From the IMG/VR virus record IMGVR_UViG_3300025133_000077, positions 10,703 through 74,702 of that record: a stretch of DNA of 64,000 nt, one strand, 5' to 3'. How positions within the stretch are numbered: the stretch's first letter is position 1; every line of letters starts with the position of its first letter. Position numbers and translations under genes: made by a program. The notes beneath the pieces were generated by a model. The model saw nothing but the letters and a program-made list of their open reading frames with translations, ran no database searches and was not told the origin of the DNA. Below, piece after piece: positions 1 through 64,000 of the stretch. Source of the DNA: a virus.

Positions 1-356
1 CCCGACTTCAGGCGGAACTGGTTGTCGACCTGCCGCTCCTTGCCGTCGACGATGTAGGAGTAGCGTCGGGTGATCTTGGGGATCTTGGCCACGGTGATCG
101 TGGACTTGTCGATCACCTCCCCCGTGGTCTTGTCGATCAGGGAGAGACGGGCCTTGACGGGCACTGCCCAGGAGCGCCCGTGCAGCTTCGCCTCCCGCTG
201 CGAGCGGATGTCGTCGAGGCTCAGGTCGTCGGCGACCCAACACTTCGACATCTCGAGGCGGCGGTTCTGTCCCTCGAAGGGGAAGTGATCGGCGACAGCC
301 TCCGCGACACGGCTCTTCAGCGTCTCGAAGGCCTCTTCTGGGTCGAGCTGGGCCAT
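1..356 (-). CDS. rpoB: DNA-directed RNA polymerase beta-like subunit, N-terminal part (runs off left edge)
   Basis: Not in the ORF track. Hand translation from ATG 356 (SD GAGGA): MAQLDPEEAFETLKSRVAEAVADHFPFEGQNRRLEMSKCWVADDLSLDDIRSQREAKLHGRSWAVPVKARLSLIDKTTGEVIDKSTITVAKIPKITRRYSYIVDGKERQVDNQFRLKSG, with no stop to base 1. Matches the RpoB N-terminal pattern E.K....Y..PL.V..RLI.K.TGEV.......G.IP.MT..G.FIING.ERV.V.QL.RSPG. Only 118 codons are visible. Confidence 0.8.
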   Translation of the reverse strand, partial: MAQLDPEEAFETLKSRVAEAVADHFPFEGQNRRLEMSKCWVADDLSLDDIRSQREAKLHGRSWAVPVKARLSLIDKTTGEVIDKSTITVAKIPKITRRYSYIVDGKERQVDNQFRLKS

Positions 357-384
357 AGATCCTCGGGCTGACGGACGTGGGGGC

Positions 385-414
385 AGTGTAAGGGACCCTT
401 GCAGTACAGCACAA
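385..414 (-). promoter_or_regulatory. sigma70-type promoter for the RpoB-like gene
   Basis: TTGTGC (414-409) - 18 nt - TACACT (390-385), upstream of ATG 356. Confidence 0.5.
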
Positions 415-438
415 TCACGGAGGATGCCACGGCATAAG
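410..438 (+). promoter_or_regulatory. putative phage promoter CRCAA-N15-CGGCATAAG, copy 1
   Basis: CACAA (410-414), 15 nt, CGGCATAAG (430-438); same motif and spacing at 5650-5678; heads a plus-strand operon. Confidence 0.6.
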
Positions 439-474
439 CAGAGTAGAGGAACACCCCTCGTAGGAGACAAAGCA

Positions 475-606
475 GTGGCCAACGATCAGCAGAAGAAGAA
501 GACGCCCCCCAAGGTCGAGAAGCGCTCCAGCGTGCGCCGCTTCTCGAACAACGTGAAGAAGGCGGTGGGCGGTCACCGCCGTCCCGCCCCCAAGAAGAAG
601 GAGTAG
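475..606 (+). CDS. small Lys/Arg-rich protein (43 aa)
   Basis: GTG 475 with SD AGGAG at 462-466; high-GC3 codons. Confidence 0.6.
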   Translation: MANDQQKKKTPPKVEKRSSVRRFSNNVKKAVGGHRRPAPKKKE

Positions 607-610
607 GACC

Positions 611-733
611 GTGAGGTGGTTGCTCCTGTCGGGCTTCTACTTCGGCTTCCTCCTCGCACTCCACGACGGCATCCAGCTCGAGAAGATTCGAGTGCGTGCC
701 CACATCGCGAAGGACGAGGACGAGGAGAAGTAG
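611..733 (+). CDS. small membrane-anchored protein (40 aa)
   Basis: Hand translation MRWLLLSGFYFGFLLALHDGIQLEKIRVRAHIAKDEDEEK; stop abuts ATG 734. Confidence 0.5.
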   Translation: MRWLLLSGFYFGFLLALHDGIQLEKIRVRAHIAKDEDEEK

Positions 734-1048
734 ATGGCCTACTGCCCCCTGTTGCCGGGGCACTGCCGGAACGCCACCGACTGTGGCGGGTGCAGCACGT
801 TCTCCGACGTGCTGCACCCGTACGCAGACGAGCTGTTCTGGGTCTGTCCCGATTGTCTTACGCCCCGTCGAGAGCCCAGCGGCTTCACCCTCCTGGGCCA
901 CTACCAGGAGATCGACTGCGACATCTGCAGCAAGCTCTCCAACCTGTGCCAAGCGGCTCTGCCTCCCGACGTACTGACGGCAGCCAAGTGGTTCGAGATG
1001 CTCCAGCGCATCCTGGAGAAGGCGACCGAGGAGAACGAAGATGGATGA
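734..1048 (+). CDS. Cys-rich putative zinc-binding protein
   Basis: CGGC, CPDC and CDIC motifs; coupled to neighbours. Confidence 0.7.
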   Translation: MAYCPLLPGHCRNATDCGGCSTFSDVLHPYADELFWVCPDCLTPRREPSGFTLLGHYQEIDCDICSKLSNLCQAALPPDVLTAAKWFEMLQRILEKATEENEDG

Positions 1049-1406
1049 CTGCTGTGCCCAGTGCCAGGAGCAGTTCGAGCTCCGGGAGACCGGCATCCTT
1101 GAGGTCTACGAGGGGGAGGTCGGCTTCAATGACGAGGGGGAGGTCGCCTTCATCCCCGACGACTTCGCCCAGTACATCCACACCAAGTGCGCGTCGCGGT
1201 ACTTCAACCCCGGCGAAGAGGCCGAGGTTCGCAGGGAGATCCGCGAGGAGGTGCTCTTGGATGGAGCCGCCCAGGTGAACGCCTACCTGGGTGGCGTGGA
1301 GAAGATGCGGCAGCGCGAAGAGGAAGAAGAGGAAGTCGCCGAGGAGTGGGTTCGCCCGCCCGCTCGGCGACGCTCCTCTCGTGGGGGGAGGTGGGGAGGA
1401 CGATGA
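1041..1406 (+). CDS. putative zinc-binding protein (CxxC...HxxC)
   Basis: CAQC...HTKC; acidic then Arg/Gly-rich tail; overlaps upstream stop. Confidence 0.7.
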   Translation: MDDCCAQCQEQFELRETGILEVYEGEVGFNDEGEVAFIPDDFAQYIHTKCASRYFNPGEEAEVRREIREEVLLDGAAQVNAYLGGVEKMRQREEEEEEVAEEWVRPPARRRSSRGGRWGGR

Positions 1407-1410
1407 TCCT

Positions 1411-1432
1411 GGCGGGCCCGAAGGGGCCCGTC
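1411..1432. terminator. hairpin between convergent genes
   Basis: GGCGGGCCC-GAAG-GGGCCCGTC between stops at 1406 (+) and 1440 (-); no U-tract. Confidence 0.55.
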
Positions 1433-1439
1433 GCTTAGC

Positions 1440-3446
1440 TCACACCAGCGCCCTGCCGGGGTCTCGCCGGGGCGGCTTCTGCGACGGGAGCGGAGACTGC
1501 TGCGCGTCGAGCGGGTCCCGGGTCTCCTTGGAGCCCTGCATGATCTGCAAGACCAGCGAGTAGAAGTGCGGCTGCGTCGACTTCATCTTCTGCATCGCCG
1601 CGTAGGCGTCCGGCGGCTTCGTCTTGAGCAGCTTCCGCAGCTCGTTCGCCGTCCGCTTGGCCACGTAGAAGACGTCCTGACCCGTGCCCGGGTCAGCCGT
1701 CAGCTGAGAGGACGCCTCCTGCGGGACGCCTGTGACCGGAGAGGACTGCCCGTTCTCCGGGTACAGCTTGGCCCCTGCCGGGCCCTCGACGGGGCCGCTG
1801 CCGCCCTCCTGGCCACCCTCCTGGCCAGGGCCGAGCTGCATGGCTCCGCCCCCGCCCACGAGGTCGGACTGGGCCGCCTGCATGTAGAGCTGCATGACCT
1901 GCTGAGCCTCGCCCTGGCCGACGGCCGCGGAGACCTGGGCCCGTCGCTGGTCCTCGGCCTGCTTCCTCGACTCGGAGCTGAGCAGCAGCCGCTCGGTCTC
2001 GTAGTCCTCGTTGAGTTCGCGCAGGAAGGTGTGGTCGGAGATCTTGTTGGCCTGGTTGGCCTGGAAGTAGATCATCGTGCGCTGCAGGTCGTCCGCCATC
2101 TTGAAGCGGCGGAACTTCTTGCCCACGCGGGGCCAGCCCAACCACGCGCCGATGGAGTCGAACACCCAGTCCGTGAGGCCCTGGATGTCGGCGCGGTAGT
2201 TGATGAACTCGTTCTCTAGGTTCCGCATGGAGACCTGCGTGCCGGAGTAGCCGAGGCCGCCGAAGATAAACTCCTGCGGGACGTGGAGGCCGGCGACGAT
2301 GTTCTCTGCCCAGACGCGGTACTCCTGGTGGAGCACCATCGCTCGGCCCTGGCCGCCGACCATCTGGTGTCCCACGGGGAGGGGCAGGATCGGGATGTAG
2401 TTGGGGTCCCGCCGCCACCGCTCGATCTCCTCCTCCATCTGGCTCTTCCAGCCGGTGAGGGGCATCGTGGTGTACGGGTCGCTGGTCCCGGAGCCGGGCT
2501 GCGGGAAGATCATGCGCAGCGGCACGATGTGCTCGCGGGCGATGGCTTCCTGGCCCTTCTTGAGGATCTGCAGGTAGTAGGAGTCCTTGAGCACCGGCAG
2601 GATGCGGGACAGACCCCAGCCCTTGTCGTTCCCGTTGCCCGAGATGGACGGGCGCCGCATGTGGAAGAGCTGGCCCGGGGCGAACCGGAGGCCGGTCTTC
2701 TTGCGGGCGGCCTCGACGAAGACGTTGGGGATCTCCTCCTGAAGGTGGTTCCTTCCGATCATCAGCCGCGCCCGCGTGCGGGGGCTCATCTCGTAGTAGT
2801 ACCTGCAGTGCCCGGTCTCCTCGTTCACATCGATGGCGATGCGCTCGGGGTCCCACCGGACGAGCCCGATCTTGTACGGGCTCCGCTGCCAGACATCGAG
2901 GGGCTTGGCGTTGCCCACCTTCCTGCACTTGGGGCAGGTGAGGCGGTAGTTCAGCTCCCGCCACTTGTAGTGGGGCCGCAGCTTCTTCGCCGGCGCCTGG
3001 TACTTGCAGTGGTTGCACTGCAGGAACTTCACGAAGGGGTAGTTGATCGAGGTGAAGGAGTTGCCGTAGCACTGGTAGTCCAGGCCGGTCTCCACCTGGA
3101 AGCTGCGGAACTTCAGGATCTGGTCCTTGAGGTACTTGTACTTCCGCGCCACCGCCTCGTGCTTGCTCTCGAACACCAGGTCGGTGATCGGGTACGAGGC
3201 CATCTTGTAGATGACCGCGTTCACCAGCGGGTTGGTGAAGAAGTAGTAGCGGCACCAGCGGAACAGCTTCTTCTGCGACGAGGGCAGGTAGGTGTGCGCT
3301 CCGTCGAAGAAGGGGCTGGGGTACGGCACGCCGGCCCGGCCCGAGGCCCCGAAGAAGCCCGAGCGCAGGTTGGCGAAGCCGCTGCCTCCGGCGGTGCCGC
3401 CGCTCACCCCGTACGTGGGCAGCCCGAAGTCGAATCCCTCAGCCAT
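1440..3446 (-). CDS. portal protein with zinc-ribbon insertion
   Basis: Portal-like pattern (NPLVNAVIYKMASYP, DYQCYGNSF, LFHMRR..GWGLSRI, IVAGLHVPQEFIFGG); CNHC...CPKC insertion; low-complexity C-terminus. Confidence 0.8.
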   Translation of the reverse strand: MAEGFDFGLPTYGVSGGTAGGSGFANLRSGFFGASGRAGVPYPSPFFDGAHTYLPSSQKKLFRWCRYYFFTNPLVNAVIYKMASYPITDLVFESKHEAVARKYKYLKDQILKFRSFQVETGLDYQCYGNSFTSINYPFVKFLQCNHCKYQAPAKKLRPHYKWRELNYRLTCPKCRKVGNAKPLDVWQRSPYKIGLVRWDPERIAIDVNEETGHCRYYYEMSPRTRARLMIGRNHLQEEIPNVFVEAARKKTGLRFAPGQLFHMRRPSISGNGNDKGWGLSRILPVLKDSYYLQILKKGQEAIAREHIVPLRMIFPQPGSGTSDPYTTMPLTGWKSQMEEEIERWRRDPNYIPILPLPVGHQMVGGQGRAMVLHQEYRVWAENIVAGLHVPQEFIFGGLGYSGTQVSMRNLENEFINYRADIQGLTDWVFDSIGAWLGWPRVGKKFRRFKMADDLQRTMIYFQANQANKISDHTFLRELNEDYETERLLLSSESRKQAEDQRRAQVSAAVGQGEAQQVMQLYMQAAQSDLVGGGGAMQLGPGQEGGQEGGSGPVEGPAGAKLYPENGQSSPVTGVPQEASSQLTADPGTGQDVFYVAKRTANELRKLLKTKPPDAYAAMQKMKSTQPHFYSLVLQIMQGSKETRDPLDAQQSPLPSQKPPRRDPGRALV

Positions 3447-4316
3447 CTACGCCGCCTTGCTCTGGAGGAGCCACGAGAACTCTCGGGCCTGCACAGCTTC
3501 CTGCTGGCGCCGGTGCACCATGTAGTTGTGGGCCACGAGCAGCTTGCCGCAGACGACATCCTCGCGCACATCGTCGCTCAGGTCTGCCCCTTCCCCACCG
3601 TGCACCTGCCTCCACCGGGCGGCGACCGGGCGGGGGTCGTTCTTGTAGAAGGTCGAGACGTTGCGGCCTACCTCGTCCGGGATGCCCCGCGCCGGCCTGC
3701 CGTTCACCGTCTTCTCGTCCATGTCCGGGTTGAACCGCCCCACGCAGACGTCGCACCGCCCATCCTCGAGGTCGTCGTCGTCCTCGTTGCCGCAGTCCCC
3801 ACAGCGGTAGGTGGGCTCGGCCACCACGCGCTGCGCGACGGCGAGGGGGCCCGGCAGGAACCAGACGCCGCGCTCCAGAGCCGAGGCCGCCATGAACCGG
3901 ACCACCTCCTCCTGGTACGGCTCCTTGCGGATGTCCGAGACCATGTCGACGGCCGCCATCATCTGGGCAACTGTCGGTTGCTGAAGTGTCATGAAGTCGG
4001 GGGTGTTGTTGTTCAGCGCCTGCACCAGAGGGGCAAACACCGACCACGACGACCAGAAGCCGTTGGCCAGCAGCAGGTTGCGGATCGCCTGGATCTTGTT
4101 CTTGTTCAGCGCGCTGACCGTCACCCTGTGGGGACGGGAGTAGTGCTTCTGGAAGAGCTCCGAGAAGTCCTGCTCGATCTCGTACCAGAGCACATCGGAG
4201 TCCCACTCCAGCCAGTCCGACTTGAACACCGCGAAGAGGAGCCCGGCCAACACCGCCGGGTGCGCGTCGTGGTAGCCGAAGAAGAGGGCCGGCGACTCAG
4301 GCGCTGATGGTTCCAC
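3447..4316 (-). CDS. hypothetical head-module protein with CxxC...CxxC zinc ribbon (289 aa)
   Basis: GTG 4316 with SD AGGAG; CGDC...CDVC; stop abuts portal start. Confidence 0.7.
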   Translation of the reverse strand: MEPSAPESPALFFGYHDAHPAVLAGLLFAVFKSDWLEWDSDVLWYEIEQDFSELFQKHYSRPHRVTVSALNKNKIQAIRNLLLANGFWSSWSVFAPLVQALNNNTPDFMTLQQPTVAQMMAAVDMVSDIRKEPYQEEVVRFMAASALERGVWFLPGPLAVAQRVVAEPTYRCGDCGNEDDDDLEDGRCDVCVGRFNPDMDEKTVNGRPARGIPDEVGRNVSTFYKNDPRPVAARWRQVHGGEGADLSDDVREDVVCGKLLVAHNYMVHRRQQEAVQAREFSWLLQSKAA

Positions 4317-5598
4317 GGGCGTGGCTCCTGCTGGCCGCCAGCCGCGCCACGACCACCTGCTTGGGGTAGGGCAGGGACTTGAAGACGGTGACGGGCTTCG
4401 CCATGAACTGGTCCGCCGCGTCATCGCCGAGCGCATCCCGGACACGGCCGAGGTCGTTGCGGGAGAGCCTCAGCAGGTCCGCCCCCGTCACCTTGTCGAT
4501 CCCCTTCATCCAGTGGTAGCCGGCGTCCTCGGACGCTGTCTTCTCGGAGAGGGCTGCGCGGTACGGGTCGGGCAGGGAGCGGTCCCACTCCTGGCTGAGC
4601 CCGTAGTGCTCGTCGAACTGCGTCAGCGCCTTGCCGAAGGCGTCGGGACCCTGGTGCGTGGCGACCGTGGCCAGCTTCATCAGGATGGCGCCGCCCCGCT
4701 CGTCGACCCGGCCCGCCCTGGCGTTGAGGTGGAGGACGAAGCTCTCGTTGAGCTGCTCGCCCCCGTACTGCGCCACCTTCTCGGTGACCTCGACCTCGAA
4801 GTGGTCGGCGGCGAGCTTGACGTTGCGGCAGTACTCCCGCCGGTCAGCGGGGTGGAAGCGGTCCCCGTACTCGTCGAAGTAGGCCATCGCCTGCTTGACC
4901 TGCTCTTCGGTGTCAAGCGGGTAGCGGTCGTCGAGGGCCGCCGTCTTCCTCCGGGAGTGTCGATCCAGTGCGGCGTACGCTCCGTAGCCTGCCCCGATGC
5001 CAAGAAGTGCGCCGCCCGCCCCCTTCGCTGCGCCACCGGCGGTGCGCTTCAGGGTCTCGGTCTTCGTCGCCCCCTGTTGCCGCGCCTTGCGGAAGCCGGC
5101 AGCCGCGCCGACCGTGCCTGCCCCAAGAGGGATGCCGGCCACGATGCCGGCTTCGATGAGGGTGAACGCCTGCTTCTCCCAGGCCCGGATGTCGACGACG
5201 GCCTCGGCGATGCCGGCCACCTTCATCAGCATGCCGTCGCGGGAGCCGATCTCGGGCACAGCCGAGGCGACCTTGGCGACGAGCCCGGGGACGGTGTAGC
5301 CGCCCTCGTCCATCGTCTCCATCAGCTTGATGCCGGCGACCACGGCGGCCGTCTTCGGCATCTGGTCCCAGGTCCGCTCGAGGTACTGGGCACTGAGCCA
5401 CGCCACCTCGGGCGAGGTGCAGGCGAACTTGCGGAGCTTGCCCTCGCTGCTGAGCATGACGACTCCGAAGTCGGAGTCGGGGTAGCGCGACAGCTCATCG
5501 CGCTCGGGCAGTGACGCGGTCGCCACCTTCTCGGGGAGTGAGACCGACGCTGCCTTGAGCAGCCCCGGTCCCAGATCGTGCGGGTCGACAGCGAGCAT
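4297..5598 (-). CDS. putative head/internal virion protein rich in K-x-A motifs, with glycine-zipper insert (433 aa)
   Basis: ATG 5598 with SD GGAGG; 14 of 25 Lys have Ala at +2; RYPLDT..QV..A..YF segment; next to portal. Confidence 0.7.
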   Translation of the reverse strand: MLAVDPHDLGPGLLKAASVSLPEKVATASLPERDELSRYPDSDFGVVMLSSEGKLRKFACTSPEVAWLSAQYLERTWDQMPKTAAVVAGIKLMETMDEGGYTVPGLVAKVASAVPEIGSRDGMLMKVAGIAEAVVDIRAWEKQAFTLIEAGIVAGIPLGAGTVGAAAGFRKARQQGATKTETLKRTAGGAAKGAGGALLGIGAGYGAYAALDRHSRRKTAALDDRYPLDTEEQVKQAMAYFDEYGDRFHPADRREYCRNVKLAADHFEVEVTEKVAQYGGEQLNESFVLHLNARAGRVDERGGAILMKLATVATHQGPDAFGKALTQFDEHYGLSQEWDRSLPDPYRAALSEKTASEDAGYHWMKGIDKVTGADLLRLSRNDLGRVRDALGDDAADQFMAKPVTVFKSLPYPKQVVVARLAASRSHARGTISA

Positions 5599-5619
5599 GG
5601 GGCCTCCGATGACGGCTCG

Positions 5620-5649
5620 ATGATGTCTGCGGAGACGTCCTGATGTCAA
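5620..5649 (-). promoter_or_regulatory. sigma70-type promoter for the head/portal operon
   Basis: TTGACA (5649-5644) - 18 nt - CATCAT (5625-5620). Confidence 0.55.
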
Positions 5650-5678
5650 CGCAAGAACCCCGAGGATCTCGGCATAAG
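5650..5678 (+). promoter_or_regulatory. putative phage promoter CRCAA-N15-CGGCATAAG, copy 2
   Basis: CGCAA (5650-5654), 15 nt, CGGCATAAG (5670-5678); heads the 18-kb replication operon. Confidence 0.6.
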
Positions 5679-5710
5679 GACAGTGCCTACCAACAACAGG
5701 AGCCTATCAG

Positions 5711-6082
5711 ATGGCGATCAGCCGGGTCGGTGCTATCCCCGACCCTCCCTGCTTCGGCAAGCCCAGTTTTTACAACGAACGAGACGAGGACTGCCGCACC
5801 TGTCACGCGAAGATCAGGTGCAAGGTCCAGGTCCGACAGAAGAAGAAGGGAGTCCCTGCCAAGAGCAAGAACTCCCGAGTCGACAGATCCTCCGTGGTGG
5901 AGGAAGATGACGCCCCCACTTTCAGGACCAGGAAGGAGCGCTCGACCACCTGGTTCGGCGCCCTCAAGCACAACTCCTTCATCCGGCTGTGTTCCACGTT
6001 CTTCCGCGAGCTGGCGTTCGGGGTGGAGCAGATTCCTTTGGAGCCGTACTCGGACCAGGAGGCGGAGGAGATCGATGACTGA
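5711..6082 (+). CDS. Cys-cluster protein (PPCFGK...CxxC...C)
   Basis: SD AGGAG upstream; first gene of the operon; overlaps next start. Confidence 0.7.
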   Translation: MAISRVGAIPDPPCFGKPSFYNERDEDCRTCHAKIRCKVQVRQKKKGVPAKSKNSRVDRSSVVEEDDAPTFRTRKERSTTWFGALKHNSFIRLCSTFFRELAFGVEQIPLEPYSDQEAEEIDD

Positions 6083-6533
6083 CACCATCAACATCGGGGG
6101 GCTCATCCGGGCTGCTCGAAAGACGCGCTTCGGCAGCATGAGGAAGGCCGCAACGGCCATCGTCATCACGGATGCTCGTGGCACCCGCTCCCTGTCGGGA
6201 GAGGGGCTGCGGAAGATCGAGACGGGCCTCTCCCTCCCGTCTGCGAACGTGCTTAGCGCCCTGATCACCGGGTGGGAGCTCGGCAAGAAGGAGGCCGACC
6301 AGCTGCGGTACGCCGTGCATGCGGCGCACGAACGCAAGGCCGGCTACGAGCCCCGGCAGAAGGAGGACCTCGGAGAGAACCGAGAGGCGGTCATCGCCTC
6401 TGCCGTCGGCGACATCCTCAGCAAGAGCAAGATCCTCGTCGAGGGGATGGTCGAAGAGGAGGATGACCAGGAAGCCTTCCTGGAGGAGCTGAAGACGATC
6501 GCGGACAAGACGCTGCGAGAGTACTTCCGGTGA
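6075..6533 (+). CDS. XRE-family helix-turn-helix protein
   Basis: IGGLIRAAR...LSGEGLRKIETG.SLPS pattern; ATG 6075 with SD GGAGGAG. Confidence 0.75.
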   Translation: MTDTINIGGLIRAARKTRFGSMRKAATAIVITDARGTRSLSGEGLRKIETGLSLPSANVLSALITGWELGKKEADQLRYAVHAAHERKAGYEPRQKEDLGENREAVIASAVGDILSKSKILVEGMVEEEDDQEAFLEELKTIADKTLREYFR

Positions 6534-7864
6534 CCCTGTACACCTTCTGCAGGAGGGACCCGGGCAGCGCCTACATCGACCGGAATCTCTGGCTGCCGAA
6601 GGTGCGGCTGGGCCTCCGGCCTATCAAGCAGCGGCTGTCCTTCCGAGTCGCGACCGGCAAGAACCGGGACAAGATCGTCAAGATGTTCGCCTACCGAGAG
6701 GAGGAACATCACCTGGTTGTGCCCCGCAACTTCATGCCTCCCCAAGAGCTGCTCGACCAAGACATCCCCGTCATCGATCTGCGCCCCGCGTCTTACCCTC
6801 GGGTGGTGATGGCGCACTCCATCATCCCCCGGCCTCATCAGGTGGAGCCGCTCGCGAAGCTGGAGAAGATCGGCGACGGCACCCTGAACGTGGGGTGCGG
6901 CCGAGGCAAGACGGTGATGGCGCTGTACGAGGCCGCTCGAGTGGGCGCCCCGACGATGGTCATCTGCCAGAACAGCTCCATCCTCCAGCAGTGGGAGAGG
7001 GAGATCAACGACAAGCTCGACTTCAACGGAGACGTGCGGTGGGTCAAGGGGAAGGGCCTGCCGGGAGACGACACCTCCTTCGCCCTCGCCACCATCCAGT
7101 CCCTCTACGACCGAGCGGGGGAGCTGCCTCGCAGCTTCACGCACAGGTGGGGGACGGTCATCTTCGACGAGGCTCACCACGTCTCGGCCCCGAAGTTCTC
7201 GAAGGCCGCGGACATCTTCCCAGGGAGGAGGCTGGCGCTCACCGCGACGGCGAAGAGGAACGACGGGCTGGAGAAGATCTACCAGTACCACCTCGGCGAC
7301 ATCTTCCACGTGGACCTCACGCAGGACCTGGTGCCGAAGATCATCTTCCTGGAGTTGCCGGGCTTCGAGCCACCGAAGAGCGTGTACGACGACGTCAGCC
7401 TCAAGACCTGGCTGTCCAAGAACCCCGACTACAACGCCATCATCGCCAAGGAGACCCGCGCCGCTTTGAAGAAGGGGCGGACGGTGATGGTGCTCTCACA
7501 TCGAGTCGATCAGCTGCTCGCTCTGGAGAAGCTGGTGCCTGCGGGCAAGGCCATCTACGGGCCCGTCAAGTTGGAGGACCGCGACGAGATCCTCCGCTCC
7601 GCCAACCCCATCTTCGCGTCCATGAACCTCGCCCAGGAAGGGCTTGATCGGCCTCAGCTCGACACCGTGCTGTGTGCCACTCTCTTCAGCAACCCCAACT
7701 CGTTCCAGCAGGTCGCCGGACGAGCTCTCCGAGAGTTCGCAGGGAAGATGGACCCCGTCATCGTCTTCTGCGTCCCCACCATCCGCCGCTGCCGCAACCA
7801 AGCGAAGCGGCTCGCTACCTTCGCCCGCAAAGCGGGCTACCCCGTGGAGTACCACCGAGCATGA
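6530..7864 (+). CDS. superfamily 2 (DEAH) DNA helicase, UvsW/ResIII-like
   Basis: Motifs GCGRGKT, DEAH, TAT, EGLDRP.LD, QVAGRALR. Confidence 0.9.
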   Translation: MTLYTFCRRDPGSAYIDRNLWLPKVRLGLRPIKQRLSFRVATGKNRDKIVKMFAYREEEHHLVVPRNFMPPQELLDQDIPVIDLRPASYPRVVMAHSIIPRPHQVEPLAKLEKIGDGTLNVGCGRGKTVMALYEAARVGAPTMVICQNSSILQQWEREINDKLDFNGDVRWVKGKGLPGDDTSFALATIQSLYDRAGELPRSFTHRWGTVIFDEAHHVSAPKFSKAADIFPGRRLALTATAKRNDGLEKIYQYHLGDIFHVDLTQDLVPKIIFLELPGFEPPKSVYDDVSLKTWLSKNPDYNAIIAKETRAALKKGRTVMVLSHRVDQLLALEKLVPAGKAIYGPVKLEDRDEILRSANPIFASMNLAQEGLDRPQLDTVLCATLFSNPNSFQQVAGRALREFAGKMDPVIVFCVPTIRRCRNQAKRLATFARKAGYPVEYHRA

Positions 7865-8268
7865 GCAACACCAAGAAGAACGTCAGCAAGCTGGCCGTCG
7901 TGATGATGGTCAACCGGACCGCCTGGATCGGCAAGATCTACGACACCGACGAGCCGCCGACCATGATCCGGGACGCATCCATCGCGTTCCTGAACCCGCA
8001 GAAGGGCCCGCAGCCGGACATGATGGCGCTGTACCCCATCCGCATGCCCTACGGGCTCGCCGGCGAGACGCTGAAGCGTCTCCGCCTGAACCCCGTCAAC
8101 GTGGAGTCCTGGGCCTTCGTCGAGGACATGACCGCCCTGGACCAGAAGCAGATCAAGGGCTTCCTCAAGATCCAGAACGAGCGCGAGTCCAACGACGGCG
8201 CCACGGCGGCCGGGATCGTCCTGCCCACCGGACAGGACATGGAGGCCATCCGCCGAGGCCGCCGATGA
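7861..8268 (+). CDS. hypothetical protein (135 aa)
   Basis: ATGA overlaps at both ends; strong GC3 bias. Confidence 0.75.
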   Translation: MSNTKKNVSKLAVVMMVNRTAWIGKIYDTDEPPTMIRDASIAFLNPQKGPQPDMMALYPIRMPYGLAGETLKRLRLNPVNVESWAFVEDMTALDQKQIKGFLKIQNERESNDGATAAGIVLPTGQDMEAIRRGRR

Positions 8269-9011
8269 TTCCGACGCTCAAGGATCTCTTCGAGATCTAC
8301 GTCACCAACGAGTGCGACAAGTGCCCGCGGTTGGTGGAGAGCAGGACCAGCCTCGTGTTCGGTGAGGGGCACCTCGACCCGGACATCGTGGTGGTCGGGG
8401 AGGCTCCGGGGTACTGGGAAGACGACCTGGCTCGCCCCTTCGTGGGTCAGTCAGGCGTCCTCCTGGACTCCTTCCTCGCCTACTTCGGCCGGAAGTCCAA
8501 CTCCTCCCTCTGGGCCGTCGGCGAGTCCGTCTCCAAGGGGAAGGAGCTCTCCGGCGACGTCGCCGACACCGTTCGTGATGCCCTCATCGAGACGGAGAAG
8601 GTGCACTACCTGAACGCCGTGCTCTGCCGGCCGCCGGAGAACGTGGCGCCCAACCGCCTGGAGCTGGAGGCCTGCCGAGAACGGCTCGTCCAGACCATCT
8701 ACCGCCTGGACCCCCTGATCGTGCTGGCGTGCGGCAAGGGGGCCGCCAAGTCCCTGCTCGGGAAGACGCTGAACGTGCAGGACAACCGGGGCCAGGTCTT
8801 CGACCTCGAAATCCCGGGGGTAACTGGCGGCATCAGGTACCCGATGCTCCTGACGTACCACCCCTCTTACGTCAATCGCGTGGGGGACTTCTTGAGCAAG
8901 ACCGGGCCGGGTGTGCAGTTCGCGGAAGACCTCGAACGGCTCTTCACCCTGACCGATGAGACCCGACATCTGACCTGTGGCATGGAGATGCCCGAGAGGA
9001 GGAAGTGGTGA
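8265..9011 (+). CDS. udg: uracil-DNA glycosylase, family 4 (Fe-S)
   Basis: CDKC, VGEAPG..E...RPFVG.SG, LCRPPEN, C, TYHPS. Confidence 0.92.
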   Translation: MIPTLKDLFEIYVTNECDKCPRLVESRTSLVFGEGHLDPDIVVVGEAPGYWEDDLARPFVGQSGVLLDSFLAYFGRKSNSSLWAVGESVSKGKELSGDVADTVRDALIETEKVHYLNAVLCRPPENVAPNRLELEACRERLVQTIYRLDPLIVLACGKGAAKSLLGKTLNVQDNRGQVFDLEIPGVTGGIRYPMLLTYHPSYVNRVGDFLSKTGPGVQFAEDLERLFTLTDETRHLTCGMEMPERRKW

Positions 9012-9475
9012 TCCCGAAGAACGTGGAAGACGTGGACACCAGCGCTGCCGAAGAGGCGGTGCAGGCGTTCGAGGAAGCGGAGGAAGAGTTCAAGGCTCTC
9101 CTCCAGGACATCAAGGACAGCCTGGGAGAGGACTGGTACGAGTACCTCCTCGAGACCATGGACAAGCGGCGGACCCTCTGCACCCGGGCGCGGCAGGCCG
9201 TGCGCGGGGTGAAGACGGGGGTGGGCAACTTCGGCGTCCGCGCCGTCACGAAGAACGCATGGGACCCGGCGGCGGCCGTGGAGCTGGCTCGGGTCCGCGA
9301 CGAGCGGGACGAGCTCATCGACGCCGGGGTGCTGAAGTACTCCTTCGACCACAAGCGCGCGAGCGAGGTCCTCGAGCCGCACGTCATGGCCATCTACAAG
9401 GAGAAGGCGCACAGCACCTACCCCGGCACCACGCAGGTCCTCGGCCCGAAGCCGGACGATGACCTCTTCAAGTAG
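9005..9475 (+). CDS. hypothetical protein
   Basis: Coupled ORF with typical codon bias. Confidence 0.7.
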   Translation: MVIPKNVEDVDTSAAEEAVQAFEEAEEEFKALLQDIKDSLGEDWYEYLLETMDKRRTLCTRARQAVRGVKTGVGNFGVRAVTKNAWDPAAAVELARVRDERDELIDAGVLKYSFDHKRASEVLEPHVMAIYKEKAHSTYPGTTQVLGPKPDDDLFK

Positions 9476-9812
9476 GACGACGCCCCGCATCATGATCCGG
9501 CGCAGCGCTGTGAAATCCGGGATGGCCCCGGAGGACCAGTTCTGCGACGATTTCCAGCCCTCGGAGGAGCACATGGACAAGGCGAAGAAACTGGTGGGCA
9601 ACGGCAAGGCGGAAGTGTCCGTCGGCATGGACATGGGGGAGAAGGACTTCGGCAACGGCTTCGGCGTCTTCGTCTCCGTGAAGCTCACATGCAACCAGGA
9701 CGAGAACTCGATCGATGCGGCGCAGGCCCTCGGCCAGGAGATGGTCAAGAGCTACATCGAGATGCAGCACGGAGAGGCGAAGGACCTGTACCAGTACCTC
9801 GCGGGAACCTGA
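9459..9812 (+). CDS. hypothetical protein (start uncertain: 9459/9492/9522)
   Basis: Coupled ORF with typical codon bias. Confidence 0.65.
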   Translation: MTSSSRTTPRIMIRRSAVKSGMAPEDQFCDDFQPSEEHMDKAKKLVGNGKAEVSVGMDMGEKDFGNGFGVFVSVKLTCNQDENSIDAAQALGQEMVKSYIEMQHGEAKDLYQYLAGT

Positions 9813-10060
9813 TGGGGCTGCCCATCGCCGAGAACGACCTCTTCACCGCCAGCCTGATCAAGCTCGAACTCGAGCGGGCTGACGGAACGGGGGCCGTGTT
9901 CCAGCTGATGTACGAGGTCGAGATCCGCAATCGGAGTACCGGCGTTCACGCCGTGCTCCGTGCGCGGGACCTTCCTCCGGACATCCAGGGGCACCTCCAG
10001 GAACTGCGCGCCATGCTCGAGCAGCACGCCGGCGAGAGGCTCTTTTCAACCGGCACGTAG
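9812..10060 (+). CDS. hypothetical protein (82 aa)
   Basis: TGATG overlap with the upstream stop. Confidence 0.65.
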   Translation: MGLPIAENDLFTASLIKLELERADGTGAVFQLMYEVEIRNRSTGVHAVLRARDLPPDIQGHLQELRAMLEQHAGERLFSTGT

Positions 10061-10068
10061 GAGACGCA

Positions 10069-11499
10069 GTGGCAGCGCTGGAACCCACCCTGATCTCCAA
10101 CATCCTGCGAGACCAGACCCTGAAGCCCGTCATCGAGGCGGGCATCACTGAAGCCGACTTCCAGACCCTCGAGGGGGCTGAGTGGTTCCGGTTCATCTAC
10201 CGACACTTCCGGAACCGATCTACCTACGGGCAGATCCCCAGTACCGGGCAGTTCAAGAGGAGGTTCCGGGGGTTCGACTTCTCTCCCTCCACCGACTCCA
10301 TCGCGTCGCTCTGCCAGGAGCTGCGGGACAACCAGATGGTCCTGGAGGGGGCGGACCTCGCCGACAAGATCCAAGACCTCCTGGACGACGACGACCTGGA
10401 CGACGTGCTGTCCAACCTCTCGGGCTTCCTGCGCAAGTGGACGTCCAAGCGAGCGGACGGAGGTGACCTCGACCTCGCACAGGCCGTCGGCACCCTCAAG
10501 GACCAGTACTACGCCGTGAAGGACGGCGACGGACTGCTGGGCATCCCCTACCCCTGGGAGCCAGTGAACAACGAGACGCTGGGCATGCTCGCCGGGCAGC
10601 TCATCATCATCTACGGCCGGCCGAAGGCGATGAAGACCTGGGTGGCGCTGTACATCGCCGTCTACGCCTACCTGTTCTGTGGGGCGAGGGTGCTGTTCTA
10701 CAGCCGCGAGATGGACCGGGTGCAGATCCTGCGACGTGCTTCCAGCATCGTCGTCGGGCTCGACTACCGGGACATCAAGCGGGCCTCCCTCACCGACGTG
10801 GCAGAGCAGGAACTCTGGGGCGCGATGGAGGAACTCTCCGAAGGAGAGGACCTGGGCAACGGGCAGCGCAGTCGCTTCGTCATCTCGAACGACCGCGGAG
10901 CCAACAACGCCGCGACCGTGGACTTGATCTTCCAGAAGGCGCGGGACTACGAAGTCGACCTCGTGGTCGTCGACGCGGTCTACAAGCTCCAGGACGGGAG
11001 AACGAGCAAGAGGGACGCCGACTGGAAGACCCAGATGCACGTGCTCCAGGACATCAAGGACGGTGCCGTGGACATGGGCATCCCCGCCATCGCGGTCACC
11101 CAGGCCAACCGCTCCGCTGCCAAGAACAACGTGAAGCAGGTGGACACCTCTGAGGTGGCGTTCACCGATGCAGCGGGCATGGAGTGCGACGGCATGTTCC
11201 GGGTCATCAAGGGGACCGACCCAGAGACAGGAGAGAACGAGCTGGCCCTGGTGTGGGCGGCGACTCGAGACGAGGAGCTCGACGCCATCCTCATCAACGG
11301 CCAGCCCGGCTACAACTTCCGACTCAAGCGGGAGCACATCACTCTCGACGAGCTGGTGGAGCGCAAAGCGCAGGAGGACAAGGACCTGAGTGCGGGAGAC
11401 CCCGCACCCAAGAAGACAGGCAGAGCAGCTGGTCGTCGGAGCGCGCGCGGCAGGTCCGCCGTGTCGCTGGCACGCCAGGGAGCCAAGAGGAAGAAGTGA
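10069..11499 (+). CDS. dnaB: DnaB-like (SF4) replicative helicase
   Basis: Variant Walker A GRPKAMKT, FYSREM, Walker B LVVVDAVY, TQANR. Confidence 0.88.
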   Translation: MAALEPTLISNILRDQTLKPVIEAGITEADFQTLEGAEWFRFIYRHFRNRSTYGQIPSTGQFKRRFRGFDFSPSTDSIASLCQELRDNQMVLEGADLADKIQDLLDDDDLDDVLSNLSGFLRKWTSKRADGGDLDLAQAVGTLKDQYYAVKDGDGLLGIPYPWEPVNNETLGMLAGQLIIIYGRPKAMKTWVALYIAVYAYLFCGARVLFYSREMDRVQILRRASSIVVGLDYRDIKRASLTDVAEQELWGAMEELSEGEDLGNGQRSRFVISNDRGANNAATVDLIFQKARDYEVDLVVVDAVYKLQDGRTSKRDADWKTQMHVLQDIKDGAVDMGIPAIAVTQANRSAAKNNVKQVDTSEVAFTDAAGMECDGMFRVIKGTDPETGENELALVWAATRDEELDAILINGQPGYNFRLKREHITLDELVERKAQEDKDLSAGDPAPKKTGRAAGRRSARGRSAVSLARQGAKRKK

Positions 11500-12494
11500 A
11501 CGTCTCCTCCGTCGTCCGCCGCATCGCAGACGAACACCTCACTCGGTACAGGGAAGGAGCGGATCACGAGATCATCGGCTGCTGCCCCCTCCACGAGGAC
11601 AGCAGTCCCTCCTTCGCCATCAACGAGAAGACGGGGCTCTGGTGTTGCTACGGCGGCTGCGGTGGAGGGAGCCTCACCTACCTGCTCTACCGGCTGGAGT
11701 ACAGCCGGCGGAACATCGACCGGCTCGTCGAGCCGATCAGGGCCCAGCTCCAGCGCCCACCCAAGAAGAGGATCAAGGATGTCGCGGACCCCTTCCGCGC
11801 ACTCCACCCTCTTCCTGAAGCGCTGCTGGGCGTCTACGACGTCGACCGGCCGCACCCCATGCTCGTCGACATCTTCGAGGCAGATCTGCTTCGTCGGTAC
11901 GACGTGGGGTACGACCGGCACAACCACCGCATCACCTTCCCCATCAGGGATCTGTACGGGAACCTCGCAGGGTTCAGCGGGAGGGCCACGGCCCGTACCC
12001 CGCCGGGCCCCGGCGGAGACATCCCGAAGTACAAGATCTACGACAAGGAGCTCATCCAGGACTACCCCGACTACAAGATCGACCGCGCAAGGCACCTGTA
12101 CAACGCCGACCACGTCTACCCGAAGCTCTACTACTCCCGCGAGGAGGAGTGGCTGATTCTGGTGGAGGGGTTCAAGGCCGCGCTCTGGCTCATCCAGTGC
12201 GGCTTCCCCAACGTGGTGGCCTTCATGGGCGCCTCCCTCACCAACTCCGGGACAGCGTTGATCCAACGGATGACAGACCGCGTCATCCTCTTTCTGGACA
12301 ACGACATCACCGGACGGAAGAAGACCACCAAGGTGGGACGGATTCTGTCCGGGCCTGTCCGTAGACTGAAGGTCGTCGAGTACCCCTTCGACGCCTTCGC
12401 CCAACCCGATCACTTCGACCAAGAAGAGCTGACCTGGCTCTTCGATGACCACTGCCTGCCGTTTCGACGGTGGGCCAGGAGATACGCAGCATGA
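11496..12494 (+). CDS. dnaG: DnaG-type primase
   Basis: CPLHED..PSF...W.CYGGC zinc finger, RITFPI, GFSGR, KY, Toprim LVEGF and LDND. Confidence 0.92.
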   Translation: MNVSSVVRRIADEHLTRYREGADHEIIGCCPLHEDSSPSFAINEKTGLWCCYGGCGGGSLTYLLYRLEYSRRNIDRLVEPIRAQLQRPPKKRIKDVADPFRALHPLPEALLGVYDVDRPHPMLVDIFEADLLRRYDVGYDRHNHRITFPIRDLYGNLAGFSGRATARTPPGPGGDIPKYKIYDKELIQDYPDYKIDRARHLYNADHVYPKLYYSREEEWLILVEGFKAALWLIQCGFPNVVAFMGASLTNSGTALIQRMTDRVILFLDNDITGRKKTTKVGRILSGPVRRLKVVEYPFDAFAQPDHFDQEELTWLFDDHCLPFRRWARRYAA

Positions 12495-13834
12495 GCACTT
12501 TCCGTTCCCGCACCCGCCGTTCCCGCAACGCCTCCAGCAAGCGCCGTGGAGGAGGCGGTGCCCGCGCCTTCTTCTCCGACGAGATCCGCTTCAAGTCGGT
12601 CCCCGTCAAGACCAGCGGCATCCCGACGCTCTTCATCGACGCCAAGTACCCGAACCCCCGCGGCGACGCGGGTGAGTGGGACGCCGAGTCGCCGTACTAC
12701 GTCTACAAGCAGGGCACCGCGGTCATCAAGGTCCGCGGGGAGTTCAAGGGCATGCGGACCGACTGCATGCCGGGCTCCATCAAGGCCCCCGACGAGACCT
12801 ACCCGGCCGACGACCCGCGCGTCTACCACAACCGGGACGACTTCCAGGACTCCTTCTGGAACTACCTGGACGACCAGAACGACGCCCGGATCAGCATCGG
12901 CTACAAGAACGTGCTGAACCTGCTGGACCTCCGGCCCCACCACGAGGTCGAGAAGACCAACCGGGACGGGGACATCATCAAGAAGCAGAGCGGCGACGCC
13001 GTGATGCACCGCGTCCCCTACGAGAAGGGCGGGGAGTACGACGGGGAGCCGATCGTCGTCGGTCGCCGGGGCTACTCGGTGTTCGGCGCCCGGCACATCG
13101 AGCAGGTCATGGACCTGGAGCTGCAGGTCGAGGACTTCTGCCGCTCCTGCCGCGACGGGATCATCGTCCGGGAGGCCTTCATCTGCTCGCGCTGCGACGA
13201 GGTGATGGTCGACCTCACCCAGGCCAACCTGAGCGAGGAGGAGGCGGAGAAGATCTACCAGACCGGCATGAAGTGCCCGCACTGCAAGGGCGCGGGCGTC
13301 TACCCCGAGGAGCTCCTCGGCTGCCGCATCCCCGACGACGAGGGCGACCCCTCCGACGACGTCTGCTGCGATCAGCCCTCCCGGGCGTCGCTGTTCGACG
13401 TGGTGTGGCACGTCCGCAAGACCGGGACGGGCACCGACACGGCCGTCAGCTCGTACCGGAAGGGCAAGGACCGGAGCTGGGTCTGGCTGGAGAACTTCGA
13501 GGTCCTGGACGGCGAGGCGCTCATCGATCCCGAGTTCGAGGTCGAGGAGACCGAGACCGGGTTCAAGCCGAAGTACGTGTGGCACGAGGACGTCGCGAAG
13601 ATGCTCACGCCCTACGACTTCAACAAGGTGCGCAACATCGGAGTCAAGGGCCTGCCGAACCACAACCTCGCCGACTTCCTCGGCATCGACCTGACCGGCG
13701 ACCTCGCCGAGTACAACGACAAGAAGGCCGGGGATAAGGACGACGGCGGCAACAGCCGCGGTGGTGGCGGGGGCTCCCGGCGCTCCGGCTCCGGTCGTCG
13801 CTCCAGCCGCGGTGGCTCCGGCAGCCGTTACTGA
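12491..13834 (+). CDS. putative single-stranded DNA-binding protein with Zn ribbons
   Basis: Lies between primase and polymerase; acidic; CRSC/CSRC/CPHC; Gly/Ser/Arg tail; followed by a strong hairpin. Function inferred from position only. Confidence 0.5.
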   Translation: MSTFRSRTRRSRNASSKRRGGGGARAFFSDEIRFKSVPVKTSGIPTLFIDAKYPNPRGDAGEWDAESPYYVYKQGTAVIKVRGEFKGMRTDCMPGSIKAPDETYPADDPRVYHNRDDFQDSFWNYLDDQNDARISIGYKNVLNLLDLRPHHEVEKTNRDGDIIKKQSGDAVMHRVPYEKGGEYDGEPIVVGRRGYSVFGARHIEQVMDLELQVEDFCRSCRDGIIVREAFICSRCDEVMVDLTQANLSEEEAEKIYQTGMKCPHCKGAGVYPEELLGCRIPDDEGDPSDDVCCDQPSRASLFDVVWHVRKTGTGTDTAVSSYRKGKDRSWVWLENFEVLDGEALIDPEFEVEETETGFKPKYVWHEDVAKMLTPYDFNKVRNIGVKGLPNHNLADFLGIDLTGDLAEYNDKKAGDKDDGGNSRGGGGGSRRSGSGRRSSRGGSGSRY

Positions 13835-13846
13835 TCAACCTGAGCC

Positions 13847-13872
13847 TGGGGCGGCCCTTCGGGGCCGCCCCA
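13847..13872 (+). terminator. 11-bp hairpin with C(UUCG)G tetraloop
   Basis: TGGGGCGGCCC-TTCG-GGGCCGCCCCA between the SSB-like gene and polA; no U-tract. Confidence 0.65.
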
Positions 13873-13885
13873 TTGGAGGACCTCG

Positions 13886-15901
13886 ATGCTCCGACCTCCT
13901 GCAGAGTTCGTGGACACCCAGGAGAAGGCCGAGAAGGTCCTCCGTTACCTGATGAAGCACCGGCGCGTGGGCGTCGACACCGAGACCACCGGCCTCAAGA
14001 TCCACCGGGACGTCGTCCTGTTCTGGGGCCTCGCGACGATGGATCGTCGCTTCTGCATTCTGGGGGACCTGCTCCCCTACTTCTCGCCGCTCTTCATGGC
14101 CAAGAACATCACCAAGGTGTTCACCAACGCCAAGTACGACCGGCACATCATCGCCAACTCCGGCGGCGGCCTCTTCCAGGGACGGATCGTCTGCACGCTG
14201 GTCCAGGACTGGCTGCTGGACGAGAACCGCCGGAGCCACGGCCTCAAGCAGTGCGTCAAGGATCACTTCGGCGACCCCATGCCGGCCTTCAAGGACGTGT
14301 TCGGCAAGGCCGTGCGCGCTGAGAACCAGGCCGGCGAGATGCTGGCGATGCTCCACTCCCCGATCCAAGAGGAACGGGACAAGGCCATCGAGTACACCAG
14401 CCGTGACCCCTGGGAGTCCCTGCGGCTCGCCAACCACCTGGAAGCGCAGCTCGAAGAGCAGGTGGTCGACGACGGCGGCTACAACCTGCTCCAGCACTAC
14501 TGGGACGTGGAGGAGCCCTTCGGCCAGGTGCTCTGGAACATGGAGCGCCGCGGGGTGATGATCAACTCCGACTACCTGGAGGAGATCGCCCCCGGCATCG
14601 AGGAGCAGATCGACCTGATCGAGCGGAAGATGAACCGGGCTGCCGGCCGCGTCGTGAACCTCAAGTCCACGCCCCAGCTCCGCGAGCTCTTCTTCGACCA
14701 GCTCGGGGTGATGCCCACCAAGTTCGGCAAGCCCCACGCCAAGACCGGCAAGGTCATGCCGTCCTGCGACAAGGAGATCTTGGCCGCCTGGGCGGAGGGA
14801 GACATCGGCTTCTGGGACGGCGAGCGGGAGATTCAGGGCGACGAGGAGGACGTGGCCTACGTCCAGGACCTCGCCGGCGCCTTGACCGAGCACCGCGGGC
14901 TGTCGAAGTTCCTGGGGACCTACGTGCACGGCATGGAGCCGTTCATCGATGAGAACTTCCGCATCCACGGGGTGATCAACCAGCACATCACGCGCACCGG
15001 GCGCATCTCGATGAGCAAGCCCAACCTCACCAACATCCCTCGCCTGGAGAACGACAAGTTCGGCATCCGCTACGCCTTCATCGCCGACGGAGGGCGCACC
15101 CTGCTGGTGCGCGACTACGAGCAGCTCGAGATGCGGGTCATGGCCCACTTCTCCGGCGACAAGAACATGATCCAGACCATCCGCAGCGGGAAGGACATGC
15201 ACGCGTTCACCGTCGGTGAGATGCCGATGGGCTTCTCCTACGCCGAGGTGGTGGCGGCCAAGGCGAAGAAGGACGCCGGGCTCCCGCTGACGGCGCGGGA
15301 GAAGGAGGCGTGCACGAAGAGGACGGGCGCCAAGGCTGTGGGCTTCGGCCTCATCTACGGCATCGGGGAGGTGAAGCTCGGGCGTCAGCTCGGACTGCCC
15401 ATCATCGTCCGCATCGACAAGAAGGGGAACAAGCGCGAGACCTGCCCCGAGGCGAAGAAGCTGATCGGCCACTACTTCGGGGTCTTCCCCGGAGCCAAGC
15501 GGTTCATCAAGGACACGCACAGCTGGACCCACAGCGAAGGCTACGTCCAGACCTACCTCGGCCGGTTCCGTCGGCTGCCCACGATCTTCTCCAGCAACCG
15601 GCGGTTGTCGACTCAGGCCGAGCGCCAGTCGGTCAACTCCATCATCCAGGGGAGCGCGGCCGACATCGTGAAGATGGCGATGATCAAGTGCGAGAACGAC
15701 CCCGATCTGCAGGCCGTGGATGCGCGGATGCTGCTGCAGATCCACGACGAGCTGATGTTCAGCGTCCCCGACCACGACGACATCAAGTCCGACGTGGACC
15801 GGAGGGTGCAGGAACACATGGAGAGCCCGTTCAACGAAGAGCTGGCCACGGCCCTGCCTACGTCGGGCGGCTACGCCGTGAGCTGGGGAGAAGCCAAGTA
15901 G
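13886..15901 (+). CDS. polA: family A DNA polymerase (3'-5' exonuclease plus polymerase; no 5' nuclease)
   Basis: DTETTG, NAKYD, TRTGRIS...PNL.NIP, DYEQLEMR, AKAVGFGLIYG, IQGSAAD, LQIHDEL. Confidence 0.96.
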   Translation: MLRPPAEFVDTQEKAEKVLRYLMKHRRVGVDTETTGLKIHRDVVLFWGLATMDRRFCILGDLLPYFSPLFMAKNITKVFTNAKYDRHIIANSGGGLFQGRIVCTLVQDWLLDENRRSHGLKQCVKDHFGDPMPAFKDVFGKAVRAENQAGEMLAMLHSPIQEERDKAIEYTSRDPWESLRLANHLEAQLEEQVVDDGGYNLLQHYWDVEEPFGQVLWNMERRGVMINSDYLEEIAPGIEEQIDLIERKMNRAAGRVVNLKSTPQLRELFFDQLGVMPTKFGKPHAKTGKVMPSCDKEILAAWAEGDIGFWDGEREIQGDEEDVAYVQDLAGALTEHRGLSKFLGTYVHGMEPFIDENFRIHGVINQHITRTGRISMSKPNLTNIPRLENDKFGIRYAFIADGGRTLLVRDYEQLEMRVMAHFSGDKNMIQTIRSGKDMHAFTVGEMPMGFSYAEVVAAKAKKDAGLPLTAREKEACTKRTGAKAVGFGLIYGIGEVKLGRQLGLPIIVRIDKKGNKRETCPEAKKLIGHYFGVFPGAKRFIKDTHSWTHSEGYVQTYLGRFRRLPTIFSSNRRLSTQAERQSVNSIIQGSAADIVKMAMIKCENDPDLQAVDARMLLQIHDELMFSVPDHDDIKSDVDRRVQEHMESPFNEELATALPTSGGYAVSWGEAK

Positions 15902-15937
15902 AAAATAACTCATTTCGGATTGGGGTATGCTGGCGCC

Positions 15938-16507
15938 ATGAAGAGATTCTCGGACCGTTTGAAGGAGAAGGGCGTCGTAATGCGCCCCGCCAGCGTCCCC
16001 AACCCCATCGTGCGCTCCGAGGAAGGCGTGTGGGTGATCGTAGAGGCCCGGGACAGGTCAGAGCGCTGCCGCTTCCTCGTAGACGAGGACGTCTATGCCG
16101 CGCTGGTGGCTCCCCACAGGTGGAACGTGGGGGGCGTAGAGCGCAACCGCGTCTACCACTCGGGGCGCACGCCCTCCGGCAACTCCACGGTGCTGCTGGC
16201 AAGGTTCATCTTCGACCCGCCCGCAGACCGCGAGGTCGACCACATCAACGGTGATCCCCTGGACAATCGCTACGAGAACCTGCGGGTCGCGACCCGCAAG
16301 CAGAACGAGGAGAACCGCCATGTGTCGCGGGGCAAGAGCAAGTACCGCGGCGTGCACCCCTGCAAGCAGACGGGACGATGGAGGGCCCAGGTGACCCACA
16401 ACTACACGGCGCACAAGAGCCCTCGCTTCGACACCGAGGAAGAGGCTCGTGCATGGGCAGTCGCAAAGCGGGACGAGCTGTTCACCCACCACCGGCAGTC
16501 CTCATGA
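15938..16507 (+). CDS. HNH endonuclease with AP2 DNA-binding domain (free-standing homing endonuclease)
   Basis: VDHINGDPLDNR..NLR..T..QN; SKYRGV...WRAQV...FDTEEEA. Confidence 0.9.
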   Translation: MKRFSDRLKEKGVVMRPASVPNPIVRSEEGVWVIVEARDRSERCRFLVDEDVYAALVAPHRWNVGGVERNRVYHSGRTPSGNSTVLLARFIFDPPADREVDHINGDPLDNRYENLRVATRKQNEENRHVSRGKSKYRGVHPCKQTGRWRAQVTHNYTAHKSPRFDTEEEARAWAVAKRDELFTHHRQSS

Positions 16508-16836
16508 CCGAGCCCCTCATCAAGTGGCAGAGCTGGGAGGTCGTCGGTGTGGAGGTCTTCCTCTGGGCCGACGACCTCCCGGAACACACCAACCCGCTCA
16601 CGGACCTCCCCACCATCACCGAGGAGGAGGGCATCAAGGAGGGCGACTACGTCATCGTCGGGAGCATCCTCGGGTGGGTCAAGGCGAGGATCTACAGCGG
16701 GGAGGGGAGCCTGTACGCCAAGAGCGACACCGGCTCCATGATGTACTTCCTGGAGTTCGCCAAGGACGCTCGAAAGTGCTGGGTCTGCATCGGCTCCGGC
16801 AACCTCGCGGCCATCAAGAAGCTGGAGCTGAAGTGA
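16504..16836 (+). CDS. hypothetical protein (110 aa)
   Basis: ATGA overlap; codon bias. Confidence 0.7.
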   Translation: MTEPLIKWQSWEVVGVEVFLWADDLPEHTNPLTDLPTITEEEGIKEGDYVIVGSILGWVKARIYSGEGSLYAKSDTGSMMYFLEFAKDARKCWVCIGSGNLAAIKKLELK

Positions 16837-17126
16837 CGAAGACGGAGCTGATCGAGAGGGTCGCCGAGAACCTGGACATGGGGGGCAACAAAGCCCTGAA
16901 GAAGGGCCTAGTGGCCGACGTTCTGGGGTGTATACTCGACGAGGTCGAGGGCGCGATGCGGGACAAGATCGAAGTGAAGATCGAGGGCTTCGGCACCCTG
17001 AAGCCCGTGTTCCACGCAGAGCGCTCACAGCACAACATCCAGACAGGCAGGACGGTCGTCCGAGAGGCTGGCTACAGCCTCCGCTTCCGTCCCGCCAAGC
17101 GCCTCAAGCAGGCGTTGAAGGAGTGA
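16833..17126 (+). CDS. HU/IHF-family DNA-binding protein
   Basis: MTKTELIERVA...V.IEGFGTL...N.QTG...FRPAKRLK. Confidence 0.9.
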   Translation: MTKTELIERVAENLDMGGNKALKKGLVADVLGCILDEVEGAMRDKIEVKIEGFGTLKPVFHAERSQHNIQTGRTVVREAGYSLRFRPAKRLKQALKE

Positions 17127-17128
17127 TC

Positions 17129-17302
17129 GTGGAGAAGTACGGCGTCGTGACCGAGAAGCCCAAGCCCGGCGAGAAGACCGCGGCCCGCAACGACCAGGAG
17201 AGGCGCGGCTCGAACGTGCCCATCTCCGACTCCCAGGGCACGAAGCCCTGGGAACCCAAGAGCCCTCCGCCGCTGAAGAAGCCGGCGACCCCCAACAAGT
17301 AG
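17129..17302 (+). CDS. small basic protein (MEKYGV...EKTAA...GTKPWE)
   Basis: GTG with SD AAGGAG; fills the gap before recA. Confidence 0.6.
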   Translation: MEKYGVVTEKPKPGEKTAARNDQERRGSNVPISDSQGTKPWEPKSPPPLKKPATPNK

Positions 17303-17360
17303 ACCTCCTCTCCTGAGGAGCCAGAGACGGGCCTGTGACGCAGGCTCGAAGGAACCCCCT

Positions 17361-18572
17361 ATGGCCAAACGAAAGACCGCGACCCGCGGCCCCACCCGCA
17401 AGGAGCGCCTCGAGGCGTTCGAGAAGCACGTCGGCAAGGAGTACAAGGGCAAGGGCCTGCTGATGAACGGGGACGAGTACGAGGCGCCCTTCATGGTGCG
17501 CCGGATCCCCACCGGCATCCTGGAGCTCGACCTCGCCCTGAACGGCGGCTTCCCCTGTGGCGGCGTCTCCGAGATCATCGGAGCCGAGTCCTCGGGCAAG
17601 ACCACCCTGCTCAACCAGGTGTTCCGGTACCAGCAGCAGATCCTCGGTGACGAGGCCGCCCTCGCCATCGGCATGACCGAGCAGCCCTTCGACAGAGGCC
17701 ACGCCAAGTTCAACTGCGGCGTCGACGTCGCCATCCACCCGAAGGAGATCGACGCCATCGAGGCCACGCTGAAGCGGAAGCTCACCAAGGAGGAACGGAC
17801 CGCGCTGGGCAGCCAGACGGGCTACTTCAAGGAGCTGGTCGCCGGCACCGTCGAAGCGCTGTACGACATGCTCCTCGACGCCGTCGCGTCCAAGGCGTTC
17901 CACGTCATCGGCCTGGACTCCTGGGGCTCCATCCTCACCGAGGCGGAGCACGACTCCACCATGCAGGACAAGAAGTACGCCGGCGGCGGCGGGGCCAGCG
18001 TCAACGCCTCCTGGGCTCGGCGCCTCTCCCCCGAGTTCGTCATCCCCAAGGACGGGGAGCGCAACTACACCGCGCTGATCGGGATCAACCAGTACCGCGT
18101 GAAGATGAACGCCAACCCCAAGGCCGGGGCCATGAAGCAGATGAGCGTGCAGGGCGGCTACGCCCTCAAGCACATCAAGCTGGTCTCGATCTTCCTGGAG
18201 TCGTTCGATCTCACCGAGGAGGTCCGCGGCCGGCGCACCACCGTCGGCAAGCGCGTCAAGTGGACCGTGATGAAGGGGAAGGCCGGCTGCCACGACGGAC
18301 ACAAGGGCGAGTACGAGATCCGCTACGGCCTCGGCATCGATGTGCTCCGCGAGCACCTGATGGCGGGCCTGCTCCGCGGGGTCGTGGCCAACAAGGGGGC
18401 CTGGTACTACCTGCTGGACCCTGATGACGGCACGGAGGTCTTGAAGGCCTGCGGCAAGGACGCCTTCCTCGACCTGCTCAAGAACGAAGACGGAGCCCTG
18501 GAGTGGCTCCGCGACGCCGTCATCGACTACGAGGTCCGCGAGAACGGCGCCTCCTTCATCCCACCTCGATGA
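17361..18572 (+). CDS. recA: RecA/UvsX-like recombinase
   Basis: IPTG...LDLAL.GGFP, GAESSGKTT, GLDSW, INQYR, GGYALKH, GAWY. Confidence 0.95.
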   Translation: MAKRKTATRGPTRKERLEAFEKHVGKEYKGKGLLMNGDEYEAPFMVRRIPTGILELDLALNGGFPCGGVSEIIGAESSGKTTLLNQVFRYQQQILGDEAALAIGMTEQPFDRGHAKFNCGVDVAIHPKEIDAIEATLKRKLTKEERTALGSQTGYFKELVAGTVEALYDMLLDAVASKAFHVIGLDSWGSILTEAEHDSTMQDKKYAGGGGASVNASWARRLSPEFVIPKDGERNYTALIGINQYRVKMNANPKAGAMKQMSVQGGYALKHIKLVSIFLESFDLTEEVRGRRTTVGKRVKWTVMKGKAGCHDGHKGEYEIRYGLGIDVLREHLMAGLLRGVVANKGAWYYLLDPDDGTEVLKACGKDAFLDLLKNEDGALEWLRDAVIDYEVRENGASFIPPR

Positions 18573-18781
18573 TCCTCGCTGCTGTAGCGATCATCTCTGT
18601 CTCTGCCGTGATCGGGTTCCTTCTCGGAACCCACCTGCTCGGTCAGCGACGGCGCAGGGTGCCCCTCAACGACAGCGGCTACGGAAGGCCCTGCCCTGTC
18701 TGCGGGGCGGGGCCTACCACTCTGTGCCGCGAAGACGGCGCCACGCTCCTGTGGGAGATGCACGAGAGGAGAGCAGGATGA
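18569..18781 (+). CDS. small membrane-anchored zinc-finger protein
   Basis: N-terminal hydrophobic helix; CPVCGA.P...C...H.ER. Confidence 0.6.
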   Translation: MILAAVAIISVSAVIGFLLGTHLLGQRRRRVPLNDSGYGRPCPVCGAGPTTLCREDGATLLWEMHERRAG

Positions 18782-19209
18782 GGCTCTACTTGCGAGTCGC
18801 CGGAGGAGACTGGTTCTCTGGCTTCGCCGTAGTCGACATCGGCGCGGAGTACCTCAACACGCTTCGGCGCCGGCTGCAGCGCATCCAGCAGATGCACGAG
18901 CAGGACTCCGAGGCGTACCGGCACGTCTACTGGGACGGCTCCCCCGACATCTTCGAGGGAGACCCCTTCGAGGGCCAAGCGCCGCAGGCACAGGCCGAGC
19001 TGCAGATGAACTGCGTCGACGCCTACGGAGGCGTCTACTGGAAGTGGGTCATCAAGCACACCAATCGCGATCTGTACACCGAGATCCTGAAGCTGCCCCA
19101 GATCGAAGAGGCCCTGGCCGACGGAGGGTTCTGGGTCAGCCCGGAGCTGCAAGATCTGTGGCTGGAAGACGGGATAAGCGAGGCAACACCCACCATGGAG
19201 AAGCACTGA
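18778..19209 (+). CDS. hypothetical protein (143 aa)
   Basis: ATGA overlap, SD. Confidence 0.65.
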   Translation: MRLYLRVAGGDWFSGFAVVDIGAEYLNTLRRRLQRIQQMHEQDSEAYRHVYWDGSPDIFEGDPFEGQAPQAQAELQMNCVDAYGGVYWKWVIKHTNRDLYTEILKLPQIEEALADGGFWVSPELQDLWLEDGISEATPTMEKH

Positions 19210-19739
19210 TGCACCCGATCACCAACACGGACCTGCTGGTCCTTGACCTCGACCAGACGGTCCGAGGGAACGCTGTCGCCAACTGGCGCCCGCCCAACGA
19301 CACCGGCGAGCAGTTCATCTACCCCGGCGTCGCTCAGGTCCTCGCGACCTACGTGGACTCCGGCGTCACGGTGAAGTTCGCCACCAACCAGGGCGGCATC
19401 GAGGCGGGGCACATCACCCGCATGAAGACCGAGGAGATCCTGGAGGAGACGATGGATCTCCTCAACAAGGAGATCGGTCGGGAGATCTTCGACCTCGACG
19501 ACGTGGCGTACTGCCCCGCCGTCAACCGCAACCACCCCAACCGGAAGCCCAACCCCGGCATGCTCGACGGCTGGGCCAAGTACGAAGGGATCGGGAAATC
19601 CGATGAGGCGCGGCTGCGGTGCACGTACATCGGGGACCGCAACTCCGACCAGCAGGCCGCCCACAACGCGGGGTTCGAGTTCATGTGGGCCTGGGACTTC
19701 TTCGAGAACGTCCCCGAGCGCCCGGAGAACAAGCGATGA
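19209..19739 (+). CDS. HAD-IIIA phosphatase (polynucleotide 3'-phosphatase/GmhB-like)
   Basis: DLDQT, ATNQGG, RKPNPGM, IGDRNSD..AA..AG. Confidence 0.9.
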   Translation: MHPITNTDLLVLDLDQTVRGNAVANWRPPNDTGEQFIYPGVAQVLATYVDSGVTVKFATNQGGIEAGHITRMKTEEILEETMDLLNKEIGREIFDLDDVAYCPAVNRNHPNRKPNPGMLDGWAKYEGIGKSDEARLRCTYIGDRNSDQQAAHNAGFEFMWAWDFFENVPERPENKR

Positions 19740-19921
19740 GCACCCTGACGGTGAGCTTCAAGACGCCGGACGCCTTGGATGACGCCCTGGAGGGCCTGGA
19801 AGAGGGCTCCCTGGAACGAGAGAAGGCCGAGGCAGTGGCCGAGATCTTCATCAAGTACGGGGAGTACGTCACCATCGAGATCGACGTCGAGGCCAGCACC
19901 GCACGGGTGGTGAGGGCGTGA
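19736..19921 (+). CDS. small hypothetical protein (61 aa)
   Basis: FKTPDALD...YGEYVTIEID; coupled at both ends. Confidence 0.7.
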   Translation: MSTLTVSFKTPDALDDALEGLEEGSLEREKAEAVAEIFIKYGEYVTIEIDVEASTARVVRA

Positions 19922-20418
19922 AGGACTGCCCCAGCTGCGGGTCGAACTCCTGGAAGCCCTTCTTGGGGCAGGACCGCAAGCTCCAGTGCCGGAGCTGCGA
20001 GAGGGTCTTCCCCAAGAAGGATCTGAAGACCAAGGAGAAGAAGCGCAGCCACGGGCGAGGAGCAGCCAGGCAGCGGATCCGCCGGAGCAGGAACAACGAG
20101 TTCCGGCGGGCCGCTGCCATCGGCGGGGAAGTCACCCCTGGTTCCGGCAACCGAGGAGCCTTGTCCGTGGGCGCCGACGTGTTCCTGAAATCTGTCCTCC
20201 GCGAGGAGGATAAGGAGACCGAGGCCTCGAGCTACTCGATCAAGTTCGCCGAGCTGATGAAGGTCGAGCGGCAGGCCAAGGCGAATGGCGAGCTCCCCGC
20301 TCTGCGGTTCATGTTCCTTAGGGATCGCCAGCGGCATCCCTACATCGTGCTGCGCGAAGAAGACTTCGATCAGCTGCTGACTCTGCTTAGGAGAGAAGTT
20401 GAAGATCCACACTCTTGA
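19918..20418 (+). CDS. Zn ribbon plus PD-(D/E)XK nuclease, Holliday junction resolvase-like
   Basis: CPSC...CRSC; E....A...GG..TPGSGN...GADV...EEDKET. Confidence 0.7.
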   Translation: MKDCPSCGSNSWKPFLGQDRKLQCRSCERVFPKKDLKTKEKKRSHGRGAARQRIRRSRNNEFRRAAAIGGEVTPGSGNRGALSVGADVFLKSVLREEDKETEASSYSIKFAELMKVERQAKANGELPALRFMFLRDRQRHPYIVLREEDFDQLLTLLRREVEDPHS

Positions 20419-21229
20419 CGACCTGAAGAGGGCGGGCGAAGCCGTGGCGATGGGGGTCTTCAAGACCTTCTCGTTCCGCAACGACCTGCTCAAGTACATG
20501 CGGGAGCACCGCAACCGGCGGAGCGGGGACCGGACGACCAAGGAGTTCTTCTGCCACCCCTGTGAGGGCACGGGAACCCTCAAGGAGCGCCCGCGCTCCG
20601 TCGACGTGCTGCACCCGTCCAGCTTCGGTCCCTACGGCTGCCACCAGCGGCTCTGGTACGACTTGCACGGCGTCATCGAGGAGGTCAGCTGCTTCGACCC
20701 GGAGCTGCTGCTCATCTTCGATGTGGGCCACTCCCTGCACGGGATGCTGCAGACCTACGCCCACCGGATGTACGGGGACGCCTTCGAGGACGAGGTGCGG
20801 ACGAAGGACAGGCTCGGGCTGATCAGCGGCTCCACGGACGGCCTCTGGACCTTCCCGAGGATGCGGATCATCTGGGAGATCAAGACCATCAACCGGAAGG
20901 GGTTCGAGGGCCTGTCCAAGCCGAAGCCGGAGCACATCTGGCAGGCGATGACCTACGCCCGCCTGAACAACGTCCCCTTCATCCTCTTCACCTACATCTG
21001 CAAGGACAACTCCCAGATCGTCGAGTACTACGTCCTCTACGACGAGGAGATCTGGCAGAAGGTCAACGCCTTCATCACCGCCGTCATCGAGTGCGACTCG
21101 GATGACGGACCTGGCGCGACCACCGCCCTGGGCAAGCCGGTGAACAAGTTCGCCTGCAAGAGCTGCGGCTACCGCAGCGAATGCGTCGTCAGCAAGTACC
21201 AGCCGCCGAGGAGGAGGAAGCAGCGATGA
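20399..21229 (+). CDS. Cas4/AddB-like PD-(D/E)XK exonuclease
   Basis: HPSS...C.R, G..LH, GSTDG, EIKT, QAMTY, CKSC.Y...C; start uncertain. Confidence 0.85.
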   Translation: MKIHTLDDLKRAGEAVAMGVFKTFSFRNDLLKYMREHRNRRSGDRTTKEFFCHPCEGTGTLKERPRSVDVLHPSSFGPYGCHQRLWYDLHGVIEEVSCFDPELLLIFDVGHSLHGMLQTYAHRMYGDAFEDEVRTKDRLGLISGSTDGLWTFPRMRIIWEIKTINRKGFEGLSKPKPEHIWQAMTYARLNNVPFILFTYICKDNSQIVEYYVLYDEEIWQKVNAFITAVIECDSDDGPGATTALGKPVNKFACKSCGYRSECVVSKYQPPRRRKQR

Positions 21230-21804
21230 CCGGACGAAGCCGCGGGCGCCGTCGCCTGAAGGCGGACATGGAAGAGAAGCACGAGAAGGCCGCCGAGCTG
21301 TACGCGAAGGCGTACGACGAGGGGGTGGAGGAGCTCATGGGCAAGGGAGTGGATCTGTCCGTGGAGCCGCCCGAGCTGGACTTCGACGGCTCCATCCCCA
21401 CCAACCTGCCCGACCTGGACTCCCGAGAGCTGGGAGACCTGCTGGGCCAGTGCACCGAGTGGTTCAACTACGTCTCGCGGCTGATGGCTCTCGTCGACGC
21501 CCGCAAGACCACCCTGGAGCAGGCGCTCAAGGCCGCGGAGGCCGAGGTCCGCCGAGAGCTGACGCGTGACGCAGAGACCAAGAAGTACGAGAAGGACGAC
21601 GCCGTCCGCCTCGACGTCCGGGTGGTCAGCCTGCGCTACGAGTTCCTGCGGGCCGAGGTCCAGCACATCCTGCTGTACCGCAGCATCGTCCCCACATCGG
21701 AGAAGGCGTACGCCGCCGTCAGCCGAGAGGTGAGCCGTCGGGACCAGGAGCAGCACCAGCACAACCGCACGGGCGCCGTGGGGCGGCGCAGGAAGGGACG
21801 CTGA
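21226..21804 (+). CDS. helical protein, possibly a UvsY-like recombination mediator
   Basis: Coiled-coil character; located among recombination genes (function inferred). Confidence 0.5.
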   Translation: MTGRSRGRRRLKADMEEKHEKAAELYAKAYDEGVEELMGKGVDLSVEPPELDFDGSIPTNLPDLDSRELGDLLGQCTEWFNYVSRLMALVDARKTTLEQALKAAEAEVRRELTRDAETKKYEKDDAVRLDVRVVSLRYEFLRAEVQHILLYRSIVPTSEKAYAAVSREVSRRDQEQHQHNRTGAVGRRRKGR

Positions 21805-22388
21805 TGCCCGAGCTGCTGGTCGTCTACCCCGAGCTCCCCCTGACATCGAACCACGCCTACGCCACGGTGCGCGGAGACATGCGCGTGCTCAAGACGGAGG
21901 GGAAGCGGTGGAAGCGAAAGTTCCACGACTTCCTGTGGGAGAAGTATGGAGTGGCCCTGGACGAGCTGCTTACGTCTGCCGGCGACACCCAATGGTTGCT
22001 GGTCTCCTACCACTTCTTCTTCCCCTCCCTCGTGAACGCGGCCTTCATGGAGCGGCACAAGACCTCCCTGCCGGAGAGGCCGGGGAAGCGGGGGAAGAAG
22101 AAGATCACCCTGCCTGCTCAAGTGAAGGGGGAGCGGAAGACCCAGGTGCGCTTCAAGAAGCTCGACGCGAGCAACCGCCTGAAGCTCGTCGAGGACGCCC
22201 TGTCCGAGTCCCTCGACTTCGACGACAGCCGATTCCAGCTGGGGCCCGTGCTCAAGTACATGGACCCCGACAACCCGCGAACCGAGCTGCTGATTGAAGT
22301 CGTCGATCCGGTCGACTTCGGTGTTCCAGAGGAGTACGTTCGTGATCCCTCAAGTGCCGTGCCCGGCTCACGGCACGTTCGCCGATAG
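21804..22388 (+). CDS. rusA: RusA-family Holliday junction resolvase
   Basis: P.TSNHAY, DASNRLKLVEDAL, DDSR. Confidence 0.85.
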   Translation: MPELLVVYPELPLTSNHAYATVRGDMRVLKTEGKRWKRKFHDFLWEKYGVALDELLTSAGDTQWLLVSYHFFFPSLVNAAFMERHKTSLPERPGKRGKKKITLPAQVKGERKTQVRFKKLDASNRLKLVEDALSESLDFDDSRFQLGPVLKYMDPDNPRTELLIEVVDPVDFGVPEEYVRDPSSAVPGSRHVRR

Positions 22389-22716
22389 CCAGGGCCGAAT
22401 CCGCTACGCCCGTTCCGAGTCCAGGGTCATCTGCTTGATGGAGCGCTACTCCGCATGCTCCGACTGCGAGCACAGGAACTTCTCCCTGCTGGTGCTGAAG
22501 GGCGACAGCGAGGTGTCCTGCCCCATCCTGGAACAGGTCCTGGACGGAACCACCTGCGATGATGACCCGGTGCGGATCGCCGACGTCCAACGCATTCGGA
22601 AAGGAGGTGCGATCGACAGCTCGAACGTCACCATCGCCGCCTGCAACTCTTCCCCCCTTCAATCCTGTGCTGGATGTGAGGTCCGAAGGACATGGCTCTG
22701 CTCGACGAAGAAATGA
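22342..22716 (+). CDS. Cys-rich hypothetical protein
   Basis: GTG with SD GAGGAG; CPAH, CSDC, CAGC. Confidence 0.55.
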   Translation: MIPQVPCPAHGTFADSQGRIRYARSESRVICLMERYSACSDCEHRNFSLLVLKGDSEVSCPILEQVLDGTTCDDDPVRIADVQRIRKGGAIDSSNVTIAACNSSPLQSCAGCEVRRTWLCSTKK

Positions 22717-23009
22717 ACCTCACCGAGCTCCTGGCCTGCGCGGAAGCGCAGCAGCTGGGGGTTCTCCGGAGGAGCATCCCCCGCAAGAGGCTCGAGAGGA
22801 TCGTGGAAGGGGAGGAGTCCCCTCGCGACTCGGACGAGTGCTCCACCATGGACCTGCGCAAGGCCACCACTCGCTTCGTCGCCCGCTACCGGGACCGGAT
22901 CACCCTGCCGATTAGCGCCGGCGGGGTGGAGTGCAGCGGGGATTGCACGTCCCACGGCTGTCCCGCAGCCATCGCGATCAACTGCAACCACGACATCAAG
23001 CGGCGATGA
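22692..23009 (+). CDS. Cys-rich hypothetical protein
   Basis: SD AAGGA; C-terminal C.GDC..HGCP....NC. Confidence 0.7.
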   Translation: MALLDEEMNLTELLACAEAQQLGVLRRSIPRKRLERIVEGEESPRDSDECSTMDLRKATTRFVARYRDRITLPISAGGVECSGDCTSHGCPAAIAINCNHDIKRR

Positions 23010-23809
23010 CCATCGCTGCGAACACCTGCCTCTCTTGCCTCTCCATCGCGGAGTGCGCTGACGCGAGGAAGGCCGGACCAGATCGACTTACGGAACACTC
23101 CTGTTCCTCCTGGAGCAAGGCTCCTTCCTTCGTCCTGGCTGCCCGCCAGGACACCCTGAAACTGGGCCGCCCGGGGGCGCTCGCGCTCCTGAACACGCCC
23201 ACCCACCTGACCGGAATCGAGACACCTGACATGGCCAACGAGAAGTACGAAGCGCGACAGGAAGAGCTGTCCAACAAGCACCGCCCCGCCCTCAAGCGGG
23301 AGCTCAACGCCCTGCTCAAGCCCCTCTCGGGCAAGCAGCTGCGGGCCGCCCTGCAGACCTTCAAGCCCGAGGAGGACTGGCCCGCGGACGACGACGACGC
23401 GAAGAAGCGCGCGAACGCGCTGTCGCTGCGCACCCCGCAGCAGGAGATGGTCGAGTCCCTGCTCGCCATCGAGTTCCCCGCCGAGACCGAGGGGGAGGAG
23501 GAGGTCGAGGAGAAGCCCGCGGCCAAGCCGAAGCGGGCCGCCCGCAAGAAGGCGGCGCCCAAGAAGGCGGCTGCCCCGAAGGAAGAGGCCGCGGATGAGT
23601 CCGGCGTCGGGGCCAAGGTCGCCGAGCTCGGCGTCGTCCTGAACGACGTCGCCACCTTCATGGAGGAGGAGCGCGAGGCCCGCATCAAGTTCGAGGAGAA
23701 CGTCGGCCTGGCCCTGGTGGTCATCGCCAACGGCGTCGACCTCGAGAACGGCTACGGCAGCCTCGAGGAGATCGTCGAGTTCGGCAAGGAGCTGACCGCG
23801 GAGGGGTAG
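23006..23809 (+). CDS. hypothetical protein with Cys-cluster N-terminus and histone H1-like AKP-rich linker
   Basis: CLSC....EC; KPAAKPKRAARKKAAPKKAAAPK; alternative start at 23230. Confidence 0.7.
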   Translation: MTIAANTCLSCLSIAECADARKAGPDRLTEHSCSSWSKAPSFVLAARQDTLKLGRPGALALLNTPTHLTGIETPDMANEKYEARQEELSNKHRPALKRELNALLKPLSGKQLRAALQTFKPEEDWPADDDDAKKRANALSLRTPQQEMVESLLAIEFPAETEGEEEVEEKPAAKPKRAARKKAAPKKAAAPKEEAADESGVGAKVAELGVVLNDVATFMEEEREARIKFEENVGLALVVIANGVDLENGYGSLEEIVEFGKELTAEG

Positions 23810-23820
23810 CAGCCCGTCCA

Positions 23821-24102
23821 GTGCGGGAGGCTGCGAGTGGGAAGTCGGCGCCGAAGAAGCGCCGGCCTCCTGCTCGCAGTGCCGGACGGGTCGATCCCCC
23901 GACCGACGAGGACCTCGTCCGGGTGAACTCGGAAGAACTCCGGGGCATGACGGACGAAGAGCTGGTGAAGTGGGCGTCCACGATCCTGGGTCTGCAGATC
24001 CAGGAGGCCGACCTGGTCTACAAGGGCGACCGCATCGTGGGCTACAAGCGATCCAGGATCCTCACCAGGATCCTGCAGCTCGCCTACCTCGTCGAGGAGT
24101 AG
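23821..24102 (+). CDS. hypothetical protein
   Basis: Last gene of the plus-strand operon, followed by a hairpin. Confidence 0.6.
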   Translation: MREAASGKSAPKKRRPPARSAGRVDPPTDEDLVRVNSEELRGMTDEELVKWASTILGLQIQEADLVYKGDRIVGYKRSRILTRILQLAYLVEE

Positions 24103-24104
24103 AG

Positions 24105-24132
24105 GGTGAGCCGGTCTGCGGACCGGCTCACC
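24105..24132. terminator. 12-bp hairpin at the convergence of the two long operons
   Basis: GGTGAGCCGGTC-TGCG-GACCGGCTCACC. Confidence 0.7.
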
Positions 24133-24385
24133 GCCCCCTCTTCTTAGCGTGCAACCGCGTCGTGCGGCTCTTGGCGATCTCCGTCACCCGGTTCTGGTGC
24201 TCCGCGTAGTCGGCGCTCCGCGCGTGCACCTGCTTGCGCCTTCGCTCGACCTTCCACGGCGTGTCGACCACGAGCGTGGCCGCTGGAGACATCTGGGACG
24301 GCTGCGGCTCTCGAACGGGGGCCCTGCGCCGCGGGGCAGTGCGGGTGCCCTGCTTCTGCTTCTCGGCGAGGTCCCGCGGGTTCAC
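24128..24385 (-). CDS. small basic protein
   Basis: GTGA overlap with the fibre gene stop. Confidence 0.6.
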   Translation of the reverse strand: MNPRDLAEKQKQGTRTAPRRRAPVREPQPSQMSPAATLVVDTPWKVERRRKQVHARSADYAEHQNRVTEIAKSRTTRLHAKKRGR

Positions 24386-27300
24386 GGGTTCATCCGGGTG
24401 TAGCGGCAGCCGAGCGTGGCGCCGCGGAACCGGAACCGGGTGAAGTCACTCCAGTTCGGGGAGCTGCCGGAGTCGTGGTTCGGGATTCCCCACCGAGTCG
24501 CTCCGGGGAAGGCGTAGTCCCCGGCGACACCGATCCCGTCCAAGAACTGATACTCCGTGATGGACCCGACACCCCAGCACTTGATCACCAGGCTGTACGA
24601 GTACTGCCTACGGTCGACCTGCAGGAGCCGCTCGTTCTTGGGGGTTCCGAAGGGGTCCGTCAAGTCGATCTTCGTCAGCAAGAAGGCGTCGTCGTTGTAG
24701 AAGTCCCCTCCCGTGAGGATGCTGCAGTCGGTGTGGAGCGAGTTGATCGTGGAGATGGACTGAGGGTCGGGCTGCGCCGGGAGCGGCACCCCCTCGAGGT
24801 CCACTACCTCCTGGTGAATCAGCTCGCCGAAGCCTCCCCCGAATGCCTGCCAGGACACCACCTCCGTGGCAGCCACCGTGTTGCCGCGTGGGTCCTGGGG
24901 CAGGTTCTCTGTGGGAAGCACCGACTGGCGCCACACCTCGATGAGGAAGCCCTCGCGCGCGATGCCCGTGCCCTGCAGCCCCGGGTCGCTCTCGCAGTCC
25001 ACGTCCCGGAACACGCACCACGTCGGGACGTGGCTGCCGTCGTCCTTGGTCTTCATGACGATGGGGTTGATGGCGGGGAAGATGCTGGTGACGACGCTGA
25101 GGGTGGAGAGGATCGACCCGTGTGGCGGGTCAAGAGGGACCACGTGGCCCACCATGCCCCCTCGCCGACCTGCATCCAGGGTCTTGTGGCCCAGGGTCCC
25201 TCCTCCCACGGACACCGGCGGAGCGAACTTGCCGCCCAAGAAGATGAAGGCAGCGTCGTTGCGTCCACGGAACCAGTAGTTCGCGGGAGACATCATGTCG
25301 ATGAACTCTTCGTTCTCGTCCTTGCGGATCCACGACACCGTAGGTGGGTCAGCGTACCCGTGGTCGTCCGTTCCCACCGCGCCGTACGCCCGCATGTCGC
25401 CGTACCCGATGCCTCCGTACGGCCCGGCGTTCCCCGGGCCGTAGCTCTTCCAGTCCAGCGCCTCGGTATGCAGCTCGAACCCAGACGCAACGGTCGCGCC
25501 GGTCGTGACCAGGTGGCCTGCGACGGCTGACCTCTGCATGTTCTCGACCGCGGCCTGGAAGACGTAGAGGTCGAGGCTGGACGCTGCTTCGGGAGGCAGC
25601 GTGTCTCCGAGCGCGAGGCGCAAGATGACCGGAGAGCCCGACTCCAGCGCGTCAGCTGTGTCCTCGCGGAGGTCGAAGCCCATCTCCGCGCTGTTGAACG
25701 TCAGCTGGACCGCCTGCTCGTCCTCGGGGTCGAAGGTCATCGTGAAGCTCTTCTCCACGCTGATCAGGTTGCCTCCGATCCCATCGACGAGGGCGACACG
25801 AATCGTCTTGTTCTGCCCCGTGGCCTGCGGCCCCGCAGCCAAATGCTTGAGCCGCAGCGTCACCTTGTAGCTGTAGTGGTGCTTGAACGTGTGCTGCCCC
25901 GTCTTGACGTAGGCGAACAGGTCCTCGGGATTGAAGGGGTTGCCTCCGTCCAAGGCCACATCCCACCGGATGTGGATCCCTCCCGATGTCTCCCCGTCGA
26001 AGGACTCGTCGAAGCGGGTGTCGATGTTGTACTTGACCGGCCCCGATACTCGAAAGGCCCACTCCCCGCTCTCGAAGTTCGTGAGGGCAGTGGCCGCCCC
26101 CCCGTCGCCCAACGGCTCCGCCAGGGGGTGCCACGCCTCATTGGCGATGGGGTGCCGGGAGGTGCCCAGCTGCAAACCCAGGCTCCAGGACCCGGGGTTC
26201 GCGTTGATGATCCCTGCCCCGTTGGCGTAGTCGCGGCGGGCCGCTGGAATGGTGCTGTCGAGCGACAACGATGTGACGCCGGCGATGGCCCCCAGGTCGA
26301 ACGCGGCCACCTTGCCGGCCTCGATGCGGCGCGTGCCGAGCATGGCAAAGCTCTCGAGGTCGACGTTGGCGAAGTGCCATCGGCTGCCGAGGATCGACGC
26401 CTTGTTCTCCCCGATGTCCGTCGGAAGAGTCACCCCCTCCTTGAGGACTTCCACCCAGTAGCGAGGGTTCTCCCCCTCGGGGATGTAGACGTTGATGATC
26501 GTGTAGACGCCGTCGTACTGATCGTCCACGGCATCGAGCTTCATCTGCTGCCCGATGTAGGCGGCCGGGTCCTCTGTGATCTTCCTCTCGCTGGCATCCC
26601 CGTCCCACACCAGGAAGCCGCTGCTCCTGGCGGAGCGGCTCTTGGTGGGGTCTGGCGGGAACAGGAGCACCGAGAACGACGCCGAGTCGTGCTTGGGCGG
26701 AAGGACCTGTCCCGGCTGGCCCAGCCGGGCGAGCTTCATCGTCCCGTCGACGGCCGTCGTGTGGTACCGCGTGGCGTCCACCGCGATCGGGGAGTTCGAG
26801 AAGCGCGACCCCATCGGCAGCTCGGTGTAGATGCCGCCGTACATGTTGTGGAGGTTGCCGCCCTCCGACCAGAAGCTGCGCGGATCCCACTGGTACAGGG
26901 CGCCCAGGAACTCGCCGGCGCCGCTCTGCATCATGGACCACTGGTCCTCGCGCGCGATCACAGCCGTCGCCTTGCCGTCGACGAAGGTGAGGTCGTCGGG
27001 ACTCGGAGGGGTCGAGTGCACGCCGCCGTTCTGCCAGCCCACCGCCACCAGCGCGGAGTCCGTCCCCTGCTGGGCCAGGTACAGGGCGGTGCCCCGCATC
27101 AAGGGGTCCTGGGCCGAGCCGTCCATGGAGTAGGTGTCGGCCAGGAAGGCCCCTGCCCAGCCGCCACGCTCCAGAGCCGTCGCAGGGTTGTTGCCTTCGG
27201 GGCTGAGGTCGTCCCCCTCCTGGGCGCCGGAGTGCCAGCTCTCGAGGCCGTTGGCCGGCATGTACGAGGAGAGGTAGGCCGCGGAGCCGACGGCCGCGTC

Positions 27301-29898
27301 GCCACGCTTGTAGGCGACGAAGTCGGAGTCGTTGATGTAGGCGAAGAAGCCGTGGGAGTTCCCGCGCCAGTCCACCCCGAGCACGCCCATCTGCGTGATG
27401 GTCCCGTTCACCGTGTCCTGCAGCTCGATCGCATCCTCGAAGAAGGTGTGGCCGACGCGGGAGAAGTCGTTGCCGCTCCGGTGCAGGAAGAAGCCCTGGG
27501 TCTGGTTGTAGATGTGGCCGCGCCCGCCGTCGGCAGCCGACGGCGTGAACACGGGGCGAGAGCCGTCGAAGTTCATCAGCCGGAGCGACTGGGTCGCCCC
27601 ATCGATGTCGGTGACCAGGTACCAGCCGTCGTTGTTCTCGGTGTCCGTCAAGCGGATCATCGACTGGGAGTAGCTGGGGGCGACTCCGGCCAAGGCTCGG
27701 ATGTTGGAGGTCCCGCCCGGCGCGAAGTTGACGTGCACGAAGCCGTCGGCAGCGTCGACGGCGGAGAACTCCACCACGAAGTGCCGCAGCTCCTCGGGCT
27801 CAGCGGGATCGGTGTGCGTGGTCGCTTCGCGCACCGCCAGCATGTGGTGGCCGTACGCCCGGCCGGCGACTCGATCCTCCTCGTGCACGTAGCCCAGGCG
27901 GCCGTAGCTGTCGCTCTGGAGGACGTGGGTGCTCATGGCCGCGGGGAAGCCGTCGAACCGCCCGGACACGACCTTGTAGCCGTAGTCGCCTCCCGAGGGG
28001 ACCGTGGGGTTCCACTCGCCCGGCTCGACGACCACGTGCTCCATGTCGAGGTAGTCGATGATCACGAACGCGGCACGAAGACGCAACGCCCCCGACACCT
28101 TGCTGACGATCAGGATCTGGCGGCCCACGTCGTCGATCGTGAACTTGGCGCCGTCTGCGTAGACGATGTTGCCGGCCAGGATGGTGGCGCCGGTACCGGA
28201 CTGGGTCTCTTCGGTGTGCGCCGAGGGAACCGCGGGGGTGCGGTTGTTCCACTCCGGGGCATTCCAGTTCACCTCGACGAAGAAGCCTCCGCCTCCTCCC
28301 AGGCCCTGGCCGTCGTAGGCACCCTGCAGGGTGGTCCGGCGATGCAGGAACTCCATCGAGATGAGCGGCTTCCCGGTGCCGTCGAGGGGCCCAGAGTAGA
28401 CGAAGGGGTTGCCCGGGATCGCGTGGGCGAAGGGTGCCTCGGTGAAGTCGTCGGTCGAGTCGACCAACGGCCCCTTCATCTCCTGGATGACCTGCTGGAC
28501 CAGAGAGTCCACTTCCTCCGATGTGGAGACCGCGAGCTTCAGCAGGTAGTCCGTCGGCAGGGTGCGCAGCTGGTAGCCGCCACCCACCACGAGGCGGAAG
28601 CTCTTGCCGGCCGGGATGGGCGGGTCGAAGGACAGCCACACGTCGGTGGCGAACTCGCTGTTGGAGAAGACCTCGACGTTGCCGAGGACGCCGGCAGCAT
28701 CGTTGAGCTCGCCTCGGTCCTCGGGTACCGCTCCTCGGAGGAGGAGCATCTCGTCGGAGTAGACCGACTCGACCTGGTACGTGCCGTCGTGGTTGAAGGG
28801 CACGTCGACGCCGGCCCCGCTGACCTCCACGCGGTCGTAGACATCCACGCCATCGGCCTGGAAGGTCGCGCCGGTGGAGCGGATCGCGGTGTTGTACGCC
28901 ACGGCCGAGATGGCGACGGAGCCCGTCTTCGGGAAGCTGACCCCAAGCAGGTTGCCTCCGTCCATCGGCACCCACGCTGCCACGTCGGGCACCGGGCCCG
29001 CGGGAGGGGTGACTTCGTCGATGAAGGTGGGGGCGGCCACGACTCGCTGCCCGCGCGTCACCGCGGCGACCCGGACGGTCTTCGGGCCCACCATCATCTC
29101 GGCGAGGGTGCCCTCCTCGACGACGGCGAAGTACTGCGAGATCTGCCGCAGAGTGGAGAGCTTCGACAGCCCCTTGCCCAGGTAGATGCGGTCGGACAGC
29201 CCGGAGTCGATCGCACTGATGCCTCCCAGGTTGACCTGCGCCACGTCTCCGCCGGACAGCACGACCCTCGCGGCCCACGGTGCTGCCGTCGGGTCGATGT
29301 TGTCGATGACCATCGGCAGCGCGATGAGCCGGTCCAGGTTGGCCGCGAGGTAGTCCGCGTTGTAGGCCAGGGCGTCGACGGCGCGGTTCAAGACCCCGGC
29401 GGTGACGTCCTCTCCGCCGGTGGCGTAGTGGGTGCCAGCGGGATTGAGCTCGTTGAGTCCTGCCGGGGAGTAGGAGCGGTCTCCTCCGTCGGACGTCGCC
29501 AGGGGATCCGGGTGCAGGGCGAAGCCGATGGAAGGGGCTGCGTCGGCAGGCAGGCCCACGACCGGCTCCACGCGCAGCTGGGCTCCGTCACCTGTCCCGT
29601 GTCCGGTGATGACGAGGAAGCCGCCTTCGTCCGAGGCGGTGGCGTCGATGAGCCCGGTGACGGGCGCGTTGAGCGCGGTGACGACGTCGTTGATGACGTT
29701 GGAGGCCAGGTTCACCGTGCGCAGGGTGGCGACGCCACCGATGGTGACGCGCACCGACAGGCGAGCGGGGACAGCGAAGCTGAACGCGAGCGTGGCGTCG
29801 TCCCGTCGGTTCTCGCTGCGCAGGGAAGGAGGTCCCTGCACCAACGAGTCGGTGTTCCCTCGGAGGAAGGGGCGTCGGAGGAAGCGGAAGTCGCTCAT
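24382..29898 (-). CDS. large tail fibre/spike-like protein (1838 aa)
   Basis: Acidic and beta-rich; GEDVTAGVLNRAVDALAYN and TTLQGAYD motifs; downstream of baseplate genes. Confidence 0.65.
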   Translation of the reverse strand: MSDFRFLRRPFLRGNTDSLVQGPPSLRSENRRDDATLAFSFAVPARLSVRVTIGGVATLRTVNLASNVINDVVTALNAPVTGLIDATASDEGGFLVITGHGTGDGAQLRVEPVVGLPADAAPSIGFALHPDPLATSDGGDRSYSPAGLNELNPAGTHYATGGEDVTAGVLNRAVDALAYNADYLAANLDRLIALPMVIDNIDPTAAPWAARVVLSGGDVAQVNLGGISAIDSGLSDRIYLGKGLSKLSTLRQISQYFAVVEEGTLAEMMVGPKTVRVAAVTRGQRVVAAPTFIDEVTPPAGPVPDVAAWVPMDGGNLLGVSFPKTGSVAISAVAYNTAIRSTGATFQADGVDVYDRVEVSGAGVDVPFNHDGTYQVESVYSDEMLLLRGAVPEDRGELNDAAGVLGNVEVFSNSEFATDVWLSFDPPIPAGKSFRLVVGGGYQLRTLPTDYLLKLAVSTSEEVDSLVQQVIQEMKGPLVDSTDDFTEAPFAHAIPGNPFVYSGPLDGTGKPLISMEFLHRRTTLQGAYDGQGLGGGGGFFVEVNWNAPEWNNRTPAVPSAHTEETQSGTGATILAGNIVYADGAKFTIDDVGRQILIVSKVSGALRLRAAFVIIDYLDMEHVVVEPGEWNPTVPSGGDYGYKVVSGRFDGFPAAMSTHVLQSDSYGRLGYVHEEDRVAGRAYGHHMLAVREATTHTDPAEPEELRHFVVEFSAVDAADGFVHVNFAPGGTSNIRALAGVAPSYSQSMIRLTDTENNDGWYLVTDIDGATQSLRLMNFDGSRPVFTPSAADGGRGHIYNQTQGFFLHRSGNDFSRVGHTFFEDAIELQDTVNGTITQMGVLGVDWRGNSHGFFAYINDSDFVAYKRGDAAVGSAAYLSSYMPANGLESWHSGAQEGDDLSPEGNNPATALERGGWAGAFLADTYSMDGSAQDPLMRGTALYLAQQGTDSALVAVGWQNGGVHSTPPSPDDLTFVDGKATAVIAREDQWSMMQSGAGEFLGALYQWDPRSFWSEGGNLHNMYGGIYTELPMGSRFSNSPIAVDATRYHTTAVDGTMKLARLGQPGQVLPPKHDSASFSVLLFPPDPTKSRSARSSGFLVWDGDASERKITEDPAAYIGQQMKLDAVDDQYDGVYTIINVYIPEGENPRYWVEVLKEGVTLPTDIGENKASILGSRWHFANVDLESFAMLGTRRIEAGKVAAFDLGAIAGVTSLSLDSTIPAARRDYANGAGIINANPGSWSLGLQLGTSRHPIANEAWHPLAEPLGDGGAATALTNFESGEWAFRVSGPVKYNIDTRFDESFDGETSGGIHIRWDVALDGGNPFNPEDLFAYVKTGQHTFKHHYSYKVTLRLKHLAAGPQATGQNKTIRVALVDGIGGNLISVEKSFTMTFDPEDEQAVQLTFNSAEMGFDLREDTADALESGSPVILRLALGDTLPPEAASSLDLYVFQAAVENMQRSAVAGHLVTTGATVASGFELHTEALDWKSYGPGNAGPYGGIGYGDMRAYGAVGTDDHGYADPPTVSWIRKDENEEFIDMMSPANYWFRGRNDAAFIFLGGKFAPPVSVGGGTLGHKTLDAGRRGGMVGHVVPLDPPHGSILSTLSVVTSIFPAINPIVMKTKDDGSHVPTWCVFRDVDCESDPGLQGTGIAREGFLIEVWRQSVLPTENLPQDPRGNTVAATEVVSWQAFGGGFGELIHQEVVDLEGVPLPAQPDPQSISTINSLHTDCSILTGGDFYNDDAFLLTKIDLTDPFGTPKNERLLQVDRRQYSYSLVIKCWGVGSITEYQFLDGIGVAGDYAFPGATRWGIPNHDSGSSPNWSDFTRFRFRGATLGCRYTRMNP

Positions 29899-30558
29899 CT
29901 ACACGACCCTCAGCTCGTAGATGACCTCGAGCGTGCGGTTCAGGTTCTTGGTGAAGGGGTCGAAGGGCTTGTAGCCGACCGGCGCCTGGATGGAGGCCGT
30001 GGCGTGATCGGTCGGGCGGCCCACTGCGTTGTTGTTCGCGGGGTCGCCGTCGGTGAAGCAGCCGAACTCCGTCAGGGTGACGGGCCCGCCCATGCTGAGC
30101 TCGTTCTCCGCGTACTCGCGCTTGAGCTGGACCGCGGTACGCGCGGTGCCGAGGGAGGCGGACGGGAAGGTCGCGGGGACCTGGGCAGGGGCCAGGAACT
30201 CACCAGCGCGGTACTCCACGGGAGCGACCAGCCGAGACACCTCTGCGACCTCGGGGGTCGCCCCGGTACCGAAGCCGAAGTAGCGCAGCGCGTCGTCGCG
30301 GTGCTTGGCTCTCGCGGGGACCAGGGCAGCGAGGGTGATCGTCTCGACGATGAACTCGCGCCCGGTCAGCGTCCAGATGTTGTGGCCCTCGCGACGGGTC
30401 ACCAGCTTGCCGCGTTCGCGGAGCTCCATCTTGAGGAAGCCGCCGATGCGGGGGCCGTCTTCGCCGCCCCCGCCGCCCGAGCCTCCACGGAAGCCGCGCC
30501 GGCCGCCGAAGAAGATGCGGTCCAGAATCGCCGCCTTCTCGCCGAACTTGAAGTCCAT
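29899..30558 (-). CDS. baseplate/tail-collar associated protein
   Basis: HNIWTLTGRE, YFGFGTG, LTEFGCF, FTK......EVIYEL pattern. Confidence 0.6.
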   Translation of the reverse strand: MDFKFGEKAAILDRIFFGGRRGFRGGSGGGGGEDGPRIGGFLKMELRERGKLVTRREGHNIWTLTGREFIVETITLAALVPARAKHRDDALRYFGFGTGATPEVAEVSRLVAPVEYRAGEFLAPAQVPATFPSASLGTARTAVQLKREYAENELSMGGPVTLTEFGCFTDGDPANNNAVGRPTDHATASIQAPVGYKPFDPFTKNLNRTLEVIYELRVV

Positions 30559-30560
30559 GT

Positions 30561-33500
30561 CTACCTCTTGACTCGCAGGATCCTACCAGTTGTCGCCCCC
30601 AGGGGCAGACTCCTCGTGAGCGTGAGCGTGCCCGCCGACACCTCTGCGATCACGTAGTTGCCCGGGGAGACGGAGAAGGTCTCCAGCTCATCCCCAGGCC
30701 GCACACCCAGAAGACCGAAGTCCACTCCGAGCAGGGAGACTACCTGATCCCCCGCACCCACCACGTTGAAGTCCGCCGAGTCCCTCAGGACGCGAGCGTT
30801 CTCCAGGCCGGCGCCCTGGAGATGAGCTGCCACCCCGAGGGAGACACCTGCCACAGAGTCCAGCAGGTACACCCCGCTGTCCACCCCTCCTTCAACCTGG
30901 AGGAAGTCCGTGGGGACTGCGCCGGCGGGAGGAGCGGTGGCGGTGAAGACGCTGCCTGTCGAGCTGACCTGGAACCCGGAAGCAACCACTGAACGAGGCC
31001 GGTAGAGGGCCAGGACCAGCTCGGTCTGCGGGAAGAAGTCGAGGACCTGGTTGGCGAGCATGCCGTCGAACTCGGAGAGCTCGGCGCGGGTGATGGTCGC
31101 GTTGGCCGGCTTCCCCGCGGCGCTGGGTGGGGCGGGGCGGACGTAGACGTCGGTGTCGGACAGCACGTCGACGACCTGGTACGTGCCCTTGCCGGCCTCC
31201 CCGAGCACCTTCAGCTCGTCGCCGAAGCGCAGCATCTTCAGGTCGAGGTCGGCTCCGGCCATGACGACGACGTTCGTGCCGTCGGTGATCGCCTGCGCCT
31301 CCACCAAGGGATTGGTCTCGAGCACGGGTCGCCGGATCTCGTAAGACACCGACGCCCCTCCCAGCGGAGGAGCCGGCTCCACCACCAGTTGGAACCAGGG
31401 GTAGAGGCCGGGGCCGGGGTTGAGGACCTCCCGGATGTGGTACACGCCTCGGCCCGTGGCGCTGGTGATGATCAGCCGGTCGTCGACGGACACACCCTCG
31501 GTGAAGAGGCACTTCCCCGAGAGGTCCTGCACCACGTTGGGCGCAGAGGGGTGTCCTCCGTCCAGCGTGAGCGTGGTCCCCGTCGTGATGGGGTTCCGGG
31601 CGGGCCGGAAGACGAAGAAGGACTGCTCCGTCCCGGCCTGCACTCCCAGGAGTGCAGGGGAGGGGACGTCGTACTGCGACTGCGCCGTCACCTCGATCGC
31701 GGTGTCCGACGGGACGGAGTCCACGAGGAACCACCCCTTGTTGGGTCCCTCGAAGATCCGGAGCAGGTCCCCGGGCCTGACCAACGGGGAGCCGTGCTGC
31801 ACCGTCACCACGTCGTACCCGACGTACGGAGCAACGGTCAGTGGGTCGATGAAGCCGCCCCGGGCCGACGTGAAGGTGAGCGGCCCCGCTCCTCCCGCCG
31901 GCGTCTCCAGGTCCCTGCCCATGAAGAGCATCCTGGAGTTCATGGGGCCGATGTTCACGTGCTGCAGGATCAGGCCCGAGCCGTTCGTCGAGTCCGCGGC
32001 GGCCAGGGCCTCGATGCGGCCGAAGGGGTCGTCGATGAGGCGGGAGCGCACGGCGAAGTAGAGACCGTCCTCGATCGTCACCTCGTCGACGAGCGGCTTG
32101 ACCATCACCACGTCCACGTCGGTCCAGGCCGGGTCCATCGCCCGGGCGAACTGCTCCACCAAGTCCATGTCCGAGGAGTCGGTGACGTCGACGTTGGCCC
32201 TCAGCGTCCAGGTGTGGAACTTCCTCAGCTCTGCGGCGGTGTCCCCCTGCAGGAACTTCCCCATCCACCAGCCGGGGGTCTCGACGTAGTCGGTGGTGAT
32301 CACGCCCTTGGCCAGGGACGCGAACCGCTCCACGGTGTCGCCCACTGCGTAGGGGCGCCCGGTCACCGGGTTCGTCTCCAGGCCGGAGTAGTCGGTGAGC
32401 GTCTCGTTGGTGAGGGGCTTGTAGAAGTAGAGCCGCACCACCCCCGCGGGCTCGCCCTCCTGGGTCAGATCCTCGACGAGAAGGCGGCCAAGCTCCGCAA
32501 CGCCGTCGGCGTCGACGCGGTAGTCGTCCTTCACGTCCCGGATGATCCCCCGCACGTCAGCCAGGGGGAGCCCCAACAGGACCTGGGCGCCCAGGCGCAG
32601 GTTGCTGAGGAGCGGTCCGGTGGCCCAGGCGTACATCAGGGCCAGGACGGCCTCGCGGTACGTGGTGGAGGAGGTCTCCTGGTCGGAGAGCTGCTCGCGG
32701 GTGAGGGAGACGAGGGTGCCGAAGTTGTTCTCGATCGCCTCGGAGTTGTCGACGAAGGTGGTCTCGGCCCACAGCCTCTCGGGCGCGGGACTGGTCGGGC
32801 CGTAGGTGCCAGGGACGAAGCGGAGGTACTTGTCCGGCAGCCGGCGGATCAGGGTGTAGGCGAGGCCGGTGCCCGTGACCGAGAAGACTGCCCCGGTCGT
32901 CACCCGGACGGCCTGGAGCTGCGTCTCGGAGAGGGCCTGGAGCACGACGTAGTTCTCGTCCAAGACCTCGAGGAGGTCGCCCACCTCGACCCCGCGACTG
33001 AGGAACATGCCCGTCGCCGAGGTGAAGATCTCCGACCCCGCGCTGATGGCCCCGTCCGTGCCGAAGAGATCCCCCTCTCCCTCGATCACGTAGTCCCGGT
33101 TCTCCACGAGGTCCGCGGGGTCCCGCGGGATGGTGGTCCTCGCGCCGTCTCGAGTCAGGATGTCGAAGGTGCCGTCGTCGCCCTCGATCGCGAACGTCTT
33201 GCCCACGTACTCCTGCAAGCAGGGCACGGACACAACGTCCTCGTCAACGGGGAGGAGGGTGTTGCGCGACAGGTACTGCGCCGAGATCCGGAAGGAGAAC
33301 CCGGCCACGGTGAAGACGGTGTCCTTCGTGTGGGGCAGGTTGTTGTACCGGGCCCGGAAGGCGAGGCTGCTCAACGCGGTGTCGACGGCGAGAGCTTCTC
33401 CCTCCAGGAGGGGATCCCCCATCGCGTCGTAGGAGGCGCCGGGGATCCCCAAGGCCAGGGCGAGGTCCACCTTCTCCTTGGTCGTCAGCCCCGTGGGGCC

Positions 33501-35267
33501 TCCCGGAATCACGGGCTGGGTTCCGACGACGACGCCGGCTCGCCCTGAGGCCGCTCCGACGATCGTGCAGGGCACCTCTGCGGAGCGCCCCGAAGAGATG
33601 TTCTCCACCCGCAGAGCGAGAACGTCCCCTGCCCGTGCCCCGAGGTCCTCGAGGTCGGTGTTCGGGGTGTACAGCGTGGCGGGAAGACGCCACGCCACTC
33701 CGGAGACCCCTGTGACGAGGGAGGGCTCGTCCACCACCGCCAGGCTCACTGGGCCGGGGCCCAGCGGGGCCTCGAGCTGCGCGGAGTCGTTGCGGACCCT
33801 GCGCAGAGCGTAGGCGCGGTCGTTGAGGACCAGGACCCGGCCTTCGGCCGTGGCGATGGGCGGGAGCCGGAACGTCACCCCTTCCTGGGGGAAGGTGCCG
33901 GCGAATCGACCGGCGATCAGGTACCCGTCGCCGGCTCCGTTCAGTCCGCTGATGACGTACTGCCCCGAGGTCTGTGCCCCGAAGACTCCGATGGACCTGC
34001 CCACGGCAGCGGGCCACGCGAACTGCTCCCCGACCACGATCTCCCTGGGACTCCGAATCGTGGCGAGGCCCTCCTGCTCCTGTCCGTCCAAGAGCGTGAA
34101 GTCGCCCTCCGCGGAGGGCACCCACACGACGTCCGTGTACGGGCTCGCCACCGCGGCCTCGACCAGCCCGCTGACGACGTTGTGCAGCGTGTAGGTGTCC
34201 GTCCTCGTCGAGGACATCTCCCGGTCCAGCTGCAGCGACAGAGGAGTGGGGGTCCCTACGGCGGCGATGAGGTAGTCCCCTGCGTTCGGGCCGGAGGGGA
34301 CCCTCAGCACGTCGCCGGCGTCCAGGCCGGCGATGAGGGTGAAGTTCGTCGCCGGCGTCGTGACTACGTCGCTGCCCTCCACCGAGGACAGGTCCAGTCC
34401 CGTGCCCAGCTGCTCCCCGGCCACGTCGGGGAAGGGCGTGGTCCGCGACATCAGGTAGGACATCCTGTGCCCGGTGACCGCGTAGATGGTGTAGCTGCCC
34501 AGGTTGGCGCCGGCGCTGGTCAGGAGCTCCAGGGTCTTGCCGACTGCGTCCGCCTTCACTGCCCCGGCAGTGACCACGAACTCTCTGTCCGAGAGCAGGT
34601 AGCCCGACAGCGGCTCGCCCACGGTGCCCGTGGTCGCGGAGGTGCCGTCCGCTTCCCCTCCAAAGAGGAAGGTGTACTCCTCGTCCACCAGGGGGATGCG
34701 GGGCAGGTACTGCTCCCACCGGCGCTGCCGAGACTCGAGGATGGTGTGGATCGACTTGTCGTAGTCGGCCTGAAGCGCGTCCAGCAGAACCGCCGCACCC
34801 TGCTGCTGGAACCCAGACCACACGATGGGCAGCACTTCGCTGTCCGCCATGTGCTGCAGGAAGTCGTTGATCACCCTGAAGAAGAAGCGGCCGTCCGGCT
34901 GGATGTCCGAGCAGAGCGGGACCTGCACCACCTGCACGTTGACCGTGGCCTGGGAGAGAGAGCTGGAGTACTGCCCGTCGTTGACGACCAGCCCCACCAC
35001 GTAGGTGCCGGTGATGTCGGGAGCGAAGCCGACCGCCGAGCCGTCGGGAGCCAGCTCCTCGAAGGAGCTGGCGCCGAGGGCGCTGCCGATGGGGACTTCG
35101 ACGAAGGACCAGGTGTAGCTGAGCGGATCCCCCTCGGGATCAGAGCTGCCGCGCCCGTCCAGACGGACGACTGCGCCGACCATGCTCCTCTGCTCCGCCG
35201 GGTACACCCGTGCCGTAGGGGCTTGGTTCCCTGGCTGCATCCCGACGTTGAAGAACTGGTCGACCAC
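30561..35267 (-). CDS. large baseplate wedge-like protein with N-terminal PKD/Ig domain (1568 aa)
   Basis: V.LDGRGSSDPEGDPLSYTWS...F.PD..GTY...L.VNDG; central NFG.LV...Y..AV.ALMYAW..GP helical segment; repeated beta modules. Confidence 0.7.
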   Translation of the reverse strand: MVDQFFNVGMQPGNQAPTARVYPAEQRSMVGAVVRLDGRGSSDPEGDPLSYTWSFVEVPIGSALGASSFEELAPDGSAVGFAPDITGTYVVGLVVNDGQYSSSLSQATVNVQVVQVPLCSDIQPDGRFFFRVINDFLQHMADSEVLPIVWSGFQQQGAAVLLDALQADYDKSIHTILESRQRRWEQYLPRIPLVDEEYTFLFGGEADGTSATTGTVGEPLSGYLLSDREFVVTAGAVKADAVGKTLELLTSAGANLGSYTIYAVTGHRMSYLMSRTTPFPDVAGEQLGTGLDLSSVEGSDVVTTPATNFTLIAGLDAGDVLRVPSGPNAGDYLIAAVGTPTPLSLQLDREMSSTRTDTYTLHNVVSGLVEAAVASPYTDVVWVPSAEGDFTLLDGQEQEGLATIRSPREIVVGEQFAWPAAVGRSIGVFGAQTSGQYVISGLNGAGDGYLIAGRFAGTFPQEGVTFRLPPIATAEGRVLVLNDRAYALRRVRNDSAQLEAPLGPGPVSLAVVDEPSLVTGVSGVAWRLPATLYTPNTDLEDLGARAGDVLALRVENISSGRSAEVPCTIVGAASGRAGVVVGTQPVIPGGPTGLTTKEKVDLALALGIPGASYDAMGDPLLEGEALAVDTALSSLAFRARYNNLPHTKDTVFTVAGFSFRISAQYLSRNTLLPVDEDVVSVPCLQEYVGKTFAIEGDDGTFDILTRDGARTTIPRDPADLVENRDYVIEGEGDLFGTDGAISAGSEIFTSATGMFLSRGVEVGDLLEVLDENYVVLQALSETQLQAVRVTTGAVFSVTGTGLAYTLIRRLPDKYLRFVPGTYGPTSPAPERLWAETTFVDNSEAIENNFGTLVSLTREQLSDQETSSTTYREAVLALMYAWATGPLLSNLRLGAQVLLGLPLADVRGIIRDVKDDYRVDADGVAELGRLLVEDLTQEGEPAGVVRLYFYKPLTNETLTDYSGLETNPVTGRPYAVGDTVERFASLAKGVITTDYVETPGWWMGKFLQGDTAAELRKFHTWTLRANVDVTDSSDMDLVEQFARAMDPAWTDVDVVMVKPLVDEVTIEDGLYFAVRSRLIDDPFGRIEALAAADSTNGSGLILQHVNIGPMNSRMLFMGRDLETPAGGAGPLTFTSARGGFIDPLTVAPYVGYDVVTVQHGSPLVRPGDLLRIFEGPNKGWFLVDSVPSDTAIEVTAQSQYDVPSPALLGVQAGTEQSFFVFRPARNPITTGTTLTLDGGHPSAPNVVQDLSGKCLFTEGVSVDDRLIITSATGRGVYHIREVLNPGPGLYPWFQLVVEPAPPLGGASVSYEIRRPVLETNPLVEAQAITDGTNVVVMAGADLDLKMLRFGDELKVLGEAGKGTYQVVDVLSDTDVYVRPAPPSAAGKPANATITRAELSEFDGMLANQVLDFFPQTELVLALYRPRSVVASGFQVSSTGSVFTATAPPAGAVPTDFLQVEGGVDSGVYLLDSVAGVSLGVAAHLQGAGLENARVLRDSADFNVVGAGDQVVSLLGVDFGLLGVRPGDELETFSVSPGNYVIAEVSAGTLTLTRSLPLGATTGRILRVKR

Positions 35268-37552
35268 TAGATCCCATCCACCTGCACGACCAGCTCCGAG
35301 AGGGAGTCGAACACGAACTCCTGCTCCAGGGCAGGTACCTCCGGCCGCACGGCGACATCGTACCCATCGCCCACGGCGTAGACGACACGCCTCCAGTAGC
35401 TGGTCGAAGCTCGGTCTCCGTCAAACGATCCGAAGCCCACCCCAGCGCCGAACAGGGTGGGAGCCAAGTCCACCTCGTCCCAGGGAATCGAGATCTTCTG
35501 GACGCCGTCCACGAAGAGACGCAGCGCCTGGCGCGGCTTCTTCTCCAGCCGGTAGGTGTGCGTGGAGAGGAAGGAGACCTCTGTGGAGATCGCCTTGCCT
35601 GCGTCCGTCTGGTTGATGACCTCGAGGAGAGAGGCAGCGGGGTCAGCGCCCGGCAGGTAGGCGAACTGTCCGCCCGCCGTGGCCACGAACCGCAGCTGAG
35701 CCGCCTCCGCACCGTCGTCGAGGGCTACGCCGGCAGAGACGGGCGTGTTCAACGCTCCGACCCCTCCCAGGTCATTGGTGAAGGAGGAGACCCTGAAGCG
35801 GGCCTCGACCGACATGCCCAGCAGGGCGCTGAAGGAGGGCACGGTGCGCCAGAAGTACCTGACCTCGGTGCCTGCCCCGTACCCATCGTCCTGGATCTTC
35901 AGCTCGGCGCCCACAATCGCGTCGGCCCCGGGGCCCGGCGACACACGAGTCCACGCAAGGGAGGCCGCGTCCGGCACAGCCCCCTCGACCGCGTCGAAGC
36001 CGCGGGCGTTGGTGCTGTAGAGGAGGCGGCGGAGCTCCGTCTTGCCGAAGACGTCGCGACCTGCGTAGGAGTAGACGTGGCCAATGCGGATCTGCCCAGA
36101 GGTCACGTCGGCGGGGAGTGCAGAGAGGGTCCCCGTGGCGTAGGGGGTGTCATCGTCGCCGATGAACAGGTCCACCCGGTCCAGGTCGGGGTTCGCCCAG
36201 AGCCGGACCGTGACCGGGACCTCCCAGTCGACTTCCGCCCCTGTCGCGTACGAGGTCCCGAGGTGCGCTCCTCCCGCCTGCAGCACCCCGACCCGCTTGA
36301 TGGCGTAGTCGTCGAGGAGCGCCACCAGGAGAGCGTCTGCTCCATCGAAGATCTCCACGCCGATGCCCGTGGCCTCCACCGCCAGATGGGCGACGTCAGA
36401 GGCCAGCAGCTCCATCTCCAGCCAGAACCCCTCCGCCAGGTCCAGGCTGGGCTCCTCCCGCACCAGGTAGCCCGGGAGTCCTCCGTTCGCGGTGCCCGAG
36501 AGCTTGTCCAGTCGGAGGCCTCCCGCGACCTGGACCATCGCCACATCTCCGCTCTGCAGGGACGTCCGCCACGGGAGGTCCGCCTTGTCCGGAAGGGCAG
36601 AGAAGTCGGCCTCGACGATGTCCGACGGCCGCAGGTACAGGTGCACCCCGGGGCGAGGCAGCCCTCCCTCGATGAGCAGCTTGCCGAAGCCGAAGGAGCG
36701 GATGAAGTCACACTGGATCTCATCTCCCGGGGTGGCGCTGTCCAGGTTCACCAGGGCGTAGATCTGCTGCGGAGCGTCTGCTGCGGACCCCAAGGGAACT
36801 TGGTCCAGGGCCACTCCACTGATGAAGGACGGCTCGGTGCTCAACGTGGCGGAGTACGCCTTCGTTGCCACGGCATCGGGATCGTCGACATCCCGCAGGT
36901 ACACGTCGACCTTGTCGAGGAGCAGGTCCCACACCGTCTTGATCGCGACGCCCAGGGACCAGTCGTACACCACGCTGGAGCTCCCTGGGCGAGTGCCTGA
37001 CCCGTCATCAGCCGGGGAGACCAGCAGCGACTTCGTGACGCCGTCGTCCATGAGGAAGACGAAGATCCCCTTCTTGGTGGGCCCGTGGACGAAGCCGGCA
37101 CAGGCGCCCTGGTAGTCCGCGTCGGCGATGTAGGCCTCGGCGCCCGCGGTCAGGGTGACGGGCCGCAGCGAGACCTCTGCCATGTGCAGCGCCCCCTGTA
37201 CCGGAGAGGAGACCACCTGCGCCCCACGGTGGGCTGGCGCCCCCGCCCTCGTCATCACCAACTTCCCGCCGACGAGGGCGCGGGCCACCTCGACTCCGGC
37301 GGGGACCGCAGTGGGGCCTGCGTCCGAGAAGGCGGCAACTGAAGAGTTGCCTCTCTCCATGACCAGAGGATCGTCCTCCGGCAACAGCAGGTTGGCGGTG
37401 AAGTTGGCCTGCGAGTACGACGCCTGTACGCACAGAGTGGTCAGGTCGATCCGCGTAGCCACGTCGCGTAGCCCGAGGTGGTAGTCGTCCTCCAGCAGCA
37501 TCCCAGTTGCTTCAGGGGGCGGCTGGCGGTTGCCGATCCAGGGGGAGGCCAT
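35267..37552 (-). CDS. virion structural protein with lectin/LamG-like beta-sandwich repeats
   Basis: Beta-rich; HTYRL....LRLFVDG and VDLFIGD type motifs; within the tail operon. Confidence 0.6.
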   Translation of the reverse strand: MASPWIGNRQPPPEATGMLLEDDYHLGLRDVATRIDLTTLCVQASYSQANFTANLLLPEDDPLVMERGNSSVAAFSDAGPTAVPAGVEVARALVGGKLVMTRAGAPAHRGAQVVSSPVQGALHMAEVSLRPVTLTAGAEAYIADADYQGACAGFVHGPTKKGIFVFLMDDGVTKSLLVSPADDGSGTRPGSSSVVYDWSLGVAIKTVWDLLLDKVDVYLRDVDDPDAVATKAYSATLSTEPSFISGVALDQVPLGSAADAPQQIYALVNLDSATPGDEIQCDFIRSFGFGKLLIEGGLPRPGVHLYLRPSDIVEADFSALPDKADLPWRTSLQSGDVAMVQVAGGLRLDKLSGTANGGLPGYLVREEPSLDLAEGFWLEMELLASDVAHLAVEATGIGVEIFDGADALLVALLDDYAIKRVGVLQAGGAHLGTSYATGAEVDWEVPVTVRLWANPDLDRVDLFIGDDDTPYATGTLSALPADVTSGQIRIGHVYSYAGRDVFGKTELRRLLYSTNARGFDAVEGAVPDAASLAWTRVSPGPGADAIVGAELKIQDDGYGAGTEVRYFWRTVPSFSALLGMSVEARFRVSSFTNDLGGVGALNTPVSAGVALDDGAEAAQLRFVATAGGQFAYLPGADPAASLLEVINQTDAGKAISTEVSFLSTHTYRLEKKPRQALRLFVDGVQKISIPWDEVDLAPTLFGAGVGFGSFDGDRASTSYWRRVVYAVGDGYDVAVRPEVPALEQEFVFDSLSELVVQVDGI

Positions 37553-37566
37553 GCTACGCTCCCGCC

Positions 37567-37872
37567 GTGATCTTCACGACGATGCCGGAAGAGCAGCTGC
37601 TGGCCCTCACCGACGGCGAGGAGTGCATCCTGCAGGACGTAGACGACGCGGCGCGGGAGCGAGTCCGCTCCAAGCGCTGCCCGGAGTGCTCCCAGGGCGT
37701 GATGCCCGTCGTGGACCCAGACAAGCCGTTCGACAACCAGACCGCGGGCTTCCGGTACGTCGCCCGGTGCACCGCGTGCGGCTGCGTCTTCGATCCGGAG
37801 AGCGGGGTCATCCGCAAGATCGGCTGCTCCAGTCCCATCCTGCCTCCTACGACAGCACGAGTGGGAGGGTGA
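37567..37872 (+). CDS. antisense zinc-ribbon protein (101 aa)
   Basis: CPEC...CTAC..VFDPESG; good GC3 bias; fills the gap between two minus-strand genes; TACGCT ends 6 nt before the GTG. Confidence 0.75.
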   Translation: MIFTTMPEEQLLALTDGEECILQDVDDAARERVRSKRCPECSQGVMPVVDPDKPFDNQTAGFRYVARCTACGCVFDPESGVIRKIGCSSPILPPTTARVGG

Positions 37873-40800
37873 CCCTCAGCGCGCGGATCATGTCGCCGGG
37901 CTCCAGGTCAGCCTCATCGACCCCGCTGGTGTCCTTCCCGGGGATGAAGTAGCTGAGGCGGTTGCTGCCGTTGAAGAACTGCGGCATCGCGCCGCCGATG
38001 CGGTCCCTGGACCTGTTGCCCACAAGACGGCGATCGAGGTCGTGGGTGACCGACACCACGTAGATGTCGTGCTCCCAGTCCGACGCCTTGGCCTCCCGCA
38101 GCGCCGTCTCCACCGCCGCGGCCACCGACAACGAATCGGTGGCCTCCAGCGCCTTGATCTTCGAGCTGATCCTCTCCGCCACCGAGCTCGGGGCCTCCCC
38201 ACCGAAGTAGCGCAGCTCGATGCTGATGTAGGCGGGCAGGAAGTGCCTCGCGATGGGGTTCGCGCAAGTGGTCCGCGAGCCTGGCTCGATCAGCATCCGG
38301 TGCACGTCAGCGACGTCCGGAGAGTTCTCGTAGGCGATCTGGAGTCGCTGGCCGTTCAGCGGGATCTTGTTGATGGCCACGTCGTCCCTGCCCGCAGGCA
38401 AGAAGGAGGGGCTGAGGCGCAGCGCCACCTTCTCCTCCGGAGAGAAGGTGAAGTTCGTGTCCTCGACCTCGTAGTAGTAGCCGTCCGAGAGGTAGGTGCC
38501 GAAGACGGCCTCGAACCGCTGCTCAGCAGGCACGTTGTGCACCTCGTCGGTGCCGAGCGCCCGGGCGAGCACGTCGAAGTAGTAGAGCGAGCCCTCGCGG
38601 TTGGCCTCCATCTGGGTGCTGGAGATCCGCTGGATCCCCGGGCGGGCGATGCGGAAGGGCTGCTTGGTGCCCCGGAAGACCGCTGACGCAGGCTGATCGG
38701 CTGCCCAGGCGTAGAAGTTCGCCGTCTCGGGGTCGAGGGAGTCCGAGACACCCACCACGCTGAACGTGGCAGGGGCGCCCTCGTAGACGCGGATCCTCCG
38801 ACCGACCACGAGCTCCGTTCCCTGCTCCAGGTCCGCGGGGGCCAGTGCCGGAGCCTCGGTGATTGCCCAGATGACCGCCGTCTCCGCTCCCGCCAAGGAG
38901 CCGTCGATGGTCACCCAGGCCCCTGCCGCTCCGTCCGTGGCCAAGATCTCGTACGAGCCCACGTTGTCCGGCAGGTGCGAGCTGAAGATGGACAGGAACT
39001 TGCCGACGTCCGTACTGAGGAAGGTGTTCGGGGGAGCGTTGAACTTGGTCGGGTCCGCCGCGACGTCGTAGCTCCCGGCGGACCCGCTCTTGTTCGCCGG
39101 CAGGGAGGTATCCACCAGGGGGCGGTCCAGCTGCGCCTGCGTCGCGCTCACCACCTTGGTCACCGTGTAGCCGCCCGCGTCCGCGCCCTCTTCGATGAAG
39201 AGGAGATTGCCGACCCTCAGCGGGTTCCGGCCGTCGGCTGCCGCAGGCCCAAGACCCAGCAGGTTCACGTCCGGGGTCAGGACGGTGACGATGTTGCTGC
39301 CGTTGCGGGTGGCCACCACGATTTCGCGCACCGTGTCGGAGACCCCCGAGACGTCGGAGCGCAGGAGGATGACCTCTTCGTGGATCTCGATCTCGTCGGC
39401 GTAGGCCCGGATGCCCAGGGCCAACGGGGCCTCTCGAGTGGCTCCGGTGATCTGCAACGGCGTGAACACGTTGCCGCTCACGCTCAGCGGCCCCGAGACC
39501 TGGAGGTCTCGTGGGTAGTCCATCGGGGGCGTCGGGTCCACGGTCTCCTGAGGCGGGAGCACCTGGTAGTCCGGGGCCCGCTCATCGCCGCCGAAGAGCA
39601 CCTCCGCCGACCCGATCGTCGTGCTGAGCAGCGTGGGAACCCGGCTGTCCAACACGACCGGGTCCGCTCCGGTGCCGAAGCTGCCGATGCCGGAGGTGAA
39701 CAGGCAGCTCCACAGACCGGCCATCTTCCCGAAGGTGTAGCCCGCGCGGTACTCGGCGGCCTCCGTCGGATCCACCGGGGGCGAGAAGCTGGCGCCCGTG
39801 CCGTGCGACGTGTGGATCAGCTCCAGCTCCATGAAGGCGGTCAGCGCGATGCCGTCGGCCAGGCCCGCCGCGAACCCGGCTGCCGTGTCGGCGGTGGCCG
39901 GGGAGAGGGCGCCTCCCAGGTCCAAGCCCCAGCCGATGCCGTAGCCCTCCGAGTACCCGGTGTTGTAGGCCGCGAGCTGGTAGCCCTCGGGACGGTAGCT
40001 CTTCCCTGCCACAGCCAGGACGTCGTCCTCGTAGGTGGCGGGCAGCCCGGCCGCCAAGTCGGCGAAGGAGTAGCCGAGCTCGTCCGACCCGCCCATGGGG
40101 TCGGTCAGGCCGTCGGCGTAGCCGGCGAGGACGCCGGCGATCCAGTCCGCCTCGAGGGCGTTCCCGTCCCAGAAGTCGTCGCACCCCGTGGAGTCGTACG
40201 GGAACTGGGCGGGGTCTGCGCTGGTGGGATCGTAGAACACGACGCACCTGCCGCCGGCGTCGACCTCCATCGTCGTCGGCTCGTGGAAGTACAGGCGGAC
40301 CGTCCCTGGGCACGTTCTGGCGCCGACGCAGTACGGCACCTTCATGCCGTTCAAGACGCCAGCCAGGATCTCACTGAAGGTGACGTCGAAGGTCTCGGGC
40401 AGGTCGAAGCCCAGGGCGTTCAGGGAATCGAACACCCACGCGATGAGGTCGACCAGAAGGTCGAACGGGTCCGTGTTGTCGCCGTAGCTGTCGCAGAGCT
40501 CGGCCTCGAAGGTGGGGACCGCCGGCAGCGGGGGCACCGTCGGGAACCCAGAAGCGAACATCTCGCAGTACGGCTGCCAGGGGTCCACGGGGAACTGGCC
40601 CCGGATGCCGACGGCGCACATCTTCAGCACAGGGGTGAACTCGTCCAGACCCGTCTGGAAGGTGGCCAGCAGCTGCTGGGCTGCCTCCGTGTTGCCTCCG
40701 GGCTGGAGCTCCGCCAGCAGATCGCTGAGCAGGCTGTTGGCTGCCGCGTTGTTGGACGTCGCCTGCAGCGCCGACGCGACCGCCAGCCCTTCGATGAGGT

Positions 40801-43800
40801 GGAAGAGGTCACCGCCCTCCGTCACCTTCTGGGTCATCATCAGCCCGAGCCCGGAAGCCAGAGGCGTGACATCGAGGGACAGCTCGTACGTGGTCTCCAC
40901 CACGTAGCCGCCCGCGTTCGGACCAGAGTTGAGCTGCAGGGTGTCTCCCTGCACGGACTGGCACAGGCCGGGCTCACCGGAGGGGAGGAGGTTGATGATC
41001 TCCCGCAACAGCTGCAGAGCCTCGTCAGAGCCGATGTCTCCTCCGTCCACCGCCTGCACCCAGTCCGACATCTTGCGGAGCATCAAGTCCAGGTCGACGT
41101 CGGGGAAGGCGATGAAGAGGTTGCTGCAGCAGCCCACCAGCTCTGCGGGGATGCACACCTCGAACATGATCGAGGTGTTGACGGCGTCGTCCTCCAGGCC
41201 GATCGAAGAAGTGCGGTTCCAGTTGATCCGCATGCCTCCGTCCACGGCCTCCACCAGAGGAGGTGTGTTGGGCACGAAGGAGGGGAAGAAGGCGGAGATG
41301 GTCTTCGTCAACCAGTCGGTGATGTCGTTGACGTAGGTGCGCCCTGCCGCCGGCAGGTCGTAGTTGATGAAGATGCCTGCCGGATCCAGCGTCACGCAGA
41401 AGATGTACCCGTCGCACTCCAGGCAGTCGTCCGAGTACTTGCTGGGGGCCGACAGCAGCCGCATCAGCAGGTGGGCGGCCTGCTCTTCGGCGTCGGTGCT
41501 CGGGTCCTCGGAGGGAGCCACCGGGAAGACGTCGGCGTAGGTCAGGCCCGCCCGAAGGAACAGGGACCAGAAGTAGCCGAGCGTGTAGCCGTAGCCCCAC
41601 GCGTCGTCGAAATCCGCGGCGTCGCAGGTACCGCGGTTGGGGGTGACGAGGGCCGGGGCGGCGGGCTCGTCCGGGAACTCCTCGTAGGGGCCGCCGGCGA
41701 CGAGGGCGGTCACGATGTCGTTCCGGCCTTGCCCGAAGCCGGTGAGGATGCCCTGCGTCTCACAGGGCATGCCCGCGAGGTAGTTCAACCTCACCTGGAC
41801 GGCCAGGTTGTACCCGATGACGAAGCCGCGATCGTAGGACGCTACGTGCCGCGCGCCCACGCTGTAGTCCGGGTGATCCGACGGAGCGTTGGAGTCGAGG
41901 TAGGTGTCCGCCTCCAGCGCGGAGGTAGCCATCGAAGCAGCCCACCCATCCCCAATGCCGGCAGCGATGTCGTTGTAGACCCCTCCTGGGATGGCTACCC
42001 CGAGGTCGTCCGTGACCACGATGCTGGAGAGCTCGAGCTCGAAGAGCGACGACGAGACGTCCGGGTACGGGTCCAGGTCCAGCAGAGCTCCCGGGAGCTC
42101 GCCCAGAGGCACCAACCCTCCCTGGACCAGCTCCAGCGCGTCCTCCAGGGACGAGGGGCATGCCTCGCCCGCGTTCTCGAAGGCGAGGCCCAGCCCGGGC
42201 ATCGTGAAGCCGAGGTCTCCGCACCCGCGGGTGAACGCCCCCGTGAACGTCTGCAGGGATCGCGCTTCAACGGGGAGAGCGTACGGGACCGAGATGTCGG
42301 TGGGCTGGTCCGAGCTGTCCAGCAGGCGGATGCCTCCGGCCGGGATACGGATCAGCGGCAGCTGCACCCCAGGCTCTGCCCGGAAGATCTGGTACGACAG
42401 GCCGCTGGCGCTGTTGGACATGGGGCGGTCGATGATCGGCGTGGTGCCGCCGCCCGAGGGGTCGAACGCGCTGATCAGGTAGTCGCCGGCGTCGTCGCCC
42501 TCGAGGATGCGCAGGGTGTCTCCTCCACGCACGCCGAAGCTCAGGCTGTTGGTGCTGTTCAGCACCACGATCGAGGACCCGATGATCGTCTCCAGGTCGT
42601 TGCCGGGCGCGTCCGTGCCGAAGGGGATCTTCAGGGCGCGCGGCTGCACCAGGTCCAGCTTCAGGCCGTCCACGATCCTGAAGCGGATGCCTACGTCCGT
42701 GGCGGTCAGGTCCGCGTCGATGACCAGCTGCGTCTGCCGCACGACCAGCACTCGGTACACGCCTACATCGGCCCCCTCCTCCACGGAGAGGTACATGCCG
42801 GGGAGGACCCCGCGGTCCTCCCAGTCGATCGTGATGTCCGACGACGACACCACATTCGGTGTGGGAGTCGCCCCGAATGTCTGAAGGCTCAGGCCCACCA
42901 CGAGGGGGTCCTCGTCCTCGACGCTGACGGTCATCGTCGCCTGCGACTGCGACTGGGGACGCAACCACACGTCGTGGTGGCCCCCGATGTGGACTTCTCC
43001 GTCGTTGATCTCCACCACCCCAGCGTCGGTGATGGGGGCCTGGATCCCTCCGGGAATGTCAGAAATGCGGATCTTGCCCGGCCGGGTGATGGCCACGGAC
43101 ACTCCCGGCAAGAACCCTGGGATCGCCCCGGACACCGTGCTGGTGGGCGTGGGATCGTGGTTCAGGCGGAGCAGCAGGATGTTCGGCAGCTCGGGGAAGG
43201 CGCCGCGGCTGTCGTAGACCACCGAGTCCACCACGAAGGACTCGTGGCTCTGGCTCGGGGGCAGGCCGTAGAGGATCTTCCCGTAGTGGAGCGAGACGTT
43301 GAACCCCGGCTGGACGAACACCTCGTCGGCGATGCCGCGGTCCTCGTAGCCTGACCACACCAGGAGGCTCGTGCCGAAGACCATGCCCATGCCGGACAGG
43401 TGCAGCTTCCCTTCGCCGGCGCCCGTGAGCAGGTCACGCTGCATCTCCGGGTCGTTGTACTTGACCACCGCGGTCTGGGCGATCGTGCCCAGCTCTCGGA
43501 TGCGGGCTCGGATGCCCCGCGGGCTGGTCATCGACCGCTCGACCAGCGCTGTTCGGCCGCGCCGGAGGAAGGCGTCGTTGTCCTCGCGATCCCTGCCCGG
43601 GGAGGCGGAGGCGAGGTTGGTGACGCGGTTGTGGTTCGGGAGGCCGTCGACCCCGCTGATGGCCCCCGCCGCGACGGAGTACTCCTCTCCCGGGAACTCG
43701 GCGCGCACGAGGAACTCGGCGTAGTACTCCTCGCCCACCTTCTGTGCCGCCATCTCGACGCTGGTGACCGTCTGGGTGGAGACCGGGAAGAAGTTCAGCC

Positions 43801-44269
43801 CCGTGCCCGTGTAGAAGCGATGGGCCGGGTTCACCGACGCCGGGGTCGGAACGGTGTAGAACACCCGAACGTAGGCCGTGGGGCGCAGGCCCGTCTCTCG
43901 CTCGACGAACCAGTTGCCCATCAGGTCGTCGGCCTCGACGTCCGTCAGCAGATCCGGGCGAGCCAAGGACTGCCTCTGCTTGATCCGCAGCACCTGGTCG
44001 CTCAGCGCGCCCACGACCAGGGCCAGGGGCTTGCCCACGGCATCCATCAGCGGCTCGTCGTCGTCCAGCGCCATGGAGGGGTACTCCTTGGCGACGCGGT
44101 CCTTGACGAAGGCCATCGGAGACGTCTGGAGGGGGTCCGGGCCCAGGGCATCCAGGATCGGCGCCACCACCTCGGAGTAGAAGGCCGACCCCTCCGACAC
44201 GTCCAGTGTCGGGTCGAAAGACGTGGCTCGCTGCTGCAGGAGGGCCTTGATGTCTTCTCGGTGCGCCAT
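37847..44269 (-). CDS. giant baseplate J (wedge)-like protein (2140 aa)
   Basis: N-terminal baseplate-J pattern (AEFPGEEYSV..G.I......RVTN......G.DRED...F..R); C-terminal RHFLPAYISI. Confidence 0.75.
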   Translation of the reverse strand: MAHREDIKALLQQRATSFDPTLDVSEGSAFYSEVVAPILDALGPDPLQTSPMAFVKDRVAKEYPSMALDDDEPLMDAVGKPLALVVGALSDQVLRIKQRQSLARPDLLTDVEADDLMGNWFVERETGLRPTAYVRVFYTVPTPASVNPAHRFYTGTGLNFFPVSTQTVTSVEMAAQKVGEEYYAEFLVRAEFPGEEYSVAAGAISGVDGLPNHNRVTNLASASPGRDREDNDAFLRRGRTALVERSMTSPRGIRARIRELGTIAQTAVVKYNDPEMQRDLLTGAGEGKLHLSGMGMVFGTSLLVWSGYEDRGIADEVFVQPGFNVSLHYGKILYGLPPSQSHESFVVDSVVYDSRGAFPELPNILLLRLNHDPTPTSTVSGAIPGFLPGVSVAITRPGKIRISDIPGGIQAPITDAGVVEINDGEVHIGGHHDVWLRPQSQSQATMTVSVEDEDPLVVGLSLQTFGATPTPNVVSSSDITIDWEDRGVLPGMYLSVEEGADVGVYRVLVVRQTQLVIDADLTATDVGIRFRIVDGLKLDLVQPRALKIPFGTDAPGNDLETIIGSSIVVLNSTNSLSFGVRGGDTLRILEGDDAGDYLISAFDPSGGGTTPIIDRPMSNSASGLSYQIFRAEPGVQLPLIRIPAGGIRLLDSSDQPTDISVPYALPVEARSLQTFTGAFTRGCGDLGFTMPGLGLAFENAGEACPSSLEDALELVQGGLVPLGELPGALLDLDPYPDVSSSLFELELSSIVVTDDLGVAIPGGVYNDIAAGIGDGWAASMATSALEADTYLDSNAPSDHPDYSVGARHVASYDRGFVIGYNLAVQVRLNYLAGMPCETQGILTGFGQGRNDIVTALVAGGPYEEFPDEPAAPALVTPNRGTCDAADFDDAWGYGYTLGYFWSLFLRAGLTYADVFPVAPSEDPSTDAEEQAAHLLMRLLSAPSKYSDDCLECDGYIFCVTLDPAGIFINYDLPAAGRTYVNDITDWLTKTISAFFPSFVPNTPPLVEAVDGGMRINWNRTSSIGLEDDAVNTSIMFEVCIPAELVGCCSNLFIAFPDVDLDLMLRKMSDWVQAVDGGDIGSDEALQLLREIINLLPSGEPGLCQSVQGDTLQLNSGPNAGGYVVETTYELSLDVTPLASGLGLMMTQKVTEGGDLFHLIEGLAVASALQATSNNAAANSLLSDLLAELQPGGNTEAAQQLLATFQTGLDEFTPVLKMCAVGIRGQFPVDPWQPYCEMFASGFPTVPPLPAVPTFEAELCDSYGDNTDPFDLLVDLIAWVFDSLNALGFDLPETFDVTFSEILAGVLNGMKVPYCVGARTCPGTVRLYFHEPTTMEVDAGGRCVVFYDPTSADPAQFPYDSTGCDDFWDGNALEADWIAGVLAGYADGLTDPMGGSDELGYSFADLAAGLPATYEDDVLAVAGKSYRPEGYQLAAYNTGYSEGYGIGWGLDLGGALSPATADTAAGFAAGLADGIALTAFMELELIHTSHGTGASFSPPVDPTEAAEYRAGYTFGKMAGLWSCLFTSGIGSFGTGADPVVLDSRVPTLLSTTIGSAEVLFGGDERAPDYQVLPPQETVDPTPPMDYPRDLQVSGPLSVSGNVFTPLQITGATREAPLALGIRAYADEIEIHEEVILLRSDVSGVSDTVREIVVATRNGSNIVTVLTPDVNLLGLGPAAADGRNPLRVGNLLFIEEGADAGGYTVTKVVSATQAQLDRPLVDTSLPANKSGSAGSYDVAADPTKFNAPPNTFLSTDVGKFLSIFSSHLPDNVGSYEILATDGAAGAWVTIDGSLAGAETAVIWAITEAPALAPADLEQGTELVVGRRIRVYEGAPATFSVVGVSDSLDPETANFYAWAADQPASAVFRGTKQPFRIARPGIQRISSTQMEANREGSLYYFDVLARALGTDEVHNVPAEQRFEAVFGTYLSDGYYYEVEDTNFTFSPEEKVALRLSPSFLPAGRDDVAINKIPLNGQRLQIAYENSPDVADVHRMLIEPGSRTTCANPIARHFLPAYISIELRYFGGEAPSSVAERISSKIKALEATDSLSVAAAVETALREAKASDWEHDIYVVSVTHDLDRRLVGNRSRDRIGGAMPQFFNGSNRLSYFIPGKDTSGVDEADLEPGDMIRALRVTLPLVLS

Positions 44270-44907
44270 CAGACCGTCGCCAGGTTGAGGAGTGCATCGC
44301 CCGCTGCGGACTGGAGGCGCACTCTACTCCGCAGAGTACCCGTATCCCTATCGAAATCCACGGACAAGACCTCCGCCCCGACCAGCCTCTCTGCTGCCGG
44401 GATGTACTGGCGGGAGCGGGCTTGGCGCCGCTGAATCTGTTCCCGGGTCCGGGAGATCGCCAAGTTGTGCCGGGCCACCAAGTCCGACACCCCGGACACC
44501 GACGCAGCGTACCCCACCAAATCGCGGAGCCCTCCCCCGTCCTCGGGAGAGAAGATGTCGCTTCCGGGGGTCTGCAGCAGCAGCTTCGTGAAGCGTTGCA
44601 CGAGCCGGGTGATGCCCTCGACCACTCCCCCTCCCAGCTGGAGCCTCACCAGGGACCTCTCGGTCATGGTGACCTGCGAGCTCAGCACCATGACCTCCCG
44701 CAGCTCGGAGCGAGGGACGGGCAAGGTGGCCAGGATGGTGGTGCGGCTCTCGATCACGAAGGTGGGGGCATCCGCGCCGTTGAACAGCACGTTCTCCACG
44801 AAGCGGAAGTCCCTGCCGTGGAGGCGGTACGGCCCTTCGCTGGACAGCGCAGTGATGCGGGCCACGGGCAAGGAGTCGGCGAGCTGGATGACCTGCAGGG
44901 ACTTCAC
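44269..44907 (-). CDS. gp25/GPW-like baseplate protein with N-terminal IPT-like domain
   Basis: G.DF..V..VLFNG; GITRLVQ...K.LLQTPGS......GGGL; ERL. Confidence 0.65.
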   Translation of the reverse strand: MKSLQVIQLADSLPVARITALSSEGPYRLHGRDFRFVENVLFNGADAPTFVIESRTTILATLPVPRSELREVMVLSSQVTMTERSLVRLQLGGGVVEGITRLVQRFTKLLLQTPGSDIFSPEDGGGLRDLVGYAASVSGVSDLVARHNLAISRTREQIQRRQARSRQYIPAAERLVGAEVLSVDFDRDTGTLRSRVRLQSAAGDALLNLATV

Positions 44908-45200
44908 GGCTCCTCCTCGATTTCCCGGGCGCGTCGGAACGCCCCATCGTCACCGAACAGCGCGGCTTCCAGGCTCTCGAGCCTCTGGAGCCGCCCCGTC
45001 GCATGGGATCGGATAGTACTGGTCGGGTCCAGGTCCGCACCCTCTCCTTGCTGCGATGCGTCCAGGAAGAAGATCTGCTCCGTGATCAAGTCCTCCAGGG
45101 TGTACCCCGCCAGTGCGGTCGCCGTCGACATCGAACGCACCAGTGCGAAGGCGCCGCCCAGCGCCCGGCGAACCTCGATGCTGGCGGCGCGATCACCCAC
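44904..45200 (-). CDS. hypothetical protein
   Basis: Coupled at both ends. Confidence 0.55.
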   Translation of the reverse strand: MGDRAASIEVRRALGGAFALVRSMSTATALAGYTLEDLITEQIFFLDASQQGEGADLDPTSTIRSHATGRLQRLESLEAALFGDDGAFRRAREIEEEP

Positions 45201-47943
45201 CGAAACCTCCTATTGCTCCTCGGGGCGGCTGGAAGAGCCTGGCAGCCTTCGTGAGCTTCTCCTCGGCCGAAGATGCCGAGGAAGCTCCCTCCATCCTCAG
45301 GGACGCCGCCACGTGGTACTTGCCTCGGACCAGCAGCGACCTGAACCGATCATACCCCCGCTCCTCCAGAGCAGACAGCTGAGCCTCCGCCTGCTCCTGG
45401 GTCTCCTCAGGCACCTCCGGCACCCACGACGTCAGCACGCTGAAGAGGGTGCCCGCAGGCGCTGCGGGCACCCGCAGGCCCAGTCGCTGCAGGGCTGCCG
45501 CCGGACCTTGGCCGGGCACCTCGCCGATCTGCATGGCAGCGGCGTACACCGTCCCCACTGCGTCGAGGAGCTGGTGGGTGGAGGCCGCTCCCTGGGAGGC
45601 GGCCTCCACCCGCTGCAGCGCAGCTTCCAGCTCCAACACCCACTTCCACAGGGGTCGCATCTGCAGCGCACGCAGCGCCACGCGCAGCTCCTCGAACTCG
45701 GTGGCCAGCGAGCTGAGCACCTCGAGGTCGGCGGAAGCAAGGACGCCCTCCCCGACCTCGAAGCTCCGGCGGTCCTTCGAGATGGCTGTGATCGAGTACC
45801 TGTCCTCCCCGTTCGCCAGCCAGGCGCCCTTGAGGGCCTTGAGCACTCCCAGGTCCCGGACCGCCCGTCGCTTCTCCCCCGCGAGCCGGCCGTACACCTC
45901 GAAGGTGGTCGCGGTGCCGGGAGTGCTTCCAGAGACCAAGCCGAGCTGGGCGTGCGCCGTCCCGACGTCCACCTGGATGTGGCTCGCGAGGGAGTCGTCC
46001 AGCGACGTGAGCTGCAGCAGAGTGCGCTGCAAGGAGGACATGGTCTCCAGGTGGAGCGGGGCAAGTCTGTCGTGGAGCGGGGCCACGACCAACTCCTCGC
46101 CGACCAGAGAGGTCACGACGTAGAGCCCCACGTCGACGGCGTTGAGGATGTCCCCTGCCTGCGCCCTCGTAGCGTCGTTGGGCACCCACCTCGTCTGGGT
46201 GGAGAAGTGCCCTCTCCCGATGCCGCGCACGGACGTGGAGATCGACGCTTCCACCTCCGGGGAGGCGGACTCCGCCTCCTCCACCAGGGCCACCACGTTC
46301 TCCAGCGCGAAGTAGTCCGTGGACGCCTGGCCAGCGCCGAAGCCGAGTGCCAAGCGGTCACTGGCGGAGTAATCCGTCCACCCGAACCGGATCACTTCGG
46401 GAAAGTTGAGCGTCGCCGGATGAGCGGAGCTGAAGGGCAGCAGCAGCTCCAGGAAGGTGTTGGGTCCCGTGGCGATGGGCGCGCGGATCTCCAGCTTCCC
46501 GTCCACGACCTCCACCTCAAGGACGAAGTCGTTGCCCGGGAGGAGGTCGCCCGACACGAAGGGTGCCCACGCCAACATGGCGTCCACCACCTCCTGCATC
46601 GACTCGTACGGGTTGCCCACGCCGTGCGGGGACGCCGGGAAGAGGATGGACCGCGGGAAGGCGTACAGGCCGGGCGGCAGCGGGGTGTCGGTGGCGGTGT
46701 GCACGTACGAGGCGAAGACGGACAGGGTCAGGCCTTCCAGGGCCATCGGGAACGTACCCTCCGCCTGGAGGTAGCTCTCCCGGACCACCTGTCCCGCGTC
46801 GCCCACGACCATGGGGTCGTCGTCGAGGAGCATCAGCTTGCCGAGGCTCCTCTTGGCGAGGCCCCCGTAGCGCTGCATGCCGCTGTTCAGCTCGTCGAGC
46901 ACCTGCGCAGCGGTGCGCGGTCCCGTCGTGAGCGGTATGTCCCGCAGGAGGCCCTCGACCTCGACCAGAAGCACCCCTTCGACGACCTCGTAGGTCTCTC
47001 CGGGGATCTCGGCCTCCACCCTGTGCTGCCCGGCGCCCACCAGTTCGATGGTGCGCTGTGCCTTCCCGTTGGGGGTGTAGATCAGCGTCGCTCCGACGGG
47101 AAGGGCGTCCGGCGACCGAGAACCGATCACCGTCGCCGGCAGCAGCGGAGGGAGGGCCCGTACCTCGAGGGAGGACTTCGGGGGGAACGCGTCCGAGACG
47201 AGGGGGGATAGAGGGTGCCGGGCCCCGCGCAAGGCCTTCATGGTGGCGGGGACGGTGAGGAGCTTCAGCACCTCCTCCTGTCGCTGCGCCAGGACGTTTC
47301 CCTCTTCGGTGCGCTGCTTGTGCGCGCGCAGCAGGGCCTCCGCTCGGGCCATGACCGCGGGCCCCACCGCCCGCTGCAGGGTGTTGACGTTGAACCAGTC
47401 GGCGGCCTCGCTGAACTCCTTCAGCCCTCTCTGCAGCTTGGTCCAGGAGGCCCGGGCCTCTGCCAGCGGAGCGGTGAGGTCGGCCTGGGCCTCCGCCCTG
47501 GAACGTGCAGAGACGTCGGCGCGGTCTCTCGGCGAGAGCAGCCCGGACCCCATGACGTAGCGGGTGATGTCCTGTGCCGCGAACGCAGCAGCCTCTGAGG
47601 ACAGGGGATCCGGAACGTCGCGGCCCAGCGCCTTCAAGGCGCGAGAGAGGCCCGAGGCATCGGGGTTGGGAGGGTCGGGGAGCCGCAAGTCCGCCGTGGC
47701 CGTGATGATCTCAGCCAGTGCCGACAGAAGAGAGGCTGCCTCCTGCAGCAGCAGGTTGCGCTGCAGCACTCGATGATGGAAGAAGACGTCGGAGTGCAGG
47801 AGCAGCCCGGTCATCACCTCCCCGTGCAGGAGGCGGAACTGGTCTCGCGTGCTGCGAAGACCCATCCCCGTTCGAGGAGTTCCCTTCGACGGAGAGACCA
47901 GGGCTCCGGCCGCCGGCGCGGTGATGTTCATTGCCTTGGACAT
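45193..47943 (-). CDS. large virion-associated protein (916 aa)
   Basis: ATG 47943 with SD GGAGG; long ORF in the tail operon. Confidence 0.7.
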   Translation of the reverse strand: MSKAMNITAPAAGALVSPSKGTPRTGMGLRSTRDQFRLLHGEVMTGLLLHSDVFFHHRVLQRNLLLQEAASLLSALAEIITATADLRLPDPPNPDASGLSRALKALGRDVPDPLSSEAAAFAAQDITRYVMGSGLLSPRDRADVSARSRAEAQADLTAPLAEARASWTKLQRGLKEFSEAADWFNVNTLQRAVGPAVMARAEALLRAHKQRTEEGNVLAQRQEEVLKLLTVPATMKALRGARHPLSPLVSDAFPPKSSLEVRALPPLLPATVIGSRSPDALPVGATLIYTPNGKAQRTIELVGAGQHRVEAEIPGETYEVVEGVLLVEVEGLLRDIPLTTGPRTAAQVLDELNSGMQRYGGLAKRSLGKLMLLDDDPMVVGDAGQVVRESYLQAEGTFPMALEGLTLSVFASYVHTATDTPLPPGLYAFPRSILFPASPHGVGNPYESMQEVVDAMLAWAPFVSGDLLPGNDFVLEVEVVDGKLEIRAPIATGPNTFLELLLPFSSAHPATLNFPEVIRFGWTDYSASDRLALGFGAGQASTDYFALENVVALVEEAESASPEVEASISTSVRGIGRGHFSTQTRWVPNDATRAQAGDILNAVDVGLYVVTSLVGEELVVAPLHDRLAPLHLETMSSLQRTLLQLTSLDDSLASHIQVDVGTAHAQLGLVSGSTPGTATTFEVYGRLAGEKRRAVRDLGVLKALKGAWLANGEDRYSITAISKDRRSFEVGEGVLASADLEVLSSLATEFEELRVALRALQMRPLWKWVLELEAALQRVEAASQGAASTHQLLDAVGTVYAAAMQIGEVPGQGPAAALQRLGLRVPAAPAGTLFSVLTSWVPEVPEETQEQAEAQLSALEERGYDRFRSLLVRGKYHVAASLRMEGASSASSAEEKLTKAARLFQPPRGAIGGFGG

Positions 47944-48229
47944 GCCGCCTCCGATCATTGTGCAGCTTCAGCTGCCTCAGCTCCGCCGCCGTCAGGACCA
48001 ACACCTTCTGGCGCAACCGCTCCGGGTCTACGTCTACCAGAGCGCAGAGGGCCTCGAAGGAGTTCGAGCGCCCGGAGTGATCCTCGAACAACCACCACTG
48101 GGCGTTGAAGAAGAGCCTCCGCTCGTGCACACGCGTCCGGCCCCGGTTGATGACGTAGTCGATGATCCCCTGCAGGATCACCGCCGTCCAGAGGTTCAGG
48201 TGCGGACCCGTGTCGGGGGCCCCGTTCAT
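47711..48229 (-). CDS. small helical protein (LW.AV...I.D...A.WWLF...SF..LC..VD.DP..LR), possible regulator
   Basis: ATGA overlap with the upstream gene; the 3' 233 nt overlap the next gene. Confidence 0.6.
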   Translation of the reverse strand: MNGAPDTGPHLNLWTAVILQGIIDYVINRGRTRVHERRLFFNAQWWLFEDHSGRSNSFEALCALVDVDPERLRQKVLVLTAAELRQLKLHNDRRRHVQGNEHHRAGGRSPGLSVEGNSSNGDGSSQHARPVPPPARGGDDRAAPALRRLLPSSSAAAQPAAAGGSLSSVGTG

Positions 48230-49437
48230 GCGACGGACACCGTCACCGGCGTCACCGTCAGAACCACGGCGGGCACCCGCGGCATGAACGCCCTGAGGAT
48301 GGGGGTCGCCACGATCGTGGCTGAGCCGACGCCGACGCCGATCACCCTGAGGTTGTCGCCGGAAGACTCCACCTCGATCACGTCGGTGTCGCTGGAGGTG
48401 AACTCGACGAAGGTGGTCGATGCAGGGTTCGAGCTGGGGAGGATGATCCGGCCATCCGACATCACCAAGGTCGGAGCCACCAGGACTTCTCCGCCCACCG
48501 CCAGAGCCAGTGGCCCGGCAGGCGCGTACGTCACCGTGTCCGGTGCCGGGAAGAGCAGGTTGACCGTGTTGGCCTGGGCCTGTGAGGGGATCTCGATGTC
48601 CACCGAGGAGTCGAGGTACCCGGCCGCCGTGACGGAGAAGATGCCTCCCCGCGGCAGGTCCACCTCGAAGTACCCGTTCTTGTCGGTGACGAGCTCGACC
48701 GGGGCCTGCGAGTACCCCACTGCGCCCGGGTACAGAGCCACCGGGTTCCTCTGCGGGGTCAGGCGGAGGTAGAGGCCGGAGACCGCCCTCCCTGCCGGAT
48801 CCACGAAGAAGCCCCAGCAGCGGCACAGGCTGGGGTTTGGCGACACCGGCGCCGTGAACGTCTCAGCGACGAACTGCCAGAGGTTGCTGGGGGGCGGCAC
48901 CCTCACGTTGATCTGTCTGGGGGAGGGCACGCTGGCGAGGATGTGGTCGCCGTAGAAGCGGAGCTGGTACCGCGCGACCGGCAAGGTGAAGTCGACCTCG
49001 CCGGCGGCGTCGGTGTAGCCCGTGGCGAGGAGCTCCGTCCCCGCCTGGTCGTAGACCTGGACCCCCATGTTCTCCACCGGGAGCCCATCCTTGTCGACCA
49101 CCTGCACCTCGGCCACGTAGCCCGGCGCCCCGATGGGGATGGGCGGGCTGACGCTGACCGGGAAGACCGCGAAGGATTCGACGGAGGAGTAGGGCGAGCC
49201 GCTGTAGAGGTAGGCCCACTCGAGCGTGAAGTCGCCGGCCCCCGTCGGCGTCCAGCTGACCGTGTACGTGCCCAGGGAGGGGTGCAGCACCGGCACCGGG
49301 GTCGCAACGACGTTGCCCAGCGAGTCCTTGACCTGCGCCGTCGGCGCCGCGTCAGCGTCCACCAGGTAGTCCCCGCCCGTGGTGGACAGGGTGATGATCA
49401 TCGTGAACTCGGACGCGATGCCGACGAAGTGCGCCAT
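48226..49437 (-). CDS. multi-Ig/transthyretin-like domain virion protein (403 aa)
   Basis: V.DKDGLPV....V.VY, TDAAGE..F.L...Y.L, TDKNGYF...L, FTSSDTDV. Confidence 0.7.
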   Translation of the reverse strand: MAHFVGIASEFTMIITLSTTGGDYLVDADAAPTAQVKDSLGNVVATPVPVLHPSLGTYTVSWTPTGAGDFTLEWAYLYSGSPYSSVESFAVFPVSVSPPIPIGAPGYVAEVQVVDKDGLPVENMGVQVYDQAGTELLATGYTDAAGEVDFTLPVARYQLRFYGDHILASVPSPRQINVRVPPPSNLWQFVAETFTAPVSPNPSLCRCWGFFVDPAGRAVSGLYLRLTPQRNPVALYPGAVGYSQAPVELVTDKNGYFEVDLPRGGIFSVTAAGYLDSSVDIEIPSQAQANTVNLLFPAPDTVTYAPAGPLALAVGGEVLVAPTLVMSDGRIILPSSNPASTTFVEFTSSDTDVIEVESSGDNLRVIGVGVGSATIVATPILRAFMPRVPAVVLTVTPVTVSVA

Positions 49438-49439
49438 GC

Positions 49440-50099
49440 TCAGGCTCCCAGGGACCGAGAGGTGTGCCGGGTCTGGATCGCCCCCTCCACCCCGTAGGCG
49501 TAGAACGACTGGGAGGAGTCCCACCCATCGATGGAGCAGGAGAAGGAGAGGTAGTACCAGCCCACCGCCGTCGGCACGTAGTCGACCTCGAAGACCCGCT
49601 GATGGCCCGAGGGCACCGTGGCCTCGAGCAGCGTCAGGTCCGTCCAGGTGCTCTCCCCGGCCTTCCGCACCTTGCCGTCCACGGTGACCGCGCCGGCGGG
49701 CACGGTGTACGACACCTTGTAGGCCGTGCCGACCGGGACTCGTACGGCCTCCATGCCGCGCCCGATGGCCATGCCCGCCACGTCCACCGAGGGCAGCCCT
49801 GCACCTGCACCGGAGGCGTCGAACTCGATGACCTGCAGGTCACCGATCAGAATGACCAGGACCTCGATCTTCCAGTAGCCCGCGGCGTCGGGAGTGAACT
49901 CGGCCTCGTACTCGCCGGGAGTGCCGGCGATCTCCGCCACGGTCACGGCGTTCGGGCCCGCGTAGACCGCGCCGTCCTTCCAGACGGTGACCGTGAAGTC
50001 CGCCGGGAGAGCCAGCCCCGGGAGCTTGGTGAGGCCGTCCAGATCGAGAGCAGGGAACTGCTCTCGGAAGACTTCACCTACGGTCGCGGAGCGCGCCAC
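49440..50099 (-). CDS. Ig-like virion protein
   Basis: GEYEAEFTPDAAGYWKI and YVPTAVGWYYL repeats. Confidence 0.65.
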   Translation of the reverse strand: MARSATVGEVFREQFPALDLDGLTKLPGLALPADFTVTVWKDGAVYAGPNAVTVAEIAGTPGEYEAEFTPDAAGYWKIEVLVILIGDLQVIEFDASGAGAGLPSVDVAGMAIGRGMEAVRVPVGTAYKVSYTVPAGAVTVDGKVRKAGESTWTDLTLLEATVPSGHQRVFEVDYVPTAVGWYYLSFSCSIDGWDSSQSFYAYGVEGAIQTRHTSRSLGA

Positions 50100-50414
50100 C
50101 TACGACTCCTCCCCCTCGCCGAGAGGGAACACCACGGCGGTCTTGCCGCCGTCGGTGGTCAGCATGACGCCCTGCTGCGGAGGCGGGGGCTGTGCCAGCA
50201 CGCTGTCGAGCTTGTCGCGAAGCGCCCGGAGGAACGAGGGACGGCACCTCAGCCGGGAGACCACCCGGGCCTCTTGGGCCTGCGGGGAGAAGACCGCGAG
50301 ATCCAGGAGCACCTCATCGTCGCCGTCCGGCAGGAGGCGAACGGCGTTGACGTACTCCCCGAACCGGAGCTCGGGGTCAACGATGATCTCGGGAACGGCC
50401 ACCTCAGTGCTCAT
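50100..50414 (-). CDS. hypothetical protein (DUF3467-like)
   Basis: EYVNAVR.....EVLLDLA; ATGA overlap. Confidence 0.55.
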   Translation of the reverse strand: MSTEVAVPEIIVDPELRFGEYVNAVRLLPDGDDEVLLDLAVFSPQAQEARVVSRLRCRPSFLRALRDKLDSVLAQPPPPQQGVMLTTDGGKTAVVFPLGEGEES

Positions 50415-50797
50415 GCGGAACGCTCCAGGAAGAGCACAGCGGAGTCGATGATGTAGCACGCCGAGGAGGAGATCAGGCTCCAGCAGAGCATCGCCGGAAT
50501 GAGGGAGTAGGGCTGTCCGGAGTAGAGCAGACGCTCCCCCGACAGGAGCCAGACCAGGAGCCAGCTCATCCAGCCGGTGTGGAAGCCCATGCAGTAGGGG
50601 CAGGAGAAGAGCTTCGTGACGAAGGCTCGCACGGCTCCTCTCCAGCGGGAGTTGCTGAACCCCAGCGGGGCCTCCTCATCTGCCTCAGGGAGATGTCCGA
50701 GCCGCAGGAGCCAGAGCACCGGGAAGACCTTCGTCGCCTTGTTCATGGCCCCGAAGCAGAGGCCGTAGGACAGCAGCAGAGCCAGAGCGTAGATCAC
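50411..50797 (-). CDS. membrane protein, DUF1360-like
   Basis: Hydrophobic segments and LFSCPYCMGFH.GW. Confidence 0.7.
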   Translation of the reverse strand: MIYALALLLSYGLCFGAMNKATKVFPVLWLLRLGHLPEADEEAPLGFSNSRWRGAVRAFVTKLFSCPYCMGFHTGWMSWLLVWLLSGERLLYSGQPYSLIPAMLCWSLISSSACYIIDSAVLFLERSA

Positions 50798-51138
50798 CGA
50801 GAGCTCCTCTTGCGGATCAGCTTGGGCACGCCGGCCTCCTTGGGCCTGGCGCTGGGCTTCTTGCCGCTGGCCAACAGGTTGTCGGCGCGACAGCAGTTGT
50901 CCTTCGCCGCCTTCTGGAAGATGCCGATGTCGTCGGGGATCCCGTCCCCGTCTTCGTCGACGCACTCCATGACGATGTTCACAGGGTACTGATCCAGCGC
51001 CTCCGCGAGCAAGTCCCGCTCCAGCCGCCCCTTGGCGTCGATCGGCCCCGAGGAGTACTCGCGGTCCAACCGAATGAGACGCCGTACAGCGTCTCCGAGC
51101 CCCAGGGTGACCTTCTTGGTGAACCGATCTGCCGCCAT
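50794..51138 (-). CDS. hypothetical protein with DxDGDGIPD motif
   Basis: DEDGDGIPDD Ca-binding-like motif; TAGGAT 6 nt before ATG. Confidence 0.65.
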   Translation of the reverse strand: MAADRFTKKVTLGLGDAVRRLIRLDREYSSGPIDAKGRLERDLLAEALDQYPVNIVMECVDEDGDGIPDDIGIFQKAAKDNCCRADNLLASGKKPSARPKEAGVPKLIRKRSSR

Positions 51139-51155
51139 GCGCGCATCCTACAAGA

Positions 51156-51188
51156 AGGCCCCCGTCGCGCCTAGCACGACGGGGGCCT
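51156..51188 (-). terminator. intrinsic terminator-like hairpin
   Basis: AGGCCCCCGTCG...CGACGGGGGCCT, followed by TCTTGT on the minus strand. Confidence 0.65.
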
Positions 51189-51211
51189 CCTGTTCAGGCC
51201 TCAGCGGGGTA

Positions 51212-51882
51212 CTAGACCACGCCGATGAACTGCGGCATCCAGACGACCTTGGAGGTGCCAGCGCCGGTGCTGTGGGTGTAGCCCACGCGCCAGATCTGGT
51301 CTTCCGAGGTGGACGGGGCCGTCTCGCTGACGCCGCCGGACACCCAGTAGACCACGGCACCCTCGGTGCTCAGCGTCTCGGAGACCTCGTAGACCTCGCC
51401 CGGCGTGCAGTACACCGAGTCGGTGTCCGCCTCGGCCAGGAGTCCCGCGGGGAACTTGTGGCTGGACGGGTTCGCCGACACGAGCGCGCCGCCGACGTAG
51501 GTCACCATGGTCTTGGCGGCCACGGTGCCGATGGTCTTGCCGTGCGCGGCGCGGCTCTCCTTGACGCCGACCGACTCGATGAAGAGCGTGCCGGACGTCG
51601 CGGTGGCCAGGGTCAGGTCGCCGCTGGTGGCGGTGATGCTGATGTTCCCCGAGTTGGCGATCGTGCCCAGCGCCGAGAAGGAGCTGACGTCGCTCTCGAC
51701 GAAGTTGTACGTGATCGTGTCGTCGCCGCTGTGGGCGCTGGACATCGCCGTGCCGCCCGCGCGGCCTCCTGAAGGCGCGATCCCTCTGCCTGCTCGTTCT
51801 CGAGCGCGGCGGAGATCTTCTTCTTGAACTTGACCTTCTTCTTGAGGCGAGTACGGCGGGGGTCGAGCTTCTTGGCGGTCAT
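51212..51882 (-). CDS. putative capsid decoration/cement-like protein, apparently frameshifted near 51760-51790
   Basis: Lys-rich N-terminal frame from ATG 51882 (has SD) and 177-aa C-terminal frame 51212-51745 (no well-spaced SD) differ by -1. Confidence 0.5.
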
Positions 51883-51908
51883 CTGGCTGGGTCCTCTGGC
51901 TTGGGGGG

Positions 51909-52142
51909 TCATCGCCTCTTGATGAGGTCGACGGTGTCTTGGTACTCCATGACGAATCTGCGGTAGTCGGAGTTCCGGTACTCGATCTCGTACTTCTTCC
52001 CTTCGTCGTCGGGCAGATCGAGGGTAACGCGCATCCGACGAGGCTGGTCAGGATCGCGCCCCACCGTCACCACGTCAACGCCCTTGCGCCGGATGTAGGC
52101 GAGGAGGAAGGCGTCTGAGGAACTGTACTGCTTCGCGCTCAC
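51909..52142 (-). CDS. small protein, DUF5659-like
   Basis: YSSSDAFLLAYI...G pattern; GTGA overlap. Confidence 0.6.
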   Translation of the reverse strand: MSAKQYSSSDAFLLAYIRRKGVDVVTVGRDPDQPRRMRVTLDLPDDEGKKYEIEYRNSDYRRFVMEYQDTVDLIKRR

Positions 52143-52534
52143 GACAGAACAACCTCTCGCTCGACGGCGAAGCAGATCTCGGTGGCTGACGCCGCGTGGC
52201 CCAGACGCTGCTGGTGGCCGGCGACTGGAAGAGTCTCGGTGATGGCTCCCGGGATCGACGGGTCCGCCCACAAAGCCTCCCCCCGGGTCCACGACCAGGC
52301 GGGGTTCGTCACACTGTGGCCTTGCCTGCCTTCCACCAACACCCTGCCGCCTCCCAGCACCCGCTCCACTACCCCGATCGCCGGCATGAGGGCAGGGGTC
52401 ATGGGGTCCGCCAGCGTCACTTGGCCGTCCACCGTGGGGTCCAGGCACACGAGGCTGTATGCCACCACTCCCGCGGCTGCGGCGTAGATTCTGGGAGAGT
52501 TCACTCTCCCCAGCAAGCTGAGAGACCGGGCCAT
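52139..52534 (-). CDS. capsid cement/DUF2190-like beta protein
   Basis: LAD......PAIGVV...G.V...W.W..G..LW...PG.IT.T.P.....Q.LG.A. Confidence 0.6.
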   Translation of the reverse strand: MARSLSLLGRVNSPRIYAAAAGVVAYSLVCLDPTVDGQVTLADPMTPALMPAIGVVERVLGGGRVLVEGRQGHSVTNPAWSWTRGEALWADPSIPGAITETLPVAGHQQRLGHAASATEICFAVEREVVLS

Positions 52535-52540
52535 GACGAA

Positions 52541-52570
52541 ATCGTACTCGCAGGGAGGTAGGTAGGTCAG
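52541..52570 (-). promoter_or_regulatory. sigma70-type leaderless promoter
   Basis: CTGACC - 18 nt - TACGAT - 6 nt - ATG 52534. Confidence 0.5.
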
Positions 52571-52576
52571 CCGCTA

Positions 52577-52999
52577 CTACGAGAAGCGGGGCTCATCCAC
52601 CGGGGAGATCCGTGCCACCTCGAACTGGTCCGGGGCCAGGGAGATGAGATCCATGAGGTCCGCCTCTGGGGCGTCCGGGATCGTGACCTTCCGGGAGAAG
52701 CCCGTCGACGTGACCGTGACCTGCACCTCGACACCCCGCAGCAGGGCGATCTCCGCGAATCCGTCAGCGTTCGTCTCCATGGAGTCCCGCATCCCAGACA
52801 ACATCGCCTTGCCCCCCAACAGCGCCAACCGAGGATTGGCCCACAGGTTGGCGAAGGAGACGACCTGGCCGACCACCGGAGCGCCCGACATGCTGAACAG
52901 GCGCACCCAGACCCGGCACTTGTCCCCGGGGGCCGCGGAGCGGAAGGTCCTGACCCCCACCAACGGCGGAGGCAGGAGGAAGCCCTGGTAGGTGGCCAC
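52577..52999 (-). CDS. transthyretin-like virion protein, paralogous to a domain of 48226-49437
   Basis: CRVW......G.PV.G...ETNADGFAEI.LLRG versus CRCWG...G.AV.G...TDKNGYFEV.LPRG. Confidence 0.65.
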   Translation of the reverse strand: MATYQGFLLPPPLVGVRTFRSAAPGDKCRVWVRLFSMSGAPVVGQVVSFANLWANPRLALLGGKAMLSGMRDSMETNADGFAEIALLRGVEVQVTVTSTGFSRKVTIPDAPEADLMDLISLAPDQFEVARISPVDEPRFS

Positions 53000-54052
53000 T
53001 CAGGTCTCCCGCACGCAGAAGAAGTCGGCTCCATCCGGGAAGGCGCGGTAGGTGTCCGCGGTGACGACGACGTCGTCGAGGGCGGCGAGGGGGCCGGTGA
53101 AGGGGCGGACGATCCGGGGGAGTTGTCCCTTGATGTGCTGCCGGCCCGCCGTGAGGTCGTAGAAGACGTTCGGGGCGAGGGCGACGTGGCCGTAGTCCTC
53201 CGTGCTGAACTCCGACAGACCGACCGCGTCGGCCCAGGACTTCCTCGCCACGGACGACGAGACGTAGGCGTCGGTGTGGTGCAGCGCCACCGCGGCGGAC
53301 GGGAAGGTCCCCGCGGAGCCACCCCACAGGATCATCGGCTGAGGGTCGACCGCCACGATGGCCAGGGCGTCGTAGTCCTCGACCAGCGCCGAGTCGAGTT
53401 CGAGCCTGCGGTTGGGGATGTCCACCGAGTCGATCTGCACCCGCTCCACGTTGGCCGGGCCGCTCGTGACGTCCTGGTTGACCACCCAGAGCTGTTGTCC
53501 CGGCTCCACGTCGGTGAAGTCGGTGCCGGCGGCGAAGAGCAGCGTCGTGGTGCCCGTCTGGTTGGTGCCCGTCGCCGGCCCCGCCAGGCGGCCGTAGAAG
53601 TTGCGCTGGGAGGGCACGATCGGCGACGCCGCGCCGAAGTAGCCCTTGTTGTAGGTGGTGCCTCCGTCGATGTCGGCGACGATGGCGACGCCATCGGCGT
53701 CGGCCACGATCCACCCCTGCATGGCGCCGTTCACCAGCTGCACGCAGGTGTTCCCGGCGACGTCGCCGACGCCGTTGTACCCGGTGCCGGGGGTGCCGAC
53801 GTCCCAGTACGAGTAGGCACGGAAGTGGACCTGCTCGCTGCCGGAGTCGTGGGTGGCTCGAAGCCAGAGGGCCAGCTCGCCGCTCTCTCCCACGCTGTAG
53901 TAGACGCGGTCCTGCGCTCCCACGGCGGCGCTGAGTTCCTCCACCAGCGTCCACCCGGCGTTGAGCAGGCGCTGGTGAAGCCCCTGCACCCCGTTGTCCA
54001 GGAGGTCGTCGATGCTGAGGAAGGCGTAGTTCAGCGACGCCGAGAGAGCCAT
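53000..54052 (-). CDS. virion structural protein
   Basis: Acidic, beta-rich; L..AGWTL N-terminus; strong codon bias. Confidence 0.7.
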   Translation of the reverse strand: MALSASLNYAFLSIDDLLDNGVQGLHQRLLNAGWTLVEELSAAVGAQDRVYYSVGESGELALWLRATHDSGSEQVHFRAYSYWDVGTPGTGYNGVGDVAGNTCVQLVNGAMQGWIVADADGVAIVADIDGGTTYNKGYFGAASPIVPSQRNFYGRLAGPATGTNQTGTTTLLFAAGTDFTDVEPGQQLWVVNQDVTSGPANVERVQIDSVDIPNRRLELDSALVEDYDALAIVAVDPQPMILWGGSAGTFPSAAVALHHTDAYVSSSVARKSWADAVGLSEFSTEDYGHVALAPNVFYDLTAGRQHIKGQLPRIVRPFTGPLAALDDVVVTADTYRAFPDGADFFCVRET

Positions 54053-54056
54053 CGGA

Positions 54057-54371
54057 TCAGCCTCCCACGACCGAGGGCCGGGTCCTCAGCACCAGGGTCT
54101 TGCGGGTCATGTCGTAGATGTAGAGCCGCGCCTTGCCGACCGCGGGCTCGGCCGTGATGCCGTGGGCGGCGGCCTTGGAGATGGCGGCCTCCTGAGCTTC
54201 GATCAGCTCGCCGCTGAGGTCCTGCATCTGCTGCTGGAGCCCGGCCATGCGCTCGCGGCACAGCTCCATCTTCAGGGCGATGTTCTCCACTCCGAGGTGA
54301 TCGCCCCCGGTCAGGGGGATCGCGGGAGGCAGTTCGGGGATCTGGGCGGGGTCGCTCATGCTCTGGCTCAC
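54057..54371 (-). CDS. small coiled-coil protein
   Basis: Heptad-like segment; coupled. Confidence 0.65.
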   Translation of the reverse strand: MSQSMSDPAQIPELPPAIPLTGGDHLGVENIALKMELCRERMAGLQQQMQDLSGELIEAQEAAISKAAAHGITAEPAVGKARLYIYDMTRKTLVLRTRPSVVGG

Positions 54372-54580
54372 TCTCGTGTCAGGGAGGACAGCTCATCTCG
54401 AAGGAAGATCTCCGCCGTCTCCGCGTTCTTGCGCGTCAGTGTACTCGATCCGGTCATCCCTTCCAGCACAGAGCCCAGGTAGTCGACCTCGTTCTTGATC
54501 CGCTTCTTCTCCTTGTCGATCCACTCCCGCGTGGCGTCTTCCAGGTCGTTGAGAGCGGCTTCCTGGCGGTCAGAAGGCAT
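54368..54580 (-). CDS. small helical protein
   Basis: Coupled to the sigma gene and the next gene. Confidence 0.65.
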   Translation of the reverse strand: MPSDRQEAALNDLEDATREWIDKEKKRIKNEVDYLGSVLEGMTGSSTLTRKNAETAEIFLRDELSSLTRE

Positions 54581-55370
54581 CGCGATACAGCCGGATCTTC
54601 TCGTACACCCGCGCCTTGATGCGGGAGACGGTCGGCGCGGAGACGCCCAGGTCCTTGGCGATCTCGCCGGTACCCTTCTTCGGCTTGCCGTTCAGGCCCA
54701 GGGAGTGCTCCAGGACGTAGTTCTCCCGCTGGTCGAGCTCGTGCTTGATGAGGGAGAGCACCTCGCGGTCCCGGCTCGGCATGTAGAAGGTCGGGTCCGA
54801 CATGCCCTCGGCCTCGAAGCCGGAGGCGATGTAGTCCATGCGCTGCTCGGCCTCCATGCGCTGCACCTCGGCGAGAGGCCAGCCCAGCCGGGCGGCCATC
54901 TCCATCGTGGTCGGGTCGCGCATCAACTCGTCCTTCGCCTCCTCCTTCGCCGTCTTGTACTCGGTGATCTTGTCGATGCGCTTCTCGGGCATGTAGCCCA
55001 CGTTCTGGTACTTCTTGATGAAGCGGCCGGACTTGCGGACCTGGCCGTGCACGAAGGTCCCCAGCGCGGCCGGCTTCCCTGTGGTCTTGCCCAGCTTGGT
55101 CGGATCGTACTTCCGCAGCGCCGTCAGGAACTGCTTGTTCACCTCGGCCTCGATCACAGCCGGTGGGACGGGGACCTTGTTCTGGTACAGCCGGACCCGG
55201 TTGTTGAGCACCCCGCGGAACTGCTTGAAGAGGGGGTCGAGCTTCTCGGGATGCTCCCCCGAGTCCTTCCACTCCTGCCACAGCTCCAAGTCCTTCTGCT
55301 GACGTGCCTTCAGCTTCGGGTTGTGCTTGGCGGCCATCGCCACCTTGGCGAACTGGTCCTTGGCGCTCAT
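54570..55370 (-). CDS. sigma70-family group-3 (FliA/WhiG/SigF-like) sigma factor
   Basis: Region 2 AL.KYDP.K...LGTFV; region 3 LMRDPT..EMA.RLGW; region 4 LDQRE..VL....GLNG......EIAKDLGVS..TVSRI. Confidence 0.88.
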   Translation of the reverse strand: MSAKDQFAKVAMAAKHNPKLKARQQKDLELWQEWKDSGEHPEKLDPLFKQFRGVLNNRVRLYQNKVPVPPAVIEAEVNKQFLTALRKYDPTKLGKTTGKPAALGTFVHGQVRKSGRFIKKYQNVGYMPEKRIDKITEYKTAKEEAKDELMRDPTTMEMAARLGWPLAEVQRMEAEQRMDYIASGFEAEGMSDPTFYMPSRDREVLSLIKHELDQRENYVLEHSLGLNGKPKKGTGEIAKDLGVSAPTVSRIKARVYEKIRLYRDAF

Positions 55371-56734
55371 CCCGGGATGACGTTCCCCGGCCGCGGCACG
55401 GCGGCCTGCTGGTTGTTGGTGGGCGTGGGGGAGGGGCCGGCGGTCTGCAGCTTGTTGAGCTGCTTCATCTGCACGGCCTGCGAGCCCTTGGTGGGGAACT
55501 GCGGGCGCTTGATGCCGGCCATGCCGTTCATGCGGCCGTCGACCGAGGCAGCGAATGCCTCCTTCGCGATCCCCTTCTTCTTCGCGTCCTCACGGAGCTT
55601 GCGGTCGATGAGCCCCGCTCCCGCACCGACACCGCCCCAGATGAGGCGGCCCTTCAGCGTGGCCGGCTCCTCGCCCCGGAGGAACTCGTGCGCGCCCAGG
55701 CCCAGCGCTCCGCCCGCCCCGGCGCCGGCGGCGTAGGGGCGGGTCGCCTCGATGCCGGTCAGCAGCTTGTGGTACGCGGACGCCGCCGCCTTCTCCGACT
55801 CCCAGACCCGCGTCCACGCATCCTTGTCCGGGTCGAAGGGAAGATCCGCCTTCCTGGTGCGATTCTTGGCCTTGCGCAACCACTTCTCAGACTTCGGGTG
55901 AGTTCGTCCGAACGCACGTGCCCTCGGAGGAACACCGATGATGGCTTCCGGGTCGTCCAAGCCCGTGGCCATCAGGCGCTGGTGCAACGCCTCGGAACTC
56001 GGGAAAACCCGCTGCTCGGATCGGATGAGGGGGTTGGCTTTGCCGGGTCCCGAGAGCTGCTCGACCCGGCGGTCAAACGAGCGCTGACCCGCGTTCTCCC
56101 ATCTCCGGGAACTGGCCATCTCCGACTTGAGATGATCTTCCCTCTCCCGCAGACCCGCCCAGAGTCCCTGTGCCTCCGCGTCGCTTCGACCGCGGAGGAC
56201 GTGTCCTGTGCCCACCCCCAGAGCACCGCCGACCCCTGCCCCTACCAGCGCCCGCCGCTTGGCAGCTCTTGCTCGCTCACCCTTCGGCCTGCGCATCGCC
56301 GAGAGCGCTCCCACACCGGCCCCCGCACCGGCCCCAACAAGCCCTTCCACGATGGCCGGGTGCACCTCCGCCGCCTTCTGCTGGAACTGCGCATACTGGG
56401 CATGTTGGGCCTGCTGCGCCTTGTGCTGCTTCCACGCCCGGTGAGCCTTGTAGGCTCCGTAGCCTCCCAAGGCCGTCAGGGCCGTGCCGGCTGCGAGGGT
56501 CCGTCCCTTGTAGACCCGCATCGGCGTGCGGGTCTTGGCCCCCGGGGCCCTGTTCTCGAAGCCGAGCCGCACAGCGTCATTGACCCCGGTGCCCGCCCGC
56601 TTCTCCTGCTCCTTCTTGATGAGGGCAGTGACGTTGATCGGGATCTTCCCCTTCCGCACCTTGGGCACGGGGGACATCTGCTGGGAGGCCGCGATCTTGA
56701 TGGCCTCATCGACGAAGGGACTGTTCTGAGTCAT
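55367..56734 (-). CDS. basic glycine-zipper protein segmented by K-x-A motifs, putative internal virion protein
   Basis: KIA, KRA, KAA and KEA delimit modules with GxxxG stretches (GAGAGAGVGA, GAGVGGALG, GAGAGGALG). Confidence 0.65.
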   Translation of the reverse strand: MTQNSPFVDEAIKIAASQQMSPVPKVRKGKIPINVTALIKKEQEKRAGTGVNDAVRLGFENRAPGAKTRTPMRVYKGRTLAAGTALTALGGYGAYKAHRAWKQHKAQQAQHAQYAQFQQKAAEVHPAIVEGLVGAGAGAGVGALSAMRRPKGERARAAKRRALVGAGVGGALGVGTGHVLRGRSDAEAQGLWAGLREREDHLKSEMASSRRWENAGQRSFDRRVEQLSGPGKANPLIRSEQRVFPSSEALHQRLMATGLDDPEAIIGVPPRARAFGRTHPKSEKWLRKAKNRTRKADLPFDPDKDAWTRVWESEKAAASAYHKLLTGIEATRPYAAGAGAGGALGLGAHEFLRGEEPATLKGRLIWGGVGAGAGLIDRKLREDAKKKGIAKEAFAASVDGRMNGMAGIKRPQFPTKGSQAVQMKQLNKLQTAGPSPTPTNNQQAAVPRPGNVIPG

Positions 56735-59700
56735 CCGAGGAGTCCTCTGTAGCCGGTGAGGTCGCCCAGGTAGAGCAGCACCCGGAGGCTTCGTTCTATG
56801 CGAGGATCCATGGTTTTGTCCACCAGCCTCTCGTGGAGCCCGTTCACGTCGGGCAGGGGCGCGTCCGGGTTCGTCAGCAGCCCCTTCAACCCGTCGAGGT
56901 TGGCGATGGCCCGGCTGGAGAAGCCCTCCCAGCCGGTCGTAATGGTACCGGAGCCCTGCTCGAACTCCAGGTCATCGCTGCCCAGCATCTCCGAGAGCGT
57001 GGCGATGGGGCGGTAGATGTAGTTCTGCACGAAGCGGTTGGCGTCGAGGGCGCTGGACGCCTTCACCGTGCCGTAGAGGATGGCCAGGATGTCCACCGCC
57101 TCCGCCACCGAGATCTCCTTGTTGATCGCGATTTGCTCCCGCCTCTTTGCGCTCGCCGTGGACGACGTCCCCGTGGCCGCCAGCGGGTCCACCGTCGATC
57201 CGGTTGCGTTGGCGAGCGTGGAGTCTCGGACGTTCTGTCCGCGCTCGATTCTCTTGGAGATGTTCATCTCGTCGACGACGGCGCCGGTCCCGAACCAGGG
57301 CTGGTAGACGTCCGCTCCGATCTGGTCGTTGTAGTACGAGGGCGAGAACCACGCCGGGAAGATGGAGCTCTCGAAGGGGAGGTCGACCCGCACGCTCCTG
57401 AGGGCCGCTCTCTCCTCCGGGGTGTACTCCTCCTCCTCGTAGATCTGGACGGTGGTGTAGAGCAGGTGTCCCTTGGCGGCGTCGCCCTCCCGTACCAAGC
57501 CGGTGATCGACTTCGTCGAGCGCTCGTACTGCAGGAACTCGCCGCTGGTGCGAATCTGGGTGATCTTCCCGCCCTTCGGCCCGCTGTCCCCCTCCACTCG
57601 CAAAGCCCCCGCGGCGTCCCGCGTGGCAGCGGGCACCTTCCCGTCGTCCCCGGGCTGTGGCGTGCACTTCCTCACCCAGCCGATGGCGGCAGAGTCTCCG
57701 TCCTGTACGGCCTCGCGCGCATCGAAGGTGGTCACCGTCGCGAAGCGAGAGAGCTCCCTCCCCGACTCCAGCGACAGCCGGAGGTACTCGTCGTCCGTGC
57801 CGTCCGCGCCCATGTGGACTCGAACATGCGAGAGGCCGACAGAGGTGGTGCCTCCCTGCTGGTTCAAGGAGTGCGACAACGTCGCCACCATGCCAATCAG
57901 CTGGGACGGCATGTAAACGTCCTTGCCCCCCAGCTTGAAGGGGATCTCCTTCTTCTGTGCGGCAGCGATGTAGTCGTCCATCGACACCCCCACCAGGGGC
58001 GGGGCGGGGCGACGAATCACGACGGCCGGGAACCCGGGGACGGGGTAGGGGTTGAAATAGCCGGACAGCTCTGCCGTCCGGCTGGCGAAGCGCTCCCGGA
58101 AGAAGTTGAAGCCTGCCGTGGCGTTGGCGAAGTCGTCGGGTTCCGAGCCCTGACCTCGCCCCGCCCGTGCGATGTCCTGGTCCTGGTTCGACCAGAAGTG
58201 GAATGAGGCGAGTCTGTCGAGCTTGGGAATGATCCCCGTGAACCGTTCGTGCTGCATCAGCAGCGCCTGGCGCAACTCCCCGCCGCCTCCCTGCGCCTGC
58301 AGGATCGATTTGAACTCGTCCGTCCTCGGCGCGTAGTAGTACTTGTCGCGGAGCTCCCGGCCCTTCGAGCCGTCCTCGATGATCTCGATGTGCGAGCGGA
58401 GCTGGTACCGGGTGATCTCCCGCATGTAGTTCCGCTGGAAGTTCAGCCGCGTGTACATCTCCGGGAAGAAGACGTTGCACCTCGGCGGAGCCACGAACCA
58501 GACGTCGGGCCGAAAGACCTGCGTCAGTACCCGCGCCCCTCGTCGCTTGTCGGCCGGAGTCATCTCCCCCTGGTCCCTCGGCGGAGGCTTGGGCTTCGCA
58601 CGCGCCTCCACGGGAGTCCCCGAGAGGTAGAGGTCCGCCTCCCTGGCCCGCCGGCGGGTGAGCCCGGGCATCACCTCGCCCTTCGAGGTGTTCACTCCTG
58701 CACGGATGGACCGGGAGGCAGAGGTGTACCGCCTCTCGTTGTGCAGGCGGACGGTGCGGGCGAACGTCTCGTGGTTGCCGGCGTTGTAGTAGAAGCTGAA
58801 GAGGGCGTCGAACTGCTCCTGCGTCGTCGGGGTCCCTGCGATCTTGCCGCGCACGGTCGCCTGCCGCGACTCGAGGTCCTCCTCGAACAGCGCGCTCATC
58901 TCCTCCTCGGTCATCGCTCGGCCGCCGGGAGCGTTCAACAGGTGAATCGAGAAGCGGGCCTTGTCCGCCTCGTCCTTGATCAGGTGGCCGTACCCGATAG
59001 TGGGGAACCCCTCCATCTCGTAGGAGGAGACCGACTGCCCAGTCGCGTCGTCGTAGACGAATGCCCGCCCGCCCTCCAGACCGTGCAGCGCCCTGCGGCC
59101 CTCCTCCGACACGGAGAAGGTCTCCCCGGGCTTGCCCACGCCGTCCGGCAGCTCTTCGACGGGCCCTGTGCCGCTGTAGGCGTTGGCGGCCACCATGGCG
59201 TCGCCAAGGACGTACCGAGCCACGGGGTTGGGCACGACCTCATGGTAGATGTAAGCGTTCAGAAGGTTGATCACATCCCGGATGCTGATCAGCCCGCCCT
59301 GCTGCGCCAGCCGTCCCGTGATCCATCCGATGAAGGAACCTGCGCTGAACAGTTCGTTGGCGGCCTCGTCCCCCTGAACCGCGGCGATCTGGAAGAGATT
59401 CTTCAGCCGCAGTTCCGAGATGGTCTCGAAGTCGTTCATCCCGACCAGCTGATCCGCCACCCCGCCCACGCTCTCCAGGATGCGGATGATTCCTGCCAGC
59501 AGCCCAGTGACTCCTTGCAACGCCGGAGTGCTCGGCTGGCCGCCCTGCATGATGGTCCGCATGGTCATTGCCGGGCTCTCGTCCCCGACGTTCGAGAAGA
59601 CGTAGCCCTCAGACCCCAGGAACTTGAGCGCGTTGTCGGTGTGGGAATCGTTGCCCTCTGAACCGACGTTGATCATGAACTGGTAGGTGGAGCTCCAGTG

Positions 59701-60048
59701 GCTCGCGGTGTCCATGCACTGCAGCACGACGGCTCTCGACGTGGGGGTCTGCACGAACTGGAAGCCCAGCACCTCTCCGTGGAACAACAGCCGGTAGTGC
59801 GGGCGGGAGTCCTCGTTGACGAAGTCGCTCTCGATGAAGCCGCCCACCTCGTGCTCGAAGTCGCGGAAGAAGAGGTGCACCAGTGTCCTGGGCCGCAGCT
59901 CCATCGCCCTGTCCGTGGCGAGGATCTGGATGTTGGCCGACGCACTGCCTCCGATGGCGGCCGACACCTGCGCGCCGATCACAGGCACCTCCTGCCCCTC
60001 CAGGAAGAGGCGGAGCTTGAGCTGCTTGCCGACGCCCGAGGCAGTCAC
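56731..60048 (-). CDS. baseplate hub-like protein with inserted GH24 (T4/P21-type) lysozyme domain
   Basis: LRLFLEG.EVPVI N-terminus; LEG....YDD...PTIGYGH...QFDAL.SF.YN.G...GLTRRR..EA.LY at about 58620-59115; TAGTG overlap gives start 60048. Confidence 0.78.
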   Translation of the reverse strand: MTASGVGKQLKLRLFLEGQEVPVIGAQVSAAIGGSASANIQILATDRAMELRPRTLVHLFFRDFEHEVGGFIESDFVNEDSRPHYRLLFHGEVLGFQFVQTPTSRAVVLQCMDTASHWSSTYQFMINVGSEGNDSHTDNALKFLGSEGYVFSNVGDESPAMTMRTIMQGGQPSTPALQGVTGLLAGIIRILESVGGVADQLVGMNDFETISELRLKNLFQIAAVQGDEAANELFSAGSFIGWITGRLAQQGGLISIRDVINLLNAYIYHEVVPNPVARYVLGDAMVAANAYSGTGPVEELPDGVGKPGETFSVSEEGRRALHGLEGGRAFVYDDATGQSVSSYEMEGFPTIGYGHLIKDEADKARFSIHLLNAPGGRAMTEEEMSALFEEDLESRQATVRGKIAGTPTTQEQFDALFSFYYNAGNHETFARTVRLHNERRYTSASRSIRAGVNTSKGEVMPGLTRRRAREADLYLSGTPVEARAKPKPPPRDQGEMTPADKRRGARVLTQVFRPDVWFVAPPRCNVFFPEMYTRLNFQRNYMREITRYQLRSHIEIIEDGSKGRELRDKYYYAPRTDEFKSILQAQGGGGELRQALLMQHERFTGIIPKLDRLASFHFWSNQDQDIARAGRGQGSEPDDFANATAGFNFFRERFASRTAELSGYFNPYPVPGFPAVVIRRPAPPLVGVSMDDYIAAAQKKEIPFKLGGKDVYMPSQLIGMVATLSHSLNQQGGTTSVGLSHVRVHMGADGTDDEYLRLSLESGRELSRFATVTTFDAREAVQDGDSAAIGWVRKCTPQPGDDGKVPAATRDAAGALRVEGDSGPKGGKITQIRTSGEFLQYERSTKSITGLVREGDAAKGHLLYTTVQIYEEEEYTPEERAALRSVRVDLPFESSIFPAWFSPSYYNDQIGADVYQPWFGTGAVVDEMNISKRIERGQNVRDSTLANATGSTVDPLAATGTSSTASAKRREQIAINKEISVAEAVDILAILYGTVKASSALDANRFVQNYIYRPIATLSEMLGSDDLEFEQGSGTITTGWEGFSSRAIANLDGLKGLLTNPDAPLPDVNGLHERLVDKTMDPRIERSLRVLLYLGDLTGYRGLLG

Positions 60049-60998
60049 TACGCCATGCCTCCCCACGGAGCGGGCCCGCCCATGTCGAAGTCAGGCAACG
60101 CCACGACCGCGTTGCCCTCGGTCCCGCTGCTCAGATCATCCGGCAGCGCAGCAGGGCTGCCTCCCGGAGAGATGACGCCCCGGGCTTCGTCCTCGATCCA
60201 CGCGTACGTCTTGTAGGGCTCGTCGACGAGGTCCTCGGCGGCGAACAGCGAGTCCGCGATCTCCCTGCCCTCCTGCACCAGGTACTCGTCGACGTTGTCG
60301 GAGATGTTCCCTCCCGTCACCGGGATACCCTCCTGATCCAGGAGGCGGTTCATGTTCGCGACCCGAGCGTGCTCATCCGCAGTGCGGGCGACTCGGTAGG
60401 GGCGAGGGAACTGCGTAGAACCCACCCGGCTGACGTCGACGTACCCCGTGACCCAGAAGGAGAAGGTGAGGCTGACGAAGTTGGGGTTGGGGTCGGCGAC
60501 GCTCTGGGTGTTGGCGTCGAGCATGTAGCCCTCGACGACCTTGTTCTCGGCCTGGATGTACATGCGTGCGTCGGCCTGGACCAAGCGCGTGCCGCGGAAG
60601 ACGTGCTCGTAGTTGTGCCACCACTCGGAGTGCCAGTTGAAGTCCGGCGTGCTCACCAGGGAGCCTGAGAACTGCAGCACCCGGGGCCGCTCCCCGAAGA
60701 AGAAGCCGAAGGTCTCGCCGAAGGTCTCGAGCAGCTGGTACTTCTCCTGCCGGGCTTCGTTGATCTGCCGAACGATGAAGTTGGCCGTGGCCGACGAGGT
60801 GCCTGACTTCCCGCTGGAGTTCGCCAGCGGGATGCGGGACCCGTTCTTCCGGATCACTCGGATGTTGGTGTAGGACGGCGCCCCCAGCTGGATGCCGCGC
60901 AGAGGCCTACGCACTGCGAAGTCGTTGGGCGTGGACCTCGCCACTCCGTTGGTGTGCCGGTCGAAGGCGTCCTCCTCGATCAGGACGAAGACAGCCAT
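60048..60998 (-). CDS. tail/baseplate protein downstream of the tape measure
   Basis: E.RQEKYQL.ETFGE...FFFGERP..L.FSG.L motif; position. Confidence 0.65.
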   Translation of the reverse strand: MAVFVLIEEDAFDRHTNGVARSTPNDFAVRRPLRGIQLGAPSYTNIRVIRKNGSRIPLANSSGKSGTSSATANFIVRQINEARQEKYQLLETFGETFGFFFGERPRVLQFSGSLVSTPDFNWHSEWWHNYEHVFRGTRLVQADARMYIQAENKVVEGYMLDANTQSVADPNPNFVSLTFSFWVTGYVDVSRVGSTQFPRPYRVARTADEHARVANMNRLLDQEGIPVTGGNISDNVDEYLVQEGREIADSLFAAEDLVDEPYKTYAWIEDEARGVISPGGSPAALPDDLSSGTEGNAVVALPDFDMGGPAPWGGMA

Positions 60999-61228
60999 CA
61001 GGTGGCCCGCCGCTGGCCGAGCAAGTAGTCCGTGATGGGCCTGCCGATGGTCGGCGTCTCGAAGGAGCCGAGCTTCACCTTCATGGCCTCCGCCTTGATG
61101 AGGTTGTCCATGACGTCGTCCACGGTGATGTCGGACAGGATGCGCAGCCGCTTGACCCGGCCCTCGTTGTCCACGGGGACCTCGCGGACCTCCTCGCGGC
61201 GACTGGCAACGGCAGAGAACTCGATCAT
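60998..61228 (-). CDS. small hypothetical protein
   Basis: TGATG overlap. Confidence 0.6.
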   Translation of the reverse strand: MIEFSAVASRREEVREVPVDNEGRVKRLRILSDITVDDVMDNLIKAEAMKVKLGSFETPTIGRPITDYLLGQRRAT

Positions 61229-61229
61229 G

Positions 61230-64000
61230 CTATTTCCCCAAGCTGACGATCTGGGACTCCAGGCCGCCCGTCACGCGCTTCACCTTCTCCAAGGCGTCCG
61301 CGGTCTCGGTGTTGTAGCGCGACTGGGTCGAGCCCATGTCGGCCAAAGCGCGCGCGATCTCCATCGACTCCCCGCCCAGTGTGCGCTGCACCTTGCCCCC
61401 GGTTCCCGCACTTCCGACGTCATCGACGGCACCAGCGACCCGAGAGAGCCGTTCCATCAGCTGCCGCGACTCCCCTGCGTCGATCTTGCCTCCGCTGGAC
61501 TTGTCGAGCATGGCCTCGATGTCCTTCTGGGTGATGCCGGAGGGCCCCATCCCCACCTGCTCCTGCCAGAAGGCCTCGATCTCCTCCTTTGTCGTCGCGC
61601 CGGCCAAGCCGCCTCGACCGATCCCCTTTCCTCCGTCTCGTAGCAGACGCACCTGCTTGGCCAGGACGCCTCCGCCCTCGGTGGCTGCGATCTCCGACAG
61701 GAACCGCTCTCCTCCGGTCCCCTTGCTCGCCACCAAGTCTGCGATCTTCCGGGCCTCGTCGACCCCGTAGCCTCCGCCTGCGCGGGCATCCGCCCACTTC
61801 TCCGCCAGCCCGTAGCCATCGTCCCCCGTACGACGGCCCATGGTCTCGAAGTCGCCGGACCCACGCTCCCTCAGCGCCCTGCCGAATCGTGCCCCCGAGA
61901 CCCCGATCCTCTCCCGAACTCGCTGATCTGCGACACCACCGCTCATCTTGTCGAGCTTCTCCAGCTCGTCCAGGGCCATCTCGGAGGTGTAGCCGCTGGT
62001 CCACATGTCCGGGAGCGCCTCCGCTGTCGCGATGAACGCATCCAGCTGCTCGGACGACATGTCGCCGAACTGTGCCTTCATCTCGTCAGTCCAGGAGTCG
62101 CGGCCCTTGGACCCCTTCGCCAGCCCGCGGGCCTGCTTGCCCATGGTGGCGATGTCCGCCATTTCGGAGGCCGACTTGCCCTTCAAGGCGAGCAGCGCCC
62201 TCCGCGCCTCCGGGTCCTTGATCATCGCCTCCAGCGTCTCGTCGTGGGACGAGAACATGCCCCCGACCCGCTTGGTCATGAGGTCGGAGACCTTGTCCGT
62301 CTGCTTGCGGATGGCGGCAGCGGAGTCGGTCGCGAAGGCGTCCAGGCGGGCCGTCCCGCCGACGTCGATGCCTACTCCGCCCAGCGCAGTCTGGACGAGG
62401 CGCTCAGCATCGGCCCTCCCAGAGCTGTTCCTGAACGCGGCCCCCGCGCCGATGCCCACGTTCTTGGAAGCGCCGGAGGTCATTCCCAGCGTCTTCTCCA
62501 GAGCGGCCCGGAGCTCGGGAGGCAGGTTCTTGTCTCCCAAGGCCGCGGTGACGATGTCCTCGCCGGCCGTCCGTCCCTGCAGGTTCACGTCGCCCGTGTA
62601 GGCCGCCAGCTGCCTACCGAGGGCGTCCATGTCCTCTCGGGACGTACCGGCCATGCCGAACGACGCGGGGTCCAACGCCCCTGCCGCGGCCTGTCGCTCC
62701 TGTCCGACGATGCGAGCGTACTCGCTTGCCGAGATGTCCTTGCCGATCTCGATCTTGCCGAGCTTCATTCCCGTGGCACGGTACAGGTCGTTGCGCGTCC
62801 CCTCGCTGAAGCCCCTCGTCGACACCCTCGAACCGTTCAGGATGTCCGCGCCAGGCTGAACGACGCCCTCCAGCACGCCCGCCATGGTGTCTCGCGAAGC
62901 TCCCTGAAGACGCACGCGACCGTACACCTTGTCCGAGATGTCCTCGCCCATCTGCGAGAGGTTCCCCTCTGCGCTGACAGCGAGGTTGTGCATCGGGTCC
63001 AGGACGTTGCGTCGGGCGACGCGCCCCAACTTCATCTTGGCGGCCCCCAGGGAGCGCTCGAACACGCGGTGCTGTTCCATCGCGACACGCTGAAGTTCCT
63101 GCTCCTCTTCCCGCCGTCGCTCCTTGGCGATCTCCCCTGACTTCGCTCCCAGGTCCGCGATGATCTCCGCCTGGGTGCGGTCCAGGTCACCGAACATCTG
63201 CATGATGTGGGTGACCATGTCGTCCTCGCCCATCTCCCCGTAGCGGTCCTTCACCAGCTTGGTGGCGAAGGAGGCCATCTGGTCCAAGCCCGCCTTCTCC
63301 GCGAAGACTCCGCGCATGCGCTCCTTCTGCGTGTCGAAGGAGACCCTGGCCTCCGCCGAGGAACCCAACGCCTTCTGCGCCATCGCGGCCAGGCGGTTCG
63401 GGTCCATGTTCTGCAGGTCCTGCAGCTTCCTCTCGTCGATGTTGCCCGTGTACCGGCCGCCTTTGCGCTCGCCGGCGATGACCATCATGCTCTGTCCGAC
63501 CGAGGTGCCGGTGAAGTCGAGGGCCGCACCCGTCAAGGTCTGTCCGAGACTCGCGTACGCCTCCGCGCCCTCCTTGCCAGTGGCCTCCAGCAGTCGCTCG
63601 TCGTTGATGATCCCCAGAGCGTTGGCACGGGCGACGTCACTGGTGAGCCGCGTGGTGAGCCGCGCACCGGACCCGCGCAAGGCCCCGATGCCGTGGGCCA
63701 TCTGCGCGCCTTGCGCCTGCTGCTGGGTGATCTGCTGACCCGTCATCCCGTGGGACGCCAAGATGCCCCGCTGAACGGTGTTCCCCATCACCTCGCCGGG
63801 GGTGTACATGCCGGAGAGGCGCATCGACCCGACGACGCCCGCCGCCTCCTCCATGGTGGTGCCCATGATCCGAGACACCTCCTTCGCGCTCTGGGTCAGG
63901 GTCTTGAACTTCTTCTCGAAGTCCTTGGCGTCTCGGACGGTCTGCAGCATCCCCATGTCGTTCATGGACTGGAAGATCTTCTGCATCTCCTCGAAGTCGG
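61230..64000 (-). CDS. tape measure-like protein (5' end beyond the window)
   Basis: Frame open to the right edge; Ala/Gly/Met/Gln-rich and helical; upstream of hub genes. Confidence 0.7.
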   Translation of the reverse strand, partial: DFEEMQKIFQSMNDMGMLQTVRDAKDFEKKFKTLTQSAKEVSRIMGTTMEEAAGVVGSMRLSGMYTPGEVMGNTVQRGILASHGMTGQQITQQQAQGAQMAHGIGALRGSGARLTTRLTSDVARANALGIINDERLLEATGKEGAEAYASLGQTLTGAALDFTGTSVGQSMMVIAGERKGGRYTGNIDERKLQDLQNMDPNRLAAMAQKALGSSAEARVSFDTQKERMRGVFAEKAGLDQMASFATKLVKDRYGEMGEDDMVTHIMQMFGDLDRTQAEIIADLGAKSGEIAKERRREEEQELQRVAMEQHRVFERSLGAAKMKLGRVARRNVLDPMHNLAVSAEGNLSQMGEDISDKVYGRVRLQGASRDTMAGVLEGVVQPGADILNGSRVSTRGFSEGTRNDLYRATGMKLGKIEIGKDISASEYARIVGQERQAAAGALDPASFGMAGTSREDMDALGRQLAAYTGDVNLQGRTAGEDIVTAALGDKNLPPELRAALEKTLGMTSGASKNVGIGAGAAFRNSSGRADAERLVQTALGGVGIDVGGTARLDAFATDSAAAIRKQTDKVSDLMTKRVGGMFSSHDETLEAMIKDPEARRALLALKGKSASEMADIATMGKQARGLAKGSKGRDSWTDEMKAQFGDMSSEQLDAFIATAEALPDMWTSGYTSEMALDELEKLDKMSGGVADQRVRERIGVSGARFGRALRERGSGDFETMGRRTGDDGYGLAEKWADARAGGGYGVDEARKIADLVASKGTGGERFLSEIAATEGGGVLAKQVRLLRDGGKGIGRGGLAGATTKEEIEAFWQEQVGMGPSGITQKDIEAMLDKSSGGKIDAGESRQLMERLSRVAGAVDDVGSAGTGGKVQRTLGGESMEIARALADMGSTQSRYNTETADALEKVKRVTGGLESQIVSLGK

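Follow-up and report, generated by a model that had tools for sequence, protein, structure and literature searches.

A single-chain β-β′ RNA polymerase, probably sigma-dependent, encoded among the virion genes of a marine tailed phage

A gene that crosses the left edge of the 64,000-nucleotide stretch of viral DNA analysed here (the window; bases 10703-74702 of the 74,702-bp IMG/VR record IMGVR_UViG_3300025133_000077, CheckV completeness ~40%) almost certainly codes for a catalytically competent RNA polymerase (RNAP) in which the β and β′ subunits form one chain (P0002). The explanation that we somewhat favour as a whole is that of a single-chain enzyme which would use a phage sigma factor, would do without α and ω, and would be packaged in the virion and injected. 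Phage RNAPs of the cellular type and virion RNAPs are already known, and the pieces of a related enzyme in Salmonella phage Arash have been annotated and noted in virions. In the literature searched, which was limited in scope, we found no description of a fused enzyme; what appears to be unrecognised so far in the searchable literature is a minimised, cysteine-depleted, sigma-equipped single-chain family that is separate from the metagenomic mReC lineage of phage RNAPs.

Reading frame and architecture of the polymerase

The first-pass annotation of the window had proposed an RpoB-like subunit on an open minus-strand frame running from position 356 to the window edge, and the translation of 356 to 1 contains the strings that it quoted (RSWAVPVKARLSLIDKTTGEV, IPKIT and YSYIVDGKERQVDNQFRLKS) exactly. 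The default list of open reading frames lacks this frame solely because it crosses the window edge. With the 10.7 kb to the left of the window added, the frame could be followed for 6 kb beyond the edge until it meets a stop codon at record base 4759. The gene in full thus occupies record bases 4759-11058 on the minus strand (L002:4759-11058) and encodes 2,099 aminoacids, and window positions 1..356 (minus strand) hold its 5′ part, viz., 118 codons and two bases of codon 119, which correspond to the N-terminal β lobe region. By itself, the 118-residue fragment matches a phage RpoB-like PHROG (E = 9e-4) and found no match in a Pfam search. Over its full length the frame has a GC3 of 0.95, compared with a GC of 0.41 at codon position 2, in DNA with an overall GC of 66.6% where genuine genes have a GC3 near 0.9; sharing the pattern of the real genes of the window, the frame is no chance product of GC-rich DNA. 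A protein identical to P0002 is found on a contig of 188,377 bp, and the phage is present in marine metagenomes (the matching sequencing runs are of DNA); the source is a tailed marine phage with a genome of ~188 kb.

Translation of the gene likely begins at the ATG at 356, because an alignment of 14 family members starts with residue 1 of P0002 (consensus MAxLxPExAFExLK) and the motif GAGGA lies 3 nt before this ATG on the coding (minus) strand. This ribosome-binding site falls inside the divergent intergenic region (357..423) between the RNAP start and small plus-strand ORFs. The frame is open as far as a TTG at 482, which was rejected as a start, the extension being without homolog support. 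A two-copy motif, CRCAA-N15-CGGCATAAG, has its first copy at 410-438 (plus strand), starting inside the same intergenic region. It was considered as a candidate promoter and set aside: the window holds just two copies, 3 of 100 shuffles equal this count and the 9-mer is not enriched.

Pfam searches with P0002 found Rpb2_3 and Rpb2_6 in the first half of the protein and Rpb1_1 to Rpb1_5 in the second, so that β and β′ are fused in one chain. The best Pfam E-values are ~5e-61, that of Rpb2 domain 6 (PF00562) being 4.9e-61, above the gathering score. Among NCBIfam models, rpoC (1e-167) and rpoB (1.5e-117) match well under their equivalog cut-offs (TIGR02386, 560 bits against 963.5; TIGR02013, 348 against 801). 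The β/β′ fusion model NF007172 gives the top E-value but scores 598 bits against a cut-off of 5,372, and NF011417, the other model of the natural Helicobacter and Wolbachia fusions, scores 537 bits against 4,632. PHROG matches include two over the full length (1.9e-140 and 1.6e-83). The catalytic motifs GRHGNKG (787-793) and NADFDGD (1382-1388) are present in the one frame. Extending the frame leftwards, searching it with Rpb2 profiles and looking for the β′ NADFDGD motif had all been proposed as checks on the first reading, and each bore it out. Its RpoB-like assignment holds inasmuch as this is a clearly diverged two-barrel phage RNAP, and needs correction inasmuch as the product is a fused β and β′ rather than a β subunit.

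P0002 was mapped to the E. coli β and β′ subunits (NC_000913) in an alignment of 54 rows. At the junction (...MGLDVE|KKGDEMQLKPLTDKQV) the end of β passes straight into β′ from about its residue 15 with almost no linker. The bridge helix and trigger loop are kept, as are zinc site II (C1730/1791/1798/1801), the β flap tip (719-746) and the β′ clamp helices (~1189-1240). The flap tip is the docking site of sigma region 4 and the clamp helices are that of sigma region 2. In E. coli numbering, the absent segments are β 226-343 and β 934-1043, which we take to be SI1 and SI2, respectively, β 1123-1176, β′ 64-81, β′ 944-1132 (SI3) and the β′ C-terminal tail. The zinc site I cysteines (E. coli C70/72/85/88) lie within the deleted segment of the N-terminal zinc ribbon. 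Thus, P0002 resembles the bacterial core enzyme in its domain order, catalytic motifs and sigma-docking elements, but is ~650 residues shorter than E. coli β and β′ together, is only ~30% identical to bacterial RNAPs and is encoded among virion genes. It also departs from the canonical α2-β-β′-ω enzyme in having one ORF for β and β′ and one of the two β′ zinc sites. At the positions of D516, H526 and S531 in the E. coli rifampicin pocket, P0002 has N, G and T, respectively; all family members have T for S531 and either G or N for H526. As these are positions of rifampicin resistance in E. coli, P0002 is probably insensitive to the drug. A natural sigma-compatible core in a single polypeptide, reduced by a quarter relative to that of E. 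coli and independent of α and ω, would offer a minimal model of core assembly and of the dispensable parts of RNAP, and could possibly serve as a compact, probably rifampicin-insensitive transcription module.

The family of fused enzymes, as judged from the sequence searches, is very large. A word-index search yielded more than 100 clusters of 2,040-2,130 aminoacids with 42-79% identity, whose contigs reach 220 kb, along with longer versions that contain intein or homing-endonuclease domains. With a 401-residue fragment across the junction as query, HMMER was run exhaustively against 1.84 billion representatives and gave 845 matches at E <= 1e-30; the best 150 of these (to 3e-63) all contain the parts before and after the junction in a single protein. 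The abundance amounts to hundreds of clusters at 50% identity from marine and other metagenomes. In 103 relatives of 2,000-2,200 aminoacids the junction is constant in length and conserved in sequence, and ADFDGD is invariant (103/103). P0002 has only six cysteines (0.29%), and 92 of the 103 relatives have exactly four, which are the ligands of zinc site II, while two have none; the sampled bacterial β and β′ pairs have 12-36 and the Arash-type enzymes 5-6. Pfam profiles of α (PF01000) and ω (PF01192), a search that a very divergent analogue would escape, found no match in three complete relatives or in Arash, with positive controls in 14 of 14 genomes. The three relatives (193-210 kb) are 100% complete, one having terminal repeats, and each of them, like Arash, has one RNAP locus. 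At least one sigma70-type gene is present in each of the five genomes searched.

Genomic neighbourhood and the phage sigma factor

The first-pass annotation had placed the gene beside small phage genes and a portal, and away from rplL, and this description of the neighbourhood stands. Four small opposite-strand ORFs separate the RNAP start from g09 (1440..3446, minus strand; 668 aminoacids), which lies upstream of the RNAP gene on the same strand, and this order recurs in 29 related loci and in Arash. Neither rplL nor rpsL is found beside the RNAP gene. The product of g09 has no Pfam or PHROG match and is 31% identical to Arash gp204, for which the annotation is portal. Its AlphaFold model (16 homologues) has a pLDDT of 61, with a core above 85, and a Foldseek search of the PDB with this model returned phage portals alone as top matches (lambda, PDB identifier 8xot, E = 1.5e-7; HK97, HFTV1, T1 and T4). 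By its predicted fold, g09 is a portal.

Directly downstream of the RNAP gene, and overlapping its stop by 11 nt, is the gene of P0003 (1,100 aminoacids), a polyvalent protein with InPase, GNAT and SET domains, followed by a small endonuclease gene and g01. In most related loci g01 adjoins the RNAP gene directly, and the order portal, RNAP, g01 is seen in 23-29 loci; P0003 and the endonuclease gene therefore constitute an insertion, which is limited to this phage and a few relatives (L093, L098 and L118). The model of g01 is all-β and its N-terminal barrel resembles membrane-piercing spikes (P2 gpV, Z 8.4; phi92, Z 8.0), with further structural matches to the R2 pyocin spike, the Mu baseplate and VgrG. 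Based on these Z scores and a sequence motif, g01 is a probable central tail spike; we grade it no higher given the low quality of the model (pLDDT 51) and the intermediate scores.

On the plus strand, the window contains a replication block (6530-18572) that encodes an SF2 helicase, DnaB, a family A polymerase and a UvsX-like recombinase. The virion block, with giant ORFs that lack family matches, occupies the minus strand from 24382 to the window end. As was noted in the first reading, the RNAP gene shares its strand with the virion genes, the portal gene included, and it sits among virion genes of its own neighbourhood. No useful Pfam or PHROG match was obtained for virion-block proteins of 921, 455, 350, 316 and 922 aminoacids or for giants of 1,838, 1,568, 761 and 2,140 aminoacids; the sole partial match among these and the portal is a sub-threshold one to a PKD domain. 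Within the ~40%-complete record, no capsid or terminase gene and no further sigma or RNAP gene was identified.

Three genes of the virion block, g53, g52 and g50, are collinear with gp6-gp10 of Arash (g53 corresponding to gp6, g52 to gp8 and g50 to gp10). The product of g52 (56731..60066, minus strand; 1,111 aminoacids) has a Phage_lysozyme domain, and its orthologue in Arash is Gp8, a cell-wall hydrolase of the virion. The product of g50 (54570..55370, minus strand; 266 aminoacids, devoid of cysteine) is a sigma-70-family factor, which passes the Pfam cut-off with region 3 and narrowly misses it with region 4, matches phrog_351 and is the orthologue of Arash Gp10 (29% identity, E = 6e-22). 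It is presumed to be the specificity subunit of the phage polymerase.

Cultured relatives and a proposed mode of action

The group to which the contig belongs is not a purely metagenomic one and has cultured members. In a tblastn search of GenBank phages, the best true phage matches to P0002 are Vibrio phages D181, D148 and D69 (~187 kb) and Salmonella phage Arash, a myovirus with a genome of 180.8 kb (OQ632216). Their RNAPs are ~29-31% identical to P0002 over 70-96% of the protein. Arash and D69 share with the present phage the order of portal, small gene(s) and RNAP, and Arash additionally shares the block from the hydrolase to the sigma factor, the low cysteine content and the apparent lack of α and ω. 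However, while P0002 is one uninterrupted chain, the enzyme of Arash and D69 is split into β plus the N-terminal part of β′ (~1,525 aminoacids, ending after NADFDGD), encoded straight after the portal gene and one small gene, and the C-terminal part of β′ (~606 aminoacids), with several genes in between. The description of Arash labels the pieces 'beta' and 'beta′' without discussing a fusion (PMC10585845). These cultured phages provide tractable members of the group.

We propose that the covalent β-β′ link of P0002 would replace the assembly platform that the α dimer provides, so that α and ω would not be needed, and that promoters would be recognized by the phage's own sigma-70-type factor (54570-55370). 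The latter is suggested because the flap tip and clamp helices are kept and the sigma factor is conserved across the family. Judged from these sequence features, it is quite probable that P0002 is sigma-dependent and functions without α and ω, though the phage sigma factor could instead redirect the host polymerase. In the proposed scheme, P0002, probably together with the sigma factor, would be packed in the capsid and enter the cell together with the DNA, whereupon it would start transcription without the host polymerase. This is the mechanism of the two-barrel virion RNAPs of phiKZ/AR9 and crAss-like phages, which are injected to start transcription. P0002 would be resynthesised after infection and, being the sole RNAP in these genomes, would probably transcribe the later genes too.

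On balance, packaging and injection seem to us the better bet, with three indirect lines of evidence pointing to them, viz., the proteomics of Arash, whose enzyme is a 30%-identical relative, and, as circumstantial evidence, the conserved position of the gene in the virion module and a shared depletion of cysteine. By LC-MS of gradient-purified Arash particles, Gp206 was top in spectra (3,516 spectra, 128 unique peptides and 100% coverage), with 1,210 spectra for Gp216, 877 for the portal Gp204 and 467, with 100% coverage, for the sigma factor Gp10 (PMC10585845). In the present phage, RNAP (0.29% cysteine) and sigma factor (0%) are like the proteins of the virion block, several of which have no cysteine at all, whereas the replication proteins have ~1-3%.

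Alternatively, a genuine single-chain RNAP might remain unpackaged, being made after infection from early genes that the host polymerase transcribes and serving middle and late transcription, and its detection in Arash would then be due to carry-over. The list of Arash virion proteins has 116 entries, among them ribonucleotide reductases, kinases and helicases, and its authors give both options, i.e., cargo for early transcription or carry-over (PMC10585845). With metabolic enzymes on such a list, carry-over of abundant cytoplasmic proteins is indeed possible. The presence of one RNAP locus per genome also fits this alternative, given that the injecting phiKZ type has a second, non-virion set (PMC7824862). 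Yet Gp206 exceeds every structural protein of Arash in spectra and is covered in full (PMC10585845), the order of portal, RNAP and spike is conserved over dozens of loci, and RNAP and sigma factor are as poor in cysteine as the proteins of the virion block. We therefore regard the unpackaged enzyme as rather unlikely, though it is the alternative to be taken most seriously. If P0002 is packaged and injected as we propose, it would represent a third way of starting phage transcription, beside the single-chain enzymes of N4 and crAss-like phages and the multi-piece enzymes of the phiKZ type.

Phylogenetic placement of the fused family

Trees were computed from concatenated β and β′ sequences of the fused family, Arash, D69, E. 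coli, 17 named bacteria from a GTDB scan and viral loci found by scanning IMG/VR with profiles; the taxon sampling comprised bacteria and viruses. The cellular matches from the GTDB scan are 28-32% identical to P0002, and no closer cellular relative was found there. In all three trees a single clade, with an SH-aLRT support of 100%, unites the fused family with the Arash-type enzymes and a few further split variants, and a long branch separates the fused family from all sampled bacteria. The loci that we take to be of mReC type (including L140, 149,482 bp), whose genes are separate and in β′-β order by BLAST, form a clade of their own with 100% support. A tree inferred under LG+C20 from 1,355 conserved columns, in which giant-virus RPB1 served as outgroup, recovers three monophyletic groups, viz., mReC (100), Bacteria (98) and the fused family (100), which branch as a trichotomy. 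In a separate tree with giant-virus sequences, the RPB1 rows join near Bacteria with weak support, and one long RPB2 row joins the base of the fused family. Since the three groups are each monophyletic and their order is a trichotomy, the fused family is, on this sequence evidence, a distinct deep lineage. The tree with cellular and phage RNAPs that had been suggested in the first reading thus places P0002 outside cellular RpoB and RpoC.

Membership in mReC, the metagenomic lineage of multi-subunit-RNAP-encoding Caudovirales described by Weinheimer & Aylward (2020), had been one of the two placements offered for the contig, and would imply that two genes of an mReC-type phage were secondarily fused. 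Like the fused family, mReC comprises deep-branching bacterial-like β and β′ subunits of large uncultured tailed phages, which are caught by standard profiles, and one of its two size classes (PMC7481178) is similarly compact, with β of ~1,000 and β′ of ~900 aminoacids. The separate giant-virus tree mentioned above, and not the LG+C20 one, also sets the two together in an unrooted split, with a weak SH-aLRT value of 70%, and the Arash terminase has a weak match to PF03237, the reported TerL family of mReC (PMC7481178). However, mReC differs from P0002 in having separate genes, two sets of them in some genomes, and cysteine-rich subunits (16-38 cysteines). Its β′-β gene order could not yield a β-β′ fusion by mere read-through. 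In about 47 rows of the published mReC table, two different proteins are listed every time and a fused one never (PMC7481178). Moreover, the mReC-type matches are 24-28% identical to P0002, which is below the bacterial range, their clade is apart from that of the fused family and the LG+C20 tree leaves mReC, Bacteria and the fused family as equals. As for capsids, those of mReC are reported to be T4-type (PF07068; PMC7481178), whereas the Arash capsid has a weak match to PF05065 (HK97-type) and none to PF07068; a PF07068 search of the genomes found no match anywhere, controls included, and so carries no weight. Taken together, we consider descent of P0002 from within mReC improbable; mReC and the fused family may or may not share an exclusive phage ancestor. 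The finding shows that there are phage β/β′ polymerases outside the mReC clade, which bears on the use of RNAP as a deep marker of phage evolution.

A cellular source, i.e., a bacterial rpoB-rpoC pair or a fusion of the Helicobacter/Wolbachia type misbinned as viral, is hardly credible: the natural fusions have the same polarity as P0002 (β C-terminus to β′ N-terminus) and the best NCBIfam E-value is that of the fusion model, but its score is far under the cut-off, cellular identities are ~30% at best, the branch to all sampled bacteria is long, the surrounding DNA encodes a portal, a probable tail spike and a polyvalent protein and also has phage replication genes and giant virion ORFs, and cultured phages have an orthologue. 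The other placement first offered, with the jumbo phages of the phiKZ/AR9 type, is equally far-fetched, its support being PHROG 'RNA polymerase beta subunit' matches (4e-24 to 9e-8) that are local and weak beside the full-length ones, and phiKZ-type RNAPs consisting of four or five polypeptides, in two sets and with no sigma factor (PMC7824862), unlike the fused family with its one unsplit gene, single locus per genome and sigma factor. The single-chain RNAP of crAss-like phages is too divergent for the COG0085/0086 profiles (PMC7481178), unlike P0002, which matches the Rpb1 and Rpb2 Pfam domains.

More tentatively, and with the odds somewhat against it, the fused family may be a third ancient lineage of bacterial-type RNAPs on a par with Bacteria and mReC, in which a chain of ~2,050 aminoacids and a small sigma factor make up, with neither α nor ω, a self-sufficient injected holoenzyme that would run the whole programme of a ~190-kb phage free of the host polymerase. 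If so, it would be the smallest natural sigma-dependent RNAP of the cellular type, and the reduction of its cysteines to four zinc ligands or none would mark an enzyme built for survival outside the cell. Within the clade, fully fused forms hold the basal branches and also lie beside the Arash-type group, and the split group of Arash is nested. Based on these positions, the fusion is probably ancestral and the split seen in Arash derived.

Architecture of the phage RNA polymerase genes

Many RNA polymerases of the fused family, the phage enzymes of the single-chain beta-beta' kind, are 2,400-3,700 amino acids long (for example, among proteins P0012, P0030 and P0040 and the related IMG/VR loci L098, L106, L128 and L139), the extra length being due to intein or LAGLIDADG/homing-endonuclease domains (PF14528, PF05204, PF14890). 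Within the clade of this family, the polymerase is cut at the beta/beta' junction in L111 (603 + 1,030 amino acids) and between the N- and C-terminal parts of beta' in L130 (1,257 + 576 amino acids); the site of breakage thus differs from one sublineage to another. The mReC-type loci (L135-L152), named after the metagenomic lineage of multi-subunit-RNAP-encoding Caudovirales, encode beta' ahead of beta, whereas bacteria have rpoB before rpoC; no mention of this arrangement was found in the parts consulted of PMC7481178. In a third mReC-type subgroup (L143, L152) the subunits are larger, at about 1,280-1,530 amino acids.

In the studied phage and a few relatives (L093, L098, L118) only, two genes are inserted between the polymerase gene and the conserved gene for a probable spike. 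One, a little to the left of the window on the minus strand (L002:1467-4769, record bases 1467-4769), encodes a polyvalent protein of 1,100 residues that combines InPase (E = 2e-39), GNAT and SET domains and whose long middle part is Ala/Pro-rich and of low complexity; the beginning of this gene and the polymerase stop overlap by 11 nt. The other encodes a 125-residue endonuclease (L002:1111-1488). The polyvalent protein is possibly an injected cargo.

A candidate promoter motif

The motif CRCAA-N15-CGGCATAAG occurs as two exact plus-strand copies (window 410-438 and 5650-5678), both of which head plus-strand gene runs divergent from a minus-strand virion gene. It is a candidate promoter for the proposed holoenzyme of phage polymerase and phage sigma factor. 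With two copies only, the count was equalled in 3 of 100 shuffles, and the 9-mer CGGCATAAG showed no enrichment.

The portal, a cysteine-rich protein and very large ORFs of the window

The portal protein (window 1440-3446, minus strand) has four invariant cysteines arranged as CxxC...CxxC (residues 144, 147, 171 and 174), a pattern that looks like an inserted zinc ribbon, and a long, Gln/Pro-rich and poorly conserved C-terminal extension. Among the loci with the lengthened polymerases, some portals are greatly enlarged too, viz., a 1,953-residue ORF in L106 and 1,292 residues in L139. A 454-residue protein of the replication block (window 12470-13834, plus strand), cysteine-rich at 2.2%, probably binds zinc; the anti-sigma-G family 'Gin' (E = 1.5e-4) gave its sole match, a sub-threshold one.

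Five very large minus-strand ORFs, all with GC3 near 0.9, stand consecutively and encode 1,838 (window 24382-29898), 1,568 (30561-35267), 761 (35267-37552), 2,140 (37847-44269) and 921 (45193-47958) amino acids. They lack family matches except for one sub-threshold match to a PKD domain, and in most of them cysteine is very scarce. The 2,140-residue product weakly resembles gp13 of Salmonella phage Arash.

Follow-up and report, generated by a model that had tools for sequence, protein, structure and literature searches.

A phage of a large uncultured lineage encodes a single-chain bacterial-type RNA polymerase (RNAP) and a sigma-70-family factor on the strand of its structural genes, and carries a phage-specific promoter, denoted class A, at the head of non-structural operons on the opposite strand. 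By analogy with a relative, we put at about one half the probability that a packaged polymerase-sigma holoenzyme fires the class A promoters after injection. The window, that is, the whole analysed stretch of 64,000 nucleotides, is estimated to be a fragment comprising ~40% of a roughly 190-kb marine phage genome. Because the contig is only ~40% complete, the terms "both plus-strand operons" and "all replication genes" used in the sequence-only reading describe the fragment only, and a second sigma or another factor may be encoded in the missing 60%. The only studied member of the lineage is Salmonella phage Arash (OQ632216; PMC10585845), with a G+C content of 53% vs 66.6% in the window. The main genes and blocks are the following.

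1..356, minus strand: N-terminal 118 codons of the RNAP gene (whole gene at genome positions 4759-11058, L001; 2,099 aa)
476..1406, plus strand: short operon of four small genes, from sequence and ORFs
1440..3446, minus strand: portal protein, 668 aa (31% identity to Arash portal gp204, E 2e-75)
3447..5598, minus strand: two head-module genes, 332 aa and about 433 aa, collinear in G001-G003
5711..24102, plus strand: 18-kb replication and recombination operon (Pfam), collinear with G001-G003
24128..63986, minus strand: virion-structural gene block (PHROG 6, PHROG 7, Pfam Phage_lysozyme)

The stub at 1..356, previously read as an RpoB-like gene, is the start of a fused beta-beta' RNAP of 2,099 aa which contains, in one frame, the Pfam domains Rpb2_6 (5e-61), Rpb2_3 and Rpb1 domains 1-5. 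The catalytic NADFDGD motif is intact (1382-1388) and invariant across 24 homologues, out of at least 899 homologues found. Judged by its sequence, this is a bacterial-type beta + beta' enzyme, with both double-psi beta-barrels and the catalytic motifs. The RNAP gene adjoins the portal gene, and the sigma gene lies behind a virion hydrolase gene, both on the structural strand as the sequence-only reading held; these arrangements are collinear in G001-G003 and Arash, and gene position and strand place both genes within the late or structural module. Downstream (3') of the RNAP, on the same strand and in overlapping frames, are genes for a pyrophosphatase/GNAT/SET polyvalent protein and a nuclease. 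Polyvalent proteins of this class are reportedly predicted, from published comparative genomics, to be injected.

The short operon encodes a basic 43-aa peptide and a 40-aa membrane peptide, both kept in the close relative L089, followed by proteins of 104 and 121 aa. The portal protein is 63% identical to its G002 homologue. The 332-aa and ~433-aa head-module proteins had no family match in Pfam, PHROG or NCBIfam; the latter is Gly/Ala-rich, with 14 K-x-A motifs vs 3.7 expected. Pfam matches in the replication operon include an SF2 helicase, a DnaB-like helicase, a family A DNA polymerase, an HNH endonuclease, a RecA-like ATPase, a PNK-type phosphatase and a RusA-like nuclease, among others. 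The structural block encodes giant proteins of 1,838, 1,568 and 2,140 aa, the last with a baseplate-wedge domain, and matches PHROG 6 (baseplate wedge, 7e-14), PHROG 7 and Pfam Phage_lysozyme (1e-19).

Two divergent gaps contain the promoters.

385..414, minus strand: weak sigma-70-like promoter facing the RNAP gene (TTGTGC 414-409, 18-nt spacer, TACACT 390-385)
411..446, plus strand: class A promoter 1 (-35-like ACAAT 411-415, 15 nt, GG 431-432, CATAAG 433-438)
5620..5649, minus strand: sigma-70-like (class B) promoter of the portal operon (TTGACA-N18-CATCAT, 10/12 consensus match)
5651..5686, plus strand: class A promoter 2 (GCAAG 5651-5655, 15 nt, GG CATAAG 5671-5678, TG near the predicted start)

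The exact sequence CGGCATAAG occurs only twice in the window, at 430 and 5670, on the plus strand, once per divergent gap, and each copy heads one plus-strand operon. The sequence-only reading was thus right that these operons start with a distinct motif; its label "sigma28-like" does not hold, the spacing being sigma-70-like, with G replacing the T that is canonical at -7. A sigma-28 promoter type (TAAA-N15-GCCGATAA) was rejected, the observed consensus being GNAA-N15-GGYATAAG. Across the lineage, the class A consensus is G(C/A)AA-N15-GG(C/T)ATAAG. Promoter 1, with a predicted start site near 445, scores 17.5 bits against a matrix built from relatives only and has homologous sites in 29 of 38 relatives. 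Promoter 2 (26.5 bits) is the top match in the contig and is conserved at the nucleotide level in G002; the matrix scan detected no further strong class A site in the replication operon.

The motif was also recovered de novo by Gibbs sampling and is kept across phages of 48-69% G+C. In 38 RNAP-upstream regions, ATAAG points away from the RNAP 36 times and towards it 4 times, and matrix matches at RNAP loci number 43 on the strand opposite the RNAP vs 3 on its own. The complete relative G003 has 33 matches vs 2.8 in shuffled sequences; in Arash there are 21 vs 2.95, all on the non-structural strand and 0 on the other. These counts support the view that class A is a phage-specific promoter which heads non-structural genes and essentially never occurs on the RNAP/portal/sigma strand.

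The portal site at 5649->5620 was the only one to pass the sigma-70 consensus scan, with 1.3 expected by chance in that 20 kb; its significance stems from the conservation of the same place and 18-nt spacer in six relatives (-35, N18 and TAnnnT/CATCAT kept in G002, G003, L089, L099, L112 and L113). The RNAP-side site has a counterpart in the closest relative, L089 (TTGTGC-N18-TATCAT), and is not kept in more distant ones. The structural block contains neither a class A site (matrix scan) nor a sigma-70-like site (consensus scan of 24001-64000, 40 kb), and the sigma-70-like pattern shows no genome-wide enrichment. The assertion that structural units have sigma70-type promoters is accordingly only weakly confirmed, the portal site being its single consensus-grade case and the RNAP-side site a weaker one. 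In both gaps, the sigma-70-like -35 element abuts or overlaps the class A -35 (at promoter 2, the two are only 1 nt apart), so mutual exclusion of the two promoters, acting as a switch, is possible.

With one sigma-70-like promoter directed at the RNAP gene (414->385) and another at the portal operon (5649->5620, kept in the six relatives), the host enzyme could make the phage RNAP early, as in T7. Under this scenario, which dispenses with packaging, host RNAP with its primary sigma would produce the phage RNAP first, the phage sigma would come from read-through or an undetected promoter, and the resulting phage holoenzyme would then read the ATAAG promoters as those of middle genes. Against it, the portal and tail genes would be expressed first too, the sigma-70-like pattern is unenriched genome-wide, and the sigma gene, ~50 kb from the RNAP, is buried in the structural block, where the scans detected neither class of promoter near it. 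In one subclade (L015, L018, L019, L022, L030 and L032), sigma is preceded on its own strand by a class A site ~1.6 kb away, which favours this scenario; in these phages, expression of sigma may depend on its own promoter class and not be late only. On balance, we consider a T7-like order possible but unlikely.

The sigma gene and its neighbours are the following.

54570..55370, minus strand: sigma-70-family factor ("virion-module sigma"), 266 aa, no cysteine (Pfam r3/r4, PHROG 351)
55367..56734, minus strand: 455-aa basic protein with glycine-zipper (Gly/Ala) stretches, ATGA-coupled to sigma
56731..60066, minus strand: virion-type cell-wall hydrolase, 1,111 aa (Pfam Phage_lysozyme 1.3e-19, residues 349-476)

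The sigma protein has the N-terminus MSAKDQFAKVAMAAK, is very divergent and matches Pfam Sigma70_r3 with 30 bits (cut-off 25.3), Sigma70_r4 with 20.4 bits over residues 214-260, below the cut-off of 24.1, and PHROG 351 at 1.6e-14; a PDB-profile match to RpoS/RpoD (E 7e-12) extends through region 4.2. By these sequence matches it has sigma-70 regions 3 and 4, including the helix-turn-helix for -35 recognition. Pfam Sigma70_r2 was not detected in the protein; in a profile of 17 homologues, residues 43-258 align to SigA and 73-258 to RpoS/RpoD from region 2.2 onward, and the melting aromatics YATWW are replaced by TFVHGQ. Homologues comprise 17 from a word search and 57 loci in IMG/VR. Assignment to group 3 (sigma-28, FliA) was abandoned, since FliA chains match the profile at 1e-4 vs 7e-12 for RpoS and 3e-11 for RpoD, the nearest families; all NCBIfam sigma subfamily models remain far below cut-off (28-30 bits vs 190-234).

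Translational coupling of sigma was confirmed, its ATG overlapping the TGA of the 455-aa ORF as ATGA. That protein has no family match in Pfam, PHROG or other family models and is poorly conserved even in G001/G002; its role as an internal virion protein is plausible. Among 57 relatives examined, the hydrolase is detectable in 20, and in every one of these its gene lies upstream of sigma, on the sigma strand; Arash gp8 is likewise placed. The proposed K-x-A motif of the sigma N-terminus is weakly supported: a short K-x-A-A stretch is kept in 14 of 17 homologues and missing from Arash gp10; K-x-A is not enriched in the proteome (106 observed vs 100 expected) or in the whole sigma (3 vs 2.6).

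Most phage sigmas act as middle or late factors, and this sigma is encoded among late genes. It could thus be an ordinary late factor that directs phage or host RNAP to structural genes, with ATAAG read by something else, and a separate (C)TAAAATA motif before Arash late-strand genes fits that role. However, late-strand motifs vary by sublineage (TAAAATA in Arash, TTGACA-N18-TAnnnT in the window) whereas sigma is conserved, the sole conserved private promoter is class A, which avoids structural genes, and a late factor with its only gene inside the late operon would be unable to initiate its own synthesis. A late-factor role therefore appears quite improbable.

All five sigma-bearing records tested carry the fused RNAP, and each of five complete fused-RNAP genomes tested has exactly one orthologue of the window sigma, so that co-occurrence holds in 10/10 relatives. 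The modelled complex of sigma with the phage RNAP scored an ipSAE of 0.61 (best of three controls, 0.00) and passes the threshold of the method, as do 58 of 80 solved complexes but just 2 of 110 mismatched pairs. At least 45% of contacts are shared between runs, and the partner pLDDT is 70. The predicted interface (RNAP 1196-1226 with sigma 39-48 and 67-82) is the canonical contact of sigma region 2 with the beta' clamp helices, although for such a textbook pair a passing score may simply mirror similarity to solved holoenzymes. Together with the co-occurrence, the model supports pairing of sigma with the phage's own RNAP.

Alternatively, sigma might redirect the host core, as is thought for sigmas of polymerase-less large phages and is the role usually assumed for phage sigma homologues (PMC7824862, PMC13282480), with the phage RNAP working without sigma. 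Against this stand the strict 10/10 co-occurrence, the modelled contact with the phage clamp helices, and the 5 of 8 complete genomes in which no other sigma-like protein that could partner the phage core was detected; a profile search of five distant split-RNAP records found no orthologue, an empty result that is uninformative with one of the five complete. Redirection of the host core thus seems very improbable. Of the 8 complete genomes, only 3 have a detectable second sigma, and those differ in type. Because the window sigma is the only one conserved across the lineage, it is the best candidate reader of class A, an assignment suggested by this phyletic pattern only.

The window resembles Arash in RNAP (gp206 + gp216, 31% identity), sigma (the orthologue gp10, 28%) and portal (gp204, 31%), in the placement of sigma behind the virion hydrolase gp8 and of RNAP beside the portal, and in the same GGTATAAG promoter class confined to the non-structural strand. 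Unlike the single 2,099-aa chain of the window, the Arash RNAP is split into two genes (1,525 and 606 aa); Arash further differs in the TAAAATA motif that precedes its late genes, in an additional sigma of RpoS type (gp196), and in the lack of the N-terminal K-x-A-A stretch from gp10.

Arash is the sole lineage member with virion proteomics. LC-MS of its virions yielded 3,516 spectra for RNAP beta, the top protein, 1,210 for beta', 1,148 for the helicase gp217 and 467 for gp10 (24 peptides, 100% coverage), and the second sigma gp196 is absent from the published table (PMC10585845). Normalised by gene length, RNAP beta, beta', gp10 and gp217 each have about 2.0-2.4 spectra per residue, compared to ~1.5 for the portal and 0.6-0.9 for ribonucleotide reductase, kinase and ligase. 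The preparation appears over-inclusive because 116 of 272 proteins are listed, ribonucleotide reductases included, and the authors themselves note that abundant soluble proteins were carried along (PMC10585845). This over-inclusiveness favours the T7-like order; the counts for RNAP, sigma and helicase above the portal, and the missing second sigma, speak against it. By analogy with this one relative, RNAP and sigma are probably packaged in particles of the window phage. Promoters were not analysed in the Arash paper, and its remarks on early transcription are speculative (PMC10585845). For the window phage, a search of RNA runs found none that contains its DNA.

Coliphage N4 makes a virion RNAP late and injects it to read early promoters, and its late genes are transcribed by the host sigma-70 holoenzyme; the window too has sigma-70-like promoters before some late-strand genes. 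The N4 enzyme, a single-subunit domain of T7 type within a protein of 3,500 aa, recognises DNA hairpins and, to our knowledge, works without a sigma; for its middle genes, N4 has a further polymerase. PhiKZ and AR9 encode two-barrel RNAPs related to cellular beta/beta', one set of which is packaged for host-independent early transcription (PMC7598289, PMC13282480). These are two separate RNAPs of 4-5 very divergent subunits, as opposed to one bacterial-like core in the window, and, unlike the window with its recognisable sigma, they have no sigma-70-family subunit, reviews finding no sigma homologue in such systems (PMC7824862, PMC13282480). The mReC phages are likewise metagenomic tailed phages with bacterial-type beta + beta' branching outside cellular clades, and the distant RNAP matches share at least one IMG sample number with the mReC paper; however, they have T4-like capsids, and contigs linkable to that paper match the window RNAP at only ~25% identity. 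The mReC paper covers phylogeny only, the words "sigma" and "virion" being absent from its text. Gp66 of crAss-like phi14:2 is also a single-chain two-barrel RNAP, packaged and injected (10.1101/2020.03.07.982082). It is not known to have a sigma partner, and gp66 homology to beta/beta' is barely detectable compared to Pfam domains up to 5e-61 in the window.

Under the packaged-holoenzyme scenario, RNAP and sigma would be made alongside particle proteins, packed into the virion and enter the cell together with the DNA. Inside the cell, sigma would bind the phage core at its clamp helices, and the holoenzyme would initiate at its private promoter, firing, in the window, the operon of small genes that starts at 476 and the 18-kb replication operon that starts at 5711. 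The RNAP, portal and structural genes would be transcribed from promoters other than class A, and the paired promoters at the divergent gaps may act as a switch. This does not reverse the usual logic, as had been suggested; it would be the strategy of N4 and phiKZ with a different enzyme. If this scenario is true, the phage brings its own gene-reading machine, RNAP together with sigma, into the host cell.

The contig (74,702 bp, 66.6% G+C, viral; the window comprises its bases 10703-74702) is estimated by CheckV to be 40% complete, its nearest relatives are contigs of 96.8 kb and 105.9 kb rated 51% and 56% complete, and complete relatives span 178-210 kb. Gene order is collinear with two related contigs (G001 and G002) and with the complete relative G003; another recorded contig, of 188,377 bp, encodes sigma and polymerase proteins identical to these. 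Given the CheckV estimates of 40-56% for the contig and its nearest relatives, the possibility that this is a complete genome, in which the minus-strand block wraps around from the RNAP gene to the structural genes, was rejected; collinearity with complete relatives of 181-191 kb also told against it. The sequencing runs containing window positions 1-6500 were marine metagenome DNA only, one of which may be the source sample, and the search listed no RNA runs.

The "RpoB-like" gene reported on the structural-gene strand is real: the frame open at 1-356 (minus) encodes the N-terminus of a 2,099-aa chain, which fuses both large bacterial-type RNAP subunits and is found whole in L001, the locus covering this region of the contig.

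RNAP region and the genes discussed with it (coordinates of the window unless L001 is named)
L001:4759-11058, minus: whole RNAP gene, with Rpb2 domains 3 and 6 (5e-61) and Rpb1 domains 1-5
L001:1467-4769, minus: polyvalent protein, 1,100 aa, with InPase pyrophosphatase (2e-39), GNAT and SET domains, directly after RNAP
L001:1111-1488, minus: staphylococcal-type nuclease, next after the polyvalent protein
After the nuclease, ending at the contig edge, minus: 372-aa protein
1440-3446, minus: portal, 668 aa, matching gp204 of the cultured Salmonella phage Arash (E 2e-75)
54570-55370, minus: sigma factor, 266 aa (Sigma70_r3 above cut-off, Sigma70_r4 below cut-off, PHROG 351)
Upstream of the 455-aa gene that adjoins sigma, minus: lysozyme-domain protein, 1,111 aa, from a lysozyme domain match

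The reading frames of RNAP and its same-strand downstream genes overlap; the polyvalent-protein gene is to the left of the window, at a distance of 5.9 kb. All of 24 RNAP homologues compared have the NADFDGD motif unchanged. Homologues of the polymerase, typically ~2,050-2,100 aa and some with inteins, number at least 899 in public data and metagenomes. Many homologues (P0027, P0029, P0034, P0045, P0055 and P0062, among others) reach 2,400-2,970 aa and bear LAGLIDADG, Hom_end or intein-splicing domains, which indicates repeated intein invasion of the polymerase gene. The polymerase contains only 6 cysteines and sigma none.

The sequence-only reading assigned sigma to group 3 and called the plus-strand motif sigma28-like. 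A profile built from 17 homologues aligns over region 2.2 to 4.2 with RpoS, RpoD and SigA chains (7e-12 to 1e-9), whereas FliA scores only 1e-4 with the same profile; this assignment was therefore abandoned, and, as judged from its sequence, the predicted protein is a deeply divergent member of the sigma-70 family and no recognisable group-3 factor. The W433/W434 aromatics are missing from this sigma. In IMG/VR, sigma used alone as the query returned nothing, and the matches there came from an alignment-based search. The proposed coupling to the neighboring gene holds, the sigma ATG overlapping the stop of a 455-aa gene (55367-56734, minus) that encodes a basic, glycine-zipper protein. This protein and the one at 4297-5598 (minus) are both basic, with many Gly/Ala zipper stretches, and may be membrane-inserting ejection or scaffold-like proteins. 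No Pfam, PHROG or NCBIfam family was found for the 455-, 350-, 332-, 177- and 373-aa proteins or for a 670-aa protein of G003. The 177-aa gene (51212-51745) has the highest third-position G+C of the block (0.98), and directly behind it (51139-51211, minus) stands a strong hairpin and then TTCTTGT (GGCCCCCGTCG...CGACGGGGGCC). The gene therefore probably encodes a structural protein that is expressed at a very high level and has a terminator of its own.

A K-x-A motif in the sigma N-terminus had been likened to the head proteins. The stretch itself is real, a hydrophobic-K-x-A-A-x-K sequence 7-16 residues from the start being kept in 14 of 17 sigma homologues. No common N-terminal leader was found among the minus-strand proteins, and K-x-A is no proteome-wide code (106 observed vs 100 expected, ratio 1.06). 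The Arash sigma, gp10, begins straight at the conserved core and is detected with full coverage. The protein at 4297-5598 contains 14 K-x-A occurrences (3.7 expected).

Two of the checks suggested earlier were run, co-occurrence and, for the phage core, complex prediction. Sigma and the fused RNAP occur together in all 10 records examined, whichever of the two was the starting point; in a split-RNAP group that is more distant, five records (one of them complete) gave no match to a sigma orthologue. A second sigma is present in G003 (ECF-like, 157921-158433), G004 and Arash (gp196, RpoS-like) and none could be detected in five further complete genomes; given this patchy presence, the virion-module sigma is the sole conserved candidate reader of the only conserved private promoter. 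In the complex model, sigma residues 39-48 and 67-82 lie on RNAP 1196-1226, the expected clamp coiled-coil, with an ipSAE of 0.61 (best control 0.00), contact agreement of at least 45% and partner pLDDT of 70. Among solved pairs 58 of 80 pass the mark applied, against 2 of 110 among mismatched ones. Because holoenzymes are solved structures, passing it shows retained likeness rather than binding.

The private promoter, here class A, borne out as the distinct motif heading the plus-strand operons, is present in the window as exact CGGCATAAG at two plus-strand positions only, 430 and 5670, one per divergent gap. Allowing one mismatch brings the count to the chance level, and the argument therefore depends on relatives. 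Gibbs sampling of the RNAP-upstream regions of 38 relatives, with no prior, recovered GG(T/C)ATAAGA; ATAAG points away from RNAP 36 times and towards it 4 times, where composition predicts 17. The aligned sites read G(C/A)AA(G/C), 15 nt, GG, (C/T)ATAAG, ~4 nt and then TG, with a pyrimidine-purine pair as the likely start. This geometry is of the sigma-70 family, not sigma-28-like as had been proposed: a 17-bp spacer separates the -35 element from the -10 hexamer, position -11 is A, and position -14 is G, the base found there in promoters of the extended -10 type. The departure is at -7, where an invariant G replaces the T that sigma-70 needs.

A class A matrix made from sequences other than this contig finds in the window exactly the sites at 430 and 5670 (17.5 and 26.5 bits). 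The motif is common to relatives: G003 has 33 matches above 13 bits (2.8 in shuffles), in the small-gene and replication regions, and Arash 21 (2.95 in shuffles), all on the metabolic/tRNA/replication strand, with none on the terminase/sigma/portal/RNAP/capsid strand in the matrix scan. Across 41 RNAP-gene loci, 43 matches lie opposite RNAP and 3 on its strand. Class A persists across phages of 48%-69% G+C, which points to a phage-encoded reader. The orthologous 670-aa protein of G003 (128447-130459, minus) and Arash (gp141c, 81161-83167), 40% identical, has a class A promoter in front of it in each genome; with 836 spectra for gp141c, at least one class-A-driven protein is abundant in the over-inclusive Arash particle preparation.

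The structural units had been credited with sigma70-type promoters, of which one conserved site stands and the class as a whole does not. A consensus scan of 1-20000 yields one site, TTGACA-N18-CATCAT at 5649->5620, where chance expects 1.3, and none in 24001-64000; TTGAC-N18-YAnnnT is at chance in this contig, G002, G003 and Arash, so general sigma-70-like late promoters were rejected, and the pattern occurs in only 6 of 38 RNAP-upstream regions. The 5649->5620 site gains weight because it is conserved at the homologous gap of relatives, as TTGACG-N18-CATCAT in G002, TTGACA-N18-TAGTAT in G003 and, with N18 in every case, a site of the same layout in four related loci (L089, L099, L112, L113). 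A distance of 1 nt separates its -35 from that of class A. The site on the RNAP side, TTGTGC-N18-TACACT, has a -35 overlapping that of the class A promoter there, and of the relatives the closest alone retains it. Such promoters before RNAP and portal would, as predicted from sequence, let the host enzyme make the polymerase first. Late-strand elements of relatives are as follows.

Repeated late-strand elements in Arash and G003
Arash, late strand (L167-L170), upstream of gp2, gp39, gp185, gp188, gp204, gp212, gp216, gp218 and gp241: (C)TAAAATA box
G003, ~32,830, 85,040 and 130,600 (L075, L078, L080), minus: conserved hairpin

The Arash box is placed ~25-35 nt ahead of many start codons, frequently next to a class A -10 in reverse complement (CTTATACC), and recalls the T4 late promoter TATAAATA. 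Given this box in Arash and the sigma-70-like site here, late-strand promoters vary between sublineages and class A is constant. The intergenic gaps inspected in G003 hold no shared late motif; instead, they contain a repeated ~40-nt hairpin (ACGCACTTCGGCTAC...GTAGCCGAAGTGCGTCAG), placed shortly before minus-strand genes, which this window did not show; it could be a terminator, processing site or regulatory element.

All data on packaging are from LC-MS of purified Arash particles. The RNAP protein gp206 is the most-detected protein (128 peptides, 3,516 spectra); also detected were gp216, the other RNAP protein (1,210 spectra), helicase gp217 (1,148) and sigma gp10 (467 spectra from 24 peptides, 100% coverage). 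The published table does not include gp196, and the preparation gave 116 of 272 proteins, for which the authors allow carry-over (PMC10585845). By our own arithmetic on counts that are only semi-quantitative, spectra per residue (counts over gene length) are ~2.0-2.4 for gp206, gp216, gp217 and gp10, 1.5 for the portal and 0.6-0.9 for the reductase, kinase and ligase. Arash grows on Salmonella Typhimurium ATCC 14028 and, being cultured, makes every step testable with standard methods.

In the model that we propose, a complete bacterial-type holoenzyme, the single-chain beta-beta' core with its own sigma, would be packed into the tailed-phage virion and, once injected, would fire ~20-40 private GG(C/T)ATAAG promoters, the divergent promoter pairs, with abutting or overlapping -35 elements, serving as the early-to-late switch. 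We assign the full packaged-holoenzyme model a probability of about 0.5; the course of events from packing and injection through promoter firing to switching at the divergent pairs falls slightly short of even odds. A strict scheme in which sigma is made late and used early is weighed against by a good class A site, on sigma's strand, at a gene junction ~1.6 kb upstream of sigma in six related loci, as predicted by the matrix, by the sigma-70-like promoters ahead of RNAP and portal, and by the 60% of the genome that is unseen. The features noted in the sequence-only reading are real and its inference reasonable.

In its mode of working the system would resemble N4 and phiKZ with their virion polymerases; unlike these, the present lineage has a bacterial-like core and a dedicated sigma, a combination that is, according to reviews, one that phages do not have; they state that phage multisubunit polymerases lack a sigma homologue and that the role of phage sigmas is capture of the host enzyme (PMC7824862, PMC13282480). 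The literature searched yielded no mechanistic paper on a sigma factor that is packaged. If the model is true, this sigma would be the first one known to be carried inside a virion; packaging of the pair would make it, following N4, phiKZ and crAss, a fourth independent way of transcribing early genes independently of the host, and a natural, minimal, orthogonal sigma-core-promoter set. The promoter grammar of the lineage is readable straight from sequence, and in this lineage of at least 899 polymerase homologues the bacterial-like core is always paired with its own sigma in the relatives tested (10/10).
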